A DNA stretch of 61,630 bases, the filler included, from Dugesia japonica (taxonomy: Eukaryota): NCBI GenBank assembly GCA_001938525.1. It is 5 parts of 5 records of this genome, joined end to end, with 100 filler letters (N's around TTAATTAATTAA, not from the genome) between each part and the next. Parts side by side here need not be neighbours in the genome. Positions count along the whole stretch, not along the records: positions 1 to 11,384 come from MQRL01596022.1; positions 11,485 to 21,299 come from MQRL01529196.1; positions 21,400 to 30,168 come from MQRL01606360.1; positions 30,269 to 51,831 come from MQRL01543935.1; positions 51,932 to 61,630 come from MQRL01470575.1. One strand, 5' to 3'. The translations under genes and the position numbers were made by a program. Shown here piece after piece: positions 1 through 61,630 of the stretch. The notes under the pieces were generated by a model, which was not told the DNA's origin, searched no databases, and saw nothing but the letters and a program-made list of their open reading frames with translations. Position 1 is the first letter of the stretch. Each line of letters begins with the position of its first letter.

Positions 1-94
1 AGACATATTGCTATAAGTTCATGTAATTATATTTATTAAATAGAAAGAAATGGTACAAATTAAAATACAAAAGTTAATGTTCTAATAAATTAAT

Positions 95-2060
95 TTTTTA
101 TTACAAGTTTTTTGCTTCATGCTAGCTGCAAATTTTTTAATATCAGACTGGTATGTTGTCAATTGCAAGGTAATGTATGCTGCCGAATCTTCCTCTGTCA
201 ATCTGTTCCTATTCTTTGAATGTACTTGATTTAATACAGAAAAAAGACTTGCAAGAGTAAGTAGAAGAAAAAATGATTAACAATGAGATTGCTAACTTCT
301 TAACAGAACCAAAGGCATCTGGCATATTATTCTTTATGCTTTATCAAAATCCTGCATATCAAATAAGTCAGGATAATTCACAATTCTGAATAATTTCTGA
401 ATTCTTTTAAAATCTTTAAATCTGTTTGAGAACTGTTGTTTAATAGAATCAAGAATTTTTGAAAATTCATCAGTAAGGTTCCAATTTGTTTTTTCAAAAA
501 TTTGGGTTTCATTCATAAATATTTTAAGTTTTGGGAACTATTTAAATTGGCTAGATTCGATATCTCTAACAAAAATATTCAATTTAATTTCAAAAGCCTT
601 TATTAGCCTAAACATAACTTCAATTGTCTTTTCACATCCTTGCAATTGGTTCTTTATATCTGTAAAAAATATAAATGTTGTCAACCATTCTGTATCACAA
701 AGTTCTTTAAAATCGTTCTTATTAAATTCATTTAAAAATAGGTGTATTTCATCCAAGCAATTAACAAATCTCTCTAAGAATATAGCACGGCTTAGCCAAT
801 GTACGCTATTGCACATTAAAAGAGTGTCATATTCATAATTCACATTATTTAAGAGTTTTCTGAATTATCTTTTGTGTATGTCANGTGCAACTGTNAAATT
901 TACAATTTTATTAACTTTATCAGATATTGCTTTTAAATCGCTATTACCAACTTTTGCACATATAACTTGATGATGAATAATACAGTGAAATCCTATTAAC
1001 GGATGACAATGTATTTTTGAAATAAATTAACAAAACCAATATCTGGTCCAATCATATTAACCGCTCTATCTGTAGTAACAGAAATGATGTTTTTTAAATT
1101 GATGTTAAGTTTTTTTTAATTCGCTAATGACAACTTCACAAATATCTGTGTGAGTGGTTTTGAAGCGAGTTGAAATTTTTCTGCTTTGATTGGGAATTAA
1201 TTATTTAAAAAAAANNNNNNNNNNNNNNNNNNNNNNNNNNNNNNNNNNNNNNNNNNNNNNNNNNNNNNNNNNNNNNNNNNNNNNNNNAAAATTATGTGTA
1301 GTTAAAGATTAATTCAAATATTTTTTTATATAAAAATATTTATATAGTGTAAAAATGTTTAAAAGTAAAAATTAAATATTTTAGTAGCGAATGATGTTTT
1401 ATTTAAAAATTTTAAAAGTAAAAATTAGATATTTTAGTAGCAAATGCTGTTCTATTTAAAAATTTGTAAAAGTAAAAATTAAATAAAATTTCGATAACAG
1501 ATAATTACTTGCTTAAATTTTCGAGGTATTTTAAATAAAGTTTTAATTTAAGATTTTAACTTTATTAGAAAATAATTCCCAATTGAAGCATGAATTTTAA
1601 TTTGTTTGTTTAACCAAATAATGATGTTAAAGTTTGTATTTGAAATACATTTTATGGAATTGAATTATGATGTTAATGATTCGAGGAGTTTTTCAAACTC
1701 TCCTAACAATCTGTACCTCTTGTTTTTCCCGGTATATTTGCCAATTTTAAAAGTTCCTCATGCATTTCATTCCCTTTTGAATAACGCACAAAAATTGCTA
1801 ATCGGACAGATGACTTAATATCAGTTGTTTCATCCAGATAAATAGAGAAAAAGTCACAGCTATTGATATCCATGTGAAGTTGATCTGAAATATTAACACT
1901 CATTTTTTAAATCCTTTCTTTTATAGTATTTCTGCATAGCTGCAATTCTTGAATTCTTTGTATAATTGTTTCTTTATTGTTGAATACTTGAAACAAACTG
2001 GGTGCAGATTTTACAGATTTTTAAAAGAAATTGGTTTACCAAGAAGTTATCTACTTTCAA
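95..2060 (-). mobile_element. Degenerate hAT (Buster/GTF2IRD2-SCAND3-like) transposase, interrupted by a nested insertion at 1149-1708
   Basis: Minus-strand motifs in order: FFSIYLDETTDIKSSVRLAIFVRY (first catalytic D), ISVTTDRAVNMIG (TTDGA-like), FHCIIHHQVICAK (CxxH), NSVHWLSRAIFLERF (RWLSRG-like), STYSCKSFFS..KNRNRL (hAT dimerisation domain). Several stops and frameshifts. Confidence 0.85.
1149..1708. mobile_element. LTR-like insertion (solo LTR or gap-collapsed LTR element) inside the hAT transposase
   Basis: Begins TGTGAG, ends CTAACA (TG...CA). Flanked by the 5-bp duplication ATCTG at 1144-1148 and 1709-1713. Removing it restores the transposase reading RGTD-ICEVV. Contains an N gap. 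Confidence 0.7.
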
Positions 2061-2686
2061 AAAATTAACAATTAAATTTTATAATTCTTATAGGACAAAA
2101 TACGAGATATATTTTTATAAAATTTCTTTTGTTCTTGAAGTTTCTTCAATACTTCTGTAAATTGATTACTGAATGTAATATGTTAGAATCAGCGGCGGCT
2201 GGTAGATGATTTTTAGGGGAAGGTTGCAGTGGCAGCTTTTAAAATTTGTTAAATGTAATAAGTCCCAATTATATACAAGCTAAATTACTTAGTGCGGACT
2301 AAAATGTTTGCAGCCCACGATATACATATCACAAAAACGTATATCACGGGTTACTCCCGCCTGCTCAATGTACTGACTATGCAGTTTGACTTGGTCTGCA
2401 TTGACTACAGCCATGATGAGTACGCAATCGCACTGATTCTTACAATACACATATACAGATAGCATACCAAGGTTCCTAGTACCCACAATTCAAAAATAAA
2501 TACTATGAACAGAAAAAAAATATTTTTTTAGTAAAATAATTGTATAGTTATGTAATAGCTATAATAATTTTTCAATATTGAACATTATAACGCAAGTTCT
2601 GTAACAAAATCATTAAAATTCTAGAAATAAATGTTGTTTAGTTAAAACTATTAACATATTATTGCATAATACCTAATACGTAGTTT

Positions 2687-4950
2687 TTGAAAATAAATTT
2701 TGTATATTTAATTTCCTTGCTTTTAGTTATCAAAACAACATGGTTTCACATGCAATTTCAAATTAATGACAACACCCATAACCATTTATGTGAAATAGAG
2801 ACGTTCTTTACNNAAAAAATCATATCAAACCAAACAGAAAAAGCCAAAAAGTTAATTAAAAGTTTAGAAGAAATACAAAGTTAGAATTAAAATTAGTACC
2901 CAATTATAATAGAAAAATGTCAAACTATACGAAAAGAAGCTGATTTAACTATATAGCACAAATACAATCAAGGTAACGTCAGTGATTAATGTTTTTTTGA
3001 GACAGTATAACATGTATATTTCAGAATATCTAATAACCAAACGAGCTGCAGACGTGAAACAATTGACAGATCATAATGGTAAAGAACTAGAAGGGATACT
3101 GATTAATATATTTTAAAAAATAATTAACACTCAAAACGCAGCCATAACGACTAAATTGATGAAACTATAATTACTGGAAGAAACAATTAATCTTCATTAA
3201 AAAGATTAAAAAAAATCAGAAAATAATTATGCGAGAAAAATCACCAATGAGATGGAAACCCAAAGATCAAATGATATAGAAATNNNNNNNNNNNNNNNNN
3301 NNNNNNNNNNNNNNNNNNNNNNNNNNNNNNNNNAGATCATAATGGTAAAGAACTAGAAGGGATACTGATTAATATATTTTAAAAAATAATTAACACTCAA
3401 AACGCAGTCATTACGACTAAATTGATGAAACTATAATTACTGGAAGAAACAATTAATCTTAATTAAAAAGATTACAAAAAATCAGAAAATAATTATGCNA
3501 GAAAAATCACCAATGAGATGGAAACCCAAAGATCAAATGATATAGAAATTTTAAAGAAACACATTTCTAATTTGGAATATAAAATAAGACTTATGGAATA
3601 AAATCAGGTCATAGAAAAACATCTTAACTACGAGAAACATCAAATAATTCAAAATAAATAGAACTGAGTGCTATAATGAATGCTATAAAAAAGAAGGCCA
3701 CATTGCTGGACACTTTACAAAACTTCTACGATGCAATAATTATAAGAAGACTAAACATATGGCAAAAGTAATGATAAATTTCAACAGTGATAAAATGTCC
3801 GGCCATTTCAGGATACAAATATAAATCAATAAATCGAAAACAATGAAACTTCTTGCGAAGATCACTTTATTATTACAGATTGCAAAGGTAAAACAAATTA
3901 AGACAATGGGTTATTTAAAATAGCAACAAGTCAAGGAAAATCGAATTATTGAAACAATAGAAATGTTTATTAAAAGTTACTAGAAATAAGTGCATACATT
4001 AAGTTGAAATAAAATTACAAAAAATATAAAAATAATTAAAATTAAATAAACGCAATCATTAAATTTAATTGAAAGTTTTGCAGTAGAACCATGCATTGGA
4101 GTTGAACAAGAACTTCATAGCTATATATAAAAGATCAATAGCAATGTCATTTTGGTAATGAGAAAGTAAATGAAAATTAACAGTATAGAAGAAAATAGTA
4201 TTAATTCAAATCACATGTAACAATAGTCAATGCATGAATTACACATAAAAGATAAATAAACGAAATCAAAACCAAANATCCAACAGGAATACAATATAGA
4301 TTCAATTGAAATGCAATTGGCATGTCAAACAAGTGCAATTTACCAATTAGCCAATTCAGAAAATTTGATAACAATTTGATAAGCTGTTTAAGAAAATTAA
4401 TAAAAATTTCAAAATGCACATACAGAAACCTGATTGATTAACCTATCAGAAATGAAGACGGTTTAGCAATCAACTTGAGGTTTAACAAATTTTAATTTTG
4501 AAAATAAATAATTAGCTGACAAATAAATGAATGTTAGTTAACAAAATAGTAATTTTTAACTATTAGTCAATAGCATGTGTAGAGAAAATTAACCAATCAT
4601 AAACAATGATGGGGAGAGTGTAAAAAATTGGTATATAAGCAGTTGCAATTTCATTATTAATCCCGTTTTTTCTAGTTGTGAAAATCTTTGAGAATAAACC
4701 TAATCCATATTAGTAGGCGGAAATATTATTGAATAGTTCCCTATAGTATCCGTCTTGCTATTGATGATTAACGCATGATTTTCAGGTATGTGAGTATTGT
4801 AGGTTTTATTAAGAGTAATATTATCTTAAATGTGTTCATACGGGGGATGCAATAATTTTCTTGTGTTGTGGTAAATATTCTAAAAAGTATTTTGTGATTG
4901 ATCGATTGGATTTTAATATGTATTTTTACCTTGATCTTTGAAAATTAACA
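2687..4950 (+). mobile_element. 3' end of an LTR retroelement with a decayed env-like ORF, polypurine tract and 3' LTR
   Basis: Signal-peptide-like start (KINFVYLISLLLVIKTTW), a TKR|AADV basic site, heptad-like and Cys-containing fragments. Then GGGGAGAG (4611-4618) directly followed by TGTAAAA, with TATATAA and AATAAA downstream. Confidence 0.4.
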
Positions 4951-4966
4951 TTAGTTACGAAGTAAT

Positions 4967-5120
4967 CTATATAGATAAAAATGTAAAAGTAAAAGTTCAT
5001 TTGTTTAAAATCGATAAACTTCAAAAGTCTTCTGCAGATTGCCTTGAAATTTTGACACAATGTTACATTTGAATCCAGACATGTTCATATATACCTATTA
5101 TTTATTTTAATATGCCTATG
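4967..5120 (+). mobile_element. 5' fragment of a Helitron (same family as 6964-7267)
   Basis: A|TCTATATAGATAAAAATGTAAAAGT...GCCTTGAAATTTTGA aligns with the 5' part of the complete copy at 6964. Confidence 0.6.
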
Positions 5121-5357
5121 CGAAACCTTTTAAATAAACTTTATTAATTCATTGTAAAAATTGATTTGTTAGAATATTTATTTAACATAACAAGATTTTT
5201 GAATCTAATTTAAATAAATTACTTATTATTCAAATATTATATCCAAAGTTGATAACAATAATGTAAGTTAATATAATTTAATTTTTGTTTCATCTTTTAA
5301 AATTTAAAAATACATGATAAAATTAAATATTTTCACAATTACGAAAATAAATAATTA

Positions 5358-5492
5358 CAATTATTGCGAGAATAATTGTTGGACTTAACCATTGATAGCG
5401 TTTGATATTTCCTTAAAATAAAGAAAAGGCTTCGATCAAAAATAAAATTTATTTGAAAGAAATTCAATTTTTCGACCATAGTCTTTCAGGAA
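5358..5492 (-). repeat. Hammerhead-repeat family copy (degenerate core plus terminal hairpin)
   Basis: Minus strand: TTC-CTGA(--)AAGAC-TATG-GTC-GAAA, then TTTGATCGAAGC and TCAATGGTTAAGTCCAACAATTATTCTCGCAATAATTG, as in the copies at 29.1, 43.8 and 44.5 kb. Confidence 0.65.
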
Positions 5493-6124
5493 CATGATGA
5501 CTTCTTGATAGATTCAACNNNNNNNNNNNNNNNNNNNNNNNNNNNNNNNNNNNNNNNNNNNNNNNNNNNNTTTTTTAATTATGAATTTTAATTTTAAATT
5601 GACTCTCAAAATCTTTTTTAATTAAATTGAAAAGTCTTTTAGATATTTAATTATTAGTTGTGTTTTGATATAATTTTCATACATTAGAGATTTTTAAAAG
5701 TTTTTTTCCAATTATAACTTTTTATATAATAGTTATTTTAAAAAGTTTATTCGATTTTAATTTTTATATATTAGAAATTTTGAAATTTTTACAATTATTA
5801 TATTATAATTAAAATTTTAAATTATTTATTTTTTTGTATTTTTGTTGTGTTTTTTGTTACATATTTACTATATATATATATATATAATTAGTGTTTTTAT
5901 TTATGTTGTATTCAAAAGTTAATATTTTAAAATCGATTTTAAAATCAATTAAAATAGAACTATTTTTATATTAAAATTATTTTTTTAAAAAAACATTTAA
6001 AAGTTTCTTTCAAATTCGTATTAAAATTTTTTTTATTAATATTAGTTCATTTTTTACAAATATATTTATTTTAAACATATTATTTATTGATATTGATTTA
6101 AACTTTATTCTCAAATTTTTTTTA

Positions 6125-6900
6125 ATTATTGTAACTGTTGAACACCACATTGATCTGAGGTTTATCCTCTTTAACTAATATTTGTTCATGTTTCTTTCTG
6201 TGAAGTGTAAAAATGTAGCNNNNNNNNNNNNNNNNNNNNNNNNNNNNNNNNNNNNNNNNNNNNACATTATGTTTGTTTTGAAAGGGTTTGAGATGTTCTT
6301 TAATTCTTCTATGGATGGTTCTGCATGATTATCCTATAAATGTATCTTTACATAAGGTGCATGTTTATTTGTAAGTGATATTTTTTATTGCAGATACTTT
6401 TACCATCACAAATGCATTTTGGACCACAAAATTCTGTCTTGGTTTCTGTAAATGGATACCCAAAGGTGCTTGCGTTTTAAATATAATTCTTGGATTGTGT
6501 TTGAGTTTCGATTTTTTTATTATATTTTGCATGATTTGGCTACATTTCTCATAAATAAAAGAAAATTTAATTACTGTGTTTGTTTTTTGTTTGATTTTAT
6601 TAAATTTTGCACTTGAGGATAAATACTTAGATACAATTATATTTGGATAACCATTATTTAGAAATTTATATTTTATCAGCCTGAAAGAGGTCAATCTCAT
6701 TTATTCATTTGAAGATAGTCTTTCAGCTCTTATTCTTTCACCCTTAATTATTCCAATTTTCTGTCTGATGGTAGCATTACTACTCCAGAGTAATATATGT
6801 CCACGGTGAGATGGTTTCATATATAACTGGATAGTTAATATTTCACCAAGCGAAGAATATATTAAACCATTAACTAAATAATCAATATTATTTATTAAAT
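6125..6900 (-). mobile_element. Penelope-like element remnant (RT thumb + GIY-YIG endonuclease)
   Basis: YMKPSHRGHILLWSS..KIGIIKGERIRA..FLNNGYP (PLE thumb), ITYK*TCTLCKDTFIG*SCRTIHRRIKEH (GIY-YIG), EQILVKEDKPQIN. Confidence 0.8.
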
Positions 6901-6963
6901 AATAAATTACAAGAAATTATCATCGTATTGTATCACTTTAAACATGACTTTTATCTTTCAAAA

Positions 6964-7267
6964 TCTATATAAATAACAATGTAAATGTAAATGTTCGTTT
7001 GTTCAAGATCGAAAAACTCCAAAAGTATTTCAAACAGCCTTGAAATTTTGATAGATTACTTCTCATATGGACAATTGTATGTTGCATGTTCTAGATTTAG
7101 CAAAATAAGCAATCTTTATATCTATACAAAACAATAGAACAACAAAAAATATTGAACATCCACAAGTATTGTAAAATTAAATATATTAGAAACGTATTGA
7201 TTCTCTTTTCTTTTCAGTTTAATTCAACCAAACTGAGCCACAGCAATGCGTGGCCGGGTATGGCTAG
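6964..7267 (+). mobile_element. Complete non-autonomous Helitron (about 304 bp)
   Basis: Inserted between A and T. 5' TC(TATAT), subterminal hairpin GCCAC-AGCAATGC-GTGGC (7237-7254), 3' CTAG, no TSD. Confidence 0.85.
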
Positions 7268-8130
7268 TTAGTTATAAAATGCATGGTTTCAAAAGTTAAT
7301 AAAGAATTTTAAAATGTTAATGATGAGTTTCAATAAGTGAGTGGTTGATGGCCGTAACCAATGCTGGATAAACTTTAGATCCCTGAATTTGTTAACCACT
7401 TTAAATATTACGGTTCCATTATATTGTGGTTAAGCATAGTGACTTAGAATAAGGGTATAAATGATCATTAGCAGTTAATGGTTTACTAAATGTAGTCACA
7501 GAATTTTTATAACTTTAATGAATTATAGTAAACAGTTTTGTTAACATTCCAACTATGATACGAAAACAATGTAAGGTCTTGATTTATATTAGTGCACCAG
7601 ACACTCTAAGATTAAGGAGGTTTTTAAAGAGGATTTTTTGAATGGTATCCATAATTGGTATACCAACAACAGACTAAGATTATTAAATCCTAACCAAAGA
7701 GAGTCGGGCATGTACTTTATGGTCATATAGTTAAAGTAATTTTTGAGCCAATAACTTTTGTTTAAATAAGTAGAATAATTCAATTCTAAGAAATTAATTG
7801 TATCAGTATTTTTATTTGTTTTAGTATGAATTTACAGTGAAAATAATTCAANNNNNNNNNNNNNNNNNNNNNNNNNNNNNNNNNNNNNNNNNNNNNNNNN
7901 NNNNNNNNNNNNNNNNNNNNNNNNNNNNNNNNNNNNNNNNNNNNNNNNNNNNNNNNNNNNNNAGAATATTGACATAGCTGACATTTGATCATGGGTTCAC
8001 AAGTTTTCTTGTGAAACATCCGATTGTGATATTTCATGAACTACAAAATTGGAAACATCAAAATCCTTACAAAGTTTTGACAAAACACATTTGATTAGAT
8101 ATCTTTCTGAATTTATTAAAGCCTCTAAAC

Positions 8131-8436
8131 CAGTGTCTCGCAAATTGTGGGCTGCAATGAAATTCAAGTGTGCCGCCAGAGATTTTAAATTTTAATAAAA
8201 TTCTATAATCTAGAATCTAAAACATTATCTCGCAAACTTTTTTAATCTGCAGCAAACCAAAATATAAATTTGTTTCTAGAATCAAAAACTCTAGAGTTTT
8301 TTGGTAATTTACAGTGTATAATATATAGAATCGACAAGCATTTAAAACAGAATGAATGATAAAATAATTTGATGTGAAGCAAGAAAAATATTGATATTTT
8401 GGTGTGCCGCAGACTAAAAAAGTTTGCGAGACACTG
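8131..8436. mobile_element. hAT (Buster-type) MITE
   Basis: Perfect 14-bp TIRs CAGTGTCTCGCAAA / TTTGCGAGACACTG. 8-bp TSD CTCTAAAC / ATCTAAAC with central TA. Subterminal GTGTGCCGC motifs. Confidence 0.9.
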
Positions 8437-8923
8437 ATCTAAACACTTGGTCCTTAGTGTAGACTGTTCTATCAATTTGACCAGTAGTAATGAGAAATTT
8501 ATTTAAGAAAATTGCGCATTTAAACTGTTTGTTAGAAAGGATTTAGTTGTCTGCCAATTTATGTTCTGGCGAGGTTCCGTTAATCCCATCAGTAGAGCTT
8601 TATTGTCAAAATTGTTGAGGGTGATAAAATTACCATTTGGTTTCTTTCTAAATTATGCAGACGCAACTACCTTCGTCACGATCGATAAAATCACTTATTT
8701 TGTATTGTAAATAGTGGTCTTATTATTTGTTTTGAGATTAATAAATATTTCAAAAATATTGTCTTCATTCAGTCACTATATTATTATTTATAATATTTTC
8801 CATTAATATTTTCACTAATATCTGACAAATATTTATCATGTAAAACATAATTTTAAAATATAAAATATAATTAACTAGAATTATAAAATACTTTAGGAGA
8901 ATGAAATAAATTAATAATCCTAC

Positions 8924-9295
8924 AATTCAGTTTCAAAATAGGTTTTAATTGATCTCCAAAATATAACAAATCCTCCACTAAAAGCACCAATTCCAAAAAG
9001 AACCATGATTAATCCTAGCATTGATGCTACCGGAGAACTCCTCATGCAACCAATACATCCTTTCTCTAAAATGTTTAATTTAATTAATTAGAAAATACTA
9101 AAAATATCATTTTTATTTNNNNNNNNNNNNNNNNNNNNNNNNNNNNNNNNNNNNNNNNNNNNNNNNNNNNNNNNNNNNNNNNNNNNNNNNNNNNNNNNNN
9201 NNNNNNNNNNNNNNNNNNNNNNNNNNNNNNNNNNNNNNNNNNNNNNNNNNNNNNNNNNNNNNNNNNNNNNNNNNNNNNNNNNNNNNNNNNNNNNN

Positions 9296-9354
<59 letters not shown>

Positions 9355-9418
9355 TGTTAGGTAGACCTTCAATTGGTAATTCATTTTTCAAATCAGAACT
9401 AATATTTTGAGACATCAT
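8924..9418 (-). CDS. M6/PLP (myelin proteolipid, GPM6-like) family protein, first exons (9418-9367; 9065-8924)
   Basis: Exon 9065-8924 between AG and GT reads (E)KGCIGCMRSSPVASMLGLIMVLFGIGAFSGGFVIFWRSIKTYFETE, resembling the N-terminus/TM1 of PLP/M6 proteins (C..C...P.ASL....L..G...F.G......TYFE). The upstream ATG exon joins in compatible phase 1. Downstream exons not identified. Confidence 0.6.
9296..9354. repeat. (AAT)n microsatellite
   Basis: Direct reading; borders an N gap. Confidence 0.95.
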
Positions 9419-11322
9419 TTATTTTACTACTAAAACTCTGCTATTTATATATAATTATCATTGAAAAGAACTGATTGAAAATTAGTACTGAATTAACTCA
9501 ATTTCTATTGGCTAAAAATATTAATTAATAATTATTTCCTTATAATAATAATAATAATAATAATCACTTATCACCTTATTTTTGAAATATAAAGATTTTT
9601 TCAAAAGCTCTAAATTGAATTGTTTTTACATGATATAACTAATATAATAATTTATATAATAAATATAAAATTTATAAGAAATAAAAAAAAGATATTTCAA
9701 ATGATGACATAAATGTTTAAGTTAGACTAAAAACTAGCAGTAGACCACAGAAAAGCCATGTTTAACAAAAACGCTTTAAAAGTTTCCATCCACTGAATAA
9801 AGCAAAAACTTGCTAAAAGAAGCCAACTGGAATACACGTGCAAATCTGAACAAGAGTATAAAAGATTACAATGCCCATGCTACACTTGGGCAAGTCAATT
9901 TCTGAAAGAAACGGAAGCCCGTGTCTGACACAGGAATGTCAGACAAAGAGTTAACACCTTCTGGGTCAAATTAATGGTTTTCACGATCTAATGTCTCCAT
10001 GATGTATGTTCTCATTATCAGTATCTGTAAGAGCAATTTAGAGGACAGATCATGTTACATATGAGGCCCCTATCACTAGAAGACCATTGTGAATGTTCTC
10101 TTTCAGGCCTGCTCAATGTAATGAAATTTGTCGTTTATCATTTATTTTACATTAAATAAAATCTATATGATACGGTATTAATTCAAAATAATAAAACAAC
10201 AATAATTTTGTCAGTAGTGTTTAATTTATTCACAAATATTATCAGGTTATTAAATAGAATTAAACAAATACAATCGATATTATAAATGTAAACAATTATT
10301 ACAACAATTAATCATAAAATGAAAATATTATTCAAAGATTTGCAAATTAAATTCTATTATTTACAGTTAGACATCAAAGTTCAATCAGCCACATTTATAA
10401 CCGATCAAACTGAAGAAATTTCAGGTCTATTAAAACAAAATATTTTTGAAATAAATTAAAACATTCGCTGTTATGACTATTTTTCTAATAAAANNNNNNN
10501 NNNNNNNNNNNNNNNNNNNNNNNNNNNNNNNNNNNNNNNNNNNNNNNNNNNNNNNNNNNNNNNNNNNNNNNNNNNNNNNNNNNNNNNNNNNNNNNNNNNN
10601 NNNNNNNNNNNNNNNNNNNNNNNNNNNNNNNNNNATATTATATTATATTATATTATATATTAATTATGTTATAACTTTATACTATATTGTAAAGTTGTTT
10701 TCATTAAACCAACTAAATTAAATTAAGAATTTCTTTATATAACTTTGTTATTTAGTTTTTTGTTATTTTTAATATTTCATGGTGAAAAGTCAATAAAAAC
10801 AAATCGACATAATTAGTATTTGGAAATGACATGATGAATTTAACATTAATGCAGTTCATTGGAAAATCGATTTAACAAATGAATTTTAAGATTAGAAATT
10901 AATTTTTTTGTTGNNNNNNNNNNNNNNNNNNNNNNNNNNNNNNNNNNNNNNNNNNNNNNNNNNNNNNNNNNNNNNNNNNNNNNNNNNNNNNNNNNNNNNN
11001 NNNNNNNNNGATATTGCGCTAGTAAGCATTTTATAAAAGAAAGATTAATAATAATGTAAATATTAAATGAGAATTAATAACTTTATTAATATATAACTTT
11101 ATAATTTACACCAATAATAAAATGTTAAAATATAATAAGATAATTACAGTACTTGTGTATCACAACTGATGAGTGTTAACAGTTCTCTAAAATAATATTA
11201 ATAACAATTAGCCAAATAACTTCAGTGTTTTTAAATTAATCACATACACGATATTTTATTATTAATTTAGTGTTTTATTATTTAAACACATTATTATTAT
11301 TAATCTTTCCTCACAATAATAA

Positions 11323-11325
<3 letters not shown>

Positions 11326-11384
<59 letters not shown>
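11326..11384. repeat. (AAT)n microsatellite at scaffold end
   Basis: Direct reading. Confidence 0.95.
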
Positions 11385-11484
11385 NNNNNNNNNNNNNNNN
11401 NNNNNNNNNNNNNNNNNNNNNNNNNNNNTTAATTAATTAANNNNNNNNNNNNNNNNNNNNNNNNNNNNNNNNNNNNNNNNNNNN
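11385..11484. other. Artificial 100-bp scaffold spacer
   Basis: 44 N + TTAATTAATTAA (stops in all six frames) + 44 N. Confidence 0.95.
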
Positions 11485-12600
11485 AACGTATTCTCCGACT
11501 CTCTAACAACTTAATTACCATAGTAGTTCCAGGTTTCAGACCATATTCATAAATATGGCCATTTACATCATTAATGCTAACTACTGGTGTACAAACAATA
11601 TATTCGCCTATGGGTTTTGCCGATTCAACCTCCTCCAATGCATTGAGTAAATCTTTTACAGTTTTCCTTTCAGTTTTAACACTATTGGAATGTTCCACTT
11701 TGTCGCCACTGGTACTTTCTTCAAAACCTGATCCATCTTGATGTATGCGGTTTAATCTTCATCCGGTCTCCATGCTTCCATTGCTTTGATTTTATAATCC
11801 CCTACGGTTGTGTTTTCTAGCAACTCTTTTCCATATTCCAGAATTAATGGTCTCCACTTTTGACCCGTCATTGTGTCCATATGACCTGGTTCGGCTAACT
11901 TAACTAAATGATTCATTATTTTCCAATAACCCTTCCTGAGTAATTCATCCTTTAATGATTTAGCATCCTTTATGACTGTTTCTACATAGTCATACACTCT
12001 TGTTTTGTATTTAATCGGTGCTTTCAATCGCGCTGGATCGCTTTTGGTTATCATACTGATTTGTTTGTCAGGTCATTGGCTGTTTGATCTCCTTTACCAC
12101 ATCTGCCAGAAATNCTTGCTGCAATTTGCTTATTCCTTTGGTTGTAGTTGTTGACTCCGTCCGTACTAACAACATTTATTTGTGATATTTCTTTTCAAAT
12201 GATTTTACTATTTGCTCGGTCGTTCTGAAATCAAAATAATATTACAATGGTCGCTTAATGCGATGCATTTCTACTAAATCTATTAACTTTATTGTAGTTT
12301 TACCTGGCCAGACTCCATATTTCGAGATATGTGTTTTAGCATCATCTTATTCTATCACTCTAGTTCGAGAACACAAAACATACTCTCCGATAGGCTTTGG
12401 CCATGCCAGTTCATTCACTGCTTGTAATAATCCACTCACAGTAGTATCTTTCAATACAATTTTCCTAAGTATCTCTTGATATTTCAATTCAGTTGAATCT
12501 TCATCTATGGCTGGCTCGTAAGCATTAATACTATAATCATCGGGTTTTGTATGACTACGAATTTCCGATTAAACTTCTTGCGCCTGCGGGAACCACACTT
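11485..12600 (-). pseudogene. Decayed ORF downstream of gag with two copies of a ~65-aa ubiquitin-like-looking domain
   Basis: DTTVSGLLQAVNELAWPKPIGEYVLCSRTRVIE*DDAKTHISKYGVWPGKTTIKL (about 12460-12250) aligns with KTVKDLLNALEEVESAKPIGEYIVCTPVVSINDVNGHIYEYGLKPGTTMVIKL (about 11670-11490). Confidence 0.55.
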
Positions 12601-12889
12601 CGCTGGTGTACCTATCTAACTCCCATGACTCCATTAACTTCAACACATGCTTCATCATTGCCGAATATGCTTCTCGATAGACTACTGCCTTGAATGTTTG
12701 AATCATTGTAATTTTATCCTCCACCTGTCTAGTTATCGCTGCTCCTTTTGCTGTTAATTTTGCTGATAGTTCTACCTACATTGGCTGAGCTCTCATCATA
12801 TTTATTCGTCCTTGATTATTCTCTAGTTTTTGCATTCTCTCTCTCACCACTTGTTGTTCCTCCAATTGTAATTGCAAATATTCCTGTTC

Positions 12890-13960
12890 TTATTTCAACT
12901 TGTCAAACACTCGCTGCTCTGTTTTATATTGCCTTCGCCTATCTTGTTGCATAAGATTCACTTGTTGTTGATTTTGGTTTCGATTATTTTTTATATGGTT
13001 CCTTAATTTATCATTTTCGTCCATCATTTTCCCAATGGCCTGGTTGTTTCTCAATTTATTATTGTAGTTTGTATTGGAATTCCCATAGCCCGATCTTCGA
13101 TTATTCTGGAAACAATTCCTACTCGTGTGACTCGATTTATTGCATGTATAAAATTCTGGTGACTTTGTGATGAAGCAATTTCCCGCTTTATGCCCTGGTT
13201 TTTGATAATTTGTAAATATCATTGCCGATCTGCAATCTCTGGCATAATGACCGAGTTTACCCCAGTTATAACATGTACTTCCCTGGGTTTGCTGCCACGA
13301 TCCTTGTCTATTTCCTCCATTTCATCTTTTACTATTATTTGATTGTCACGGTGGCGGTCTATTCTGACCTGGTGACAGTCCTCTTAATAATGGTTGAGTT
13401 CTGGCAGGCATAAAATCCGCAATTTTCGGTTCGCTTTTCTCTTCCTCTATTTGCTCTTTAATTTTAAAAACACTGGCTTGCTTTTGATTCATTTTCACTT
13501 AATGGGCTACCATCGCCGCGTTTATACTACATAGATCTACCCATTTTTTCACTTCTGCATTTCTAAGTCCTTTAATAAAAATACCGAGCACTGTTGGATC
13601 ATCCAACTTATCTTTCATCGCCAATTTGCCGAGTTTACGTAATTCTACCTGAAAGGTTTCATCACTTAATTGTCTTCGATCAACAAACTCTTGAACCTCT
13701 TGTCCTTGCAACATTAATGGCTTAAAGTTTTCTAATAATAATTCCTTAGCTTTTTCTCATGTATCAACGGGTTCTTTACTACAACTAATTTTATCCCAAT
13801 AAATAGTTTTAGCTGAATCCTTCAAATATAGAGGTAATCGATCTGCTGCTCTCTCTACTCCATTGACACGCTTGTATATGTATCCCATAGGCTGCAATAA
13901 AATCATTTAATTTCTCAGGTTGTCTGTTAAAATAATCTCCATTAAACTCTGTTTTCCATT
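12890..13960 (-). mobile_element. Ty3/gypsy-type gag (capsid + three zinc knuckles), degenerate
   Basis: RLPLYLKDSAK..W, RRQLSDETFQVELRKL...FIKGLR, then CYNWGKLGHYARDC, (F)TNYQKPGHKAGNC and (F)YTCNKSSHTSRNC knuckles. Confidence 0.8.
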
Positions 13961-16900
13961 CCTAACTCCGTTTCGATTTAGATCCACTTGTACTCTTGTC
14001 ATCATCTGAAATTTTAGAATTCTCCTCGGTTTCCTTTTCTTTATGATTGTTTATTTGATTGGTTCGTAGATTGATTGGACTATCTCGAATTTTGGAATAT
14101 TGGAATATTTATTGTTTTGGTTTAAATAATATGGCCCTACGGCTTCTGCACGCATTCAAATATTATTATCGCATTCATTAATTGACTACTTTTATCTGCT
14201 TTTATTAACCGATTGATACCTCTAATTACCAATTACTCACTACAATACATTATCATACTTTATTTCTATTACCTTAGAGCATTTAATAGAGCATTTATTA
14301 ATAGAGCATTTAAGTACTTTACTTTTATTACTCATTCATTTATTATACATAAGCAGCAATTTTATTTGATTATGTCACTTGGATTATCTGTTAAAATAAT
14401 ACTATCAATAAATACTGGTCTGCAAATATTTCATTATCGCTCATCATTGATTCCAACTAGAAATCGTGTCATTTAACAGCTTAAAATACTCCNNNNNNNN
14501 NNNNNNNNNNNNNNNNNNNNNNNNNNNNNNNNNNNNNNNNNCACCCAACTCTATTAATTCTGATTCAGTAACTGATTGCTCCTTTACTTCTTAATACATT
14601 TTATTCACTGCTCATAGAACATTTCTGCCTGCTCCTAGCACACTTTCTTCAATGAAAGCTCTCTAATTTACTGAAAACCTCTTATATCTCACCATATAAT
14701 TTGATTAACTCATTAACTTTACTTTTACTCAAAATTTCACATTGGGATATTTCCGCCTGATCCTTGCAATTTGTTATCCGTACCAATTTCTCAATTAATC
14801 GATACTAAATTTATCTCCCTTTCATTTTCCATAATAGAACAATCCAGCCTGTTTCTGGCAATTTACCTTCCGAATAAGCTTTTATAACTATTTGACGATC
14901 AATTTATTTCGACTCCATAACCCACGTTGGGACAATCCCACCTGCCCCTGTTAGTTTATCCTTTTAGTTTAATCATTTATCAATTACTTTATTTTAATCA
15001 AACCTTTATTTTGAAACAATTCCGCCTGTTCCTGGCAGTTTATACCTTTAATAAACTTTTCACAACTAATCAATGATTCCATTATCTCAATTTTACCTTG
15101 TCCATGTATAGAACCATTCAATCATTTTGACACCAGTCATCTTCTTTTCGATTCGTTTTCATTTGCTAATAATTTTGACTATACCTTTCTTTTCACCACT
15201 TCACATTAGTACCTCTAAATTATCAACAATAGAACTCTTGCGCCGGTTCCTTGGTACTTTCCTTCTGAAATTTTGTAAGTTCAAAGCTCTCCTCCCATAA
15301 TAAGTATCAATAAAATTCTCCTCAACTAATTCATTTTAACTATACGCTCGAACAGTTCTCATTACTTCTCCAAATTTACTATACACTCGGATAGTTTTAT
15401 TATTTCTCCCCATTCAACTATACACTTGTATAGTTTCCTCTTTTCCGACCAGATCTTCCTTAGTTTCCTTTACGGTGGCCAACCGAAAAAGTATCCGGAA
15501 CCAATTACTCGAAAATAACTCGGCACTCCAATATTTCTTAAAAATATTTCATTTAATTCTGTTATCATTTTACTCCCAATTAATTTCAACTTTCCATACT
15601 AGTTTATTTGCTTTAAACACTCTCTCTATGCAGCCGGTAATCTATTTTTTCAGCTCCAGCTGGGCGACAATTGTGATCCTCAATTAACAATAGTGCCTTA
15701 ATATCTCAATGCTTGAGTCAGTTGACAGTCTATTTCGATTCAGCTCCAACCGCTCGCTAATGTGCAGAATTTCATTATCCAGCTGATGTGTACCCACGAC
15801 GCTTCCCGCGATCGTGTTACTAAATGAATTTCCGATAATAAACAACACTACTAATGCCACACTTGGGGCTAACTATTGTACCATCTTGTCAACACTGAGT
15901 CCTCTGATTGCAAGATACCATGGACAACTTGCGGCCTTGTACTACCAGGATTTTTCACCCTCAAAACTAAAGTTCTGTAGAACTACGGGTAGTTAGCTGA
16001 AGGGAGTGAGTGTCAAGGCGCACTCACGCCAACCGTACGCCATAAGTGGTAAACTTAATAGATGTGATGGTCGTTGCTGGCTCCTACGTTGATTCCCCTG
16101 GAATTCCTGAGTTTATCTCTCCTGGTTTAAACTCCATTCTCCCGACGTGGAAGTCAGACAAAGTATCCAACTTCAGAGATCGGTACTCCTTATTCGAAGC
16201 GTCGAAGCTCGAAGTCCGTCCCAGCATATCCCCGAAAGATCTTCCACTCCACTGATCATTGCAGCTGTCCCTTTAAAGTTGATCAGGCTTCTAGTTCAAG
16301 CTTACTAATCGCGGGCCCTATTTTCCAAAATGACATCCATTATTACGACATCTTTTCCTCGGGTGCTTTCACATATCTATGGTTACGTTCGAAATTGTCT
16401 CTCTTCAAATCACCACAATAAAATCTCCAACCAAATTTAATTCTAAACTCAAAATTAATTATCTCATATGAAATCCTCAATTTAATCACAGCTACTATCA
16501 ATTCACTCTCGAACATTTAATTCCAATAATATTCGAACTACTCGATTATTGTTTTAAATGACTCTGTAACCATAGAACCCCACTGTTACACCTCGTCTCT
16601 ATCCCCGTTCATTTGTCGATCAAATTCTCGGTTACCACTCACCTTGGTGGCCTCCCTGTTTTGACTGTCCGATACCCTTCCTGCACTTCTTGATAANNNN
16701 NNNNNNNNNNNNNNNNNNNNNNNNNNNNNNNNNNNNNNNNNNNNNNNNNNNNNNNNNNNNNNNNNNNTCTATAAATTTATTAATTTCTTGTCAATATCCT
16801 TTCATTATCAATTAATCTTGTTGCTTTCAGTTACTTCTACTCCACTGCTTGCATAATATCATTATCTTAGAATATATCTCGTCAATTTCATCTTCATCAT

Positions 16901-18314
16901 TTCAATTATCATTAATATTCGTTAATCATTTCCATCTAAATTATTATTGTGCATCTCATTCCATCTTCTTAAAACTATCTCAATCAGTCTGCTTCATTAT
17001 TATCCTACGATAAGATTCGTCTCGATCTATTAATTTAATCTCATCACGAATTATTTCACAACCTGACTGGAGGCTTTGATCTCAATGATTAGAAAATTGT
17101 ATTTTGGCATTCTACAATTATTTCATAATAATTTATTTTCACCTATTTCACTTAATATTTGATTAATCTGCTGTTCGTCTATCTTTGATTTATCGTTATC
17201 CGTACCAATTCTCTTTTCATCTCATTTGTAATCCACAAACCATACTGTTACTTTTTATTCAATCATTAGTTGTTTCGTAGAAGTTTCACTTTCGTTGCAT
17301 TTACTATACTACTACTGATTATTGATTTACTCACTCGGTTCATTCGCTTCTCGTTAAGTTTCTCTGCTACTAAATGCATATTAACATTTAATATTTAACT
17401 CACCATTAATATAATTTAAAAAGCTGCTCCTTTAGAAGTATAAACGTCAAATTTCTATTGATTCACATGCAGTTTCTACTATTATGGGTTTCGTAGACAA
17501 CTACCATGCGCATCAATCTAATTTTTCCCGCTTTTAACTACAATCAATGCTGATCAACCAATATATATTCTATGCCCAGCTGCAACAGTTTGGCTTTTAA
17601 TGTCTAACCCAAACTGCCCGCACTGATCATTATTTATTTATTGATTCTGTCCATAAGTGATGCTCAAATTGAGGCACTCCGAATGAGAAGAGTTGAGAAA
17701 TCCTCTTTCTAATCTCGCCACTCTGCGCATTCAAAATCATTCCATCATTATCTCATCATTATTTATTCATTTAATACTAAACCGTCAATTCGTTATTTAT
17801 TTACTCGCTTGACGTCTTGTACCACATAATCCAGACATGCAGTGCGTGTGAGTCCTGTATTCTTTCTTTCACCCACTTCATATCTAAATCACTTGATATA
17901 TTTATCTTTTTGTACATTTACTTATCAATTAATTATTCGATGTTTATTCTAGGTTGATCCCAATACCCAGTGTGTGCAAGTTCTCATGACCCACTTTCAC
18001 CCACAAGGCATTTAAACCACTCTCGCATTGCATTTGTTATCTCTTGTAAATTTAAATTGATCGACATTTACTACAAGATTTTTTCTCTATCACATGATAG
18101 ATAGCCCAGCATTTCTAGTAACAGCATAACCTAGTAACCACAGGAATTTGTGATGTCGTCTTCTCCATCACGATCCCCCATTCCCGAGTTCAGCGAGACT
18201 ATGCGGTATCTCGTCTTTGACAGAAAGTTCTGATTTAAACTGGCTCTTAATTTGTTCGAAATCAAAGTGCAAGAAAACAACTCTGAACTCAATTAGTATT
18301 TATTCAATCGCTGT

Positions 18315-18714
18315 TCATGAAGAACCGAAAATGGTTTCTTCTGTGATTGTTTTTCCTTGGTCGTTGACGCTCTGAGTATGATACTCTCTCCATAGAATTC
18401 GGACATTTTCTAGCACTGTGGATTCTCGATCGGCGTAATCCTTAATAATCTCCGCCATCATCCGATTATTAGCTATGATTATGAGTTNATCCTTAATAAT
18501 CTCCGCCATCATCCGATTATTAGCTATGAGTATGAGTTCCGTTCTTCTACTCACACTCAATCTTTCGTTCAATGTGGACAACTTCTTCCTAGTTTCGCCT
18601 GCCAACTCTTGCAATTCACGATTCTCTCTCCTTAATCTCTTGATCTCTGTCTGAGTATTCTGCTATTTGATCAATAACTCTTCTCTGGTAGGTTTTGTGA
18701 TCCGGGTTGACATA
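18315..18714 (-). pseudogene. Short coiled-coil ORF remnant upstream of gag
   Basis: Charged heptad-like sequence (QTEIKRLRRENRELQELAGETRKKLSTLNERL), intronless, frameshifted. Confidence 0.4.
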
Positions 18715-18998
18715 TCTAAATAACTCATGAAAATTGGTATGTTAATTTAATTTGCAAATATGTGCCATGAATATTATATTTTATTGTTGAGTGATTGCTT
18801 CGATATAAACTGCTTTATTTAGTGGATTCTTTAATTTCATCATATTTTGGTTTACTTTGACCGGTTTGTTTTAAACATTTTATTTGCGTCGTTTATCGTT
18901 TAATTAATTCTTCTATTTTAAATAATTTACAGTTTATGTAACTCCACATAAAGTGCTAACAACGACATTTTCAAAATATATTAAATTATACACATTAT

Positions 18999-19476
18999 CA
19001 CACTTCCGATTCTAGTACCTCCTCCGTCTCCAGCCTCTCTAAATGAGCTGTCAGCACAGGCATTGCATGTTCTATTTGTTGCCAGATTCGTCTACCGGCC
19101 TGATTATGAATGAGGAGATTGTTCTTCAGCACCGTCTGACGGTCCGTGATGGTTCGAGCTCGTCTTAAATGATCCGAGGCACGAGACTACAAATCTGCTA
19201 GTGCGGTTTTCTGTTGTTGTCTATCCTTCTCCTGGTCATTGCGCTGCTCTTGCAACTGCTTTACATGAGCTTGCAGCCTCAGTATCTCCTCCTTTTGTTC
19301 CTGGATTTCAATGCCTCTTATTCGTATTTTATCCTCAGTCACACACCAGGGGTCTCGATCTGTCCTGCTTCACCCCATGAATCATATAGAACTGGAATCT
19401 CATTACATTTTCCGGAAATAAACGACCATCCATTCAGCGATTTCTGGGCCTCTGCTATATTTATCCTTCTCGACAT
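18999..19476 (-). pseudogene. Second coiled-coil ORF remnant upstream of gag
   Basis: MSRRINIAEAQKSL... then EIQEQKEEILRLQAHVKQLQEQRNDQEKDRQQQKTALADL*...LERLETEEVLESEV*, with stop and frameshift. Confidence 0.4.
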
Positions 19477-21299
19477 CTAAACAATTCATCTTTAAATAAT
19501 GATAGGTTACATGAAATCGTTAATCCCTTTACTCTATAATCGGTCTCTCCTTTCATTATTATTACTTCAGCGAGAAAGGAGTTAGAATTCCTCGGTGAAA
19601 ACTAAGTATTTTATTGTTCTCAGGGAATTCTACTTTCTCATTCGCTATGCGGCTATTATTATTAGGCTAGATTTTAAGTTGCGGCATTCAGTTTAAATCA
19701 TTATTTAAAATCTCGATCTAAATCAATTATAATTTTGTTAATCATCAGTATATTATAGGATGAGTTCCTTATCACAATTTAATCAGAAACCATTTAATTA
19801 AAATATATCATAATACCAAAATAATTATTCCAAATATCAATAAAATAAATAATAATTAAAATCATAATTTAAATATTTTATCAAACCGAAACTAATTAAT
19901 TATTACAAATATCTATAATTTAACAATAAAGAAATGGTAACCAAATAACAGTATCCCGAAATATTAACTGAATTCATTGAAAATATAATTAGTAATTATT
20001 CCAAAAATTATATTCGACTTCATTCATTAAAACAAAAATCTCTTATATATCAGAATTGTTACCCAGAACGTTATGTCCAAAAAATTCCTTTTCGATAGGA
20101 AACACAACTCCTCTTGTGGTTAATTACCTTTTATCGTTTCAATCAAAACATTTTATCTCATTCAATCAGGAAAAGTTTAAACATTATTTACGATTATAAA
20201 AATTATCTTTTTAAATTATTAATAATCAATTATTAACGAAAACATCATTATTGAAATATAGCATTATAATTATTAGAATTCTAAATAATAATAAAACATT
20301 TTAAAAGTCAAATGAAATATATTAAAGGCCATTGTCAAATAAAAATAAGTATTATACAACCATAAAATTAAAATATTAAAACATAATTTACGCTTCTCCA
20401 CAGGGCTCCGAACCATCACGAGTAAATATTAACTTCTTAAATATTCATATGCATTTAAACATTCATTTACATATCCGTTTCTATTCATTATCCACATCCA
20501 TCATTCATCTATTCATCTCTTTTCATTTTAAATTATTAATCTATTTTCATTATTGAACATTCATTTCTTTTCATAAATTATTCATCTATTCTCATTATTG
20601 ANNNNNNNNNNNNNNNNNNNNNNNNNNNNNNNNNNNNNNNNNNNNNNNNNNNNNNNNNNNNNNNNNNNCTCGGATCAGCAGCATATACTTTGTCTCATTA
20701 CTTTTAGTTTGAATTGCCTTTGATAATTCTGAAATTCGATTTGTTGGATATCCTGTTAGCTGATATTTTCAAAAGAAAAAACTCTTAATTGATGTGATGA
20801 TTTTTGAAACACTAATTTTCCACTTAATTCAACTTTTAATCAATTTATTCAATCTCAAAATCTCTAAAATTTATCAAAAGTATTATTTTGTTGTGTTGTT
20901 TTCGCAAAAGTGTTTTTTTTGTGTTGTTTTCTCATTTGGTTATATATCATTTCAAAACCAGGTGGGCCTCGTTGCTCACTGCGAAGTAGATGTCAAATGG
21001 GGCGAATCGGCCCCACTGTCGAAAAATCGGTGGTTTTTTCCAGGTTCGAAAAATCGACTTTTTGGGGTTTTCAGTTAATTTGGGCAAACAGTAGCTTTTA
21101 ACTAATTAATCAATGAAATTTAGTTATTTAATTAAAATATTGATTAAATTTACCAAAACCTGGAAAAAACCCCAGATTTTTAAATAAATGAAAAATTAGA
21201 GAAATAAATCAAAAAATTAGAGAATTAAATCAAAAAATAAATTTCTTAATAAAATAAAATTTCCAAATAAATAAAATTTCCAAAATAAAATAAAGTTTC

Positions 21300-21399
21300 N
21301 NNNNNNNNNNNNNNNNNNNNNNNNNNNNNNNNNNNNNNNNNNNTTAATTAATTAANNNNNNNNNNNNNNNNNNNNNNNNNNNNNNNNNNNNNNNNNNNN
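21300..21399. other. Artificial 100-bp scaffold spacer
   Basis: 44 N + TTAATTAATTAA + 44 N. Confidence 0.95.
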
Positions 21400-21409
21400 A
21401 TGTATATTT

Positions 21410-21800
21410 TCTGGAAAAGGATACATAGTAACTCTTAATTATGTAACACATAAGCTAAAGAAACCTATTGAGTTAAACCTATAGTTAATCAAATTAAAAA
21501 ATCTTTGATAACATCTTTCTCTTTCTCAAATGCCAAACTAAAACAAGCCTGAAGCCCGTCAATCGTTTTTTAACGGTTTTGCATATTCTTACAACAAATA
21601 GTCATCTCACAAGCAAGTGACTAATATCTCTTGTTTTTTCATCTGAGTAATGTTTTCAGCATTAAAATACAATTCACACCGCTTGACAAATTTCTCAATA
21701 TCATCTCCTTTGCAGAACACATTTGGTAATAACCTATCTATAATATAATTGGTATTTACCGCTACCACTATGTCAGGTACATCTTCTAAAGATAATTGAT
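21410..21800 (-). mobile_element. Gypsy gag N-terminal fragment
   Basis: LLPNVFCKGDDIEKFVKRCELYFNAENI...QEILVTCL resembles the start of retrotransposon capsid domains. Confidence 0.55.
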
Positions 21801-24334
21801 TTTGCAAATCACAAAGATTAATTTCCAAATTATAACTACAGGTTTTGTAATAAATCAATTACAAAGAGAAATTAATCATTAATAAAATAATTTATCTTAA
21901 TTTCTGTTGGTTAAAATTATTCACTTAAATTTTAATTTTTTATAATATTTATCATTGATAATTACTCAGTAATAGTAGATATACTCTCCATATTTATTGA
22001 AAACTGAATCACTTCTTAAAGACGCATATATTAAGTAGCAAGAAGCTACAGTAATATAATCAAAATAACAATCAACAGAGTAACGAACAGTAATAGTTCT
22101 GGAGGCAAATTATATAGAAATAAATGTAAAAATCACTGCATATTCGAATACAGAAGTGTGGCATTATTGACATTCAATGAAATTTCTTCTCAAAACTATA
22201 AATTCTATTCAAGCCAAACAATTTCAAAGTAAATCATTTAAATTCATGGCAGATAAAGTTCTCTACAAGTTCTCTTAACTAGTGAATGTAATGAAGAAAG
22301 GAAATTCAGAGGATTTATTGAATCCTTAAAAGAAATTTATTAGTTAAGAGAGTTTGATGTGACTTAAAAGTTTGATGAGGATGTAGATAAANAAACATTA
22401 AACTACATTGAATTGTTCTTATATATCTTGAAACACATAATNTTTAGTTGTCTTGACAGGTATACTTGAAACACTGGGGTAAATATGATTCCTATATTGA
22501 ATACTTTTATCTTTGTAACCAATATAATGAATATCAATAATTGTAATGATTATTCAATTCATCTATTCATAACAATTAATTAAAACACACATAATTACAA
22601 TAGTTGTTGCCTAGGAAACGACCTTGTTGACCTAATTTTGGGCTGAATTTATTTATAAATAAATATGGAAAATAATCGATTTTTGAATACACAAAATCTG
22701 AATTTTTATTTAAACAAAACAAAATAATTCGAAAACAAACCGCATGTAAATTAATGTTATTAAATATATTTAACTTTTAAAACAAAATGTTTCTATTATT
22801 ATTATTATTATTATTATTTAAAAAATTATTAAAATTCCAAAACTAACTTTCAAAAGTAGATGAAATGCTTCTAGCTCGAGATATACCATAACCTCTCGCG
22901 TCTGTGGACCAATGTCTATTCGTACTAATTCACTGAAGATGTTTGTAATATGATTGGCTTAAATAAACTTTGCTTACGTTTTTACAGAATCATGGCGAAT
23001 ATTTGCTTNAAAGGGCATTCTGAAATCAAATAATTTTTTGTATGATAAGATTAATTGTATATTTATGGTTGTTAGGTAAATCTTCAATTGTTAATTCATT
23101 TTGAAATAAACATGAAAAATAATATAAGAAATTTACTTCAATAAATTGAATATTTTCTTAAAAATCAATTACGATATAATAAATTTAATAAAATAAAATA
23201 TTTATATTACCTATATATTACTATATACAAAATTGACTTACCAAACAATTATGATGAAAATAAAGCACAAGAAAGCTTACAATTCCCAAAATATGCTGTA
23301 GACATCACGCTACTATACGTATTCAAACAAATACCAGCTGTAAGTGATTTGTTACTGTTTGCGACATATTTTGTAATAGAAAAAGTATTTATGTACAGGT
23401 TTTATACAAATATTAGCAACCGCCAGTAAATATAATGTTACATTAAATATGATGTTTGCTCATGTCTCTGTTGAACGTAGACAAAATTGCCAGTGAGAAG
23501 TGTTCTTATTTGACAGGAGCACGTACGTTAAAGGATTGAATTCTTTCGATACTATTAAAATGAATTTAATTAAGTTAAATCAAATATTAATTAAAACATC
23601 TGATAGAGAAAAAGTATTATTATATTATATTTTTCCTTAACATCTGCAACATATTTAAAAATTAATTCTATTTTACAAATTTTATCATTCTGAAAATGCG
23701 CATAATTCCTGAGAATTCAAAAACTAAAACGATAATCAAATAAAAAATTTATTAAAATTTTTGTAGAGAAAATCAAATAAATTGTCTAAAAAGACAACCA
23801 AAAAAAAACTTCACTAAATTAGCAAATTTAGAAATATTTATGCAAATAATTTTTTTTAATAAAAATCGACATTTACAAAACAGGCTCAACATCAAATAGA
23901 AATTAATCAAATTAATCTGTTTCCCTAGAAAGGTTTTTAGATGTTTCTTAATTAAATTCCAAAATTCTCAGATTTAATTCGAATAATAATTTTTTTATAT
24001 TAAATTTCTTTTGTTTAATTTCAGGAAAAAAATATATTCTGAAGATTCATAGAAAACGTTTTTNNNNNNNNNNNNNNNNNNNNNNNNNTTTTTAACAATT
24101 GACTTTTCCTATTGTTATTTTTTGATGCCGGAATATAGGAAAAAATATAAATCTAAATTAAATATAAATTTTATTTTGGTTCAAATTTTTCTCAATTATT
24201 TCTTCTTCAAGAAATCTTATTTTATAAAACATATGTAAAGGATTTAAAACCTTTTAAATGTTTATTGGTTGTTTTAAAATATTTCCTTATGATTATTTTT
24301 AAATAAATAATTGAAGATCATTTTTTTAAATATT

Positions 24335-24381
24335 TATTTGCGATCGATTTCGACGTAATAATAGTCATCCCCAGGCAATTA
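24335..24381 (-). ncRNA. Minimal type I hammerhead ribozyme (core mutated) in the 3' terminal region of a PLE
   Basis: UUGC-CUGGGGA-U-GAC(loop)GUC-GAA-AUCGAU-C|GCAA: stems I and II present, palindrome in place of stem III, CUGANGA has an A>G change. Lies about 110 nt downstream of the GIY-YIG ORF on the same strand. Confidence 0.6.
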
Positions 24382-24489
24382 AAGAATATTAAAACAAATT
24401 TTTTACAAAGTTTAAATGATTATATAATTTCCATTGTGCAATCTCAATAAAAAAATAAAAAAAATAATTTTAAGAGTGATGCTGAATCC

Positions 24490-24900
24490 GTCTATTGAAC
24501 ATTAATTTTAGGATTTAATGCACTTATCAACAAAGCTTCACACATCACTCTCTCCGAATAATTATGGATTCAACTGCGCAAGATTTTAAAATCAGAACAC
24601 CCTATTGATTTTCAACATTTTCTCCAATGCTCAACAATATTACTATTTCTACAATTTCCACTATGCTCTTGAACTTTGGTGCAGAGATGATGGACAGTCT
24701 CTCCAATGTATGTGGCGTTACACCCATAACATTTAAATTAATAGACCAGATCAGAGCACAAACCTAAAGTGGTTATAGATTTATTATTGAGACACAACTT
24801 TATATTAAAAATATTCTTCGGAGCATTTTCAATCGAAAGTTTGAATTTTTTAAAGCCTTCAGAATAAGGTAAACATAAAAAAATTTTAGGATCTGTTTCT
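24490..24900 (-). mobile_element. Penelope-like element GIY-YIG endonuclease remnant
   Basis: IFLCLPY...LCSDLVY*FKCYGCNATYIGETVHHLCTKVQEH..SNIVEH...DFKIL...ERVMCEALLISALNPKINVQ. Confidence 0.85.
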
Positions 24901-25869
24901 ACAACCTCAGATACATTAACACGAGACAATATAACCTTTAAATTTTGATTTGTTATTGTAAGTATGGTTGGAGACAAATAAATCTTTTGATAGTTCGACT
25001 GAAGTTGTTAACCAAAATAGTTTAATAAATAATTAAATTAACTTCATTGAATAAAGTTAGAAAATTTAAAATTTCAATATTGGAGAATTAAGTATTGATA
25101 ATCTATATTTAATTAATGACTTAATTCAATAAAATAATTTTTTGTTGCGTTAATTTTAAAATTTAATTTTTGGAATAATTTTCAAATAAACGTTTAAATA
25201 ATTTAATTTGTATTAAAATCTTTTGAATGAAATTTTTCGAAAATTTAATTAAAAATATTTTTTATTAATTATAAAATTTTGTAAAATGATAATTTTTTCA
25301 AATTTATTGTTATAGAATTTTTTTAATAATTTCGGTCAGAATTAAATAAAAATGTTTAGCTTGTTTTAAAATTTGTTTAAAAAAACAAATTTATAATTAA
25401 GGTTTTTGTTTTGTCTTGAATAAATCTTGGAATGAAAAGCGTTTCTTTTTAAAATGCAATGACGAATGTAACAGATTCCTCTAACAGTAATTATTCTAAC
25501 TTTTGATAAAAACTTCCTTATATGCTAACCTATAGTGTGGAAATGTAGTTTTTGACTAATATTTTCTTTATTGTATGAGGTCATTTAGAAAGTAATGGTT
25601 CATTTTTAAACCAAACTTTAAACTGATATTGCATTGACTTTTGAAAACTTTATACTTCAAGAAATGGTCAATATGTCAAAAGAAATGAAAATCTGTGGGA
25701 ACCAAGTTCGGTGAGTATAGTGTATGAGCAAGAGTTTTCATAACCGAAAGTTTGAAGTTTTTGTACGACTATTCTTGAAACACATTGAAAAAATAACAGG
25801 TTCTCTTAAAATAAGTTATCTTGTTTGAACAAGTATAAGGCAAGACTGAATAAACGAGGAATTTNAAAT

Positions 25870-26410
25870 GTGGCACATACTGAAAGGAAATTGGATTGTC
25901 GTGAAGGAGTATTGCACCTTGATGATTGACTAAAGCCAGCTGTTTTTGCACTAAATTATTTTACATACCTCCAACTGCTCACAGCACGATGTCGCCGTGA
26001 ATGTCTCACGAGGTAATATAAAAGAAAAGTAAATAACTTTCGTAGTTGACCACCATACAGTAAACATGGACTTTTTCGGATGGAGCTTCATTTTTGTGAA
26101 CTGTTTAGGGGACTCTCCAATCGATAACCATTATGCATAACGTTTGCATTCAATAAATTTTAATTCACTTTTTATCACAAGTAATGATGCAACCTAAGAA
26201 GGCATCGGTGGAATATCTTCTGACAAAAGATGTTGCTATTTCTAGTTTCCTTTTAATGTGGATTTTTGATTTTGCTGATCATCTTCAGATGNTCGAAGAT
26301 AGTTGANTGCGAAATATGCATATTTGTNACTATTTCTAACACAATTTGTCTTGAATATTCCTAGACTATTTTTTTTAAAACATCGTCATCAAAAACAGAA
26401 GGTAACCGGT
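25870..26410 (-). mobile_element. Mariner (DD34D) transposase remnant
   Basis: FLGCIITCDKK, KMKLHPKKV, LVNHQGAILLHDNP match the mariner motifs TGDEKW, LHPKK and LLHDNARPH. Confidence 0.75.
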
Positions 26411-26889
26411 TTTTTCTTTATCTTTAATAGACTCATTACTGTTAGGGGATAATAAAGTCATTCTATAGAGGAAGGATAATATAATAATAATGGCACTGAT
26501 CCAAGATTTTAATAATTATTAATTTAATTATTTAGTCGCAATTATTTTAGTAAATTTTAAACTAATTAAGTAANNNNNNNNNNNNNNNNNNNNNNNNNNN
26601 NNNNNNNNNNNNNNNNNNNNNNNNNNNNNNNNNNNNNNNNNNNNNNNNNNNNNNNNNNNNNNNNNNNNNNNNNNNNNNNNNNNNNNNNNNNNNNNNNNNN
26701 NNNNNNNNNNNNNNNNNNNNNNNNNNNNNNNNNNNNNAATTTCGTAAATATAGTTCAATTCAACAATTTACGCTTACACGTTAATTTATTACTGTTCGTT
26801 TTTTGAATATTTAAACTACTGTTTTATATATACACAATTCTGTTAACAATATGATTTACCATTATTATTATTATTAATAATCTTTCATC

Positions 26890-27760
26890 ACATCCGACGC
26901 TTTAGATATTTTTCAAGTTTTTCCACGTTTCGTGTTTATTTTATGTCCATCGTGATCTTTTAACTTATACCATCTGTTATGGATCTGTTATACCACCTCA
27001 TATGGTTCTTTGTATTGGTCTTGTCCTTTGTCTCGTGTCTACGTTTCTACTAAAACCTCCTTGCCTACCTAAACTGTCTCTTTATCTTTGTCTNCTGGGC
27101 CGTACTCGTTCCTCCTTTACTCCTCTATCATTTCTGCTAATCTTTCGACCAAACATGATTTCTGCTGGACTCCTGTGCGTCGTTTTATGTTTGGTTACAT
27201 TCAGTGCAAATTCAATTTCTGTGAGTAATGTAGCTCAATCTGTTGTCCTCCTCTCTCGCATTGCAGCATTCATAAAATCTCTTACTGTACGAAACTGGCG
27301 TTCAATATATCCGTTCGCCACACGATGTTAGTCCTTCCTACGAAGTTTTTCATTTCTCGTGCTTCAAATACTCCGCCGCAATCTGATTGAATTTCTACAG
27401 GACATCTGAACCTAAGGATCCATTGCTTCCAAATGTTCTCTTGAATTGTTGACTCATCTTGTCTGCTAGTGTGTTGGTTAATTATACCCACTTTATATCT
27501 CTTATTTTTTTGTTACTTTTAACGGCTCACAGATGTATACGAACATTACTTTGAACAGATCAAACTTTTCTGACCAACACGTGACTTCTTTCGCGCCCGT
27601 AGTGCCGACTTTTACTCTTTGGCACCACATACATGTCCGTACTAAGTTCTTCGTTTTTGCCCAATTGGTCTCCCGCGCATCTAGTGTATATGTAGTCCTC
27701 AATCGAAAATTTGTGTCGAAAAATCTATCTCATCGATCAATAAATACACAAATCTAAAAT
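26890..27760 (-). mobile_element. Gypsy integrase remnant
   Basis: LVRTCMWCQRVK, WILRFRCPVEIQSDCGGVF, ANGYIERQFRTVRD, EFALNVTKHKTTHRSPAEIMFGRKI, (G)PY-like EPYEVV. Confidence 0.8.
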
Positions 27761-28055
27761 ACCACGACGAGGTATAATTAAATTTTTGCAAATATATTAC
27801 AAGAAATAATTTTGTTCTTTAATTTAATTTTTGATCATATAAAAATTAATAAAATAAAAATAAAAAGATAGATTAAAATAACTTCCACAGTTCTTTCTAC
27901 AAATATAATTGTTTATTATTGCACCATAAAAATCCCTGTAGTAAAGATTTCATTGTCTAAATTATATATTTGAATTATTTAACCAATTAATATTTATATA
28001 ATAAATAATGAACTTTTGCTGAAATATTTCCCAATAAAGTTTGTATTTTTTATAG

Positions 28056-28521
28056 GTTGGTTGGCTGGATACTCTGGCCAGAGATTATAAAGAACCATAT
28101 AACGAAAACAACACCGAATCTTTGTCTCTCGGTGGACCAAAGATTGAATCCAAATATATAACATCTCTTTATTTCGTTTTCACGGCCATAACTAGTATTG
28201 GATTTGGAAATGTAGCTCCAAATACGAATGCAGAAAAAGTATTTTGTATTTTTGCTATGCTGGCTGGATGTAGGTTTTTGTTAGAAAGTGATGATAATAA
28301 TGTCATGATTTTATAATTTAGCCATGATGAGTGCTGCGATATTCGGTAATGTTTCCTCAATTGTATTGAGGCTGTACCAAGGCAGCGAAGAGTGCCATGA
28401 AAGGCGAAGCAGCATCAAAGAATTTATTAAGTTTCATCGAATACCAAAACATTTAGCAAAACGTCTTCAAGATTCTTTTCAAACAAATTGGGACTACACA
28501 AATGGACTTAATATGAATATG
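28056..28521 (+). CDS. ERG-subfamily (KCNH2/seizure-like) voltage-gated K+ channel, two internal exons (28056-28269, 28322-28521): S5-P linker, pore, S6, C-linker
   Basis: VGWLDTLA...GGPKIESKYITSLYFVFTAITSIGFGNVAPNTNAEKVFCIFAMLAG|S MMSAAIFGNVSSIVLRLYQG...IKEFIKFHRIPKHLAKRLQDSFQTNWDYTNGLNMN. GFGN selectivity filter; 52-nt GT-AG intron joins the exons in frame. Confidence 0.92.
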
Positions 28522-29148
28522 GTAAAATTTTTTTTGGTAATCCAAATTAAAACGCATTATAAAAATAAGTATATAATAAGTTAAATTCTTAATCGTAGCG
28601 ACTGGAAGTAATTCCAATTTCAAATCAAAGTGTATATTTAAGAATAATTTTTTAATTTTTTTAATTAAAAAACCAATCAAATTAAAAATTTCCGAACGTT
28701 TTGAATTACCATCTGTTTAATTACTTGGTGCTTTTAAGCTCGCGTCAGTGGAGACTTCTCTTCTCAATTTGGGTAAATTGAAGAATCCTACTCTACTTTC
28801 CATGTTGAGAGGCAATATCAGGTTTTGGAGACTACCTTGTACCCTGTACACTGCAATGAAATAGCTAAGTCATAAATGAAGATTCGTCTGATATGACTAA
28901 CANNTCGTGCCCAATTTTTGATTTGCTTCTCTTTTTATTTATTTTGAAGTTTTTAGCTAATAATCTAGGAGGGAATTTTCTGACTCAAAAGAGCTTGTGT
29001 TTTTCTCGATGTATTAATACGCGTAGTACAAAATCAATGGAACAAATACGTACATGAATGCACTCAAATACACATACAAATGCACATTAGTAAAAACATT
29101 CTATAATTAATTTGGTATTTTAATTGAAATATTTCAACAAATAATCAA

Positions 29149-29315
29149 ATTTAATATAAAAGCTTTGATAAAAATTTTGGTTTTTTATTGATATTGGATA
29201 ACAATTCGATATCAATAAAAAACAAAAATTTTGACCAAAGCTTTTATTTTAAATGAATTCTATAAAACGATCAATGGTTATGTCCAACAATTATTCTCGC
29301 AATAATTGCAATTGT
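29149..29315. repeat. Fold-back copy of the hammerhead-repeat family, central ribozyme deleted
   Basis: Same inverted arms and 3' hairpin tail as 43761-43990. Centre joined at an ATAT microhomology. Near-perfect flanking repeat AAATAATCAAAT / AAATCATCAAAT. Confidence 0.8.
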
Positions 29316-29914
29316 AAAATCATCAAATACCAAAATTCAATATCAACTATAGATTGTAACAATAGCAATTCCTAAAAATTTATTCTACACTTAATAAGTT
29401 GTTTATTTCGACAAAATATTATTAAAAGAATGAAATTGAAAGCATTTTCCTCTTGATTCTAACAGAGCTCTCAATAATTTTTGTGAATAATAAAATCAGT
29501 TATGCTTGAGATCATGGCTGGCCTACCCAAATGAACTTAAGGGCCACTTTGGAAATGCATCATAACTCCGTGGGCCGCATATAAAAGTATAACCACATGT
29601 TTGATTTAGAATCTAAATCTAAAGATATTTGCTTGGAGTGAAAAATTGTAACATGATGAGTTATTATTGTGTTTACTATTATTCATACATGTAAACATAG
29701 ATAATATAATAATAATAATTTTAAACGAACATTGTTAAAAATATATAACACTAAAAATAGGTTCTAGGACAAAATGGTATNNNNNNNNNNNNNNNNNNNN
29801 NNNNNNNNNNNNNNNNNNNNNNNNNNNNNNNNNNNNNNNTTTTGTTCTGGCTATCCCCAGTAATAATTTTATATACAGTTATTTAAAATTTGAAAACATA
29901 CCATAAAATCAATA

Positions 29915-30070
29915 AAACTTGCCTTGCAGCAACAATGCACTTGAGAGTTGGCATAATGCTTTGAACAACACTGTTTGTAGGGTGCATCCTTCTGTTACTA
30001 AAATGGCAGGAAAACTACATTAGGAGCAGCACAGCACTCAACTACATCATCGGAAACTGGAAACAATTTC
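29915..30070 (+). mobile_element. MULE/Mutator transposase C-terminal fragment
   Basis: LPCSNNALESWHNALNNTVCRVHPSVTKMAGKLHLEQ matches the RTNN.xEGWH...HP.I...L..EQ motif. Confidence 0.7.
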
Positions 30071-30168
30071 AGAACAATCAATGTTATAAATGTTTGACAA
30101 TTTTGTCTCCAAAATCGTACAACCTTAATTTAAGCTTTAAAAAGTACTATAAATTATATTGTTTAAAA

Positions 30169-30268
30169 NNNNNNNNNNNNNNNNNNNNNNNNNNNNNNNN
30201 NNNNNNNNNNNNTTAATTAATTAANNNNNNNNNNNNNNNNNNNNNNNNNNNNNNNNNNNNNNNNNNNN
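30169..30268. other. Artificial 100-bp scaffold spacer
   Basis: 44 N + TTAATTAATTAA + 44 N. Confidence 0.95.
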
Positions 30269-30280
30269 TTATATACCTTT

Positions 30281-30452
30281 GACTGCCCATATCTTGTAAT
30301 AATATCTTAAAAAATATCAAGACTGCCCATATATTGTAATAATATCCTAAAAAATATCAAGACTGCCCATATATTGTAATAACATCCTAAAAAATATCAA
30401 GACTGCCTATAGCATGCATAAATATAGAGACTGCCCATAACATGCATAAATA
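30281..30452. repeat. 40-bp tandem repeat (GACTGCCCATATATTGTAATAATATCCTAAAAAATATCAA x3) plus two shorter variants
   Basis: Units start at 30281, 30321, 30361, 30401 and about 30429. Confidence 0.9.
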
Positions 30453-30559
30453 AATTAATTTAATTAAATTTAATTATATTAAAAANNNNNNNNNNNNNNN
30501 NNNNNNNNNNNNNNNNNNNNNNNNNNNNNNNNNNNGATTAAAATGAAAAACTTTAAATT

Positions 30560-32510
30560 TCCAACCAAAATATTTTTTTTGAATTTCCCGCCAAAAAAAA
30601 TTTTTTTTTTGAAATTCCCGCGAAAAATATTTTTTTTGAATTTCCCGTTAAAAAAAAATTCTTAAAAAAAAGGTAAAAAAAAAAGGTAAAAAAAAAGATT
30701 AAAAAAATAAAAAAAAAATTTGATCCGATCAAAATTTTTTTGATCCTAAAAATCTGATCCGATCAAAAATTTGATCCAAAAAATCTGATATGATAAAAAA
30801 AAAATTTGATCCCAAAAATCTGATAAAAAAAATCCGATCAAAAAAAAAATTTGATCCCAAAAATCATACCACCAAAAATCATAACCTCATCGTTATGTGT
30901 TTTCGAGCCCTCTACCGGGGGGGCGTTCCGCCCAGCGCTGTGCATGTGATGACAATGCGGCACTATCCCCCTACTTCTATATTTGAATTATCCAAGGAAG
31001 GACTAATCACAAAATTACCAGTAATCATCGGAGATGGAAACAACTATCAAAGTAGTTACAGAATATTGCTGTTGGGCTATGGGATCATCCACAGCATGGC
31101 ACAAAATGAAATTGGTAAAAAAAACTTAAAATAAAGGATCAAATCGAATGGATAAAAGGATTGAAAGGAAAAGTGTCGAAGTAAAATTGATAGGAGTAAA
31201 TCAAATGGATAAAAGAATCGAAATGAAAGAGTCGAAATGAATGACAGAATTATTCTAGTGAAGTGACGAATTGTAGAATCATTGAGGATGAAGCTGAGAT
31301 CAAATATTGAGACAATTCGCAGAAGTGTTAAAATAAAGTTACGAGTGAATAAAAAGTGATGGTCGAGGATCCATTCTATTTATGCCTTCTGAAATTTTTT
31401 TAATATGGATATAACCTTGTCCTTATTAAAGTATACTCTCAGAATACTGAAAAGAGGATAAATAAAAGTAGGTAGATAGTGGCTCATATCTCCTCTTGGT
31501 TTAATCTCTAAAAAGGCCCCCTCCCCCCACCCTTTTTAAAAAGGGGATAAATTTTTTAAAAGCAATTAATAAAGGGGATAAAATTTTAAAAAGGGGATAA
31601 AATTTTTTAAAAAAATTAAAAAAAGGGATAAAATTTTTAAAAGAAATTTAAAAAGGGGATAAATTTAAAAAATAAACTAAAAGTGGGAATTAATTAAATA
31701 AATTTAAAGTGTGAATAAATTTTTAAAAATAAATTAAAAATGGTGTTTAATTTTTCCTCTGTGTTTAGTTAGGAATTTATTCGGTGAGGTGGAATTAGGT
31801 CAATTTTTGACTGGTTTAGGTGAAAGTGGTCAAATTTTTCCTCAGTTTTGGTCAGTTTGGGTAATTTTTGGAAGATTTGGTCAAGTATTTAATCGGGAAT
31901 GGTAACTTGGTTAATNTTTAGTCAATATTGGTCAAATATTTCTTCGGGATTACTTGGTTTGGGTAATTGGTTGAATTTTTCCTCGGGATTGGTAATTTTT
32001 GGGTGATTAAAGTGAAATTGGTCAAATATATCCTCGGGAATGATTAATTTGAGTTATTTTCAGATTATTTAGGTGAAATTGGTTGAAAATTTTCTCGGTG
32101 AGGTAGAATATGGTCAATATTTGAATGGTTTAGAGTAATTTTTAAGTGATCTGGTCAAATAATTCCTCGGGATTGCTCAGATTGGGTAATTTTTGGGTGA
32201 CTTTGTCTAATTTTTCCTGAACATTGGTCAGTTGGGTTAATCTTTGGACAATCTTAGTCAATTATTTACTCACATTGTACAGTTTTGGATGATTTGATCG
32301 AATATTTCATCTAGATTGATCATTTTGGGTAATTTTTGTGTGGTTTTAGTGAAATTGGTTGAAAATTTCTCGGTGAGGTTGAACCTGGTCAAACTTGGTT
32401 TGTTTTAGGTTAATTTGGTCAAATATATCTTCGGAAATGATTAATTTGGGTAATTTTTGTGTGATTTGGTTAATTATTTCATCGGGAATGGACAGTTTGG
32501 GTTGAATTTT
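30560..32510. repeat. Complex array of successive degenerate short repeats
   Basis: TTTGAA(T/A)TTCCCG x3, TTTGATCC/GATCCGATC, AAAGGGGATAAA x5 (31538-31665), and a TTGGTCAA..CTCGGGA / TTGGGTAATTTTT array (31780-32510). Confidence 0.75.
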
Positions 32511-32822
32511 AAGGAAATTCATTATAAAAGTCGAATTTGTTTAAATTTTAAAGTTTTTTAAGAATTTTTATCAGATTGTTTTGTAGAAATCCGAGCAAAC
32601 CGTTCATGTTGTTTAAATAATATGAAAATTTAAAATTTTTTTAATGAAATCTTTATGTGAATCTGGGTGAACAGTCTAAAATTTTGAAAAAAATGTTCTT
32701 TATCTCAGATTCCAAAGATTTGTATACCAAACTGTTGAGAACTTTACGGCGATCATTTCTAAGAAATAAAAATTTTTCGATAAACCTTTCCTTTTCAAAT
32801 AAGTTAAGAAAGTATCAATTAG

Positions 32823-33340
32823 ATAGAGAAATTTCGAGACCAATTTTTTTATATTCCATTCTCGAAAGGTTGTGGCACATTTATTTGCAATTGGTATTTA
32901 ATTGTGAAAATTCTCTTTACTTTCAATCCGATTATCAATTTGTACATACTCAAGTGGCTTTTCGGTCAAAAGTCTGATGGAGTGTTAAATTTTTATAAAA
33001 CGCTTTTTCTCTTGGTATGGAATTCAGAAGATTTTTATTACACCAAATATTTCCCTATAATGACTGTGTGCAAAGTCAATCTTATAGTTTTGGGACAAAT
33101 ATCCAACAATTATTTAACGTTTTGTATTCATCCAGAAAATCTGTTCAACAGATACTTTGTTACTATAATAGCTATTTGGTTGATGTTTCTCACTAATGTC
33201 ACATTTATCGGATTGTTAACGTTTCTTAACAATTTACTTTTCTTCAAGGTTAGAAGGTCTCTTATAAAAAGAATTTTACGGCATAAGAAAATTAATTTTT
33301 CTGAAGTAAATAATGGATATTTAGTCTTCATTATCACGGA
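32823..33340 (+). CDS. Innexin fragment (TM3, extracellular loop 2, TM4), intronless here; the frame continues to 33656 into unrelated sequence
   Basis: SKGCGTFICNWYLIVKILF..NLYILKWLFG (TM3), YFPIMTVCKV..LGQ....TFCIHPENLFNRYFVTIIAIWL (FPxxTxC...C.LP.N..NEK...W motif), R..LIKRIL..NNGYLV. Confidence 0.8.
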
Positions 33341-36231
33341 TGATCCTCAAGAGATATTGGAGAAATCCGCAGCAATAGTTGTTACAATGGAACAATCAAG
33401 GGGTACAGACCCAGAGATAAATCAACAAGAATCAGAGATTCTTGATAGCTGTAAAATCATAGTTGAATTCAGAAAAGATGTTCAAACCACGCTAAATGAG
33501 CAATTAGAGAAGTTAGCTAGCGTTGAATTAGCTGACAAAGACATAGATAGCATAGTGCAAATTCTATCTACAATCAAGCACGAAACATTTATTTTAAGGC
33601 AATTTCAGAAATTTGTCGTAAAATATGCAAAACAATGCAACATGATTAGTATTTGAGAAATGCCCAACTAGTTATACATATGCCAAAGGGGGCATATGTA
33701 ATAACTGAAATAAATGTGCGAGAAACAGTAGCTAAGTTGACGTCTCACTTAAAAAGAATGAAGCGTAAAAAATTTGAACGAGACATAAGATAGAGAAAAA
33801 ATGATTCTGTTATGCGGCATATTGCGAAATGTGAAAACAGAATTGCAGGCTAAAGAGAAGGTGGGTGAGGTAGCCACTATTAGCCAAGATAATGTATTTG
33901 CTATAAAATATATGGAATTAGACCAGCTCCAAGAGGCTCAGACTATTCCACGGCGATTGGAAAAGAGATCCAATCGAATATAAGAAACAATGAAAATATT
34001 AAAAATATTTTGAGTTGGAAATTGTCATTAAATATTTCAACGGATACATGAAAGGAAATAGTACCATTATTACTACCTCTGGCTGGTACGCCAAGTAGTT
34101 ATCAAAATGAAATCTGTATGCTAATACGGAAAAAAGATCTAGCATTTAGGCAAGACCCAAAAGGACAAAGTGAACTTTTTGTACCAAATCACCTAATTCA
34201 TAATCTATCTTGAAATTACTGTCTTCTTAATGTTTTTGCGTATCTGATAAATATTCATCAATCATGCATCCTTCTTGATTTTTCTCTTTTTTATGATTCA
34301 TTTGGCCNAGGAATATATTTTGCGCCTTTTAGTAATATTCATGGCAAAACATTATATGTAGCATTCTTTAAGTGATTGCATATGTGTTTACCGCTGCCAC
34401 AATATCACTCACAAAAAATTGCAAAAATAGATAGTATTATTTATACAATGTACAAAACGAAACACTACGTGTTATACTTCTCAAACTTTAAATAAATGAA
34501 TATTTCCTTAGGACTTGGAATACAGTGAATTGCTAATGAATTCCTTTTTAACAAAAACTAAAACATAAACCAGGATTTTTTCATTTTCGGCTTTGAATAT
34601 TTGACTTTCTTCGTTGATTCATAAGAAAAACGTTCTTAAAAACTGACTTAACATTAAACTAGTAATACAGAGGATTGTTTAGTCGATATAAAAATTTATC
34701 GTGTACACTCATTACAATAAATATAAAACAAAATATCTATGAAAAGTATTGATAACTATTAGCTTGGTTTGTGCAATATTTTAATAAAAAGAACTAGAAA
34801 AATGTCGTTAAAAAATATGACAATCTAATTAAGGTGATAAGGAGTAAACTTCCGTTTCTGATGAATATTTGTTTAAAGATGTCAGGAAAGACATCTATCT
34901 CTTTTTATGTAAGAGTTTGGATTATAGAGGTCTAAAACCAAAGAAACAAAGTTAATAAGATTATATAAAAACAGAATTAATGAAATCAAAAGAAAGCAGA
35001 ATTTATGAGATCGAATGAAAAGAAAAAAAAATAATGTTCAAATAATAGTCATGAAAATTGAACTACTTTGGTAAAGATATTAGAGAGCATGACTGAACAA
35101 GTTTTTTAATGTTATAAAAATACAAGTCTTTACTAATTTGACAATGAAAGCGAAAACTAATCACATATATAATGAATAATTGCGATTAAATGGCAGAATT
35201 GACAACAATTACTCATGAGTTCAGAAAGTAAAGATAAAATAATTTATTGGTGAGATCTAAAAGCCGTAAGGAAAGAACTTACTCGGGCGACTAAGAAGCA
35301 AAGCTAAAGTAATGTGTCGATAAGACCTAAAGAGAAGTTGAATAGAAGTACCAATCAAATAAAATGAAAGCAGATATATTTTAATCATAGAAATAAATAT
35401 TTCAATACAACATAAATCAGGTGAAAACAATTGGAAAACAATCGAAAGTGGAACGGGAATTTTATCACTATGAGTTGACCTTCTAAGTTTTGATTTATAA
35501 ATTTTGAACTTTTTAAAAATTTTATTTTTGAATTGAGATTAATTCCACTTTGTCTTCGTCAAGAATTAACTTTTTATAATTAATTTGGATAAATATTTAT
35601 ATTTTTTTTAATATGTGACCTATTTGTATGGCTAGCCCAAAATTCATTATTTTCAGTTTTTTAATTTCTCAAATAGAGATTTAAAGCTTCTATATCAGCA
35701 GATTCTGAGAATAAAATAAGAGCGTATATTTCAACATTTAAATAACTTTAATCACGATATATACATTTTAATTGGATTTCATAAGCTATTTAATATTTCT
35801 AAACTCACACAATTGTTGATTTGCCTTTGCGAAATCCCAAAGACAACTCAACATTAATGTTCAAAATATTAATTAAAATTTTTTATTAAATTATACAATA
35901 AAGTGTTGAAATTCTTTAAAACATAATTTGTTTCAGAATTTCAGTTGGTGATTTAAAATAAGGCAAAATGTGATAAAAATTATATTTATAAATAAAAAAT
36001 GTTTAGCTTATTGTAATTTCATACAAGACTTAAATTACTTTTATGTTTTCTTTAAATTTTGAAATCTAAAGTATTTAATAAAATATTCTGCTAAGAATTA
36101 ATTTTCCAATACTTTTCATTTTCTATTCAAATTATTTGTAATAGTTTAAATATTTTATCAAAATTTGTCTCAAATTTAGTAATTAAATTGATTTAAATTT
36201 GTTAAAATATTGATTTATATTAGCATTAATT

Positions 36232-39200
36232 ATGGAAACTGGAAATGTCAAATTTGACTCATTATTAAATTTAATAAAAGAAGCAAATGAAAAAAATTCA
36301 AAAATTAAAGACAAAATTAATTTTCAAGTAGAAGAAATTAATAAAACTAAATCAATTATCAATCAATTTGAAGAATGTTTGAAGCAGCAAAATGAAATGT
36401 TGAATAAAGTTATTAAATAATTTAATAAAATAAATATTATTTAAATATTTATAATTTAGTTACTTGATGAAAAACTTTCAATAAAAAATTATAAAAATGA
36501 TTTAATAAAAGGTTCATTTAAATAATAATTGGTAAAGGTATTATTATAAATTATTAGAACTGAACCAATTAGAAAATAGTGATGATGAAGNATGTGAAAG
36601 AAATGTTTATGATAATCAAGACAAAGATGACAGCTTTGTACAAATTAATTCTGTAAATATTTATCCGAGAAATGATGATTGTAAAAATACGAATCAAAAT
36701 AATTTGGATAACCATAGAAAAATCGAACAAAATATAATTGATAATAAGAAGCAAGTGAATAATAATTTGAAAAAATTTCTAAGTTATATGGACAATCGAA
36801 GTCAAACAGATTTGAAAATGCTGACAAATTGTAATGATCAACCAATCAAAATCAATCCTGAATCAAAGAAAGACAATTTATTTATCCAATCGTCTAACAA
36901 CCAACTGATCTCGTAAATTTTAATACTAACAATTTTTATTTTAGTATTACTTTTAAGAAACGAAAATTTCGTTTCATCCAAAAATAATAAAATCTCACAG
37001 AGGAAATTTTTCGTACTTAATGGACATCCAAAAGTCCCAAAAAAGTATTTGATTTTCAATTAATATTATTTTATTATATTTAGTAAAACTGGTATATTTA
37101 TAGATGAATATTTTATCAAGTATGAATTATGATTGGATTAATTATTTTGTGTTAATCGTGCGTGTTGTAGAAATTATTCACCGATATTGATGCTTAAATT
37201 AAAAAAACATACCGTGGTATATATGAATAATATGCAACACTCGCTTCAGGTTTGTTGCGAGAGAGGAGTGCTTTTTATATATGATAAGAAGGTAAAAATC
37301 ATTTATTTATTATTGAGATTTTTTATTTTGAATTATTATGCTAATATTGATTTTTATGGTTAATATTGAAATAACTTTACAAATTGATTACAATGAAATC
37401 TGTTCTTCATAAATATCCAATTCTGAGTAGGCATATCATTTCAGTATTTATTTCACCATAACTAGTGTCATAACAAAAGCACTCATAAATTAATCCACTT
37501 GTATTTTAATCTCCTATTATTAGTTCACCAAATTCAAAATCTTTATTTATAGCTATTATTCGTTTAATGTTTGAATTATGCTGTTTAAATGTATGTTATA
37601 TTGGTGTGTAAAAATGAAATTCTATCCCATTTTAAAATATGATAAATTAACAGTACACATAAATGCATAAAATGATTCATTCCTTTCTTTTCAATGAATA
37701 ATAAATTTGGATAAGGTTTAGTTGTGTTATATGAAATTAAATTATCCACCTTATCTTTACATAATTCTTTATTTAAATATACATAATTTTATATTCATTA
37801 AATCCGTCTAATAAATTTCGATAACTGTAGACACTATTTATTGGATACTTTTAAATATAGTTGAACCTCCTAATATAACAATAATTCTCTACAAAAGAAC
37901 CCTTCAATGTCGAATCAAATACTCTAAGTGACCAGTGAAAAGTATTGAATTAAAGAGGTTATTTATTTATTATAAATATTATTTCTACTTTGGTTACAAT
38001 TAGGAATTGCATCTGGGACCAGTTTTACAATTCTGGGATTATAAAAAATTTATGAATTTGACTTAATATTGAAAGATATATAGTATATTTGCTACACAAA
38101 TTGTTTTATACAACTAATAGCTTTGTTATACAATGCCTATATGGAATAATATTTTGTCTATGTTGTCTATCTATTCTTCTTAAAATTAGTAACAAGTGCA
38201 AAATAAATAATCTTGCAAAATACTAAATAAATTTACAATTCAAATAACAAATAATATTAATAACAGAATAAATTTTATGAGATGCATAATCTATTATTTA
38301 TTCTCTTTCTTTTTGAAAATGTACACATACATCTACGGTGTGATCTAATACCTACTTCCTATTACATTATTCAAATACGCAGTTACAGAAAATACCCGCC
38401 CAGGTTTCATCTTGTTGGGCAATTGATAACAAATATTTATATAAAAATTCTAAATTATTTTCTCGGATTCAACTATTTTCAAATATATTTATTTCCTTAA
38501 TAGTATCAATTAAATTAGTTATCTATGTGTTGAGGTTTAACAGTCTTCACGCTTTTTCTTATTTCTTCTTGTAACTTTTTAAGTGATAATGGTGTTTGAA
38601 CTGGCAATTCTTCTTTATTACCCTCATCCATAGTTGTTTCTTCAACTTCATCATTACCAGATGCTTCAAAATTATCTTCTTTATTTGTAGTACATAATTT
38701 AGCATCTCATCTGCATGATGCATCTACACCTAATTTCATTGGCTCAAGTATTTCTATTTTTTCGAAATAACCACAAAATCATTTTCGTTTATGGAATCGT
38801 GGTTACTAAAATCAATTAAAGCTTTTTGTATACATTTTTTAATATTAGAAGCGTTCCAGAATCGATAAAAGAGAATTCCATCTTGTATTTCAATACAAAA
38901 TAAGAGAAAGTTCTTTTCCTTTCTCTGCTTTCATATACTTCTGTAATATTGTATCCTTTTTTTGTCGGGGACTATATTGAAAGAACCACTACTTTACAAG
39001 CTTAACTAATTCATTGATATTTATTTCAAGAAAAAATATTTTTTTACTTGTTGTTTCACTATCTGTTAGTTTAAGTTTCATAAAAAAATATATCATCAGT
39101 GTCGTCATCAAAATCAAATATATCTTCAGTTCCTTCTAATAGTTGAAATTTGACAATTTGCAAAGAACTATTTTTTTTACAGAATATCACAAATCTCAAG

Positions 39201-42200
39201 GTGTATACCATGGATAAAACACAGCCGATGCTCAACCTTCATAAATTTAAAATTAATTATAATCCCGAAAATCCTGGGATTCTACGTTTCTAATAATAGT
39301 AATAATACAGTAGAACCTCACACAACGGGACCCACCGGGACCGAAACTGAGTGATGTTAAAGAAAGGTATGACGTTATAGAGAGGTTCAACTGTAATAAT
39401 TATAACAAAAACAAATAAGTATTGTCTATAATATTCAAAATCATATTTAATGGAAATAAAACTAACTCATTGTTGATGGTGGATTATTTTGATCTGTATA
39501 AAAAATGTGACAGAAAAACGAAAAAGAAATAATTTTATATAATAACAATAATAAAAATAAGTATATATAACAATATAAAAAAATCTTAATATTAATATCA
39601 TAATTATCATTAATAATAATAATAATATTGGGCTTCAAGGCTTCATTTAACTCTTCTTCCATCTTAATACAACATTTACTCTTCGTGCATTTCTTCCTCA
39701 TTGCAAGAAATTCTAGGGTAGATACTCCGCAGCCGGCATAAAGTTGACAATGTCTCGAAATTAATAATAATTAATAAATGTCTCGTTATTATCTACCTCA
39801 GGTCCATGCGGGTCTTTGTACTAACCCGTCTTTAGAAGTAAATCGTCTTGTTGCTAGTTGCTCAATTTCGTCTGGTAGAGAACAATGTAACTCCAATTTT
39901 ACAATATAAATTTATTTTATAACAACACCTACTAATCTTCTTCGGCATTCTGCAGTAAAATCGGATTATATTACATAAGGTTTATTAATGCTTTAAAATA
40001 ATTTTTTATCATTAAAACAATTAAAGTTATTCTAAAAAACTTAATTTGTTTGCGGAAAACAAGACAGATAAATCACGAGATGAACGAGAACCCTATTAAC
40101 ATTCATTCATAACTGGAGTTCTAATTTCAATTGAGATATTACTAAATTGTTCTATGGTTTATTAATCACTAATGTATAAATTTATCATTGCATTATTGCT
40201 ACTAAAATTATAGTTTAAATAACTGTTACTTCTAAGTTAATATACAAAATAACGAATAACTCCAAAAAGTATGGGTCATACTATAAAATAAAATGATTAA
40301 TTATGAAAAAATTAAAACTCCAATTTTTAAATAGTCATATTATTTGTTTTTAATAAAAAAATCCTTTTTAAGAATTTATTCATTAAATATATCAAAAATA
40401 TCAGATTCATCTTCGAAAGAAACAATATCAATAGAGTCATTTAAAACCATTGCACCTGAAAACTTATTTTTAAAATGCCTCCCAAAAAAATCATGTCTAG
40501 AAATATGCCAATTATCATAATTTGGCTAAAATCCTGCACCATTAAAATAGTTCACGATATTTCCAAATTCCAATTAATCCCATGGTTTTTTGACTCACGA
40601 ATTAATTGTAATATAAGATGGTATAGGGTTTCCAAAATTGAAAAAATTGTGATGAAACGCAATTAAGAGAGCCTGATCATCTTGTTGTTTTTTAAAAAAT
40701 CTGTTATTAATACGTGACTGCACGATTCTTTCGTTGTCATTATCAGATTGCTTTGATAGAAAATCTGCAACTATCCTTTTTTCATCCTTAATGCACTGTC
40801 ATTACATATAATGTTGACTGAGAAATTCAGTCAACACCCATTGTCTTTCCAATAGGTTTTTCACATGAGTTGAGCTGACCGAAAGTTTGTGGTTGATGTG
40901 AGCGATGAAATTTGTCACTAATAAGTAATACTTTGATTGAAAGTACTAATACACCTAGTTCTCTATCGGCGGTGGAATATTTTTATTGAGTGTGTATTAA
41001 TTTTTACTAGAAAGGAATGCAATACGATGCAGCTTAATTCTTCATTCTCTTCGTTCAAACTTCTTCCAATACCCGACCCTGGCGCATTAGTGCATAACAT
41101 AAATGTGCGATATGATTAAATAAATTTTGTGTTCTATGTCATCTTTGAAGTGGATCAAGATGTCATTAATATAAGCATAAGCAACAACTTGAAAACTGTT
41201 TAAACACTTATCTATATGTCTTAAAAATGGCTGTGATGAATTCTTCAACCCAAATGACAGTTTTCTGTATTCAAATAGTCCAAAAAGTACGATTATTGCT
41301 GTTCTGTGCCTGTATGATTCTTGGATTGGTATTTGATTGTAGGCTTTCCTTAGATCCAGTGTGAAGAAAATAACTCATCCATTGCTTTTGTTTAGTATAC
41401 CACTCATTCTAGCAAGTTGATATATGTCTGGCTTAGTTATTCGGTTCAACATTTAGTAATCATAACATAGTGATTGACATTTTCGCCAATTCTTTTTGTG
41501 GAAATAGCATATCCTTTTGTTTGATGATTTCTTATCTATTATTTATCCTTCTTTGGCTTTGATTGGGTTGATTTCATCATGTATGCTGCTGACTAATTTT
41601 TCCATGTTGGTTTCCCAATCGTCTAATTTCCACAATTTGATCGTCTATTTCGATGTGATACTCAGCTAATTGTGTTTTTTAATCAAGGTTTAAGTCTATA
41701 TTCTGGGGCTTAATTATGTCTCATGTACTTTTGTAGGGATTTCAAGAACTTCAATTTAAGGATGTTGGAATTCTGGACTTCTGTGTGGTTCTATGATTTA
41801 AAAACTGTTTCATTTCCGTAAGTTGTTTATATGGAATCTTGTAAGAATTATTTTTGGGATGCATCCGCTTATTCATGGCTTCTATTATTGATATTGTGAT
41901 TCTGCATAATATTTCAGCTTGAAATTTTTCATATGGGGCTTCTTCCTGTGGATCTATTTCATGTGACACCAAGTACAATATAACTGATGGCAGATCGATA
42001 AATAAATAAGATATTTCGTTTTTAAATTGCAAATATTTGATAGCTCAAAAACTACACCCACTTAGGCAAACCAATTTACTGCGTTTGAAAAGTCGTTTGG
42101 CATTTGATCTGGATGGAAATTCTGATTTAGCCATATTAACAACTTTTTGAATTGGTAATTTTTATTTTGTCTACACTATTTTATTTGTTTATTAGTATAA

Positions 42201-45200
42201 AATATTAATACTACAGTTACTTTGTAAAGTCTACCTATTATATTCATGATATAATGAGAATAATAATAGCAAACTGCCACTGTTACTTCTGACATCAGGC
42301 ATTGTGTTCATAAAATAATGGGAATTATCTATTAAATTGCACTTTTAAAAAATTTATTAACATTTACAAATATGATTTAATTTCAATTTTAATTTTAATG
42401 TAGAATTTTTATTAAGAATTTTACACTATCCTTTTGTATATATTATGAATCATATACAGAATATTACAATTTGATATTTTAAGAAAATTTAATGTTTTTT
42501 TTATCTAGAAAATATTATGGTCAAAATATTACATTGGAAATTCGAAAAATCTCCTGCAATATTTGAACAATAATAACGAGCAATATCTGGTTTGTGAAAA
42601 CGAATTTGTTATGTCCAATAAAGTTGTTTATTTTATCATATTATTAGTGAAAATTTATTAATCTATTCAGTCAAAAACCGAAGTGAAAGAATTCGATTCG
42701 AATATTATTTCAAGTTTGCGTAAATCGCGCGGAAAGATTTATATTTCTCTGGAAAATGGAGAGATTTGGAAATATGATATTATAAATCGAATATTTGTTC
42801 ATTTATTTTCGTTTCAATCTAAAATGAAAGCTTGTGTAAATTTACCAACTAATTTCAGTTTATTTCTGACAGAGGTTTAATTTTATTAATTTCTTATGGA
42901 GTTGTGAATATTTGGAATTTATCGATTTTAGGATGGACAAGTATTGACTACACGCTATCGGAATTCTAAAAGAGTACCAGAATTAGATGGTTGTGTAGAC
43001 ATTATAGCATCATATGGAGCAATTGTTGTTTGTTATTTCGGAAATGGAGTTTGTAAAATTTATGTAATGATTTGATTTATTATGATTTTTAATTGTTATT
43101 TATTGATTTTTACTTATGGATTTATTTTAATGTATTTAATTGTGCAATTTTAAATTCACTTTTCCTTTGGTTCCAGAGAATCACTACTATTCAAAATCAA
43201 TGATTAGTATTTATTATGCATATTAATATAATAAAATCAAATAAATCTGATCCTAAATTAAATTTTAAACCAATTTTTGAATAACTGGATATCGTTTATA
43301 TTATTATCTTTAAAATGTTCGAGTTGTCCATCATAAAAATCACAACCAATAAAATTTGACTGAAAAATCTTTAATTTATGTATAAAGCAGTGTTTTCGAA
43401 TATTGGAATTATTTTAAAAGAGAATTTTTGAGATTATGCAATATGTTTATCGATCTAGTTTTGATATGTTAATAGTTGGTATATCTTATTTCTAGGAATA
43501 TTTTAATTTTTATTGAGTATTTTTAGAATTTAGTAAGAATAAAGAAATGTAGATATTTATTTTCAAAAAAAAACAATTTTTATCCCGCATTCACGAACGA
43601 CAAATAACAATTGAACTTGTTGATATTGTTATTTAAAATTGTATTTAAGAATATTTCACTTTGGAATTTATCTATTTTCCTTTTTTTCTTTAAAGAAGTT
43701 TTTGTATTAAAAATGTTCTTTTAAAGTTGTGAGTTCGAATATATTAATTATGAAATTATAGAATTCATTTAATATAAAAGCTTTGATCAAAATTTTGGTT
43801 TATTTATATTTACTTTATTTTATATTGATATTGGATAACAATTCGATATTTCGACATTGTCTTCGTCAGGAAATCGAAATGTTATCCAATATCAATAAAA
43901 AAAACCAAAATTTGGATCAAAGCTTTTATATTAAATGATTTCTAAAAAACGATCAATGGTTATGTCCAACAATTATTCTCGCAATAATTGTAATTATGAA
44001 ATTATATAATTATAATAAATTAATATAATATAATACAATTTTATGTTTTAATTTATTTTGAGCTTTTGGAATTTCAAATTCATATTTTTATTTTATTTTC
44101 TCAACTATTACAATCTAATTAATACATTTAACGAATTTTTCATCTTTTTTTTATTTGTTAATAATATTAATAAATCGCCTTTTTACAAAAATAATTCTCA
44201 TTCAATGTTTTTATCCTTAATCCTCCAGGATTTGTTTCCTGAGAATGAATAAATATGTTTTCATTTTTGTAAAATTCATGTTTTCAATCACTTTTTCCCA
44301 AAATGTTTTGATAAAAATTGTATAATATCTACATGAAAATTTTTTGACAAAATTATAAATACTTTACAACAGTCACTCCCAAAATGAGGTTACGAGGAAT
44401 ATCAGTGTTTCGTTGGCGATCAAAAAGGGTTCATTAAAAAAAGTAACTAATTATCAATTAAAAAGTCAATTCCTTACGAAGACTAAGTCGAAAATTTGAA
44501 ATATTGTATAAAAAATTGATTGAATCTTTTATTTTAATGGGGTACGTCCAACAATTATTCTCGCAATAATTGTTATTGTTAAACAAATACCAATTATATA
44601 TTAATAAAATAAAATCTAATTCCACTGCTTCATAAAATAGTTGGGAAATCTCCTATATAGAAACGAATATTTTAGAAATTTCAATATGATAATAATGTAA
44701 CATTATAATGATCATACCAAGCTTAATAAAATACTTTATATATAATATCTTCATTCGACATTTTTATACAATTTTGTTGTTTTGAATGTTTTTTCTTCAT
44801 ATTTCGAAATTTATTATTTTTAAATATAAATATCAAAATATTATTTTTTGAAAACAATTTTCATTTTTAATTGAAAAAAATCGATAAAATAGTGTAAAAT
44901 TATTTTTTTATTTTCTATAAAAAATAAAGATCTGCTTTTTTGAAAATATTAAAAACTATTTCAACAAATTATCACATTATGTTTAAGATTTTACATTTGT
45001 TTAAATCCATGATGCACCGATATCAACAAAACGAGTTTAAAAGCTTTGAAAATAAATAAATGTTTTTTTAGATATTTAACAAAACAAATAATTAATATTT
45101 AATTTATTATGAATTGCGAATTTTTTAATGTATGATTTTAGGCCAACAAGAAAATGTTTGAATTGGAAATTTCTCAATCTATAAAATTTGCAAAACTTTC

Positions 45201-45489
45201 AGACTCAGCATTGTCTGTATTAGATGTAGAAAATAGATTACATCTTTATAATTTCACGGTTTTTATTATTTCTTTTTGTTTGTATTTTATCTATTTTCTA
45301 TTTCAATAGAGAAAAACGTTTAGCTATGAGAAAACTCAAGTGATTCAGATTCCTACTAGCAAGAACATTTCTGCAATGTCGAGTGTAATCGACAAAAAAG
45401 TAATTTTTCATTGATATTTTGATATATTTAATTTATTTTAGGTTTTCATCACTGTGGAAAATGAGATTTATTCAATTGAATATAATTGA
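36232..45489 (+). CDS. Multi-exon gene: N-terminal coiled coil + C-terminal beta-propeller-like repeats (uncharacterised)
   Basis: In-frame AG/GT-bounded exons 37171-37291, 42509-42589, 42671-42874, 42932-43063, 45142-45258, 45310-45399 and 45442-45489 (stop). Blade-like motifs (KIYISLENGEIWKYD, VVCYFGNGVCKIY, LSVLDVENRLHLYN). The 5' exons at 36232-37120 are less certain. Confidence 0.6.
39308..39393. mobile_element. pogo/Tigger-type mini-MITE; its right end may also close a larger element starting near 37858
   Basis: TA|CAGTAGAACCTC ... GAGGTTCAACTG|TA. A similar terminus TAGTTGAACCTC lies at 37858. Confidence 0.7.
40840..42300 (-). mobile_element. Gypsy retrotransposon remnant (gag, RT), intronic, same family as 46085-48645
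   Basis: MAKSEFP gag start, PYEKFQAEIL, TLDLRKAYNQIPIQES..TAII..FGLFEYRKLSFGLKNSSQ..AYINDILI. PBS-like TGATGTCAGAAGT (42297-42285) resembles the complement of a tRNA-Leu 3' end. Confidence 0.85.
43761..43990. mobile_element. 230-bp fold-back retro-insertion carrying a hammerhead ribozyme (PLE inverted-pLTR-like)
   Basis: Inverted arms of about 70-85 bp, hammerhead core in the loop, hairpin tail, and flanking 16-bp direct repeat TAATTATGAAATTATA (43745-43760; 43991-44006). Confidence 0.8.
43842..43872 (-). ncRNA. Minimal type I hammerhead ribozyme
   Basis: UUC-CUGACGA-A-GAC(AAU)GUC-GAA-AUAU-C|GAA: intact CUGANGA and GAAA boxes, stem II, palindromic AUAU in place of stem III, AUC cleavage triplet. 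Confidence 0.7.
44468..44572 (+). repeat. Hammerhead-repeat family copy (core G>T mutated)
   Basis: TTC-CTTACGA-A-GAC(TAA)GTC-GAA-AATT-T-GAA followed by GTCCAACAATTATTCTCGCAATAATTG. Confidence 0.7.
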
Positions 45490-46084
45490 TTTATTGTTTA
45501 TTGACTTTTTTAATTGATTTCTTACAATTTTGGGTATTTATATAATTTATGATAGATTAGAAATAATTTTGTTATTTATATTATTTTATATTTATATTAT
45601 AAATATTACAATCAAACAAACCTTGTGTGTATATATGATTGCTTGTAGATCATGATAGAAATTTATTTAAATAAAATTGGATTCGGAAAAAGTATCAAAA
45701 ATCCTTCTTCTCAATATTAACAGTTTTCAATTTATATTTAACCAATTTTTTGATTTATGTATTTTTTAAATTTTATTGAAGACAAACTTTTCTGTTATTT
45801 AATACTTTGTTAGTTATGATGTTGAACTATGTTTTTGTAAAAAGAAAAATTCATTTTAATATTTTCAACATAAAAACTCGTAATAAGATATTTATTTGGT
45901 TAATGATAATAAATTGATTTGACTCGGTTTATCAGGTAAAGATTCATCTTCCTGAAAAAATTTAAACATTTCTCTTACTTAAACTTTATTATTATTTGTA
46001 GTATTAATATTTTAATACTAATAAATTCATTTGTTTAAATATTGTGATTGAAATAAACATTACGAATTCAAAACTTGTTATTTT

Positions 46085-48645
46085 GGCGAAATCAGAATTT
46101 CCAGTTAACAATAATGATGTCAGAAGTGGCGAAGAAAACCACAACCAAATCTAAATGTCAAATTACTCAAACTCAACAAATTGGTTTGCCCAAGTAGATG
46201 CAGCTTTTGAGCTATCAAATAACCGAAGTTCAAGGAAAAAATAATTCCACTGTCTTACCAGTCTGCCACCAGCTATATTGAAATTAGTGTCACATGAAAT
46301 GAATCCTCAAGTTGAAGACCCATACGCAAAATTGAAAGCTGCAATACTAAGCAGAACCACAATGTAAGCCATGAATAAATTAATGAATCCCAGTACTGAT
46401 TCTTACAAGACTCCATCAAGAAAGCTGTCAGCAACATATGTGATGAGATCAACGCAATCAAATGAAACAATTTTACAAAATTATTGAGTCTCATCGAAAT
46501 CCAGAAACTTCCAATATTTTGAGACTGAAGTTCTGGAATTTCTACCAAAATACATGTGACATCATTTAGTTCAGCACAGAGACAAAAGCCTTGAAGAATT
46601 AGCTCAGTTAGTAGAATATCATTTTGAAATGGATGATCAAAATGTCGAAATTACTGACATCAGGCAATTGGAAAATCAGCATGACGAAATCACAATCAGA
46701 AACATACGTGATGAGATTAACGCAATCAAAGCCAAACAAAAACACATTAAAGATAAGATATAAAGAAAGATATATGTTACTTCCAAAGATAACTTGGCAA
46801 AAATTCAAGAAAATGCCAATCTCAATTCGGAAAAAGGCAATGAATCTCACTGAAATCAACCACTGAAATCCGCGACGAACCCAAACAGTCGGTAGAAGTA
46901 CAATTTATTTTCACAGTCTCAGGTTGGTCAAACAATAATCAAAATATATTTCTAATTGAATCAGATGCAGATATCAGCATCCTACCATATCAAATGTTTA
47001 TCCAAAATAACAACAATGTTAAACATTCATTTTTAAAAGCAAATGAAAAAAACATAGTTTATGGTGAAAAGATAATTTTACTTCACATACTAAGTATTCA
47101 GCCACATTTTAATGGACGTTTACAGTAGCAATTAAAATGTTGAATTAAATATTGAAATCAGATGTTTTGTCAAAACATTGTCTTTTAATAGATTATCGTA
47201 GCAATCAGATCTTTCAAGGACGACAGCAAAGTAATGAAATTTTAAACCCAGAATGCGCAACGGTGCTGCGAATAGACACCGATGGTATACCAGTTCATCA
47301 ACGTGCTCAAAGATTGGGACCATTAATTATGAAGAAAATCAAACTTGAATTTAAAAAATTAATTAAACAAGACATCGTCCCACCAAGCAGTAGTGAATGG
47401 GCATATTAAATGGTATGTATCAGGAAGAAATATGGAACATTTTGACAATGCGGCAATAACCGAATGTTGAACTCAATAACTAAGCCAGATAAATAACCAC
47501 TTCCTAGAATGAGTGACATCCTAGACAGAATCAATGGATGTAATATTTTCTCCACAATGTATCTGAGAAAATCCTACCGTCAAATTTCAATCCAAGAATC
47601 AGACAGGCACAGAACAGCAATAATTACACCATTTGGCATATTTGAATACAGAAAGATGCCATTTGGATTGAAAAATTCATCACAAAAATTTAAAAGACAC
47701 ATGGACACTTGCCTTAGCAGTTATCAAGCCTTTGCTTCTGTTTATGTTGATGACATTTATATCTACTCTAAATATGACAAAGAACACATAATTTATTTAA
47801 AAGAAATCATGTTGGAACTTGAAAAACACGGATTGATCATCAACTCAAATAAATGTCAGCTCAATAAAAATGAAGTAAAATTTCTAGGATTCTCGATATC
47901 CAAGAAAGATATCAAACCTATCAATGAACGAATAAAAGCTATCAAACGTTTAACAACACCAAGGAATGCAAAAGCCCTACAGAGAATCTTAGGCACTATG
48001 ACATTCTATCAATGAATGATTCCAAAAATGTCATAGACACTTGCTCCAATTCATGAACTTACAACACCACGTAATAAGAAGAAATATTTTAAATGTTCAT
48101 GACTATACGACAAGGCATCTCAAGAAGCAATACAAAACTATCTGAAGTGACTGAAATGGCAACTGCTGGTCAATAAAAGACATTTATATTATGCACTGAA
48201 GCGTCACCAGATTGCTAATGCTAAGATTAATTTCAGATCAATATTTTTGGCTAAAAATGAGAGCTCAAATCCGAAATTGGTGTGAACACTGTCTTAAATG
48301 TCACGCAAATAAAGTTTCAAGTCACACGAAGGCACCGATTGATACATTACCAAACTTAGGAAAATTTTAAATAGTACAATTAGATATAGTAGGACTTCTA
48401 CCAACTATCAAACGTAAAAAATATTTGCTTACCATGATTGATAAAGAAACCTCATGGACTGAAGTGGCTCAGCTAAGAGAAATCACTACGTCAAGCATAG
48501 TTGCAGCGATAATAAAAGACTGGATACGGCGTTTTAAAGCACCAGAAATCGTGATAACAGACAACGGACAACAATTTGTTTCAAGAGAGCTCAACACATT
48601 CTGTGATACATTTGAAATTGAGCATATGCGTACTACACCAGTAGG
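46085..48645 (+). mobile_element. Ty3/gypsy retrotransposon remnant (gag-PR-RT-partial RH-IN)
   Basis: WFAQVDAAFEL gag, FLIESDADISILP (protease DSGA-like), PSSSEWA, TAIITPFGIFEYRKMPFGLKNSSQ, VYVDDI, NSNKCQL..VKFLGF, WCEHCLKC, WIRRFKAPEIVITDNGQQF. Many stops. Confidence 0.92.
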
Positions 48646-48679
48646 TAGATAGTGGTGCATGGACAAAATTTGAGTGCAC

Positions 48680-48895
48680 AACTCTCACAATCACCAAGTT
48701 TTAATGTACACAATACTCGCTTTCATCAAGTATTAACATACATACATTACAATCTTCGCTTTCATTAATTTTTAATACATAAGACTCGCTATCAGCAGTT
48801 CTTATCATATACAATTATCACTATCATCAAGTATTAACATATACAATACTCACTATAAGTATTACCATACACAATACTCGTTATAATCATTTACC
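48680..48895. repeat. Degenerate tandem repeat (~30-32 bp, ACAATACTCGCTxTCATCAAGTATTAACAT) next to the truncated integrase
   Basis: About seven imperfect units read directly. Confidence 0.7.
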
Positions 48896-51831
48896 TACTA
48901 ATTATTCAGTTAATAGCTTAATCTATTCATCGCTTATTCTTAAAATCAGGTCTATAATATATACTGAATATAAACCTTAAACCAATAACTGGTAATTTGT
49001 TCACATATTTTGAACTGAATATATATAACTCCTTTGTAAACATACCCTCTTATCAATTAATTTACCCATTGAATATCTGCTTGTAATTTTTATTGAATCA
49101 TTAAAATTCAAACCAGTTATTCGCCAATCTATTATAAGCGTTTCAAATTAATTAAATAAATCCTAAAATAGAAATTTTATTCAATCAAAGTAAACTAATT
49201 AATTAAAATTTTATGTAGTTTTAAAATTAATCAAACAGTACATTTTAGATCAATGAAAAGTGAGACTATCAAAGAGTGAGAAAACTAATAAAGAGTGAAG
49301 ACCTGCGAAAAGCGAAAATACCATTGATAACTAAATATCAGTTCACAGTACACAGTGAGTAGCTCATTGATTACTGAAAACTAATCTACAGTGGTCAAAG
49401 CTCTGATGACCACTGTACAGATAACAGAGTTTTGATATCCAAAGACTAATGCACAGAGTTCAGAATATTGTGACCGAGCACTAGAGAACCGAGTTTTGAT
49501 AACTGATGATTAGTGAGGTGTGGAAAAGATCAATGAAGAATAATTTATCAGACAAAGAAGTCAAAACCAGTCAAAAAGTAGACCAGATTGGATATTAATT
49601 TGACTGAGAGCATCTAATTTTAACATTAACACTGTTTGAAATCCGCAATTATTTAATATTACTAGAAAACAACTTGTATGAAGTACTTGATTTTTGATTT
49701 ATTTCTTTAAGGATAAAGTTTGACAACTATTATACTAATATTAATGAATTTTATTTTTGTTAAATCGCATCGCATTAATTTAATTTGTAATCATTTTACA
49801 TGAACACGTTTTATTTTGTCATAATTTTAAATTTCAAATAAACAATAAGTGACTTCTTTAATTTTTTAACAGACTTTTAGTTTAAAGGTTTAGAAAAATG
49901 AAATATTCTACTAAATGTTATGATGAAGATTGAAAATAATTGTATGATGGAAATCAAATCCAGTAAGTCTTAGTTAATTTTAATTGATTTTTGTAAATTT
50001 TTACTTTTGATTTTAATTGTGATTTAGAATTAAATAATATGAATGATGCATGTATTTTAATTTAAATTAATAGTTAATTATATAAAAAAATTTTAATAAA
50101 TCTTGTTTAAATTCATTGTTTGCAATAAATGTAAACTTTTCAAATTTCAAAATTAAATTTGACTTGGTTTAAAAATTACAAATACAAAATAAAGACTAAG
50201 TTTTAAAATATGTGTAACTTTTCTTTAAGTCACTTAGAATTTTAATAAATTTATATAAAGGTTGAATAATTTTACTAAGTTCCATAACCTTTGTTGGATT
50301 TCATTAGATTTTTACCAACCATCCAACTAGACCATTAAAAAACAAGAATTATGTTCCCTATTTTAAGAATTATATGAAAAATGTAATGAAATCAGATGGG
50401 ATTTGATGACTTTATTAAATGTTCACCGTTTATTTTAATTATTATTACAAATGTATACTTTTCACATAATTTAACTTGTGAAATTGAAATTCATATGACT
50501 TTTTGAAAACATTTTATTGATTTTTGTGGTTCAATAATGGTGTGTTCAATTCCTATGATTGCCCATTTATTCTACACTTTGTTTTTTGGATTTTACAAGT
50601 CTCCTATAAAAATTAACGATTTTAGATGATGATATTTAGAATCAACAAAGAATTTTCTATCCAATATATTCTTTGATGTTAAAATTTGAGTTACTTTTTA
50701 ATTTTTCAAAATTTGATGGTTTATTATTAGAGACTATAATTATCCATTAGAGCAACCCATAATAAGTACTTGTTTTTAATTTATTTCATCAATAATAAAG
50801 TTTGATGAGTTTATCCGTATTAATAATGATATTTGAAATATTTTCAATTACTGCATGGTCCAGCTGTAATAGCATTTCTTTTACAGTTCATCAGTGGTGG
50901 TTCGATTCTTAAGATTGTCGACTTATTTTACACTTTGTTTTTTCTTTATAATTTTTTATCTATAAAGTTTGGTTATTTTTAACCTTGTTTTTTTACTCAA
51001 AATGAAATTCTCTATCGAATAGATTAATTTATAATAACATTTCAGTTACCCTTTCCAAAATTCATAATTCCCTNCCGGACTCCTAAAAATGAAGAATATG
51101 TTTTTTCAATATACCTTTTTATCTATAAGGTTTGGTGATTAATCGTTTACATTTTTGGAGTCAGTGAAAGATTTTCTATCGAATGAATACCTTTTTGACC
51201 AATTTTAAGATACTTTTCAATTTTCGAAAAAAGTTACTAAATCTGAGAGGACAGCTGAATATCTTCTTTAGAAAGTATTTTTACCCATACAATATACAGT
51301 TTGCATAATCACTTTTTCCTCGTGAGTAAAATAATACAAAATTTGAAATGAGATATGTATGCAGAGAAAATTGAGCACCAAAATTCAAATATTTGGAGAT
51401 TTTTCACCACAAAACCCTATTTATTTCATTCCAGATAAACTTTGGCGATTTTAGGTTTATATTTTTGAAATCAGCAAAGAATTCTCTATCTGTTGGGTTT
51501 TTAGGATTTGTTGTTTTTATTTAAAATACTTTTTTATTTAAAAAATACTCGCCATTCTCAGTCACTTCCAATAATTGNNNNNNNNNNNNNNNNNNNNNNN
51601 NNNNNNNNNNNNNNNNNNNNNNNNNNNNNNNNNNNNNNNNNNNNNNNNNNNNNNNNNNNNNNNNNNNNNNNNNATCGCGTCTTAGGCATCGATTCATGAA
51701 CACTACCGTGATAAACCTCTTTCTTGCTCAGTATTAATTCGCCTTATGCTTACAAGCTCGTTCTTATCGAGTCTCATTTAATGCACACACCACAACAAAA
51801 CAAAATTGATAACAACCCATTTTCAGCTAAC

Positions 51832-51931
51832 NNNNNNNNNNNNNNNNNNNNNNNNNNNNNNNNNNNNNNNNNNNNTTAATTAATTAANNNNNNNNNNNNN
51901 NNNNNNNNNNNNNNNNNNNNNNNNNNNNNNN
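51832..51931. other. Artificial 100-bp scaffold spacer
   Basis: 44 N + TTAATTAATTAA + 44 N. Confidence 0.95.
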
Positions 51932-52179
51932 AGATATCCAATGCAAAGTGCTGACACCATTGACCAATAGAGATTAATAAGTTCTAAAGATCAAGCAAGT
52001 ATTATGAAAAATGAACCCAAACCAACGGAATGCGAGTCTCTACTCGGATTCCAAGTCAACGACTCCATTCAGAAGATCTGGATTTTTGGGGACGCCAGAT
52101 TAAATTCTTCGCGGGGTTTTACTAGGCACTAGACTAAATTTTCCAAAAGATTAACATACCTAGGTAGAACCCCAACAAC

Positions 52180-52212
<33 letters not shown>
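51932..52212 (+). mobile_element. 3' end of an R4/Dong-like non-LTR retrotransposon ending in (AAT)n
   Basis: Frameshifted IQK..LGT..ILRGVL resembles the terminal QKAVLLGTARILRKVL motif of RLE-type elements. A short UTR is followed by (AAC)(AAT)n. Confidence 0.45.
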
Positions 52213-52462
52213 TAATTTAATTTCAATTTCTCTAATAGTCTTTAATTGATATAGGTCAACGATAAGTACTGGAAAACTTGCAATAATGAAGTAAATTATT
52301 CATCAAATACATAAATATTAAAGTTGGTTCTAGAATTTATATTTCTAAATATTTTTATAAATCAAAATTATGATTTTTAAAAAATAAATAATCATTTTCT
52401 CAATTTAGTTTACAAAGTATTTTGTTATTAGAATAATTTTTTAATCTTTAAAATCCTTTCAG

Positions 52463-52604
52463 GTCAGATTTGGCTCGTGTGTTACAATTGCCCACCAGTT
52501 ATGCAGACTTCAAAAATTTGAAAATGGGACGAGAAACGATGCATGCAGCGCTTTCATATTACGTACAAGAGTTTGATGGATATTTGTCTACAATACCCGT
52601 TTAA
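52463..52604 (+). CDS. Probable terminal coding exon, unidentified protein
   Basis: TTTCAG acceptor, then open frame SDLARVLQLPTSYADFKNLKMGRETMHAALSYYVQEFDGYLSTIPV* with raised GC. Confidence 0.45.
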
Positions 52605-53053
52605 TTTATGTATGCAATTCATTTCTTCTTTTATTATAATGATGATGATAATATTTTCTACCCTTTTTTGATTATTTTCTATTTTCAATTTCTTACTTTT
52701 CCTATATAATTGGAATAAAATTCTAACCATTTTACAACAACTTCAAACTCAATTCTTTTTTTTCGTAAAATATTACTTTGTAAAAAAGTGGAATATAGAA
52801 GTGTGAAATAGCATAAATTACATTTTATATTAATATTGTGCAGTAAAAATTAATTTGAATAATTAAATATTATTTTATAATGGTTTGATATTTTATGATT
52901 AATCTAATTTAAAATATTGCTGCTTTTAAGAGAGTCTGCTGATAGACTTCTTAAATAAATTTATTTTATTGAATTTCTTATAAAAACCATTTTTTGTAAA
53001 ATGAAAATGTAAAATTTTTGCGGAGTCACCAACACTATCTCAGATGTCAAAAT

Positions 53054-53740
53054 CAGGGACTCTCAATTTATTTCTTGTTGCATCTAACAAAAAAGCATTT
53101 ATCATTTCTAGAAAATTCAAGCAGAATTGCAATTTCTGACTTAAACTTTCAATCTAAAATCTTTAATAAGTGCAAAAGTTTTGCTTAGTAACAAAGTAGA
53201 ATGAATTTTTAAAATTATAAATGAATTAATCTCAAACAAGTGAGGATTTGCTTAGAATTAACGAGCCCAAACATAAGCATTTTTTATTCTAATCTTTGCT
53301 CGGTCAAAGACTTTTTAAATAAAAATTAAAAATATTTTACACTGGAGAATTTACACAATTACACGGATAATTCAAAATCTGGCTGCAAAGATTAGTAAAA
53401 TGATTGTAAATCTTAAGTTGGTATGGGTAAAGATACATGAGCTTTCCATTGATAGTGATCTAATTAAATAGAGGGAAGATTTCTTGTTTTTAATTATAAA
53501 AAAATCAGCGGGCCACACTAATGCTGTAACTGACTGTAACACTTTGTACCATTTGATGCAACACTATTAGTAATAATATCACTAATTAAACGTATTATAT
53601 TATATTGAATTTGTTGGGTAAGTCTTAAAAAATAATTTTTTTTCGAATAAATTAATAATGTTAATCCATTTCTATTGGCTTAAATTCTACATTGTGGACC
53701 GCATTTAAGCACTTTTCAGGCCGCGTATTTGAGACCCCTA
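53054..53740. mobile_element. Degenerate hAT (Charlie/Buster-type) non-autonomous element
   Basis: Left CAGGGACTCTCAA, right TTTGAGACCCCTA, internal GCGGGCCAC / GGCCGC subterminal motifs. No clear TSD. Confidence 0.45.
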
Positions 53741-54920
53741 ATAAAAAATACCATTTCATTATTTCAAGGAAACGCAAAATTACAACTATAAATGTAATTG
53801 ATTTAATGTAATATCGTTAAAATTACGGATTTTCTGCTTAATTAATATTTTACTCTACAGTTTACTCATGTTTTTTAATTATACTAACCAACAAAATTTG
53901 AGTAATTTTTTAGAGAAATTTAATTCACGTATCTAACATAGAATTTTATGAAAAAATCTAATCGCAGTAAAACGAAAGATTAAATCAGCAAAAACAACAA
54001 TTGTTGAACTAATTTTCTGGCTCATGCCAGATAATAAGAATACATATGATAACTTAGATATAACCAATTATTTAGTTCTGAAGAACAGCTCTAGTGCAAC
54101 AATATTGTGGTTCTCAACTAGTTACATAAACTTTTTAAAATTAAAATAAGCTGCATAAAGCTTTTGATTATGTTAAGTAAATGAATGTTGCTTCTTTTTT
54201 GCAGTATACTTCCCATGTATATAACAAAAGTTGTTTCATTCAGTCTTAAAGTTGATAATCTACAAAAAAACAAGGTACATAATCTAGGCACAAAATTTCG
54301 AATTTAATTTTATCACTAGTTATTCGAGCATAAGTATTGTTAACAAAATAACTAAGGAAAGTTGAATATAAAAGTATCGATCTTCATTATTGAAATTATG
54401 GGCATTTATTATAAATAAATTACCTAAGACAACTTTTTTGTTATACTGAAAAAACATTCAAAAATAATAAATAAATCGATTTATTACAAGACTTAAATCA
54501 CAAATCTCTGGCCAAGTACCTCATAGTCCGAATTAAAATATTGATAATATATAATGATTATAAGAAAAAAGATATATACACAATCACACAGAAAATCAAG
54601 CAGTTGAATAGACATATAAATTGGTGTAAAATAATTCTCCAGAAGATAATGCATATTTAACACTGTTTAATATTACAAAAAGCAATGATCTTGGTATTTA
54701 TTATTATTATTTTGTTGCTGTTGTCGTCATAATAATGATAAAAATCTAACAATTATTTTTAATATTTAATTATCAATGGAGACTAAGTTGAAGAAATCTG
54801 AAAATCAATAACTAGAAATTGCTTAATGGGGTAACGATGATCCAAATAGAATGAGAGAGAGTGAGAGATAATAAATAAATGCGTTAAAAAGTTGAAATAA
54901 CTCCATTTTTAAAACGAATC

Positions 54921-55753
54921 TTAAACAATAGGAGTTTCTCCAAGATATCCACAATTTCTAAATGGATTGATATTTGTTGAAGTGAGCTGACCAGTTGGTG
55001 GATTATCATAACAATGATTCAACTGATTTTCATAGTAACTTCCATTGGGTGGAGGAGGAAAAAAATCTTTTGGATTATTGGGAGGATAATAATTGTGCTG
55101 ATTATTACATACAATTCCACATCGTTGTTCTTGAACATGCTGATCTTCAGCACATATGTCATAAGTAGCATCTTCATCGGTGTAATTTGATTGAGAAAAG
55201 TACGATGGAGTCATTTGTATGAAATTTTTTGATGGTATTGATGAAGAATTCTGCCAACCTTTCAGTGAATTCGAATGATCTGATGTATTACAATCGTTGC
55301 TATGATCATCTTCTTCCTCTTCTTCTTCCTCAATCTCTGATTTGTCAGCTTCTTCATCTTCTTCCAATAAACTAGTTGAATCATCATTTTGCCCTGATCT
55401 AGTTATCGATTCATATTTATTGAAATCCCGTGTGGAATTTCCCGATAATCTTAAATTAAATTGAGATTGGTATGTTTTTTAAACTACTTACATTGCGCTG
55501 CTACTGGAACCATTGCCATTCGATATGTGACTGGAAACCATTGACGACAAATCAAGTGGATATCCATTGAGTCCCAGTTGAGTTGCACTGTTAGCTCCAT
55601 TGGAACCAGGTAAATACGGATCATCAGATAAATGTGTCATTGATAACATGTCATGAGGTGGAGGGAGTGCAAAACTGGATGCAATGGAAATAGTATCAGA
55701 ATGATGAGTCATATTCATCATATTAAAGGGTACACATGAATAATCGATATATC
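54921..55753 (-). CDS. Last two exons (55753-55492; 55449-54921) of a gene with S/P/N-rich and acidic low-complexity C-terminus (transcription-factor-like)
   Basis: 42-nt GTAAGT...AG intron joins the exons in frame. Poly-E tract; no recognisable folded domain. Confidence 0.7.
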
Positions 55754-58579
55754 CTATAAGAAATAAAATAGATTTAATAAAATTTTTAACATTTGTATAA
55801 AAAAATATCACTTCTGAAAAGCTGTGTCAAAATCAATATAATTTAAAATTAATTATTTCTATTTTTTAATTTGTTTTTCTATTTCTATTTTTTTATTTTT
55901 TAAAATTAATTATTTCTATGAAAAAAGAATAATGATACAATCGATTAATCAATAACTGAACTAAAACTAAAAATATTCAATAAAATCCAACAAGAATCTA
56001 TTTGAAGCTATTGTCACATTGTTTAAAAATTTATAGTTATCAACGTTTCACCATTCATTCTTTACAGTCTTCGATGTTTTTAAAAAACACCTTAATTTTT
56101 TAAATTCCTTATCCAAAAATGATGGGAAAAAAGTGTTGAAAAATGCCTATGAACTTTATTTAAAAAATGATGTGAATAAATTCTAGTTCTGTGATTACAA
56201 GAGACTTTACGGAAATAAATCTTTTTAATAAAATGTGATGATTTTGATAGATCTAATATTGAAGGCTATCAAGTATGTGTAAATGAATATCGATAACTTA
56301 TCGAATAAGAGCAACGACTTGTAGATATACATTATCAATTCTAAAAAAATTACACGACAAAATTAACTAGTATTTGTCAAATAATTTTCGATTTATGCTT
56401 TTCCTATATTCTTGAATTTCAAACAGTTTATTCTCCATCAAAGAAATTTATTCACATTTATTTAGGAACTACATGCAGCAGCCTACTGATATGAATCCTC
56501 CAAATTACAAAAAAAACCTTACTGTGCCAACAGGCAAAGGGTTCACTTAAATTCAAAAAGTTGTATATTGGCGCACGTTTCCACAATTTACTTAAACATT
56601 ATTTAAAATTATTTATTTAAACTCCAAATATAATTTTACATTTTGGTATCCTAAGTAAAAATAATCTTGATTTTTAAATTTTAAAAAAGATACTTTTCAT
56701 TTTATTATATAATCTGAAAATTTTTTACTAGTAAACACAATTCTAACTCAGAAGTTGCTGCTTTCCATATCAAACAACTCATTATCACAAGCAAAAAATT
56801 GATTATTTTCAAAAGTAAAATATTATCGATCAATTATGCTTTCCATCAATTAAATAAATAATTTTGTAATTTAGAGTTGGATAAATGATTCAATATTTCA
56901 AATTAAAAAAAATGATTCATAATAAAATTGACCCATAAAAAAGAAATTAATTATATTTTCAATAGAAAAAAATGGATTTACTACTGAATTACACCGCATT
57001 TCATTGAAATTAATATTTTGATATTTCTATTAAACTAGCAAACTAGTTTGTTTGAAATTGAAGTTTACATAGGAATGTCAAGAAATAGATTGTGAAGACA
57101 TCAAAATCGGTAATTGGTTTTCCTATATTTCAACAAATGAAACAGCTGATATTTTCTAGACAGAACATTTGTCCTTAGGAGTCAAGTTTGGTCATTTTTA
57201 ATGGTAAATGTATGTATCAAATGGGAATTTTTCGGAGATTGACTTGAATAAAATACTAATTAATTATGTTTTCACAAAATTTTTTGTTATAAATGAAATT
57301 CCAAATTATATTTCAAATTTCATCATTTTTTAAAATCAATATGAAATTATTTGGTAAATTCGGAAAAATATTCTCCATATAATCAAAATTTTATTATTAA
57401 TATACATATTTTTAATTATATTATTAATCTTAATGATTTAACACGCTATTTTATTACAAATTCTAATCACACAGTAAAATAGATATAGCATTAATATCAA
57501 TAACCTCAGAGTCATTTATATTCAAAATTTTAGGGAAAAAATTGACACATCAAACGAAAATTTATTAACGTTGTAAAAGTTCTTCAACAAAATAAATGAT
57601 TGCGAGACACAATGATTCAGATTCCAAAGACCAGAGATAAAACTGTCAATTAGGGCACGATGGGATTCACTTTATCAGACTGAATTTACTGGTATATTCG
57701 GGCAGAAATGAAAGCAAATTAATCTGATAGAGACCAGTAAATAATCTGATGTATGTATTCCTCTTAGAGAACATTAATCTTTACTAGAGAAAAATGTCGA
57801 TGATTAATCTATTGATCTAATGAAGTCTGTTAGAACCATTGTGTTGTTTGATTTTTTGTAGAAATCTCGGATAGATTTGTACAGGGTTATGACGCCATGG
57901 TATCAGTAATTTTTATTTCCAATCGCTGTAAACAAATAGATTATTTTGTATTCCAAAATTGAGAAAGTTTTCAATTGACTGATTTTTTAAAAGTCTATTG
58001 TCAGTAATTTACACAATGAATTCAAATTTTGTCATCTATATCCGTTTATTCGTTTATCTTATAAAACATTAAAAGTATAAATTAATGAGAATGTAGAAAG
58101 CGGAAGAAAAAAATAATTTTATATTAATTAAGAATGCAATTTTTATTTTCTAAAAAAGTGATAATAATTATTTCTATTAGCCTTGAATTCTAATATTTAA
58201 TTTAAATTGATAATATTTNNNNNNNNNNNNNNNNNNNNNNNNNNNNNNNNNNNNNNNNNNNNNNNNNNNNNNNNNNNNNNTAAAGATTATTTATTTTTTT
58301 ATTTATATAACCTATAAAAAGAATAATGACCATCAAATATTTTAAATAATTTTAGCATATCTTATGGTATTGAAACAGTTAAATTTAATATTCCAAAACA
58401 ATTCTTTTAAGTGAGAAATAAAACAAAAAATCCTAAGCTCACAGTGATTATTTTCGTGTTGATAATTTTTATTATTAATCTTTAATAGTATTTAATAATA
58501 AACAATTATTAATCCATATTTTCTAATTTTAAATATTATTTATGTGTAATATTTATTTATGTTGTCAGGAAAACGAAAA

Positions 58580-59060
58580 TAGTCAACTAAAGCTTAACCC
58601 CTAATAGATTCTAAAATGAGTTTACAGTCCACTAAAAAAATATTGAGTGTTTGGTGTGATTATAAATGGATAATCTACTACGAACTGTTTCAACACCACC
58701 AAGCTGTATATAAGCTATAAAATATTCCGAAAATAACACTATTTTTAAATAATTTTTAAGAATACTGTTCTGATATTTTCAAATAAACGAAAGTTAAATT
58801 CTTCTATGAGAATGCCAGACTACATGTTTCGAAATTTATAAAGGAAAACTTTCGCAACTCAAATTTTTTGTATTGATTACTAGATTTCATGATATTTCCA
58901 AAACCCAACATGGACAACGAAGTCCATTTTTCAACTAAAGGTTTTTGCCGCCAAAAATGAAATTTTTCATCAATACCAACAGTAATTATATAAATGATTA
59001 AATGTGTACTTATTCTTACGCCTTTGTTGAAAATAAAATGATTTGTTCTAAATACCCAAT
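58580..59060 (+). mobile_element. Mariner transposase remnant
   Basis: KKILSVWCDYKWIIYYELF (KxMLxVWWDxxGxIYYELL) and FYENARLHV (HDNARPH). Confidence 0.7.
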
Positions 59061-60334
59061 TATGGGAAATTATTTATGTTAAATAATATAATAAAGATAC
59101 ATGCACATATTTACTTTTTTACAATTACATTCATTGAGAAAATAATTGTATGACTTAACCATTCATCGTATTTCAGATTTCATTTCGAAGANNNNNNNNN
59201 NNNNNNNNNNNNNNATCAAGAACTAAAATAATAAATAAAAAATAAAAACAATATTTTGATCGAAGCTTTTAATTTAGTAAAATATTTATTTTTGTTATAA
59301 TAATGTTCAGTATAGCTGATATTCTTTAATGCTTGTAATGCGCCAAATAAATTATTAAGAAACGCGCGATAAATAGTTATTGATAACTGAAATTTTAATT
59401 TTATTGATTTGTATCTTATTCCCAACTCAATATTAAATTGTGTTTTGATGGCAGCACATGGCCTAGTAAAGCTAGAATTCTCTGAGCTTTATTGCGAATT
59501 AATTAACTATTGTTTATCTATTAGTTGAAATAAAACTGAAACAATTTAAATTTTATTGAATCTTTATCTTTGTATTAAACTGACAGGATAAATCTACCCA
59601 TTAATTAAAGTTTATTCAATGTTAAAATATTTTTTCGCATAATTGAATTTTGAAAATTTCTTTCATTACAAAATCATCTAAATTAATTCAATAATTTATA
59701 GAGAAAATTTATTGAGTCACATAAAAGAAAGTGCATCATTTCTAATAACGAACCTATAGTGGTTCCCTAGATACAACACAAAATAGTAATTATTATAGAA
59801 AGAAAATGTGATTCAGAATAAATGTTCAAGACAATTGGATGTCATATAATGGGATATACGTTATAAATGACATATGTGAGATAGATGTCGGATATATAAT
59901 AGAAAAAGATTGCTTTGATTCAATTTATTTATCGTGTATCAATAAATGAGAATTTTTTAGCTTAAAATACAGAAATATAATTGTATACAAAATGAAAACT
60001 AGAAAATTAATGATAATAAGAAATAATTTGGAAATTACAGTAATTAGAGCGTTAATTAATTGTGAAACATGAACAAACAGGAAACCGTGAAATAAACGGG
60101 AATCGAATTTGAATATTTCTTTTTCTAAATGAATTACTATAAGAAATAATATATTAATTTGTTTAATTACAATATTTCAATATAAATATCTCAATTTTAT
60201 TTCAAATTGTAAAAGTAAATATGCAATCTGAATAAAAAATATTCGATGAAAACATTTACATCATATAATTTTGTAAAAAAANNNNNNNNNNNNNNNNNNN
60301 NNNNNNNNNNNNNNNNNNTTAAAATTAAACTTTA

Positions 60335-60376
60335 TTGTGATATATTTCAACGAATCAACCGTCGTCATCAGGCAAA
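60335..60376 (-). ncRNA. Minimal type I hammerhead ribozyme
   Basis: UUGC-CUGAUGA-C-GACG(GUUGAUU)CGUU-GAA-AUAUAU-C|ACAA: intact core boxes, palindromic AUAUAU, one mismatch in stem I. Confidence 0.6.
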
Positions 60377-61630
60377 ATGAAAAATATGAAATTATTCATT
60401 GTACTACGCAAACAAAGATTTAAGAAATTATACTGAATAATAAATGCCAATAATTATAATTCCAAATTTTTTGGAAATTTTATGAAAATTGAAAACTTTT
60501 AAAAAACCTAAATTCCAATTTAATAGATTCTTATTTGTTTAATCTAAAGAATTGTCTGTACATTAATGCTTGGATTATGAAATCTAATCATGGATTTCCC
60601 AATACATTTTAAATCGCATTACATTCATTTTTAAGTTAAAATAGACCAATTACATTTAAATTCAGATACCATATACATTGGAGAGACTGTTAGTCTTCTA
60701 TGTACAAGGGTTCAAGAGAACAATCGTATCGGTAGTGGTAGTAATAATGTCAAGCATAAAAAAAATATTTTTAAAAATTTTGAATTTTTATTATAGACAT
60801 CTATTATTCAGTATAAATGCTTTTTTTATGATTATGACAGTTGATCCGTCGAAATATATCACAACTAAGTTTTACTTTAAATAGCGTTATTTATATTTTA
60901 TGTATAATTTAATTATTAATTTATATTTTCTATATTTTTTTAAGAATTTTGATAAAACCTGTTGTTTAATAAAAATGGAAATAGCTACAAAACTGTACGT
61001 GGTCTATAAAATATTCCTAAATAACATTATTTCTTAATCATCTAAAAATAGCAGAAAAAGGAAGAAATTGAGAAATTCAAACGGTAAGACCGTTTAATTT
61101 TCTGATAATAATGGCAGTTTGAATCTTTCAGACCAGTGTAAATTATCTATATGAATAACATTAAATATTTTGTTAGGTATTTAAATATAAATAAAAGCAC
61201 TTGTTAGCAATACATTTTAAAAACAAAATTATTGGAAGATAATTTTAAATAATTTTTAATTATTTTAAATATGATCTTATTAATTTCTAAATATTTATTA
61301 ATTCATTAAAATTAATCAATAAAATGTTTGATAATATGTCTAATTCTGTTCATACGCGATCACATTTTACATGAAATTGATTTAACGTAATGACTTTTTT
61401 GAATCGCGTTAAATCAAATACTCGTAAAAACAGAATTAAATGCAAATTACTTTAAAATTAAAAGGTAGGGGCAATTTTTAAAAAGAATGTTTTTTAAAAT
61501 TTATTTTGATTTTTGCTTATATTATTGTTAAAATAAATAACCATAATCCTTTCAATTTTCATCACAGAAAACGAAATAATCAAAAAATAACGTTCTATTC
61601 TTTAAATATTTTCTAAAATGTAGTTTTTTT

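What the first reader, a model, noticed from the sequence alone, without database searches (positions are those of the whole stretch)
5358..60376. Dispersed minimal-hammerhead family on four independent scaffolds with covarying structure
Hammerhead-like cores occur at 5470-5489 (-), 24335-24381 (-), 35541-35566 (-, very degenerate), 43842-43872 (-), 44468-44500 (+) and 60335-60376 (-). Stem II stays GAC..GUY while its loop varies (AAU, UAA, UAUG, 9 nt, 7 nt). The segment after GAA is a different palindrome in four copies (AUAU, AAUU, AUCGAU, AUAUAU). Stem I switches between UUC/GAA and UUGC/GCAA. Those four copies also share one extra nucleotide after CUGANGA. Structure conserved while sequence changes points to selection on RNA folding, and about one copy per 10 kb would imply very many genome-wide.
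Basis: partly seen in the sequence, partly recalled or inferred. Interest (0 to 1): 0.75.

Follow-up and report, generated by a model that had tools for sequence, protein, structure and literature searches.

The report
Decayed hammerheads of Penelope-like retrotransposons
The repeated motifs are real and sit beside pieces of Penelope-like jumping genes; they are likely worn-out copies of the small self-cutting RNA (minimal hammerhead ribozyme) already known from such elements, so this is an ordinary finding.

Summary
The motifs are real: 4 pass a published minimal-hammerhead descriptor against 0.009 expected in 1000 shuffles. They are not a new RNA family. RT/GIY-YIG remnants end just upstream of three cores. 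The flank after family-A cores encodes the first 14-19 residues of an intact 843-aa PLE protein. The extra base after CUGANGA, G10.1-C11.1, the palindromic helix III, opposite-strand pairs and high copy number are all described for PLE minimal hammerheads (PMC4209133). Only 1 of 7 copies (43842-43872) fits the consensus fully. Stem II shows no double-sided change, so folding was probably selected in active ancestors, not at these sites. Expression and cleavage are untested. The scan noted the same kind of element in two other genomes. Small lead: both readable family-A inversion junctions fall in the helix III palindrome.

The parts
6134..6877 (-). Family A PLE coding remnant: RT C-terminal/thumb, linker and GIY-YIG endonuclease, with 3 in-frame stops in 6266-6850 and an N gap
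   Evidence: tblastn to intact 843-aa protein P0004 residues 587-843, 63% identity, E 1e-89; at least 117 of 151 PLE-like proteins hit it
5461..5493 (-). Family A hammerhead, broken (2-base deletion in CUGANGA, helix III AAAU not palindromic); lies about 645 nt after the ORF remnant, with a 52-N gap in between
5354..5395 (-). Start of the PLE ORF repeated in the 3' pLTR, about 70 nt after the predicted cut site
   Evidence: matches P0004 residues 3-16, 12 of 14 identical, E 0.019
24483..24992 (-). Family B PLE coding remnant (GIY-YIG end of the ORF), with in-frame stops
   Evidence: profile E 3.5e-19, positions 627-809 of 822; about 50% identity to RT + GIY-YIG proteins P0155/P0156, E 2e-33
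24338..24378 (-). Family B hammerhead about 100 nt after the ORF remnant: stem I UUGC/GCAA, A6 changed to G, helix III AUCGAU, predicted cut after 24342
29149..29324 (+). Family A pLTR-only insertion: inverted arm plus forward arm ending in the ORF start (29268-29324); no full core, the inverted arm begins in helix III
   Evidence: (P0004 residues 2-20, E 0.002)
35541..35575 (-). Heavily decayed family A hammerhead with upstream flank; no PLE coding sequence found nearby
   Evidence: 28 of 35 bases identical to 44460-44494; model R1 E about 1
43842..43872 (-). The only hammerhead fitting the consensus fully (UUC CUGACGA A GAC-AAU-GUC GAAA UA U C GAA), predicted cut after 43845; lies in the inverted arm (43756-43872) of a family A insertion
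43873..43991 (+). Forward arm of the same insertion: pLTR from 3 nt before the cut site to the ORF start (43950-43991)
   Evidence: (12 of 14 residues, E 0.092)
44468..44500 (+). Family A hammerhead, G5 changed to U, helix III AAUU, predicted cut after 44497
44541..44585 (+). ORF start repeated about 45 nt after that hammerhead
   Evidence: 11 of 15 residues, E 0.79, weak alone; DNA match to the 5350-5390 and 29276-29333 copies, E 2e-8 and 2e-10
59117..59271 (-). Family A pLTR fragment, inverted plus forward arm, junction hidden by an N gap
60335..60376 (-). Family B-type hammerhead in the inverted 5' arm (60319-60471): CUGAUGA intact, G-U at 10.1-11.1, closing pair of stem I mismatched, helix III AUAUAU
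60674..60763 (+). Short GIY-YIG remnant of family B type
   Evidence: tblastn of P0155, 57% over 30 residues, E 2.6e-4; 73% DNA identity to 24627-24715
60822..60865 (+).

Best explanation
The motifs lie in the terminal repeats (pLTRs) of decayed Penelope-like retrotransposons and are likely relics of type I minimal hammerhead ribozymes, which in the active ancestors would have paired two copies through the palindromic helix III and cut the element's RNA. Shown here: RT/GIY-YIG remnants end upstream of three cores, the ORF start recurs 45-70 nt downstream of family-A cores, and two cores sit in inverted arms next to forward pLTR arms. Inferred from the PLE literature: a tandem PLE transcript carries two hammerheads, which form a dimer and cleave after position 17, slowly and perhaps only with the PLE protein's help. 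The RT and GIY-YIG nuclease would then copy the RNA into AT-rich DNA starting a short way into the ORF. Most copies are 5'-truncated, so the pLTR and its hammerhead are left scattered, often with an inverted arm. After insertion the copies likely decay neutrally.
For: The window's 6266-6850 remnant finds an 843-aa RT + GIY-YIG protein at 70% identity. That protein's N-terminus matches the flank shared by family-A copies at four places, as in rotifer Penelopes whose pLTR holds the first 12-22 codons (PMC3846280 passage). The second remnant finds RT + GIY-YIG proteins at 51%. The motif fits the published consensus NNN CUGANGAH G..C GAAAN palindrome NU H NNN (PMC4209133 supplement). That paper also reports opposite-strand pairs 100-700 bp apart and an opposite-strand second copy at the 5' end of a truncated PLE. 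Descriptor hits were 4 against 0.009 expected. Changes in the conserved core occur in 5 of 7 copies.
Against: No full-length element with two direct pLTRs is in the window, and no genome is held. The flanks of the intact protein P0004 could not be read, so an intact hammerhead on an intact element of these families was not seen. A 52-N gap separates the 5470 core from its ORF remnant. The 35541 copy has no PLE coding sequence nearby. The single ORF-start protein matches are short (E 0.002-0.79). The remnants have no Pfam hit on their own, and Rfam's hammerhead models do not hit any copy. In the anole PLE, hammerhead cleavage was not needed for insertion in vitro and no RNA-seq reads ended at the cut site (PMC11167929), so the role of cleavage is itself unsettled.
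Confidence: 0.93

Rival explanations
1. An independent, host-selected family of dispersed ribozymes, kept in place for a cellular role.
For: One copy (43842-43872) fits the consensus fully; the palindromes in four copies and one stem I pair differ in a compensatory way.
Against: Core positions are changed in 5 of 7 copies, and stem II has no double-sided change. The compensatory stem I difference separates two PLE lineages only about 28% identical in protein. The intact copy sits in a long near-perfect inverted repeat predicted to fold as a plain hairpin (-35.2 kcal/mol, z -7.65) rather than as a hammerhead.
Confidence: 0.03
2. Family A short copies are a non-autonomous PLE derivative (retrozyme- or SINE-like unit of pLTR plus hammerhead) that spread through small, possibly circular RNAs, rather than simple truncations.
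For: Several family-A copies consist of about 150-250 nt of pLTR with no ORF body. Animal non-LTR retrozymes are proposed to derive from PLE pLTRs (bioRxiv 10.64898/2026.07.22.740005, abstract and introduction).
Against: Retrozymes are head-to-tail tandem arrays with a hammerhead per unit; none of these cores is in such an array. The copies end in the ORF start and carry inverted arms, as truncated autonomous PLEs do.
Confidence: 0.12
3. Chance matches in AT-rich DNA, or mere by-products of DNA hairpins.
For: The isolated cores do not fold better than shuffles (z -0.94 to +1.08 for 7 of 7); no Rfam hit.
Against: Descriptor enrichment, shared flanks and position next to PLE remnants. Weak monomer folding is expected for a motif that needs a dimer.
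Confidence: 0.01

Closest known systems
Minimal hammerheads (min-HHR) in pLTRs of metazoan Penelope-like elements (Cervera and de la Pena 2014, PMC4209133)
   Same: Type I layout, CUGANGA plus one extra base, G10.1-C11.1, GAAA, short palindromic helix III, UH site, short helix I in U-rich/AU-rich flanks, mostly single dispersed copies at 3' ends of truncated PLEs, opposite-strand pairs, high variability.
   Different: Family A has a 3-bp stem II with a 3-4 nt loop, at the short end of the published set; a 3-bp example is listed for Caenorhabditis briggsae. None of the listed motifs that I saw has this exact sequence. Six of 7 copies here depart from the consensus.
EN+ Penelope-like elements with C-terminal GIY-YIG (Penelope/Poseidon, Neptune, Nematis; PMC8557442, PMC3846280, PMC11167929)
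   Same: Single ORF with RT then GIY-YIG, 843 aa in the family A relative; pLTR containing the ORF start; 5' truncation; inverted 5' arms with palindromic junctions.
   Different: Clade not fixed by a tree with named references. P0004 has a Cys-rich RT-EN linker (Neptune/Nematis-like); P0155/P0156 lack it (Penelope/Poseidon-like). In the anole element the ORF starts inside the hammerhead; here it starts 45-100 nt after it.
Animal non-LTR retrozymes (bioRxiv 10.64898/2026.07.22.740005; PMC7229834 seen in a search listing only)
   Same: Type I hammerheads that need a dimer, related to PLE pLTRs.
   Different: No head-to-tail array around any core here; PLE coding remnants are attached.

Membership tests
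PLE minimal hammerhead motif | CUGANGA and GAAA boxes with UH cleavage site | tested here: met
   Fully met in 43842 and 60335; one change in 24335 and 44468; broken in 5470, 35541, 60836
PLE minimal hammerhead motif | Extra base between positions 9 and 10.1, and G10.1-C11.1 pair | tested here: met
   Extra base in 43842, 44468, 24335, 60335, 60836; G-C in 5 of 7, G-U in 60335, unpaired in 35541
PLE minimal hammerhead motif | Palindromic minimal helix III | tested here: met
   5 of 7 copies palindromic; not 5470 or 35541
PLE minimal hammerhead motif | Helix I of at least 3 bp closing the core (type I) | tested here: met
   3-4 consecutive pairs in 43842, 44468, 24335, 5470; closing mismatch in 60335; disrupted in 60836
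PLE minimal hammerhead motif | Location in the pLTR of a PLE | tested here: met
   6 of 7 cores within 700 nt of a PLE ORF end or ORF start; 35541 not
PLE minimal hammerhead motif | Self-cleavage as a dimer | not testable with these tools
   Needs in vitro transcription; no read evidence was obtained
EN+ Penelope-like element | RT followed by C-terminal GIY-YIG in one ORF | tested here: met
   In relatives P0004, P0155, P0156 (RVT_1 at or above cut-off; GIY-YIG E 3e-4 to 2e-3, just under cut-off); the window holds only their C-terminal remnants
EN+ Penelope-like element | pLTR containing the first codons of the ORF; inverted 5' arm | tested here: met
   Family A. Family B: inverted arm seen; ORF start could not be checked because P0155/P0156 gave no N-terminal match
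EN+ Penelope-like element | Full-length partial tandem with two direct pLTRs | tested here: inconclusive
   None in the window; no genome held
Non-LTR retrozyme | Head-to-tail tandem units each with a hammerhead | tested here: not met
   No tandem repeat around any of 7 cores
Rfam hammerhead families | Score against the Rfam models | tested here: not met
   4 matches at E up to 10 in the window, none a hammerhead

The most novel reading that the evidence does not exclude
The hammerhead's helix III palindrome doubles as the joint of PLE inversions. Two cDNAs, or one folding back, anneal at the palindrome on uncut RNA templates, so the motif has a non-catalytic role in integration and sets where head-to-head junctions form. 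In both readable family-A junctions an arm begins inside helix III, 5 and 3 bases before the cut site with C17 retained. The one family-B junction does not fit.
Probability: 0.08. Interest if true: 0.55.

Novelty: new member of a known kind. Interest (0 to 1): 0.15.

Why it matters
As it stands it adds two PLE hammerhead families to a known, very widespread class and settles little. Its use is as material. Why PLEs keep hammerheads is open (PMC8557442 and PMC11167929 passages). A genome with about one core per 9 kb (7 in 61.6 kb here, if the window is typical) would allow a count of insertion junctions against the cut site and the helix III palindrome, which tests whether cleaved or uncut RNA is the template.

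Tried and rejected
No genome is held for this window, so no genome-wide count, shuffle or covariation test was possible. Rfam: 4 weak matches, no hammerhead. Pfam on the three remnants alone: 0 of 3 hit. The innexin-like ORF gave no relative among 178 candidates (only longer proteins searched), so the host lineage is not determined beyond 'AT-rich animal, probably invertebrate' (inferred). Sequencing runs for 43500-45000: 9 of 24 listed rows hold the stretch or part of it, 3 of them half or more of its words, in 5 studies under one coded organism label. One may be the source sample, and no RNA holder is listed, which is no evidence on expression. No read evidence was obtained, so expression, RNA ends, circles and the inversion junctions in independent data remain open. 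P0004 against metagenome contigs: 2 loci at 27% identity, with no convincing hammerhead in a loose pattern scan; against viral contigs, 0 of 34 candidates. Covariance model R1 (6 copies, stem II only; alignment A4 misplaces the 5470 row and the family-A 3' ends): it recovered its 6 training copies at 26.6-40.1 bits; the next match was 22 bits at 17% GC (29396-29431, not inspected further), and 35541 scored 14.4. The extra 2-deviation descriptor hit at 28435 (-) is within chance (0.71 expected at that level). The script's parse of 35541 was off by one base and was replaced by the reading. The shared GAC/GUC stem II start in both lineages was not taken as evidence: G-C is constrained, and the copies were found by that likeness. 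Lunse et al. (RNA Biol, PMC5785218) is not held; it is known to me only through its citation in PMC6765202. Look-up of earlier notes on this genome: none.

Full report
Setting. The window is about 26% GC with many N gaps. An identical 100-base spacer occurs four times and probably separates five scaffolds. An innexin domain at 32826-33653 (Pfam E 7e-13) points to an animal; the lineage was not determined. No genome is held, so all DNA evidence comes from the window.

The observation. Parsed on the type I hammerhead plan: 43842 is UUC CUGACGA A GAC-AAU-GUC GAAA UA U C GAA and has no deviation. 60335 has an intact core, a 5-bp stem II closed by G-U, and a mismatch at the closing pair of stem I. 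24335 has A6 changed to G; 44468 has G5 changed to U; 5470 lacks two bases of the first box; 35541 has several changes. A seventh core, 60822-60865 (+), is the inverted partner of 60335 with C3 and G8 changed. That G5 and A6 are needed for cleavage is recalled knowledge; for C3 and G8 it is stated in PMC11167929. A descriptor taken from the published consensus gave 4 hits with at most one deviation and a palindromic helix III, against a mean of 0.009 and a maximum of 1 in 1000 local dinucleotide shuffles. It did not recover 5470, 35541 or 60836 even at two deviations. 35541 is still a relative by sequence (28 of 35 bases with 44468). Rfam finds no hammerhead, and the isolated cores fold no better than shuffles.

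Covariation. On six aligned copies, 0 of 3 stem II pairs change on both sides. By hand there is one compensatory change in stem I (U-A in family A, G-C in 24335) and two in the intermolecular helix III (AUAU/AAUU, AUCGAU/AUAUAU). That fits a conserved structure but is far too little for a statistic, and the stem I change separates unrelated element families.

What surrounds the cores. The stretch 6266-6850 (-), read with X at its three stops, finds one longer protein among 235 candidates: P0004, 843 aa, 70% identical, with RVT_1 and GIY-YIG domains. P0004 has 17,479 relatives at E up to 0.001 among cluster representatives. Back on the window, its C-terminus covers 6877-6134 (E 1e-89). Its first 14-19 residues match 5395-5354 (-), 29268-29324 (+), 43950-43991 (+) and 44541-44585 (+). 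These four places are the flank shared by the family-A copies. The order on the minus strand of the first scaffold is thus ORF end, about 645 nt (with a 52-N gap), hammerhead, about 70 nt, ORF start: a PLE 3' pLTR. A second remnant, 24992-24483 (-), is hit by 92 of 151 PLE-like proteins and by their profile at E 3.5e-19. It finds two RT + GIY-YIG proteins at 51% among 109 candidates and ends about 100 nt before the 24335 core. A short piece of the same type at 60674-60763 (+) precedes the seventh core. The cores at 43842 and 60335 lie in inverted arms upstream of forward pLTR arms.

How it most likely works. Shown: anatomy and position. Inferred from papers: a tandem PLE transcript holds two hammerheads whose palindromic helix III lets them pair into a dimer. 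For a Schistosoma minimal hammerhead, monomers did not cleave and dimers cleaved weakly (PMC4209133). For the anole PLE, cleavage needed the protein, was not needed for insertion in vitro, and reverse transcription began 111-118 nt into the ORF (PMC11167929), which explains why 3' pLTRs end in the ORF start. Frequent 5' truncation and inverted 5' copies (PMC8557442 passages) then scatter pLTR pieces with the motif. The changes in the core of 5 of 7 copies and the stops in the ORFs indicate decay after insertion. The one consensus-perfect copy is embedded in a long hairpin (z -7.65) that would compete with the hammerhead fold if transcribed with its flank.

Comparison with what is known. Its supplement gives the consensus and an example of a truncated PLE with a second motif on the opposite strand at its 5' end. 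PMC3846280 describes pLTRs holding the first 12-22 codons and palindromes at inverted junctions. Membership as PLE minimal-hammerhead motifs is met on sequence and position; catalysis is untested. They are not retrozyme arrays. Two earlier notes of this scan reach the same reading in other genomes; they are unchecked AI notes and came after my reading was fixed.

A lead. In the two family-A inversion junctions that can be read, one arm starts inside helix III. At 29149-29254 the inverted arm begins at A15.1, five bases including C17; at 43873 the forward arm begins three bases before the cut site. Both keep C17, which a cleaved 3' product would lack, so uncut RNA was probably copied and the joint may use the palindrome. 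A third junction is hidden by a gap, and the family-B junction lies about 100 nt upstream of its core. Palindromes at PLE inversion junctions are known. I saw no statement tying them to helix III: one search returned no paper, and one search returned 7 (6 listed), of which I read parts of four. With n = 2 and AT-rich microhomology everywhere, I give this 8%.

Papers seen. PMC4209133: parts 1-2 of 4 of the text and parts 1-2 of 3 of the supplement PDF. PMC11167929: parts 1-2 of 4. bioRxiv 10.64898/2026.07.22.740005: part 1 of 5; its supplements are closed and may list related families. PMC8557442, PMC3846280, PMC6765202, PMC6155905: passages only. Lunse et al.: not seen.

Verdict. Real, non-random and explained: new members of a known kind, mostly fossils. 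Interest 0.15.

Noticed in passing
window 4964-5055 and 6962-7051: A 92-base direct repeat (83% identical) flanks the family A PLE remnant on both sides; it may be a repeat the element inserted into, or a large duplication.
   Followed up: no
window 41100-42250 (-) and 45997-47800, 47497-48015 (+): Two decayed copies of an LTR-retrotransposon-type pol region on opposite strands, 66-79% alike, with an RVT_1 hit at 47497-48012. The Gypsy-like label is from recall.
   Followed up: partly
window 32823-33656 (+): Divergent innexin-like ORF (Pfam E 7e-13) with no relative found among longer proteins; its 3' part looks unrelated and may run across an exon boundary.
   Followed up: partly
window 11429-13321 (-): Fragments with a zinc knuckle (zf-CCHC) in a higher-GC segment, probably a gag-like retroelement remnant.
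   Followed up: no
window 538-864 (-) and 25650-25900 (-): Remnants resembling a hAT-type and a Tc1/mariner-type transposase (recalled motifs; the first had no Pfam hit, the second was not scanned).
   Followed up: no
window 30281-32520: Several adjacent short tandem or satellite-like arrays (40-bp, about 30-bp, about 50-bp units) at the start of the fourth segment.
   Followed up: no
window 54921-55826 (-): Two neighbouring open frames (185 and 112 aa), acidic and Ser/Pro-rich, with no Pfam hit; probably exons of a host gene.
   Followed up: no
window 3068-3283 and 3334-3549: A 216-base near-identical duplication across a 50-N gap, probably an assembly overlap.
   Followed up: no

Follow-up and report, generated by a model that had tools for sequence, protein, structure and literature searches.

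Dugesiid planarians harbour giant gypsy-like LTR retroelements known as Burro, or GYPSM1 (PMC6431247). In the published description, ORF1 of these elements encodes retrotrans_gag, CCHC zinc knuckles (three in S. mediterranea, or two), Smc, an Ubi2/SUMO-like domain (PF11976), BCL2, env and PR, and the plan further includes BIR, dUTPase, RT, RH, IN and LTRs, for a total of more than 30 kb (PMC6431247). Burro1 has a single reported Ubi2/SUMO-like domain, placed between MATH and BCL-2, and the Burro-like ORF1 of D. tigrina is without MATH. Accessory ORFs lie upstream, and the copies found in D. japonica are decaying, with stops and frameshifts. Some of the accessory domains reported are related to apoptosis and ubiquitination, and a meddling of the elements with these host processes has been suggested (PMC6431247). 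Burro1 is transcribed upon loss of PIWI silencing (PMC8532177), and thus living relatives could be studied. The parts of PMC13238120, PMC10175614 and bioRxiv 10.64898/2025.12.11.693146 that were available add no domain information.

Ubiquitin-type domains inside polyproteins are also described for viruses. Ubl1 of coronavirus nsp3 is reported to bind N (PMC8769549, PMC9938351), and in cytopathic pestiviruses the ubiquitin C-terminal hydrolases cleave a ubiquitin that has been inserted ahead of NS3 (PMC8310069). The locus described here comes from Dugesia japonica, and was found in a window, that is, the whole stretch of DNA analysed, of 61,630 nucleotides. The reading that we favour, with moderate confidence, is that it is what remains of the 5' portion of a giant gypsy retroelement of the Burro-like kind, now dead, whose Gag polyprotein carries, in duplicate, a module formed by a helical domain and a ubiquitin-like (UBL) domain that lacks a C-terminal GG.

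The preserved part of the element

Identical artificial spacers (N44-TTAATTAATTAA-N44) occur at four places, namely, 11385-11484, 21300-21399, 30169-30268 and 51832-51931. The window is therefore made of five separate scaffolds, and its features are not to be linked across spacers. The draft assembly of D. japonica has a scaffold N50 of 23 kb (PMC6114478), and planarian genomes are more than 70% A/T (PMC11410931). The GC content is 0.273 for the window as a whole, and 33.9% for the scaffold at 11485-21299, versus 24.7-27.3% for the other four. The duplicated module lies at the very end of this scaffold, and the sequence at positions lower than 11485 is not part of the element. The first-pass annotation had the sequence stop at a scaffold end, and the spacer pattern indeed puts the edge at 11485.

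The preserved part of a decayed large gypsy-type LTR retroelement occupies 11485-19690 on the minus strand. Its 3' part is cut off at the scaffold end at 11485, and its 5' limit, which is approximate, is set by two change points of a composition scan, one near 19570, where the purine fraction of the minus strand is 0.61 vs 0.52, and one near 19690, where GC is 0.36 vs 0.24. The purine-rich strand bias and the GC level are unbroken through gag and both copies of the module, and the same bias and GC characterize a leader of about 5.6 kb upstream of gag, up to near 19570-19690. No LTR, primer-binding site, tRNA or Rfam family was found for the element.

Two broken ORFs lie inside the leader, both coiled-coil-like and on the minus strand, and both possible accessory ORFs. 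The one at 18990-19369 is stop-poor and gives sub-threshold coiled-coil Pfam matches (best E 0.068), and the one at 18130-18731 also gives sub-threshold Pfam matches (best E 0.014); Pfam assigned no family to the product of either. Within the latter ORF, a 51-nt two-copy repeat flanking a single N (18438-18538) is probably an assembly artefact. A GC-rich island (0.47) is also present within the leader, at 15700-16400, and its minus frames are without Pfam match. In this copy of the element the reading frame is disrupted three times, and nonsense codons number at least nine: it is dead, and does nothing as a protein.

A Gag frame that continues into the module

The gag-like region with zinc knuckles that had been reported upstream of the module was confirmed. 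A capsid-like domain at 13460-13855 (minus strand, as all features of this section) matches PF03732, Retrotrans_gag, with E 0.02 and 15.6 bits, which is below the curated cut-off of 24.1 and hence a weak match, but a full-length one (profile positions 4-96 of 97). Ahead of it, the stretch at 13866-13961, read by eye and without Pfam match, probably encodes the N terminus of Gag; a frameshift near 13870-13855 separates its frame from that of the remainder. Three CCHC zinc knuckles, partly decayed, follow at 13112-13273 (13273-13232, 13216-13175 and 13153-13112); two stretches pass with PF00098 (E 3.6e-8), the three knuckle-spaced motifs being recognized by their spacing, and the region matches retroviral nucleocapsids in the PDB (best E 0.001). 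From 13110 to 12725, translation and composition in the Gag frame point to an Asn/Gln-rich stretch and then to a predicted Q/E/R/K-rich coiled coil, where 49 of the 90 residues encoded by 13003-12734 are E, Q, K, R or L. This coiled-coil-like stretch gave no Pfam match to the Smc profile, and MATH was not matched by Pfam either in 12080-14098 or in the upstream frames.

Across the 535 codons of 13855-12251, the frame shared by Gag and the first copy of the module is interrupted by 8 stops, and the other two frames by 48 and 55, so that Gag and copy 1 were one protein; between them there is no intron-like interruption, only scattered stops. The proposed linkage of Gag with the repeats thus holds within this copy of the element. 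Since no frame stays open across the linker that joins the two copies, that the Gag ORF ran into copy 2 as well is something we infer; the distance from the probable Gag start to the scaffold end is 825 codons.

It had also been claimed that the module stands where a protease would be expected, after the knuckles. The aspartic-protease motif D[ST]G[AS] is indeed absent from all minus frames of 11486-13100; however, the module does not follow the knuckles directly, as about 128 codons, corresponding to the Asn/Gln-rich and coiled-coil-like stretches, intervene.

An old duplication of about 160 residues

The minus strand encodes the module twice, at 12724-12251 (copy 1, 158 aa) and 11985-11486 (copy 2, about 167 codons); the copies are diverged but share KPIGEY and the other motifs listed in the first-pass annotation. 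The repeated unit had been described there as one of about 65 aa, its copies separated by a spacer ORF of about 100 aa. This ORF (11752-12072, 106 aa) is instead the front half of copy 2, with 33% identity over 91 aa to that of copy 1 (E 7e-11), and therefore the unit is about 160 aa long, consisting of a helical part of about 62 aa and a rear part of about 96 aa, and the true linker is 12250-11986.

In copy 1, the front half (12539-12724, about 62 aa), homologous to 11985-11800, is helical, at pLDDT 48-58, in the second of two AlphaFold models, and the rear half (12251-12538), which is in the Gag frame and homologous to that of copy 2, is a probable ubiquitin-like (beta-grasp) domain with an internal stop at 12349. 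The linker (11986-12250, about 88 codons) contains 4, 5 and 6 stops in its three frames, at least one frameshift, and one N at 12114. Copy 2 continues with a front half (11800-11985), assigned as helical by homology to copy 1, and a rear half (11486-11799), again a probable ubiquitin-like domain, which extends to the scaffold end; its frame is interrupted by a stop at 11752-11754 and shifts between 11713 and 11668, a stretch in which copy 2 exceeds copy 1 by about 40 nt.

BLASTP aligns the rear halves with 39% identity over 83 aa (E 3e-15), and the alignment score of 128 (z 24) is reached by none of 2000 shuffles. Identity by codon position, over 79 codons, is 0.56, 0.65 and 0.29, and only 10 of the 32 identical residues are encoded by the same codon. 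The picture is equivalent for the front halves, whose alignment over 91 aa has two gaps, and in which 70 codons align ungapped (z 15.3, 0 of 2000 shuffles; codon-position identities of 0.53, 0.59 and 0.31). Given that third codon positions have diverged, the duplication is old, was shaped by selection on the protein, and is no assembly repeat. With blastn, the module region matches only itself in the window, and local tblastn found no third copy of the module there.

Two candidate assignments of the front half were discarded. We no longer consider the former spacer as a candidate third ubiquitin-like domain, because it gives z ~0 against the rear halves and is homologous to the front of copy 1. 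In the ESM Atlas, the helical half encoded by 11800-11985 had a recognition of 1257, below the tool's own threshold, and retrieved phage NinB-like clusters only, at 0.83-0.86, a link that we treat as chance. Pfam, the ESM Atlas and the fold search provide no assignable family for the helical front half.

The fold of the rear half

The rear half is likely to adopt a beta-grasp, ubiquitin-like fold, as first suggested from its sequence pattern, and the lead in this direction comes from the ESM Atlas. The query was the rear half of copy 2 (11486-11725), whose first ~20 residues were in the wrong frame, and its recognition was 2562, above the line of 2300. Unnamed clusters account for 24 of the 30 matches (best 0.92), and the remaining six, at 0.89-0.90, fall in sets carrying PF11976 (Rad60-SLD) and/or PF00240 (ubiquitin): one set with PF11976 at 36% and PF00240 at 29% (0.90, 137 features), one with PF00240 at 82% (0.89), and one with PF11976 at 22% (0.89). 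These named rows share only 130-140 features with the query, where true members of one family usually share at least 170; the tool grades such rows as leads. Reading by eye and a crude hydrophobic-moment scan give an amphipathic order of strand-strand-helix-strands, over a length of about 85-95 aa. A tyrosine-glycine-x-x-proline-glycine stretch before the last strand resembles what we take to be ubiquitin-like patterns, and the rear half is presumably without a UBX signature.

Other results weigh against this fold. No ubiquitin-like match was obtained in Pfam (E up to 10), NCBIfam, PADLOC or PDB sequences. Structure prediction followed by Foldseek, which had been proposed as a check of the fold, gave AlphaFold models of the module that are unusable, with pLDDT of 40 and 39, built on alignments of two and three rows. 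The query of the first model held ~20 wrong-frame residues, and neither Foldseek nor VIA found a match for this model. In the second model (pLDDT 39) the rear half is helical or coil, and VIA matched residues 1-69 to generic helical hairpins (Z up to 7.1). Models of such low confidence, and the fold searches made with them, do not exclude a beta-grasp fold.

The absence of a C-terminal GG, stated in the first-pass annotation, was verified, as there is none in the coding frame of either copy. In what we take to be the register of the ubiquitin fold, both copies retain the place where GG should stand, but with other residues. Conjugation, or cleavage by deubiquitinases, is thus unlikely.

Search for relatives

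An alignment of the two repeats, searched against proteins of 150-2000 aa, retrieved none of 805 candidates at E 0.01, and a protein search with the Gag domain none of 264. The region 12122-12775 had one match among 1.84 billion representatives, which is an artefact: the protein consists of tandem repeats with a period of 92, and its score adds up from 11 weak stretches. Searches with tblastn gave no match in phages at E 1, and 9 and 5 records in plasmids at E 0.2-10 that we judged to be chance; the two plasmid records inspected by eye contain a histidine kinase-like ORF and a transposase-like ORF. As no relative of the module or of Gag was found, there is no link to Burro at the sequence level, nor a second copy of the element.

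How these blanks are to be read can be judged from a host gene in the same window. Exons of a KCNH potassium channel, of the Erg type by its named matches, are located at 28056-28581 (plus strand). The exon searched had 34 matches, of which 12 are named: ten of these, from eight molluscs, one annelid and one nemertean, have identities of 65-69%, and two Nematostella entries have 55%; no flatworm protein is among the 34, and none is close to identical. The KCNH exons, and an innexin elsewhere in the window, mark the host as an invertebrate animal, the named matches place it among spiralians, and an AT-rich spiralian with a fragmented assembly agrees, circumstantially, with a dugesiid planarian. 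Since the host's own KCNH protein is missing from these matches, the protein sets probably lack this lineage, and hence the blank searches for relatives say little about rarity.

Relation to Burro and alternative explanations

Compared through the published description of the 5' architecture, the element is probably Burro-like, and every one of its visible traits fits the Burro plan. As in the Burro of S. mediterranea, retrotrans_gag is followed by three CCHC knuckles, and the Gag frame leads into domains other than those of pol, with no protease at that place. A coiled-coil-like stretch, without match to the profile, is found here where Burro has Smc; PF11976, published for Burro ORF1, appears as an ESM lead at 0.89-0.90 for a domain that is negative in Pfam; and both have additional ORFs in an extended region upstream of gag, decay by stops and frameshifts, and a spiralian host whose DNA is rich in A/T. 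There are also differences, however. Unlike in Burro1, no MATH was found before the module, and the element is therefore not classed as Burro1 specifically; yet ORF1 of D. tigrina also lacks MATH, so that its absence does not set the element apart from Burro. The domain is doubled here, only about 128 codons behind the knuckles, and the tandem arrangement of helical and UBL parts is unlike the published Burro account. We found no description in the literature of such a tandem module in a Gag polyprotein, and PMC6431247 alone among the papers retrieved mentions a domain of this type, although a finer annotation of Burro may exist. The earlier remark that UBL domains in a Gag-linked polyprotein would be unusual was overstated, because a PF11976 domain in the Gag-led polyprotein of Burro has already been published (PMC6431247), with respect to which the tandem module looks like a modest extension.

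Outside of retroelements, integral ubiquitin-like domains (PF00240, PF11976) resemble the rear half in size, amphipathic order, a YGxxPG-type stretch and the lack of GG, and differ from it in that the latter has no profile match and a fixed helical partner in front. Ubl1 and Ubl2 of coronavirus nsp3, which are non-conjugated UBL binding surfaces in a viral polyprotein, serve as a working analogy only; they belong to an unrelated virus class and show no sequence similarity to the module in PDB searches. The pestivirus insertions likewise place a ubiquitin-type domain inside a polyprotein, but one that is near-authentic ubiquitin and is cut by host hydrolases, whereas the module is highly diverged and without GG.

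On the reading that we favour, ORF1 would have encoded the Gag capsid, three knuckles, an Asn-rich stretch, a coiled coil and the module twice, with protease and RT far downstream, past the end of the scaffold. The two GG-less domains would be integral interaction surfaces, rather than modifiers, and, on the Gag polyprotein or cut from it, could bind factors of the host ubiquitin/SUMO pathway as an adaptor or decoy, the tandem pair giving avidity or two specificities. Granted the fold, we see about an even chance that such a mechanism operated in the living element. The decoy role mooted in the first-pass annotation, extended to an adaptor, is plausible, and among the conceivable roles it would be the likeliest in view of the Burro domains that are reported to relate to ubiquitination and apoptosis; alternatively, the domains may have bound the element's own nucleocapsid, as nsp3 Ubl1 binds N.

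We consider it unlikely that the rear half has some other alpha/beta fold, specific to the element, and served the polyprotein structurally. Profile and structure tests that are all negative or unusable, together with the low numbers of features shared in the ESM Atlas, speak for this possibility, and the conserved KPIGEY is, to our knowledge, not a ubiquitin motif. All the named ESM matches, however, are in the ubiquitin and Rad60-SLD families, the crude scan returns the strand-strand-helix-strands order over some 85-95 aa, and a PF11976 domain is published in the matching kind of element (PMC6431247). Rather improbable, too, is the independent capture of a UBL module by a separate large gypsy family, at a position other than that in Burro1 and possibly in another spiralian host, where it might have served as an adaptor, such as one that binds the nucleocapsid of the element itself. 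The position of the module close behind knuckles and coiled coil with no MATH in front, and a tandem arrangement with a helical partner that is absent from the Burro account (PMC6431247), are in line with such a capture, as are the lack of relatives among 1.84 billion representatives other than one artefact and KCNH matches that include no flatworm, and binding of N by nsp3 Ubl1 provides a precedent (PMC8769549, PMC9938351). Yet the Burro-like ORF1 of D. tigrina has no MATH either, the other visible traits all fit Burro, and with protein sets that seem to lack the host's proteins, the blanks carry little weight. Put more broadly, a giant gypsy family with a Gag-fused di-UBL decoy or adaptor, directed at the host ubiquitin system or at its own nucleocapsid, and acquired independently of the Burro1 domain, would parallel, among retrotransposons, the Ubl domains that large RNA viruses have as integral parts, but we doubt that this is the case.

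Two further explanations concern whether the module belonged to the Gag protein, and what it did there. It is very improbable that a piece of a host gene, or a nested insertion, came to lie behind gag without ever being part of the protein: only one copy is available, linkage is seen at no second locus, and a frameshift disrupts the connection of copy 1 with copy 2, but copy 1 is in the Gag frame with scattered stops only, nothing intron-like interrupts it, and strand bias and GC are continuous through gag and both copies. The first-pass annotation had also offered a processing signal. Domains cut by host deubiquitinases would have a parallel in the pestivirus ubiquitin that hydrolases cut before NS3 (PMC8310069), and we find this scarcely credible for the module, whose copies are far from ubiquitin in sequence, have no Pfam match, and lack GG at the expected place in either coding frame. 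Ubiquitin C-terminal hydrolases need a GG end. What the preferred reading of a Burro-like Gag polyprotein entails, if the fold holds, is that selection maintained UBL domains in Gag polyproteins of giant gypsy elements, where they came to be duplicated along with a helical partner and to occupy different positions; they would then have had a genuine function, directed against host ubiquitin pathways or exerted through them. In that case, the module would offer a small, defined domain with which the suggested meddling of Burro with host ubiquitination and apoptosis (PMC6431247) can be tested. The general idea is already in print and the copy described here is a fossil, which makes the gain a moderate one.

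Other features of the window

Further traces of retroelements are present in the window. Related RT/integrase fragments at 41090-42088 (minus strand) and 46167-48649 (plus strand) are inverted with respect to each other, 73-79% alike, and located on one other scaffold, and an integrase core fragment (PF00665, E 0.002) is found at 27285-27512 (minus strand), just before the KCNH exons. The RT/integrase fragments lie on other scaffolds than the element, and are not attributable to it.

An intronless ORF for a divergent innexin (PF00876, E 7e-13) spans 32823-33656 on the plus strand. It lies behind degenerate tandem repeats (31500-32520) whose GC skew is strong, and ahead of coding-like sequence that is broken. 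The innexin ORF could be carried by a mobile element or be a processed copy. Finally, two adjacent in-frame low-complexity ORFs of 185 and 112 aa, without Pfam match, at 54921-55826 (minus strand), belong to a probable host gene.

What the first reader, a model, noticed from the sequence alone, without database searches (positions are those of the whole stretch)
43745..44006. TSD-flanked 230-bp fold-back element with a hammerhead ribozyme in its loop
Seen: two inverted arms (43761-~43847 vs ~43873-43942) enclose a minus-strand hammerhead core CUGACGA-stem II-GAAA-UAUC. The plus-strand arm starts essentially at the sequence that follows the predicted cleavage site (ATC|GAA(A/T)TGTTATCC), then continues into a conserved tail ending in a hairpin. 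A 16-bp direct repeat flanks the whole unit. Known: Penelope-like elements carry minimal hammerheads with a palindrome replacing stem III and often insert with an inverted partial terminal repeat. Inference: this is a non-coding, ribozyme-defined retro-element (PLE-mobilised, retrozyme/SINE-like) inserted in an intron.
Basis: partly seen in the sequence, partly recalled or inferred. Interest (0 to 1): 0.8.

Follow-up and report, generated by a model that had tools for sequence, protein, structure and literature searches.

The report
Penelope-type hammerhead retroelement fossil, inverted pair
A 226-bp insertion in an AT-rich invertebrate genome consists of two head-to-head truncated ends of a Penelope-like retroelement, one carrying a minimal hammerhead ribozyme motif; this is a tidy example of a known kind of element, not a new one.

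Summary
A fold-back at 43766-43991 has arms about 91% alike. It is bracketed by a 20-21 bp direct repeat with one mismatch. Its loop carries, on the minus strand, a complete minimal type I hammerhead (core 43845-43869, predicted cut between 43845 and 43844). A descriptor for this motif hits once in the 21.5 kb piece and never in 300 shuffles.

Two decayed relatives lie nearby (44433-44573 plus strand; 35540-35612 minus strand). In the first, the core and the same terminal hairpin (25/25 identical) sit on one strand, so the unit reads hammerhead, body, 3' hairpin.

The finding is therefore two 5'-truncated unit ends joined head to head, and only one of them has the roughly 50-nt tail. This matches published Penelope-like element (PLE) insertion anatomy:
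- a minimal hammerhead with an extra base after A9, a G10.1-C11.1 pair and palindromic 15.2/16.2 positions;
- an adjacent inverted truncated copy;
- a one-sided tail;
- an AT-rich target.

Not supported or not shown:
- Rfam hammerhead models do not match.
- The active monomer fold is 12 kcal/mol above the hairpin.
- No PLE gene is in the window.
- There is no tandem array.
- The intron location has no support.
- No further genome copies could be reached, so "dedicated non-coding family" cannot be told from "truncated PLE ends".

Verdict: a new member of a known kind.

The parts
43746..43765 (.). Left copy of the target-site duplication (20 bp; 21 if 43745 is counted)
   Evidence: 20/21 match to 43991-44011. 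The next best direct repeat in the same flanks is 11 nt. Repeats this good are rare in the piece.
43766..43875 (-). Minus-strand partial unit. It has 5-6 nt of helix I 5' strand, the minimal hammerhead and the body. It ends without the tail.
   Evidence: Sequence read; aligned to the plus arm and to copies 2 and 3.
43840..43874 (-). Minimal type I hammerhead motif. Helix I 5' strand 43874-43870; core CUGACGA 43869-43863; bulged A 43862; helix II 43861-43853; GAA 43852-43850; palindromic AUAU 43849-43846; C17 43845; helix I 3' strand 43844-43840.
   Evidence: Descriptor gives 1 hit against 0 in 300 shuffles; pattern expected 0.03 times per window; core conserved in copies 2 and 3. No Rfam hammerhead hit.
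43876..43991 (+). Plus-strand partial unit. It starts at the base equivalent to G1.1 (within about 6 nt), then body 43876-43941, then tail 43942-43991.
   Evidence: Arm alignment. Homology to copy 2 ends at 43991; the 30 nt beyond it match copy 2 at about the chance level (12/30, counted by eye).
43967..43991 (+). Terminal hairpin (9-bp stem, 5-nt loop CTCGC) at the 3' end of the unit; inferred reverse-transcription entry site
   Evidence: 25/25 identical to 44549-44573, while the bodies differ by large indels. Also present in the fold. The role is inferred from PMC11167929.
43992..44011 (.). Right copy of the target-site duplication
44433..44573 (+). Copy 2, an older related unit with core and tail on the same strand. 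Hammerhead-like 44466-44499 with G5 replaced; body; tail 44540-44573. The 5' limit is unknown and no duplication was found.
35540..35612 (-). Copy 3, a decayed fragment related to copy 2 over about 70 nt. Its core is changed at C3, C11.1 and 15.1/16.1, and no tail is recognisable.
   Evidence: (74% over 70 nt, E 3e-6).

Best explanation
The finding is a fossil insertion made by Penelope-like-element (PLE) machinery.

The source is an RNA unit built as minimal type I hammerhead, AT-rich body, 3'-terminal hairpin. Whether that unit was the end of an autonomous PLE or a short derivative of one is not known.

Inferred steps of the insertion:
1. The AT-rich target was nicked on both strands 20 bp apart, each nick following 5'-AATT-3'.
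2. Both 3'-OH ends primed reverse transcription.
3. One cDNA started beyond the terminal hairpin, giving the plus copy with its roughly 50-nt tail.
4. The other cDNA started at a more internal site, giving the minus copy without a tail. It ran through the hammerhead to a few bases upstream of the core.
5. The two 5'-truncated copies were joined head to head near the hammerhead, and fill-in of the stagger made the 20-bp duplication.

Shown: the anatomy, the duplication, the motif, the family relationship to two other copies, and the end of homology at the hairpin.

Inferred: the enzyme, the two start sites, and the idea that the plus copy's 5' end reflects a hammerhead-cleaved template.

At this locus the hammerhead is a passenger. 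It is a single minimal motif locked in a long hairpin and is not expected to cleave on its own.
For: 1. Motif. All four features that PMC4209133 names as not built into its search are present: an extra base between A9 and 10.1, a G10.1-C11.1 pair, palindromic 15.2/16.2, and a short helix I. The descriptor is specific here: 1 hit against 0 in 300 shuffles.

2. Family. The core string recurs at 44476-44493 and, decayed, at 35542-35559. None is expected by chance. Copy 2 carries the core and the identical terminal hairpin on one strand.

3. Insertion signature. A 20/21 duplication starts exactly where homology to copy 2 stops. It is far longer than the duplications of cut-and-paste transposons.

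4. PLE-specific anatomy. Published PLE features are an inverted 5'-truncated copy adjacent to the unit and a 30-40 bp tail at one end only (PMC8557442). A PLE protein nicks and extends both strands, prefers AT-rich DNA with ATT, and starts reverse transcription in a stem-loop about 90 nt 3' of the hammerhead cut; the tail lies between two start sites (PMC11167929). Here the hairpin lies 91-116 nt (copy 1) and 50-75 nt (copy 2) after the cut-site equivalent.

5. Timing. Arm divergence (about 9%) and duplication divergence (1 in 20-21) are similar, as expected if both arose in one event.

6. Precedent. Solo minimal hammerheads, and pairs on opposite strands 100-700 bp apart, are reported as remains of truncated PLEs. 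The cores of copies 1 and 2 are 627 bp apart on opposite strands.
Against: - No PLE reverse transcriptase or GIY-YIG gene is in the 21.5 kb piece. The only RT and integrase belong to LTR-type elements.
- No Rfam hammerhead family matches, even at E <= 10 in 551 nt.
- Helix II has only 3 bp, whereas published PLE minimal hammerheads mostly have 6-8 bp.
- The hammerhead-competent monomer fold is 12.3 kcal/mol less stable than the hairpin that buries C17.
- Covariation is not significant with three copies.
- No further copies could be found, so the family is known from three loci in one window.
- The host species was not identified.
Confidence: 0.6

Rival explanations
1. The unit is a dedicated short non-coding retroelement (SINE-like or retrozyme-like, about 120-250 nt) that borrows PLE enzymes. 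The 5' end of its RNA is made by hammerhead self-cleavage, and that is why the plus copy begins at G1.1.
For: None of the three copies has coding sequence next to it. The plus arm starts within about 6 nt of the cut-site equivalent; random 5' truncation over roughly 200 nt would land there about 3% of the time. The core and the hairpin are the best-kept parts between diverged copies. Animal retrozymes have been argued to derive from PLE terminal repeats (bioRxiv 10.64898/2026.07.22.740005).
Against: Severe 5' truncation of an autonomous PLE gives the same picture. The junction is ambiguous because the strands of helix I are complementary. There is one observation only. In the one PLE studied, reads ending at the hammerhead cut site were not detected and cleavage was not needed for insertion in vitro. 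There is no tandem array.
Confidence: 0.22
2. A single unit (hammerhead, body, tail) was inserted or already present. The left arm arose later by a local inverted duplication at the DNA level, through replication template switching or fold-back repair. On this view the flanking direct repeat is partly low-complexity coincidence.
For: The right flank lies in an AT-rich, microsatellite-like stretch. The arms differ by a 17-nt indel. The left arm overlaps the left repeat by 10 nt with 8/10 complementarity to the right arm.
Against: The 20/21 repeat includes non-repetitive letters and is rare in the piece. It brackets the whole fold-back exactly, with its right copy starting where family homology ends. 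In a single unit the hammerhead would lie on the same strand as the tail, as in copy 2; here it lies on the opposite strand.
Confidence: 0.08
3. It is a fold-back or miniature inverted-repeat DNA transposon, or a hairpin RNA (microRNA-like) gene, and the hammerhead-like letters in the loop are chance.
For: The locus forms a long near-perfect hairpin. There are weak hits to plant microRNA precursor models (E 0.004-0.25).
Against: Those hits score 21-26 bits against gathering scores of 75-230. The element is asymmetric, with a tail on one side only. The duplication is 20 bp. Copy 2 shares the core and tail but is not a comparable fold-back. The motif is not expected by chance and recurs in the other copies.
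Confidence: 0.05

Closest known systems
Minimal hammerhead ribozymes of metazoan Penelope-like elements (Cervera and de la Pena 2014, PMC4209133)
   Same: Type I topology. Helix III is reduced to A15.1-U16.1 plus palindromic 15.2/16.2. There is an extra unpaired base between A9 and G10.1, a G10.1-C11.1 pair and a short helix I. It occurs as solo motifs and as nearby pairs on opposite strands, and the monomer is expected to be inactive.
   Different: Helix II is only 3 bp with a 3-nt loop, against the published 6-8 bp. No flanking PLE gene is seen. Cleavage is untested.
PLE insertion architecture: inverted 5'-truncated copy plus one-sided 30-40 bp tail (PMC8557442); reverse transcription primed on both strands and starting in a stem-loop (PMC11167929)
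   Same: A head-to-head pair of truncated copies with both 3' ends facing outwards. Only one end carries an extension of 40-50 nt, and that extension ends in a hairpin. The target is AT-rich and both inferred nicks follow AATT. The duplication is long.
   Different: The whole insertion is only 226 bp, with no open reading frame or pseudo-LTR tandem. The hairpin here is A/T-rich, not the AC-rich loop of the Anolis element.
Metazoan non-LTR retrozymes (PMC7229834; bioRxiv 10.64898/2026.07.22.740005)
   Same: Short, non-coding, low-GC units with a type I hammerhead. Duplications are longer than 4 bp. They are probably derived from PLE terminal regions.
   Different: Retrozymes are head-to-tail tandem repeats with canonical hammerheads that have loop-loop contacts. 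Here there is no tandem, the motif is minimal and Rfam hammerhead models do not match.
Twin-priming 5' inversions of LINE-1 insertions (from general knowledge, not tested here)
   Same: An inverted 5' part is joined to a direct 3' part inside one target duplication, and both target strands are used as primers.
   Different: In twin priming the two parts come from different stretches of one RNA. Here the two arms cover the same stretch, so two templates or two passes are needed. There is also no poly(A).

Membership tests
PLE minimal hammerhead (min-HHR) | Catalytic boxes CUGANGA and GAAA followed by U16.1 H17, in type I order | tested here: met
   Copy 1 minus strand 43869-43845.
PLE minimal hammerhead (min-HHR) | An unpaired nucleotide between A9 and 10.1, and a G10.1-C11.1 pair | tested here: met
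   A at 43862; G 43861 pairs with C 43853. The same holds in copy 2; criteria.
PLE minimal hammerhead (min-HHR) | Helix III absent or tiny, with palindromic 15.2-16.2, so that two motifs can pair as a dimer | tested here: met
   AUAU (copy 1), AAUU (copy 2) and UUAA (copy 3) are all self-complementary. With A/T-only letters this is about a 50% chance event per copy.
PLE minimal hammerhead (min-HHR) | Covariation and compensatory changes in helices I and II across a family of copies | tested here: inconclusive
   Three copies only. Helix II pairs never vary in copies 1 and 2. 136 of 500 shuffles reach the observed score.
PLE minimal hammerhead (min-HHR) | Self-cleavage (weak, as a dimer or with protein help) | not testable with these tools
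   Energy estimates only: the active monomer fold lies 12.3 kcal/mol above the MFE.
Penelope-like element insertion | Reverse transcriptase plus GIY-YIG endonuclease gene in or next to the copy, or in the genome | tested here: not met
   There is none in the 21.5 kb piece. The rest of the genome could not be reached, so absence from the genome is not shown.
Penelope-like element insertion | 5' truncation with an adjacent inverted 5'-truncated copy | tested here: met
   criterion.
Penelope-like element insertion | A tail extension of some tens of bp at one end only | tested here: met
   43942-43991 is present on the plus copy and absent from the minus copy.
Penelope-like element insertion | Direct pseudo-LTRs (partial tandem) | tested here: not met
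   No direct repeat of the unit lies inside the duplication. The sources describe this feature as frequent, not obligatory.
Metazoan non-LTR retrozyme | Head-to-tail tandem repeats of 150-450 bp, each with a hammerhead | tested here: not met
   Tandem Repeats Finder finds no such array. Copies 1 and 2 are on opposite strands.
Metazoan non-LTR retrozyme | Canonical type I hammerhead with helix I / helix II loop contacts | tested here: not met
   No Rfam hammerhead hit at gathering score or at E <= 10.
MITE / fold-back DNA transposon | Symmetric terminal inverted repeats reaching both ends, and a short duplication of fixed length | tested here: not met
   The right arm ends about 45 nt before the element end, and the duplication is 20 bp.
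tRNA-derived SINE | tRNA-like head, and a poly(A) or simple-repeat tail | tested here: not met
   ARAGORN finds nothing. The 3' end is a hairpin, not poly(A).

The most novel reading that the evidence does not exclude
The unit may be a very compact non-autonomous parasite of PLEs, built only of a minimal hammerhead and a 3' hairpin. In this reading the plus copy's 5' end at G1.1 records a template RNA that the hammerhead had cut in vivo. If many copies in this genome start at that base, it would be the first genomic footprint showing that PLE-type hammerheads define the 5' ends of retrotransposed RNAs. That role has been proposed since 2014 but was not seen in the one element studied biochemically.
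Probability: 0.2. Interest if true: 0.55.

Novelty: new member of a known kind. Interest (0 to 1): 0.33.

Why it matters
The function of the hammerheads carried by Penelope-like elements is still unsettled. One view is that they process the RNA; the other is that they are passengers. This locus shows on 226 bp all the hallmarks of a PLE-type insertion: a long duplication, a head-to-head pair, a one-sided tail that ends in a conserved hairpin, and AATT at both nicks. Its inner junction sits at the hammerhead cut site. A genome-wide count of where such copies begin and end would bear directly on whether ribozyme cleavage shapes the template. As it stands this is one more example of a described class in an unidentified invertebrate.

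Tried and rejected
- Rfam, whole piece at gathering score and 551 nt at E <= 10: no hammerhead family. The only hits were sub-threshold microRNA-precursor matches caused by the hairpin shape.
- Search for more copies. Viral contigs gave 0 hits with the tail and core patterns. Metagenome contigs gave 0 hits with the tail. Prokaryotic genome contigs gave 0 hits with the tail. Metagenome contigs gave 87 hits with the core pattern, all in GC 36-72% prokaryote-like contexts without helix I or the cut-site letters, so these are chance matches.
- Host identification. Ten window ORFs are not in the protein collection. The innexin exon has no word-search relatives. The RT fragment has one 47% relative on a 1.2 kb contig. 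The species stays unknown, so no census was possible.
- PLE genes. Pfam on the ORFs around the copies and a listing of every stop-to-stop frame of 65 aa or more in the piece showed only LTR-type RT and integrase and an innexin exon.
- Target duplications for copies 2 and 3: none better than background.
- A long-range inverted repeat around copy 2 (44283-44308 / 44499-44524, 77%) was judged too weak to interpret.
- Gapped identity figures for the AT-rich bodies were discarded as inflated, because the control stretch beyond the tail scored similarly.
- A literal search of papers for the core string found only unrelated primers.
- The large protein search, structure prediction and covariance-model building were not used. 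No protein is at stake, and three copies in one window give a model nothing further to search.
Full report
WHAT IS THERE

The 226 bp from 43766 to 43991 form a fold-back. Its arms are 43756-43805 with 43898-43947 (50 nt, 92%) and 43818-43847 with 43873-43902 (30 nt, 93%). With gaps allowed, 71 columns are identical (about 91% of aligned positions) plus one 17-nt A/T-rich indel. The minus strand folds into one long hairpin (-88.7 kcal/mol, z = -12).

The 25-nt loop and its borders spell a hammerhead on the minus strand, read directly:
- helix I 5' strand AUUUC (43874-43870);
- CUGACGA (43869-43863);
- an unpaired A (43862);
- helix II GAC / loop AAU / GUC (43861-43853);
- GAA (43852-43850);
- A15.1-U-A-U16.1 (43849-43846);
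- C17 (43845), with the cut before G 43844;
- helix I 3' strand GAAUU (43844-43840).

IS IT MORE THAN CHANCE?

I wrote a descriptor with these requirements: helix I of at least 3 bp, CUGANGA, 0-1 bulged base, helix II of 3-8 bp, a loop of 3-8 nt, GAAA, a palindromic 15.x/16.x stretch, then U and H. It hits once on both strands of the 21.5 kb piece and never in 300 dinucleotide-preserving shuffles.

The flanking direct repeat is longer than reported: 43745-43765 and 43991-44011 match at 20 of 21 positions. Over all positions and spacings of 100-500 nt (8.5 million comparisons), only eight loci reach 20/21. The other seven lie in satellites or dispersed repeats.

RELATIVES IN THE WINDOW

The string ACGAAGAC-NNN-GTCGAAA recurs exactly at 44476-44493 (plus strand) and with two changes at 35542-35559 (minus strand). 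None is expected by chance.

Copy 2 (about 44433-44573) carries the core with G5 replaced. Forty-five nt further on, on the same strand, it carries the tail of copy 1: 44540-44583 against 43958-44001 at 89%, with the 9-bp-stem hairpin 25/25 identical. Beyond the hairpin the two loci match at about the chance level (12/30, counted by eye).

Copy 3 is related to copy 2 over about 70 nt (74%, E 3e-6). Its core is decayed at C3, C11.1 and 15.1/16.1.

The unit therefore reads hammerhead, body, terminal hairpin on one strand. Copy 1 is two partial units head to head. The minus-strand unit has the hammerhead and body but no tail. The plus-strand unit starts at about the base after the cut site (43876) and runs through the tail to 43991, and the right duplication begins at the next base.

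Only copy 1 keeps an intact core. The other two look like neutrally decaying dead copies.

HOW IT MOST LIKELY AROSE

Three papers supply the comparison.

Cervera and de la Pena 2014 (PMC4209133) define the minimal hammerheads of PLEs. They list features that emerged without being required by their search: a base between positions 9 and 10.1, a conserved G10.1-C11.1 pair, palindromic 15.2-16.2 and a short helix I. All are present here. They also note solo motifs, and pairs on opposite strands 100-700 bp apart, as remains of truncated PLEs. The cores of copies 1 and 2 are 627 bp apart on opposite strands.

Craig et al. 2021 (PMC8557442) describe PLE insertions as heavily 5'-truncated. They often have an inverted 5'-truncated copy next to them and a 30-40 bp tail at one end only.

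Frangieh et al. 2024 (PMC11167929) show the following for a purified PLE protein:
- It nicks and extends both target strands.
- It prefers AT-rich DNA with an ATT motif.
- It starts reverse transcription inside a stem-loop roughly 90 nt 3' of the hammerhead cut.
- The tail corresponds to the stretch between two start sites.

Copy 1 fits point by point:
- Both outer ends are unit 3' ends.
- Only one end has the 40-50 nt extension, and it ends in the conserved hairpin. The hairpin lies 91-116 nt after the cut-site equivalent in copy 1 and 50-75 nt after it in copy 2.
- The target is AT-rich.
- Reading the pre-insertion site, both inferred nicks follow 5'-AATT-3' on their own strand.
- The 20-bp duplication follows from the stagger.
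- Arm divergence (about 9%) and duplication divergence (one mismatch in 20-21) are of the same order, as expected if one event made both.

The steps involving the enzyme, the two start sites and the joining are inference. The anatomy is shown.

THE JUNCTION AT THE CUT SITE

On the plus strand the junction reads GAAAT-C-GAAAT-G (43870-43881). The first GAAAT is the complement of helix I's 5' strand. The second is the start of the plus copy.

The two strands of helix I are complementary by design. Any inverted junction near the core therefore lengthens the apparent arm, and the true breakpoint is uncertain by about 6 nt. A start at G1.1 is what a hammerhead-cleaved template would give, but this is one observation. 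In the Anolis element no reads ending at the cut site were seen, and cleavage was dispensable in vitro.

IS THE RIBOZYME LIKELY ACTIVE HERE?

Probably not as it stands.
- Rfam's hammerhead models give nothing, even at E <= 10 over 551 nt. The published descriptions of minimal variants suggest these models would miss them, so this counts against a canonical hammerhead only.
- Helix II has 3 bp, against 6-8 bp in most published PLE motifs.
- In a 69-nt context the hammerhead-competent fold lies 12.3 kcal/mol above the MFE, in which AUCGAA pairs with UUCGAU and buries C17.
- A dimer would need a second motif on the same strand, and none is nearby.
- Covariation cannot be judged from three copies. 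Helix II is invariant in copies 1 and 2. The 15.x/16.x palindrome changes in a compensated way in all three copies (AUAU, AAUU, UUAA), but 136 of 500 shuffles do as well.

SURROUNDINGS

The host is an invertebrate animal with AT-rich DNA (GC 20-33%). An innexin-like terminal exon lies at 32823-33656 (Pfam PF00876, E 1.3e-9). Its stop codon is 10 kb upstream of the finding.

The finding sits between two diverged (79%) LTR-retrotransposon pol fragments in head-to-head orientation, 41090-42147 minus strand and 46070-48650 plus strand (RVT_1 and rve). In the plus-strand fragment the pol frame is interrupted at least three times: at least two frame changes and at least one stop, judged from the frames listed. 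I did not count the interruptions in the minus-strand fragment.

Nothing supports an intron location. The piece contains no PLE gene, no tRNA, and no head-to-tail tandem of the unit.

WHAT COULD NOT BE DONE

The species was not identified and no other part of its genome was reachable. Copy number, the distribution of ends, attachment to PLE genes and covariation therefore remain open. This is why 'truncated PLE ends' and 'dedicated non-autonomous family' cannot be separated.

COMPARISON AND VERDICT

The motif passes the sequence-level tests for a PLE minimal hammerhead. The insertion passes the architectural tests for a PLE-type insertion, except for a linked PLE gene and direct pseudo-LTRs.

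It fails the tests for three other classes:
- metazoan retrozyme, because there is no tandem and no canonical hammerhead;
- MITE or fold-back transposon, because the ends are asymmetric and the duplication is 20 bp;
- tRNA-derived SINE.

It is a new member of a known kind. Interest is modest (0.33). The most novel reading not excluded is that copy starts at G1.1 record ribozyme cleavage in vivo. That reading would be worth more, and a census of copy ends can test it.

Copies were compared as they stand.
- Short patterns typed into the DNA search were copied from the window itself.
- Nothing in the window looked human, and N runs were left alone.

Noticed in passing
window 41090-42147 (-) and 46070-48650 (+): Two diverged (about 79%) fragments of an LTR-type retrotransposon pol region lie head to head and bracket the 3.9 kb that holds the finding. 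Pfam gives RVT_1 and rve, and there is a protease-like stretch. In the plus-strand fragment the reading frame is interrupted at least three times (frame changes and a stop).
   Followed up: partly
window 32823-33656 (+): An innexin-like terminal exon (Pfam PF00876, E 1.3e-9) has no relatives in the word-based protein search and is not in the protein collection. It marks the host as an invertebrate that is poorly represented in public protein data.
   Followed up: partly
window 30272-30452; 31535-31760; 31815-32518: Three satellite-like arrays: a 40-bp unit containing GACTGCCCATAT, a short AAAAAGGGGATAAAATTTT-type unit, and roughly 51-nt G/T-rich units in at least 9 copies.
   Followed up: no
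window 35540-35612 (-): A third, decayed copy of the hammerhead-bearing unit lies 8 kb from the finding. Three copies in 21.5 kb suggest the family is abundant in this genome.
   Followed up: partly
window 43745-43765 / 43991-44011 and the bases around them: Both inferred target nicks follow 5'-AATT-3' on their own strand. The first 10 nt of the left duplication resemble the unit sequence at the point where the tailless copy ends (8/10), which may be priming microhomology.
   Followed up: no
window 42509-43072 (+): Several short open frames (50-72 aa) have non-repetitive composition and no Pfam match. They could be decayed exons or retroelement remains.
   Followed up: partly
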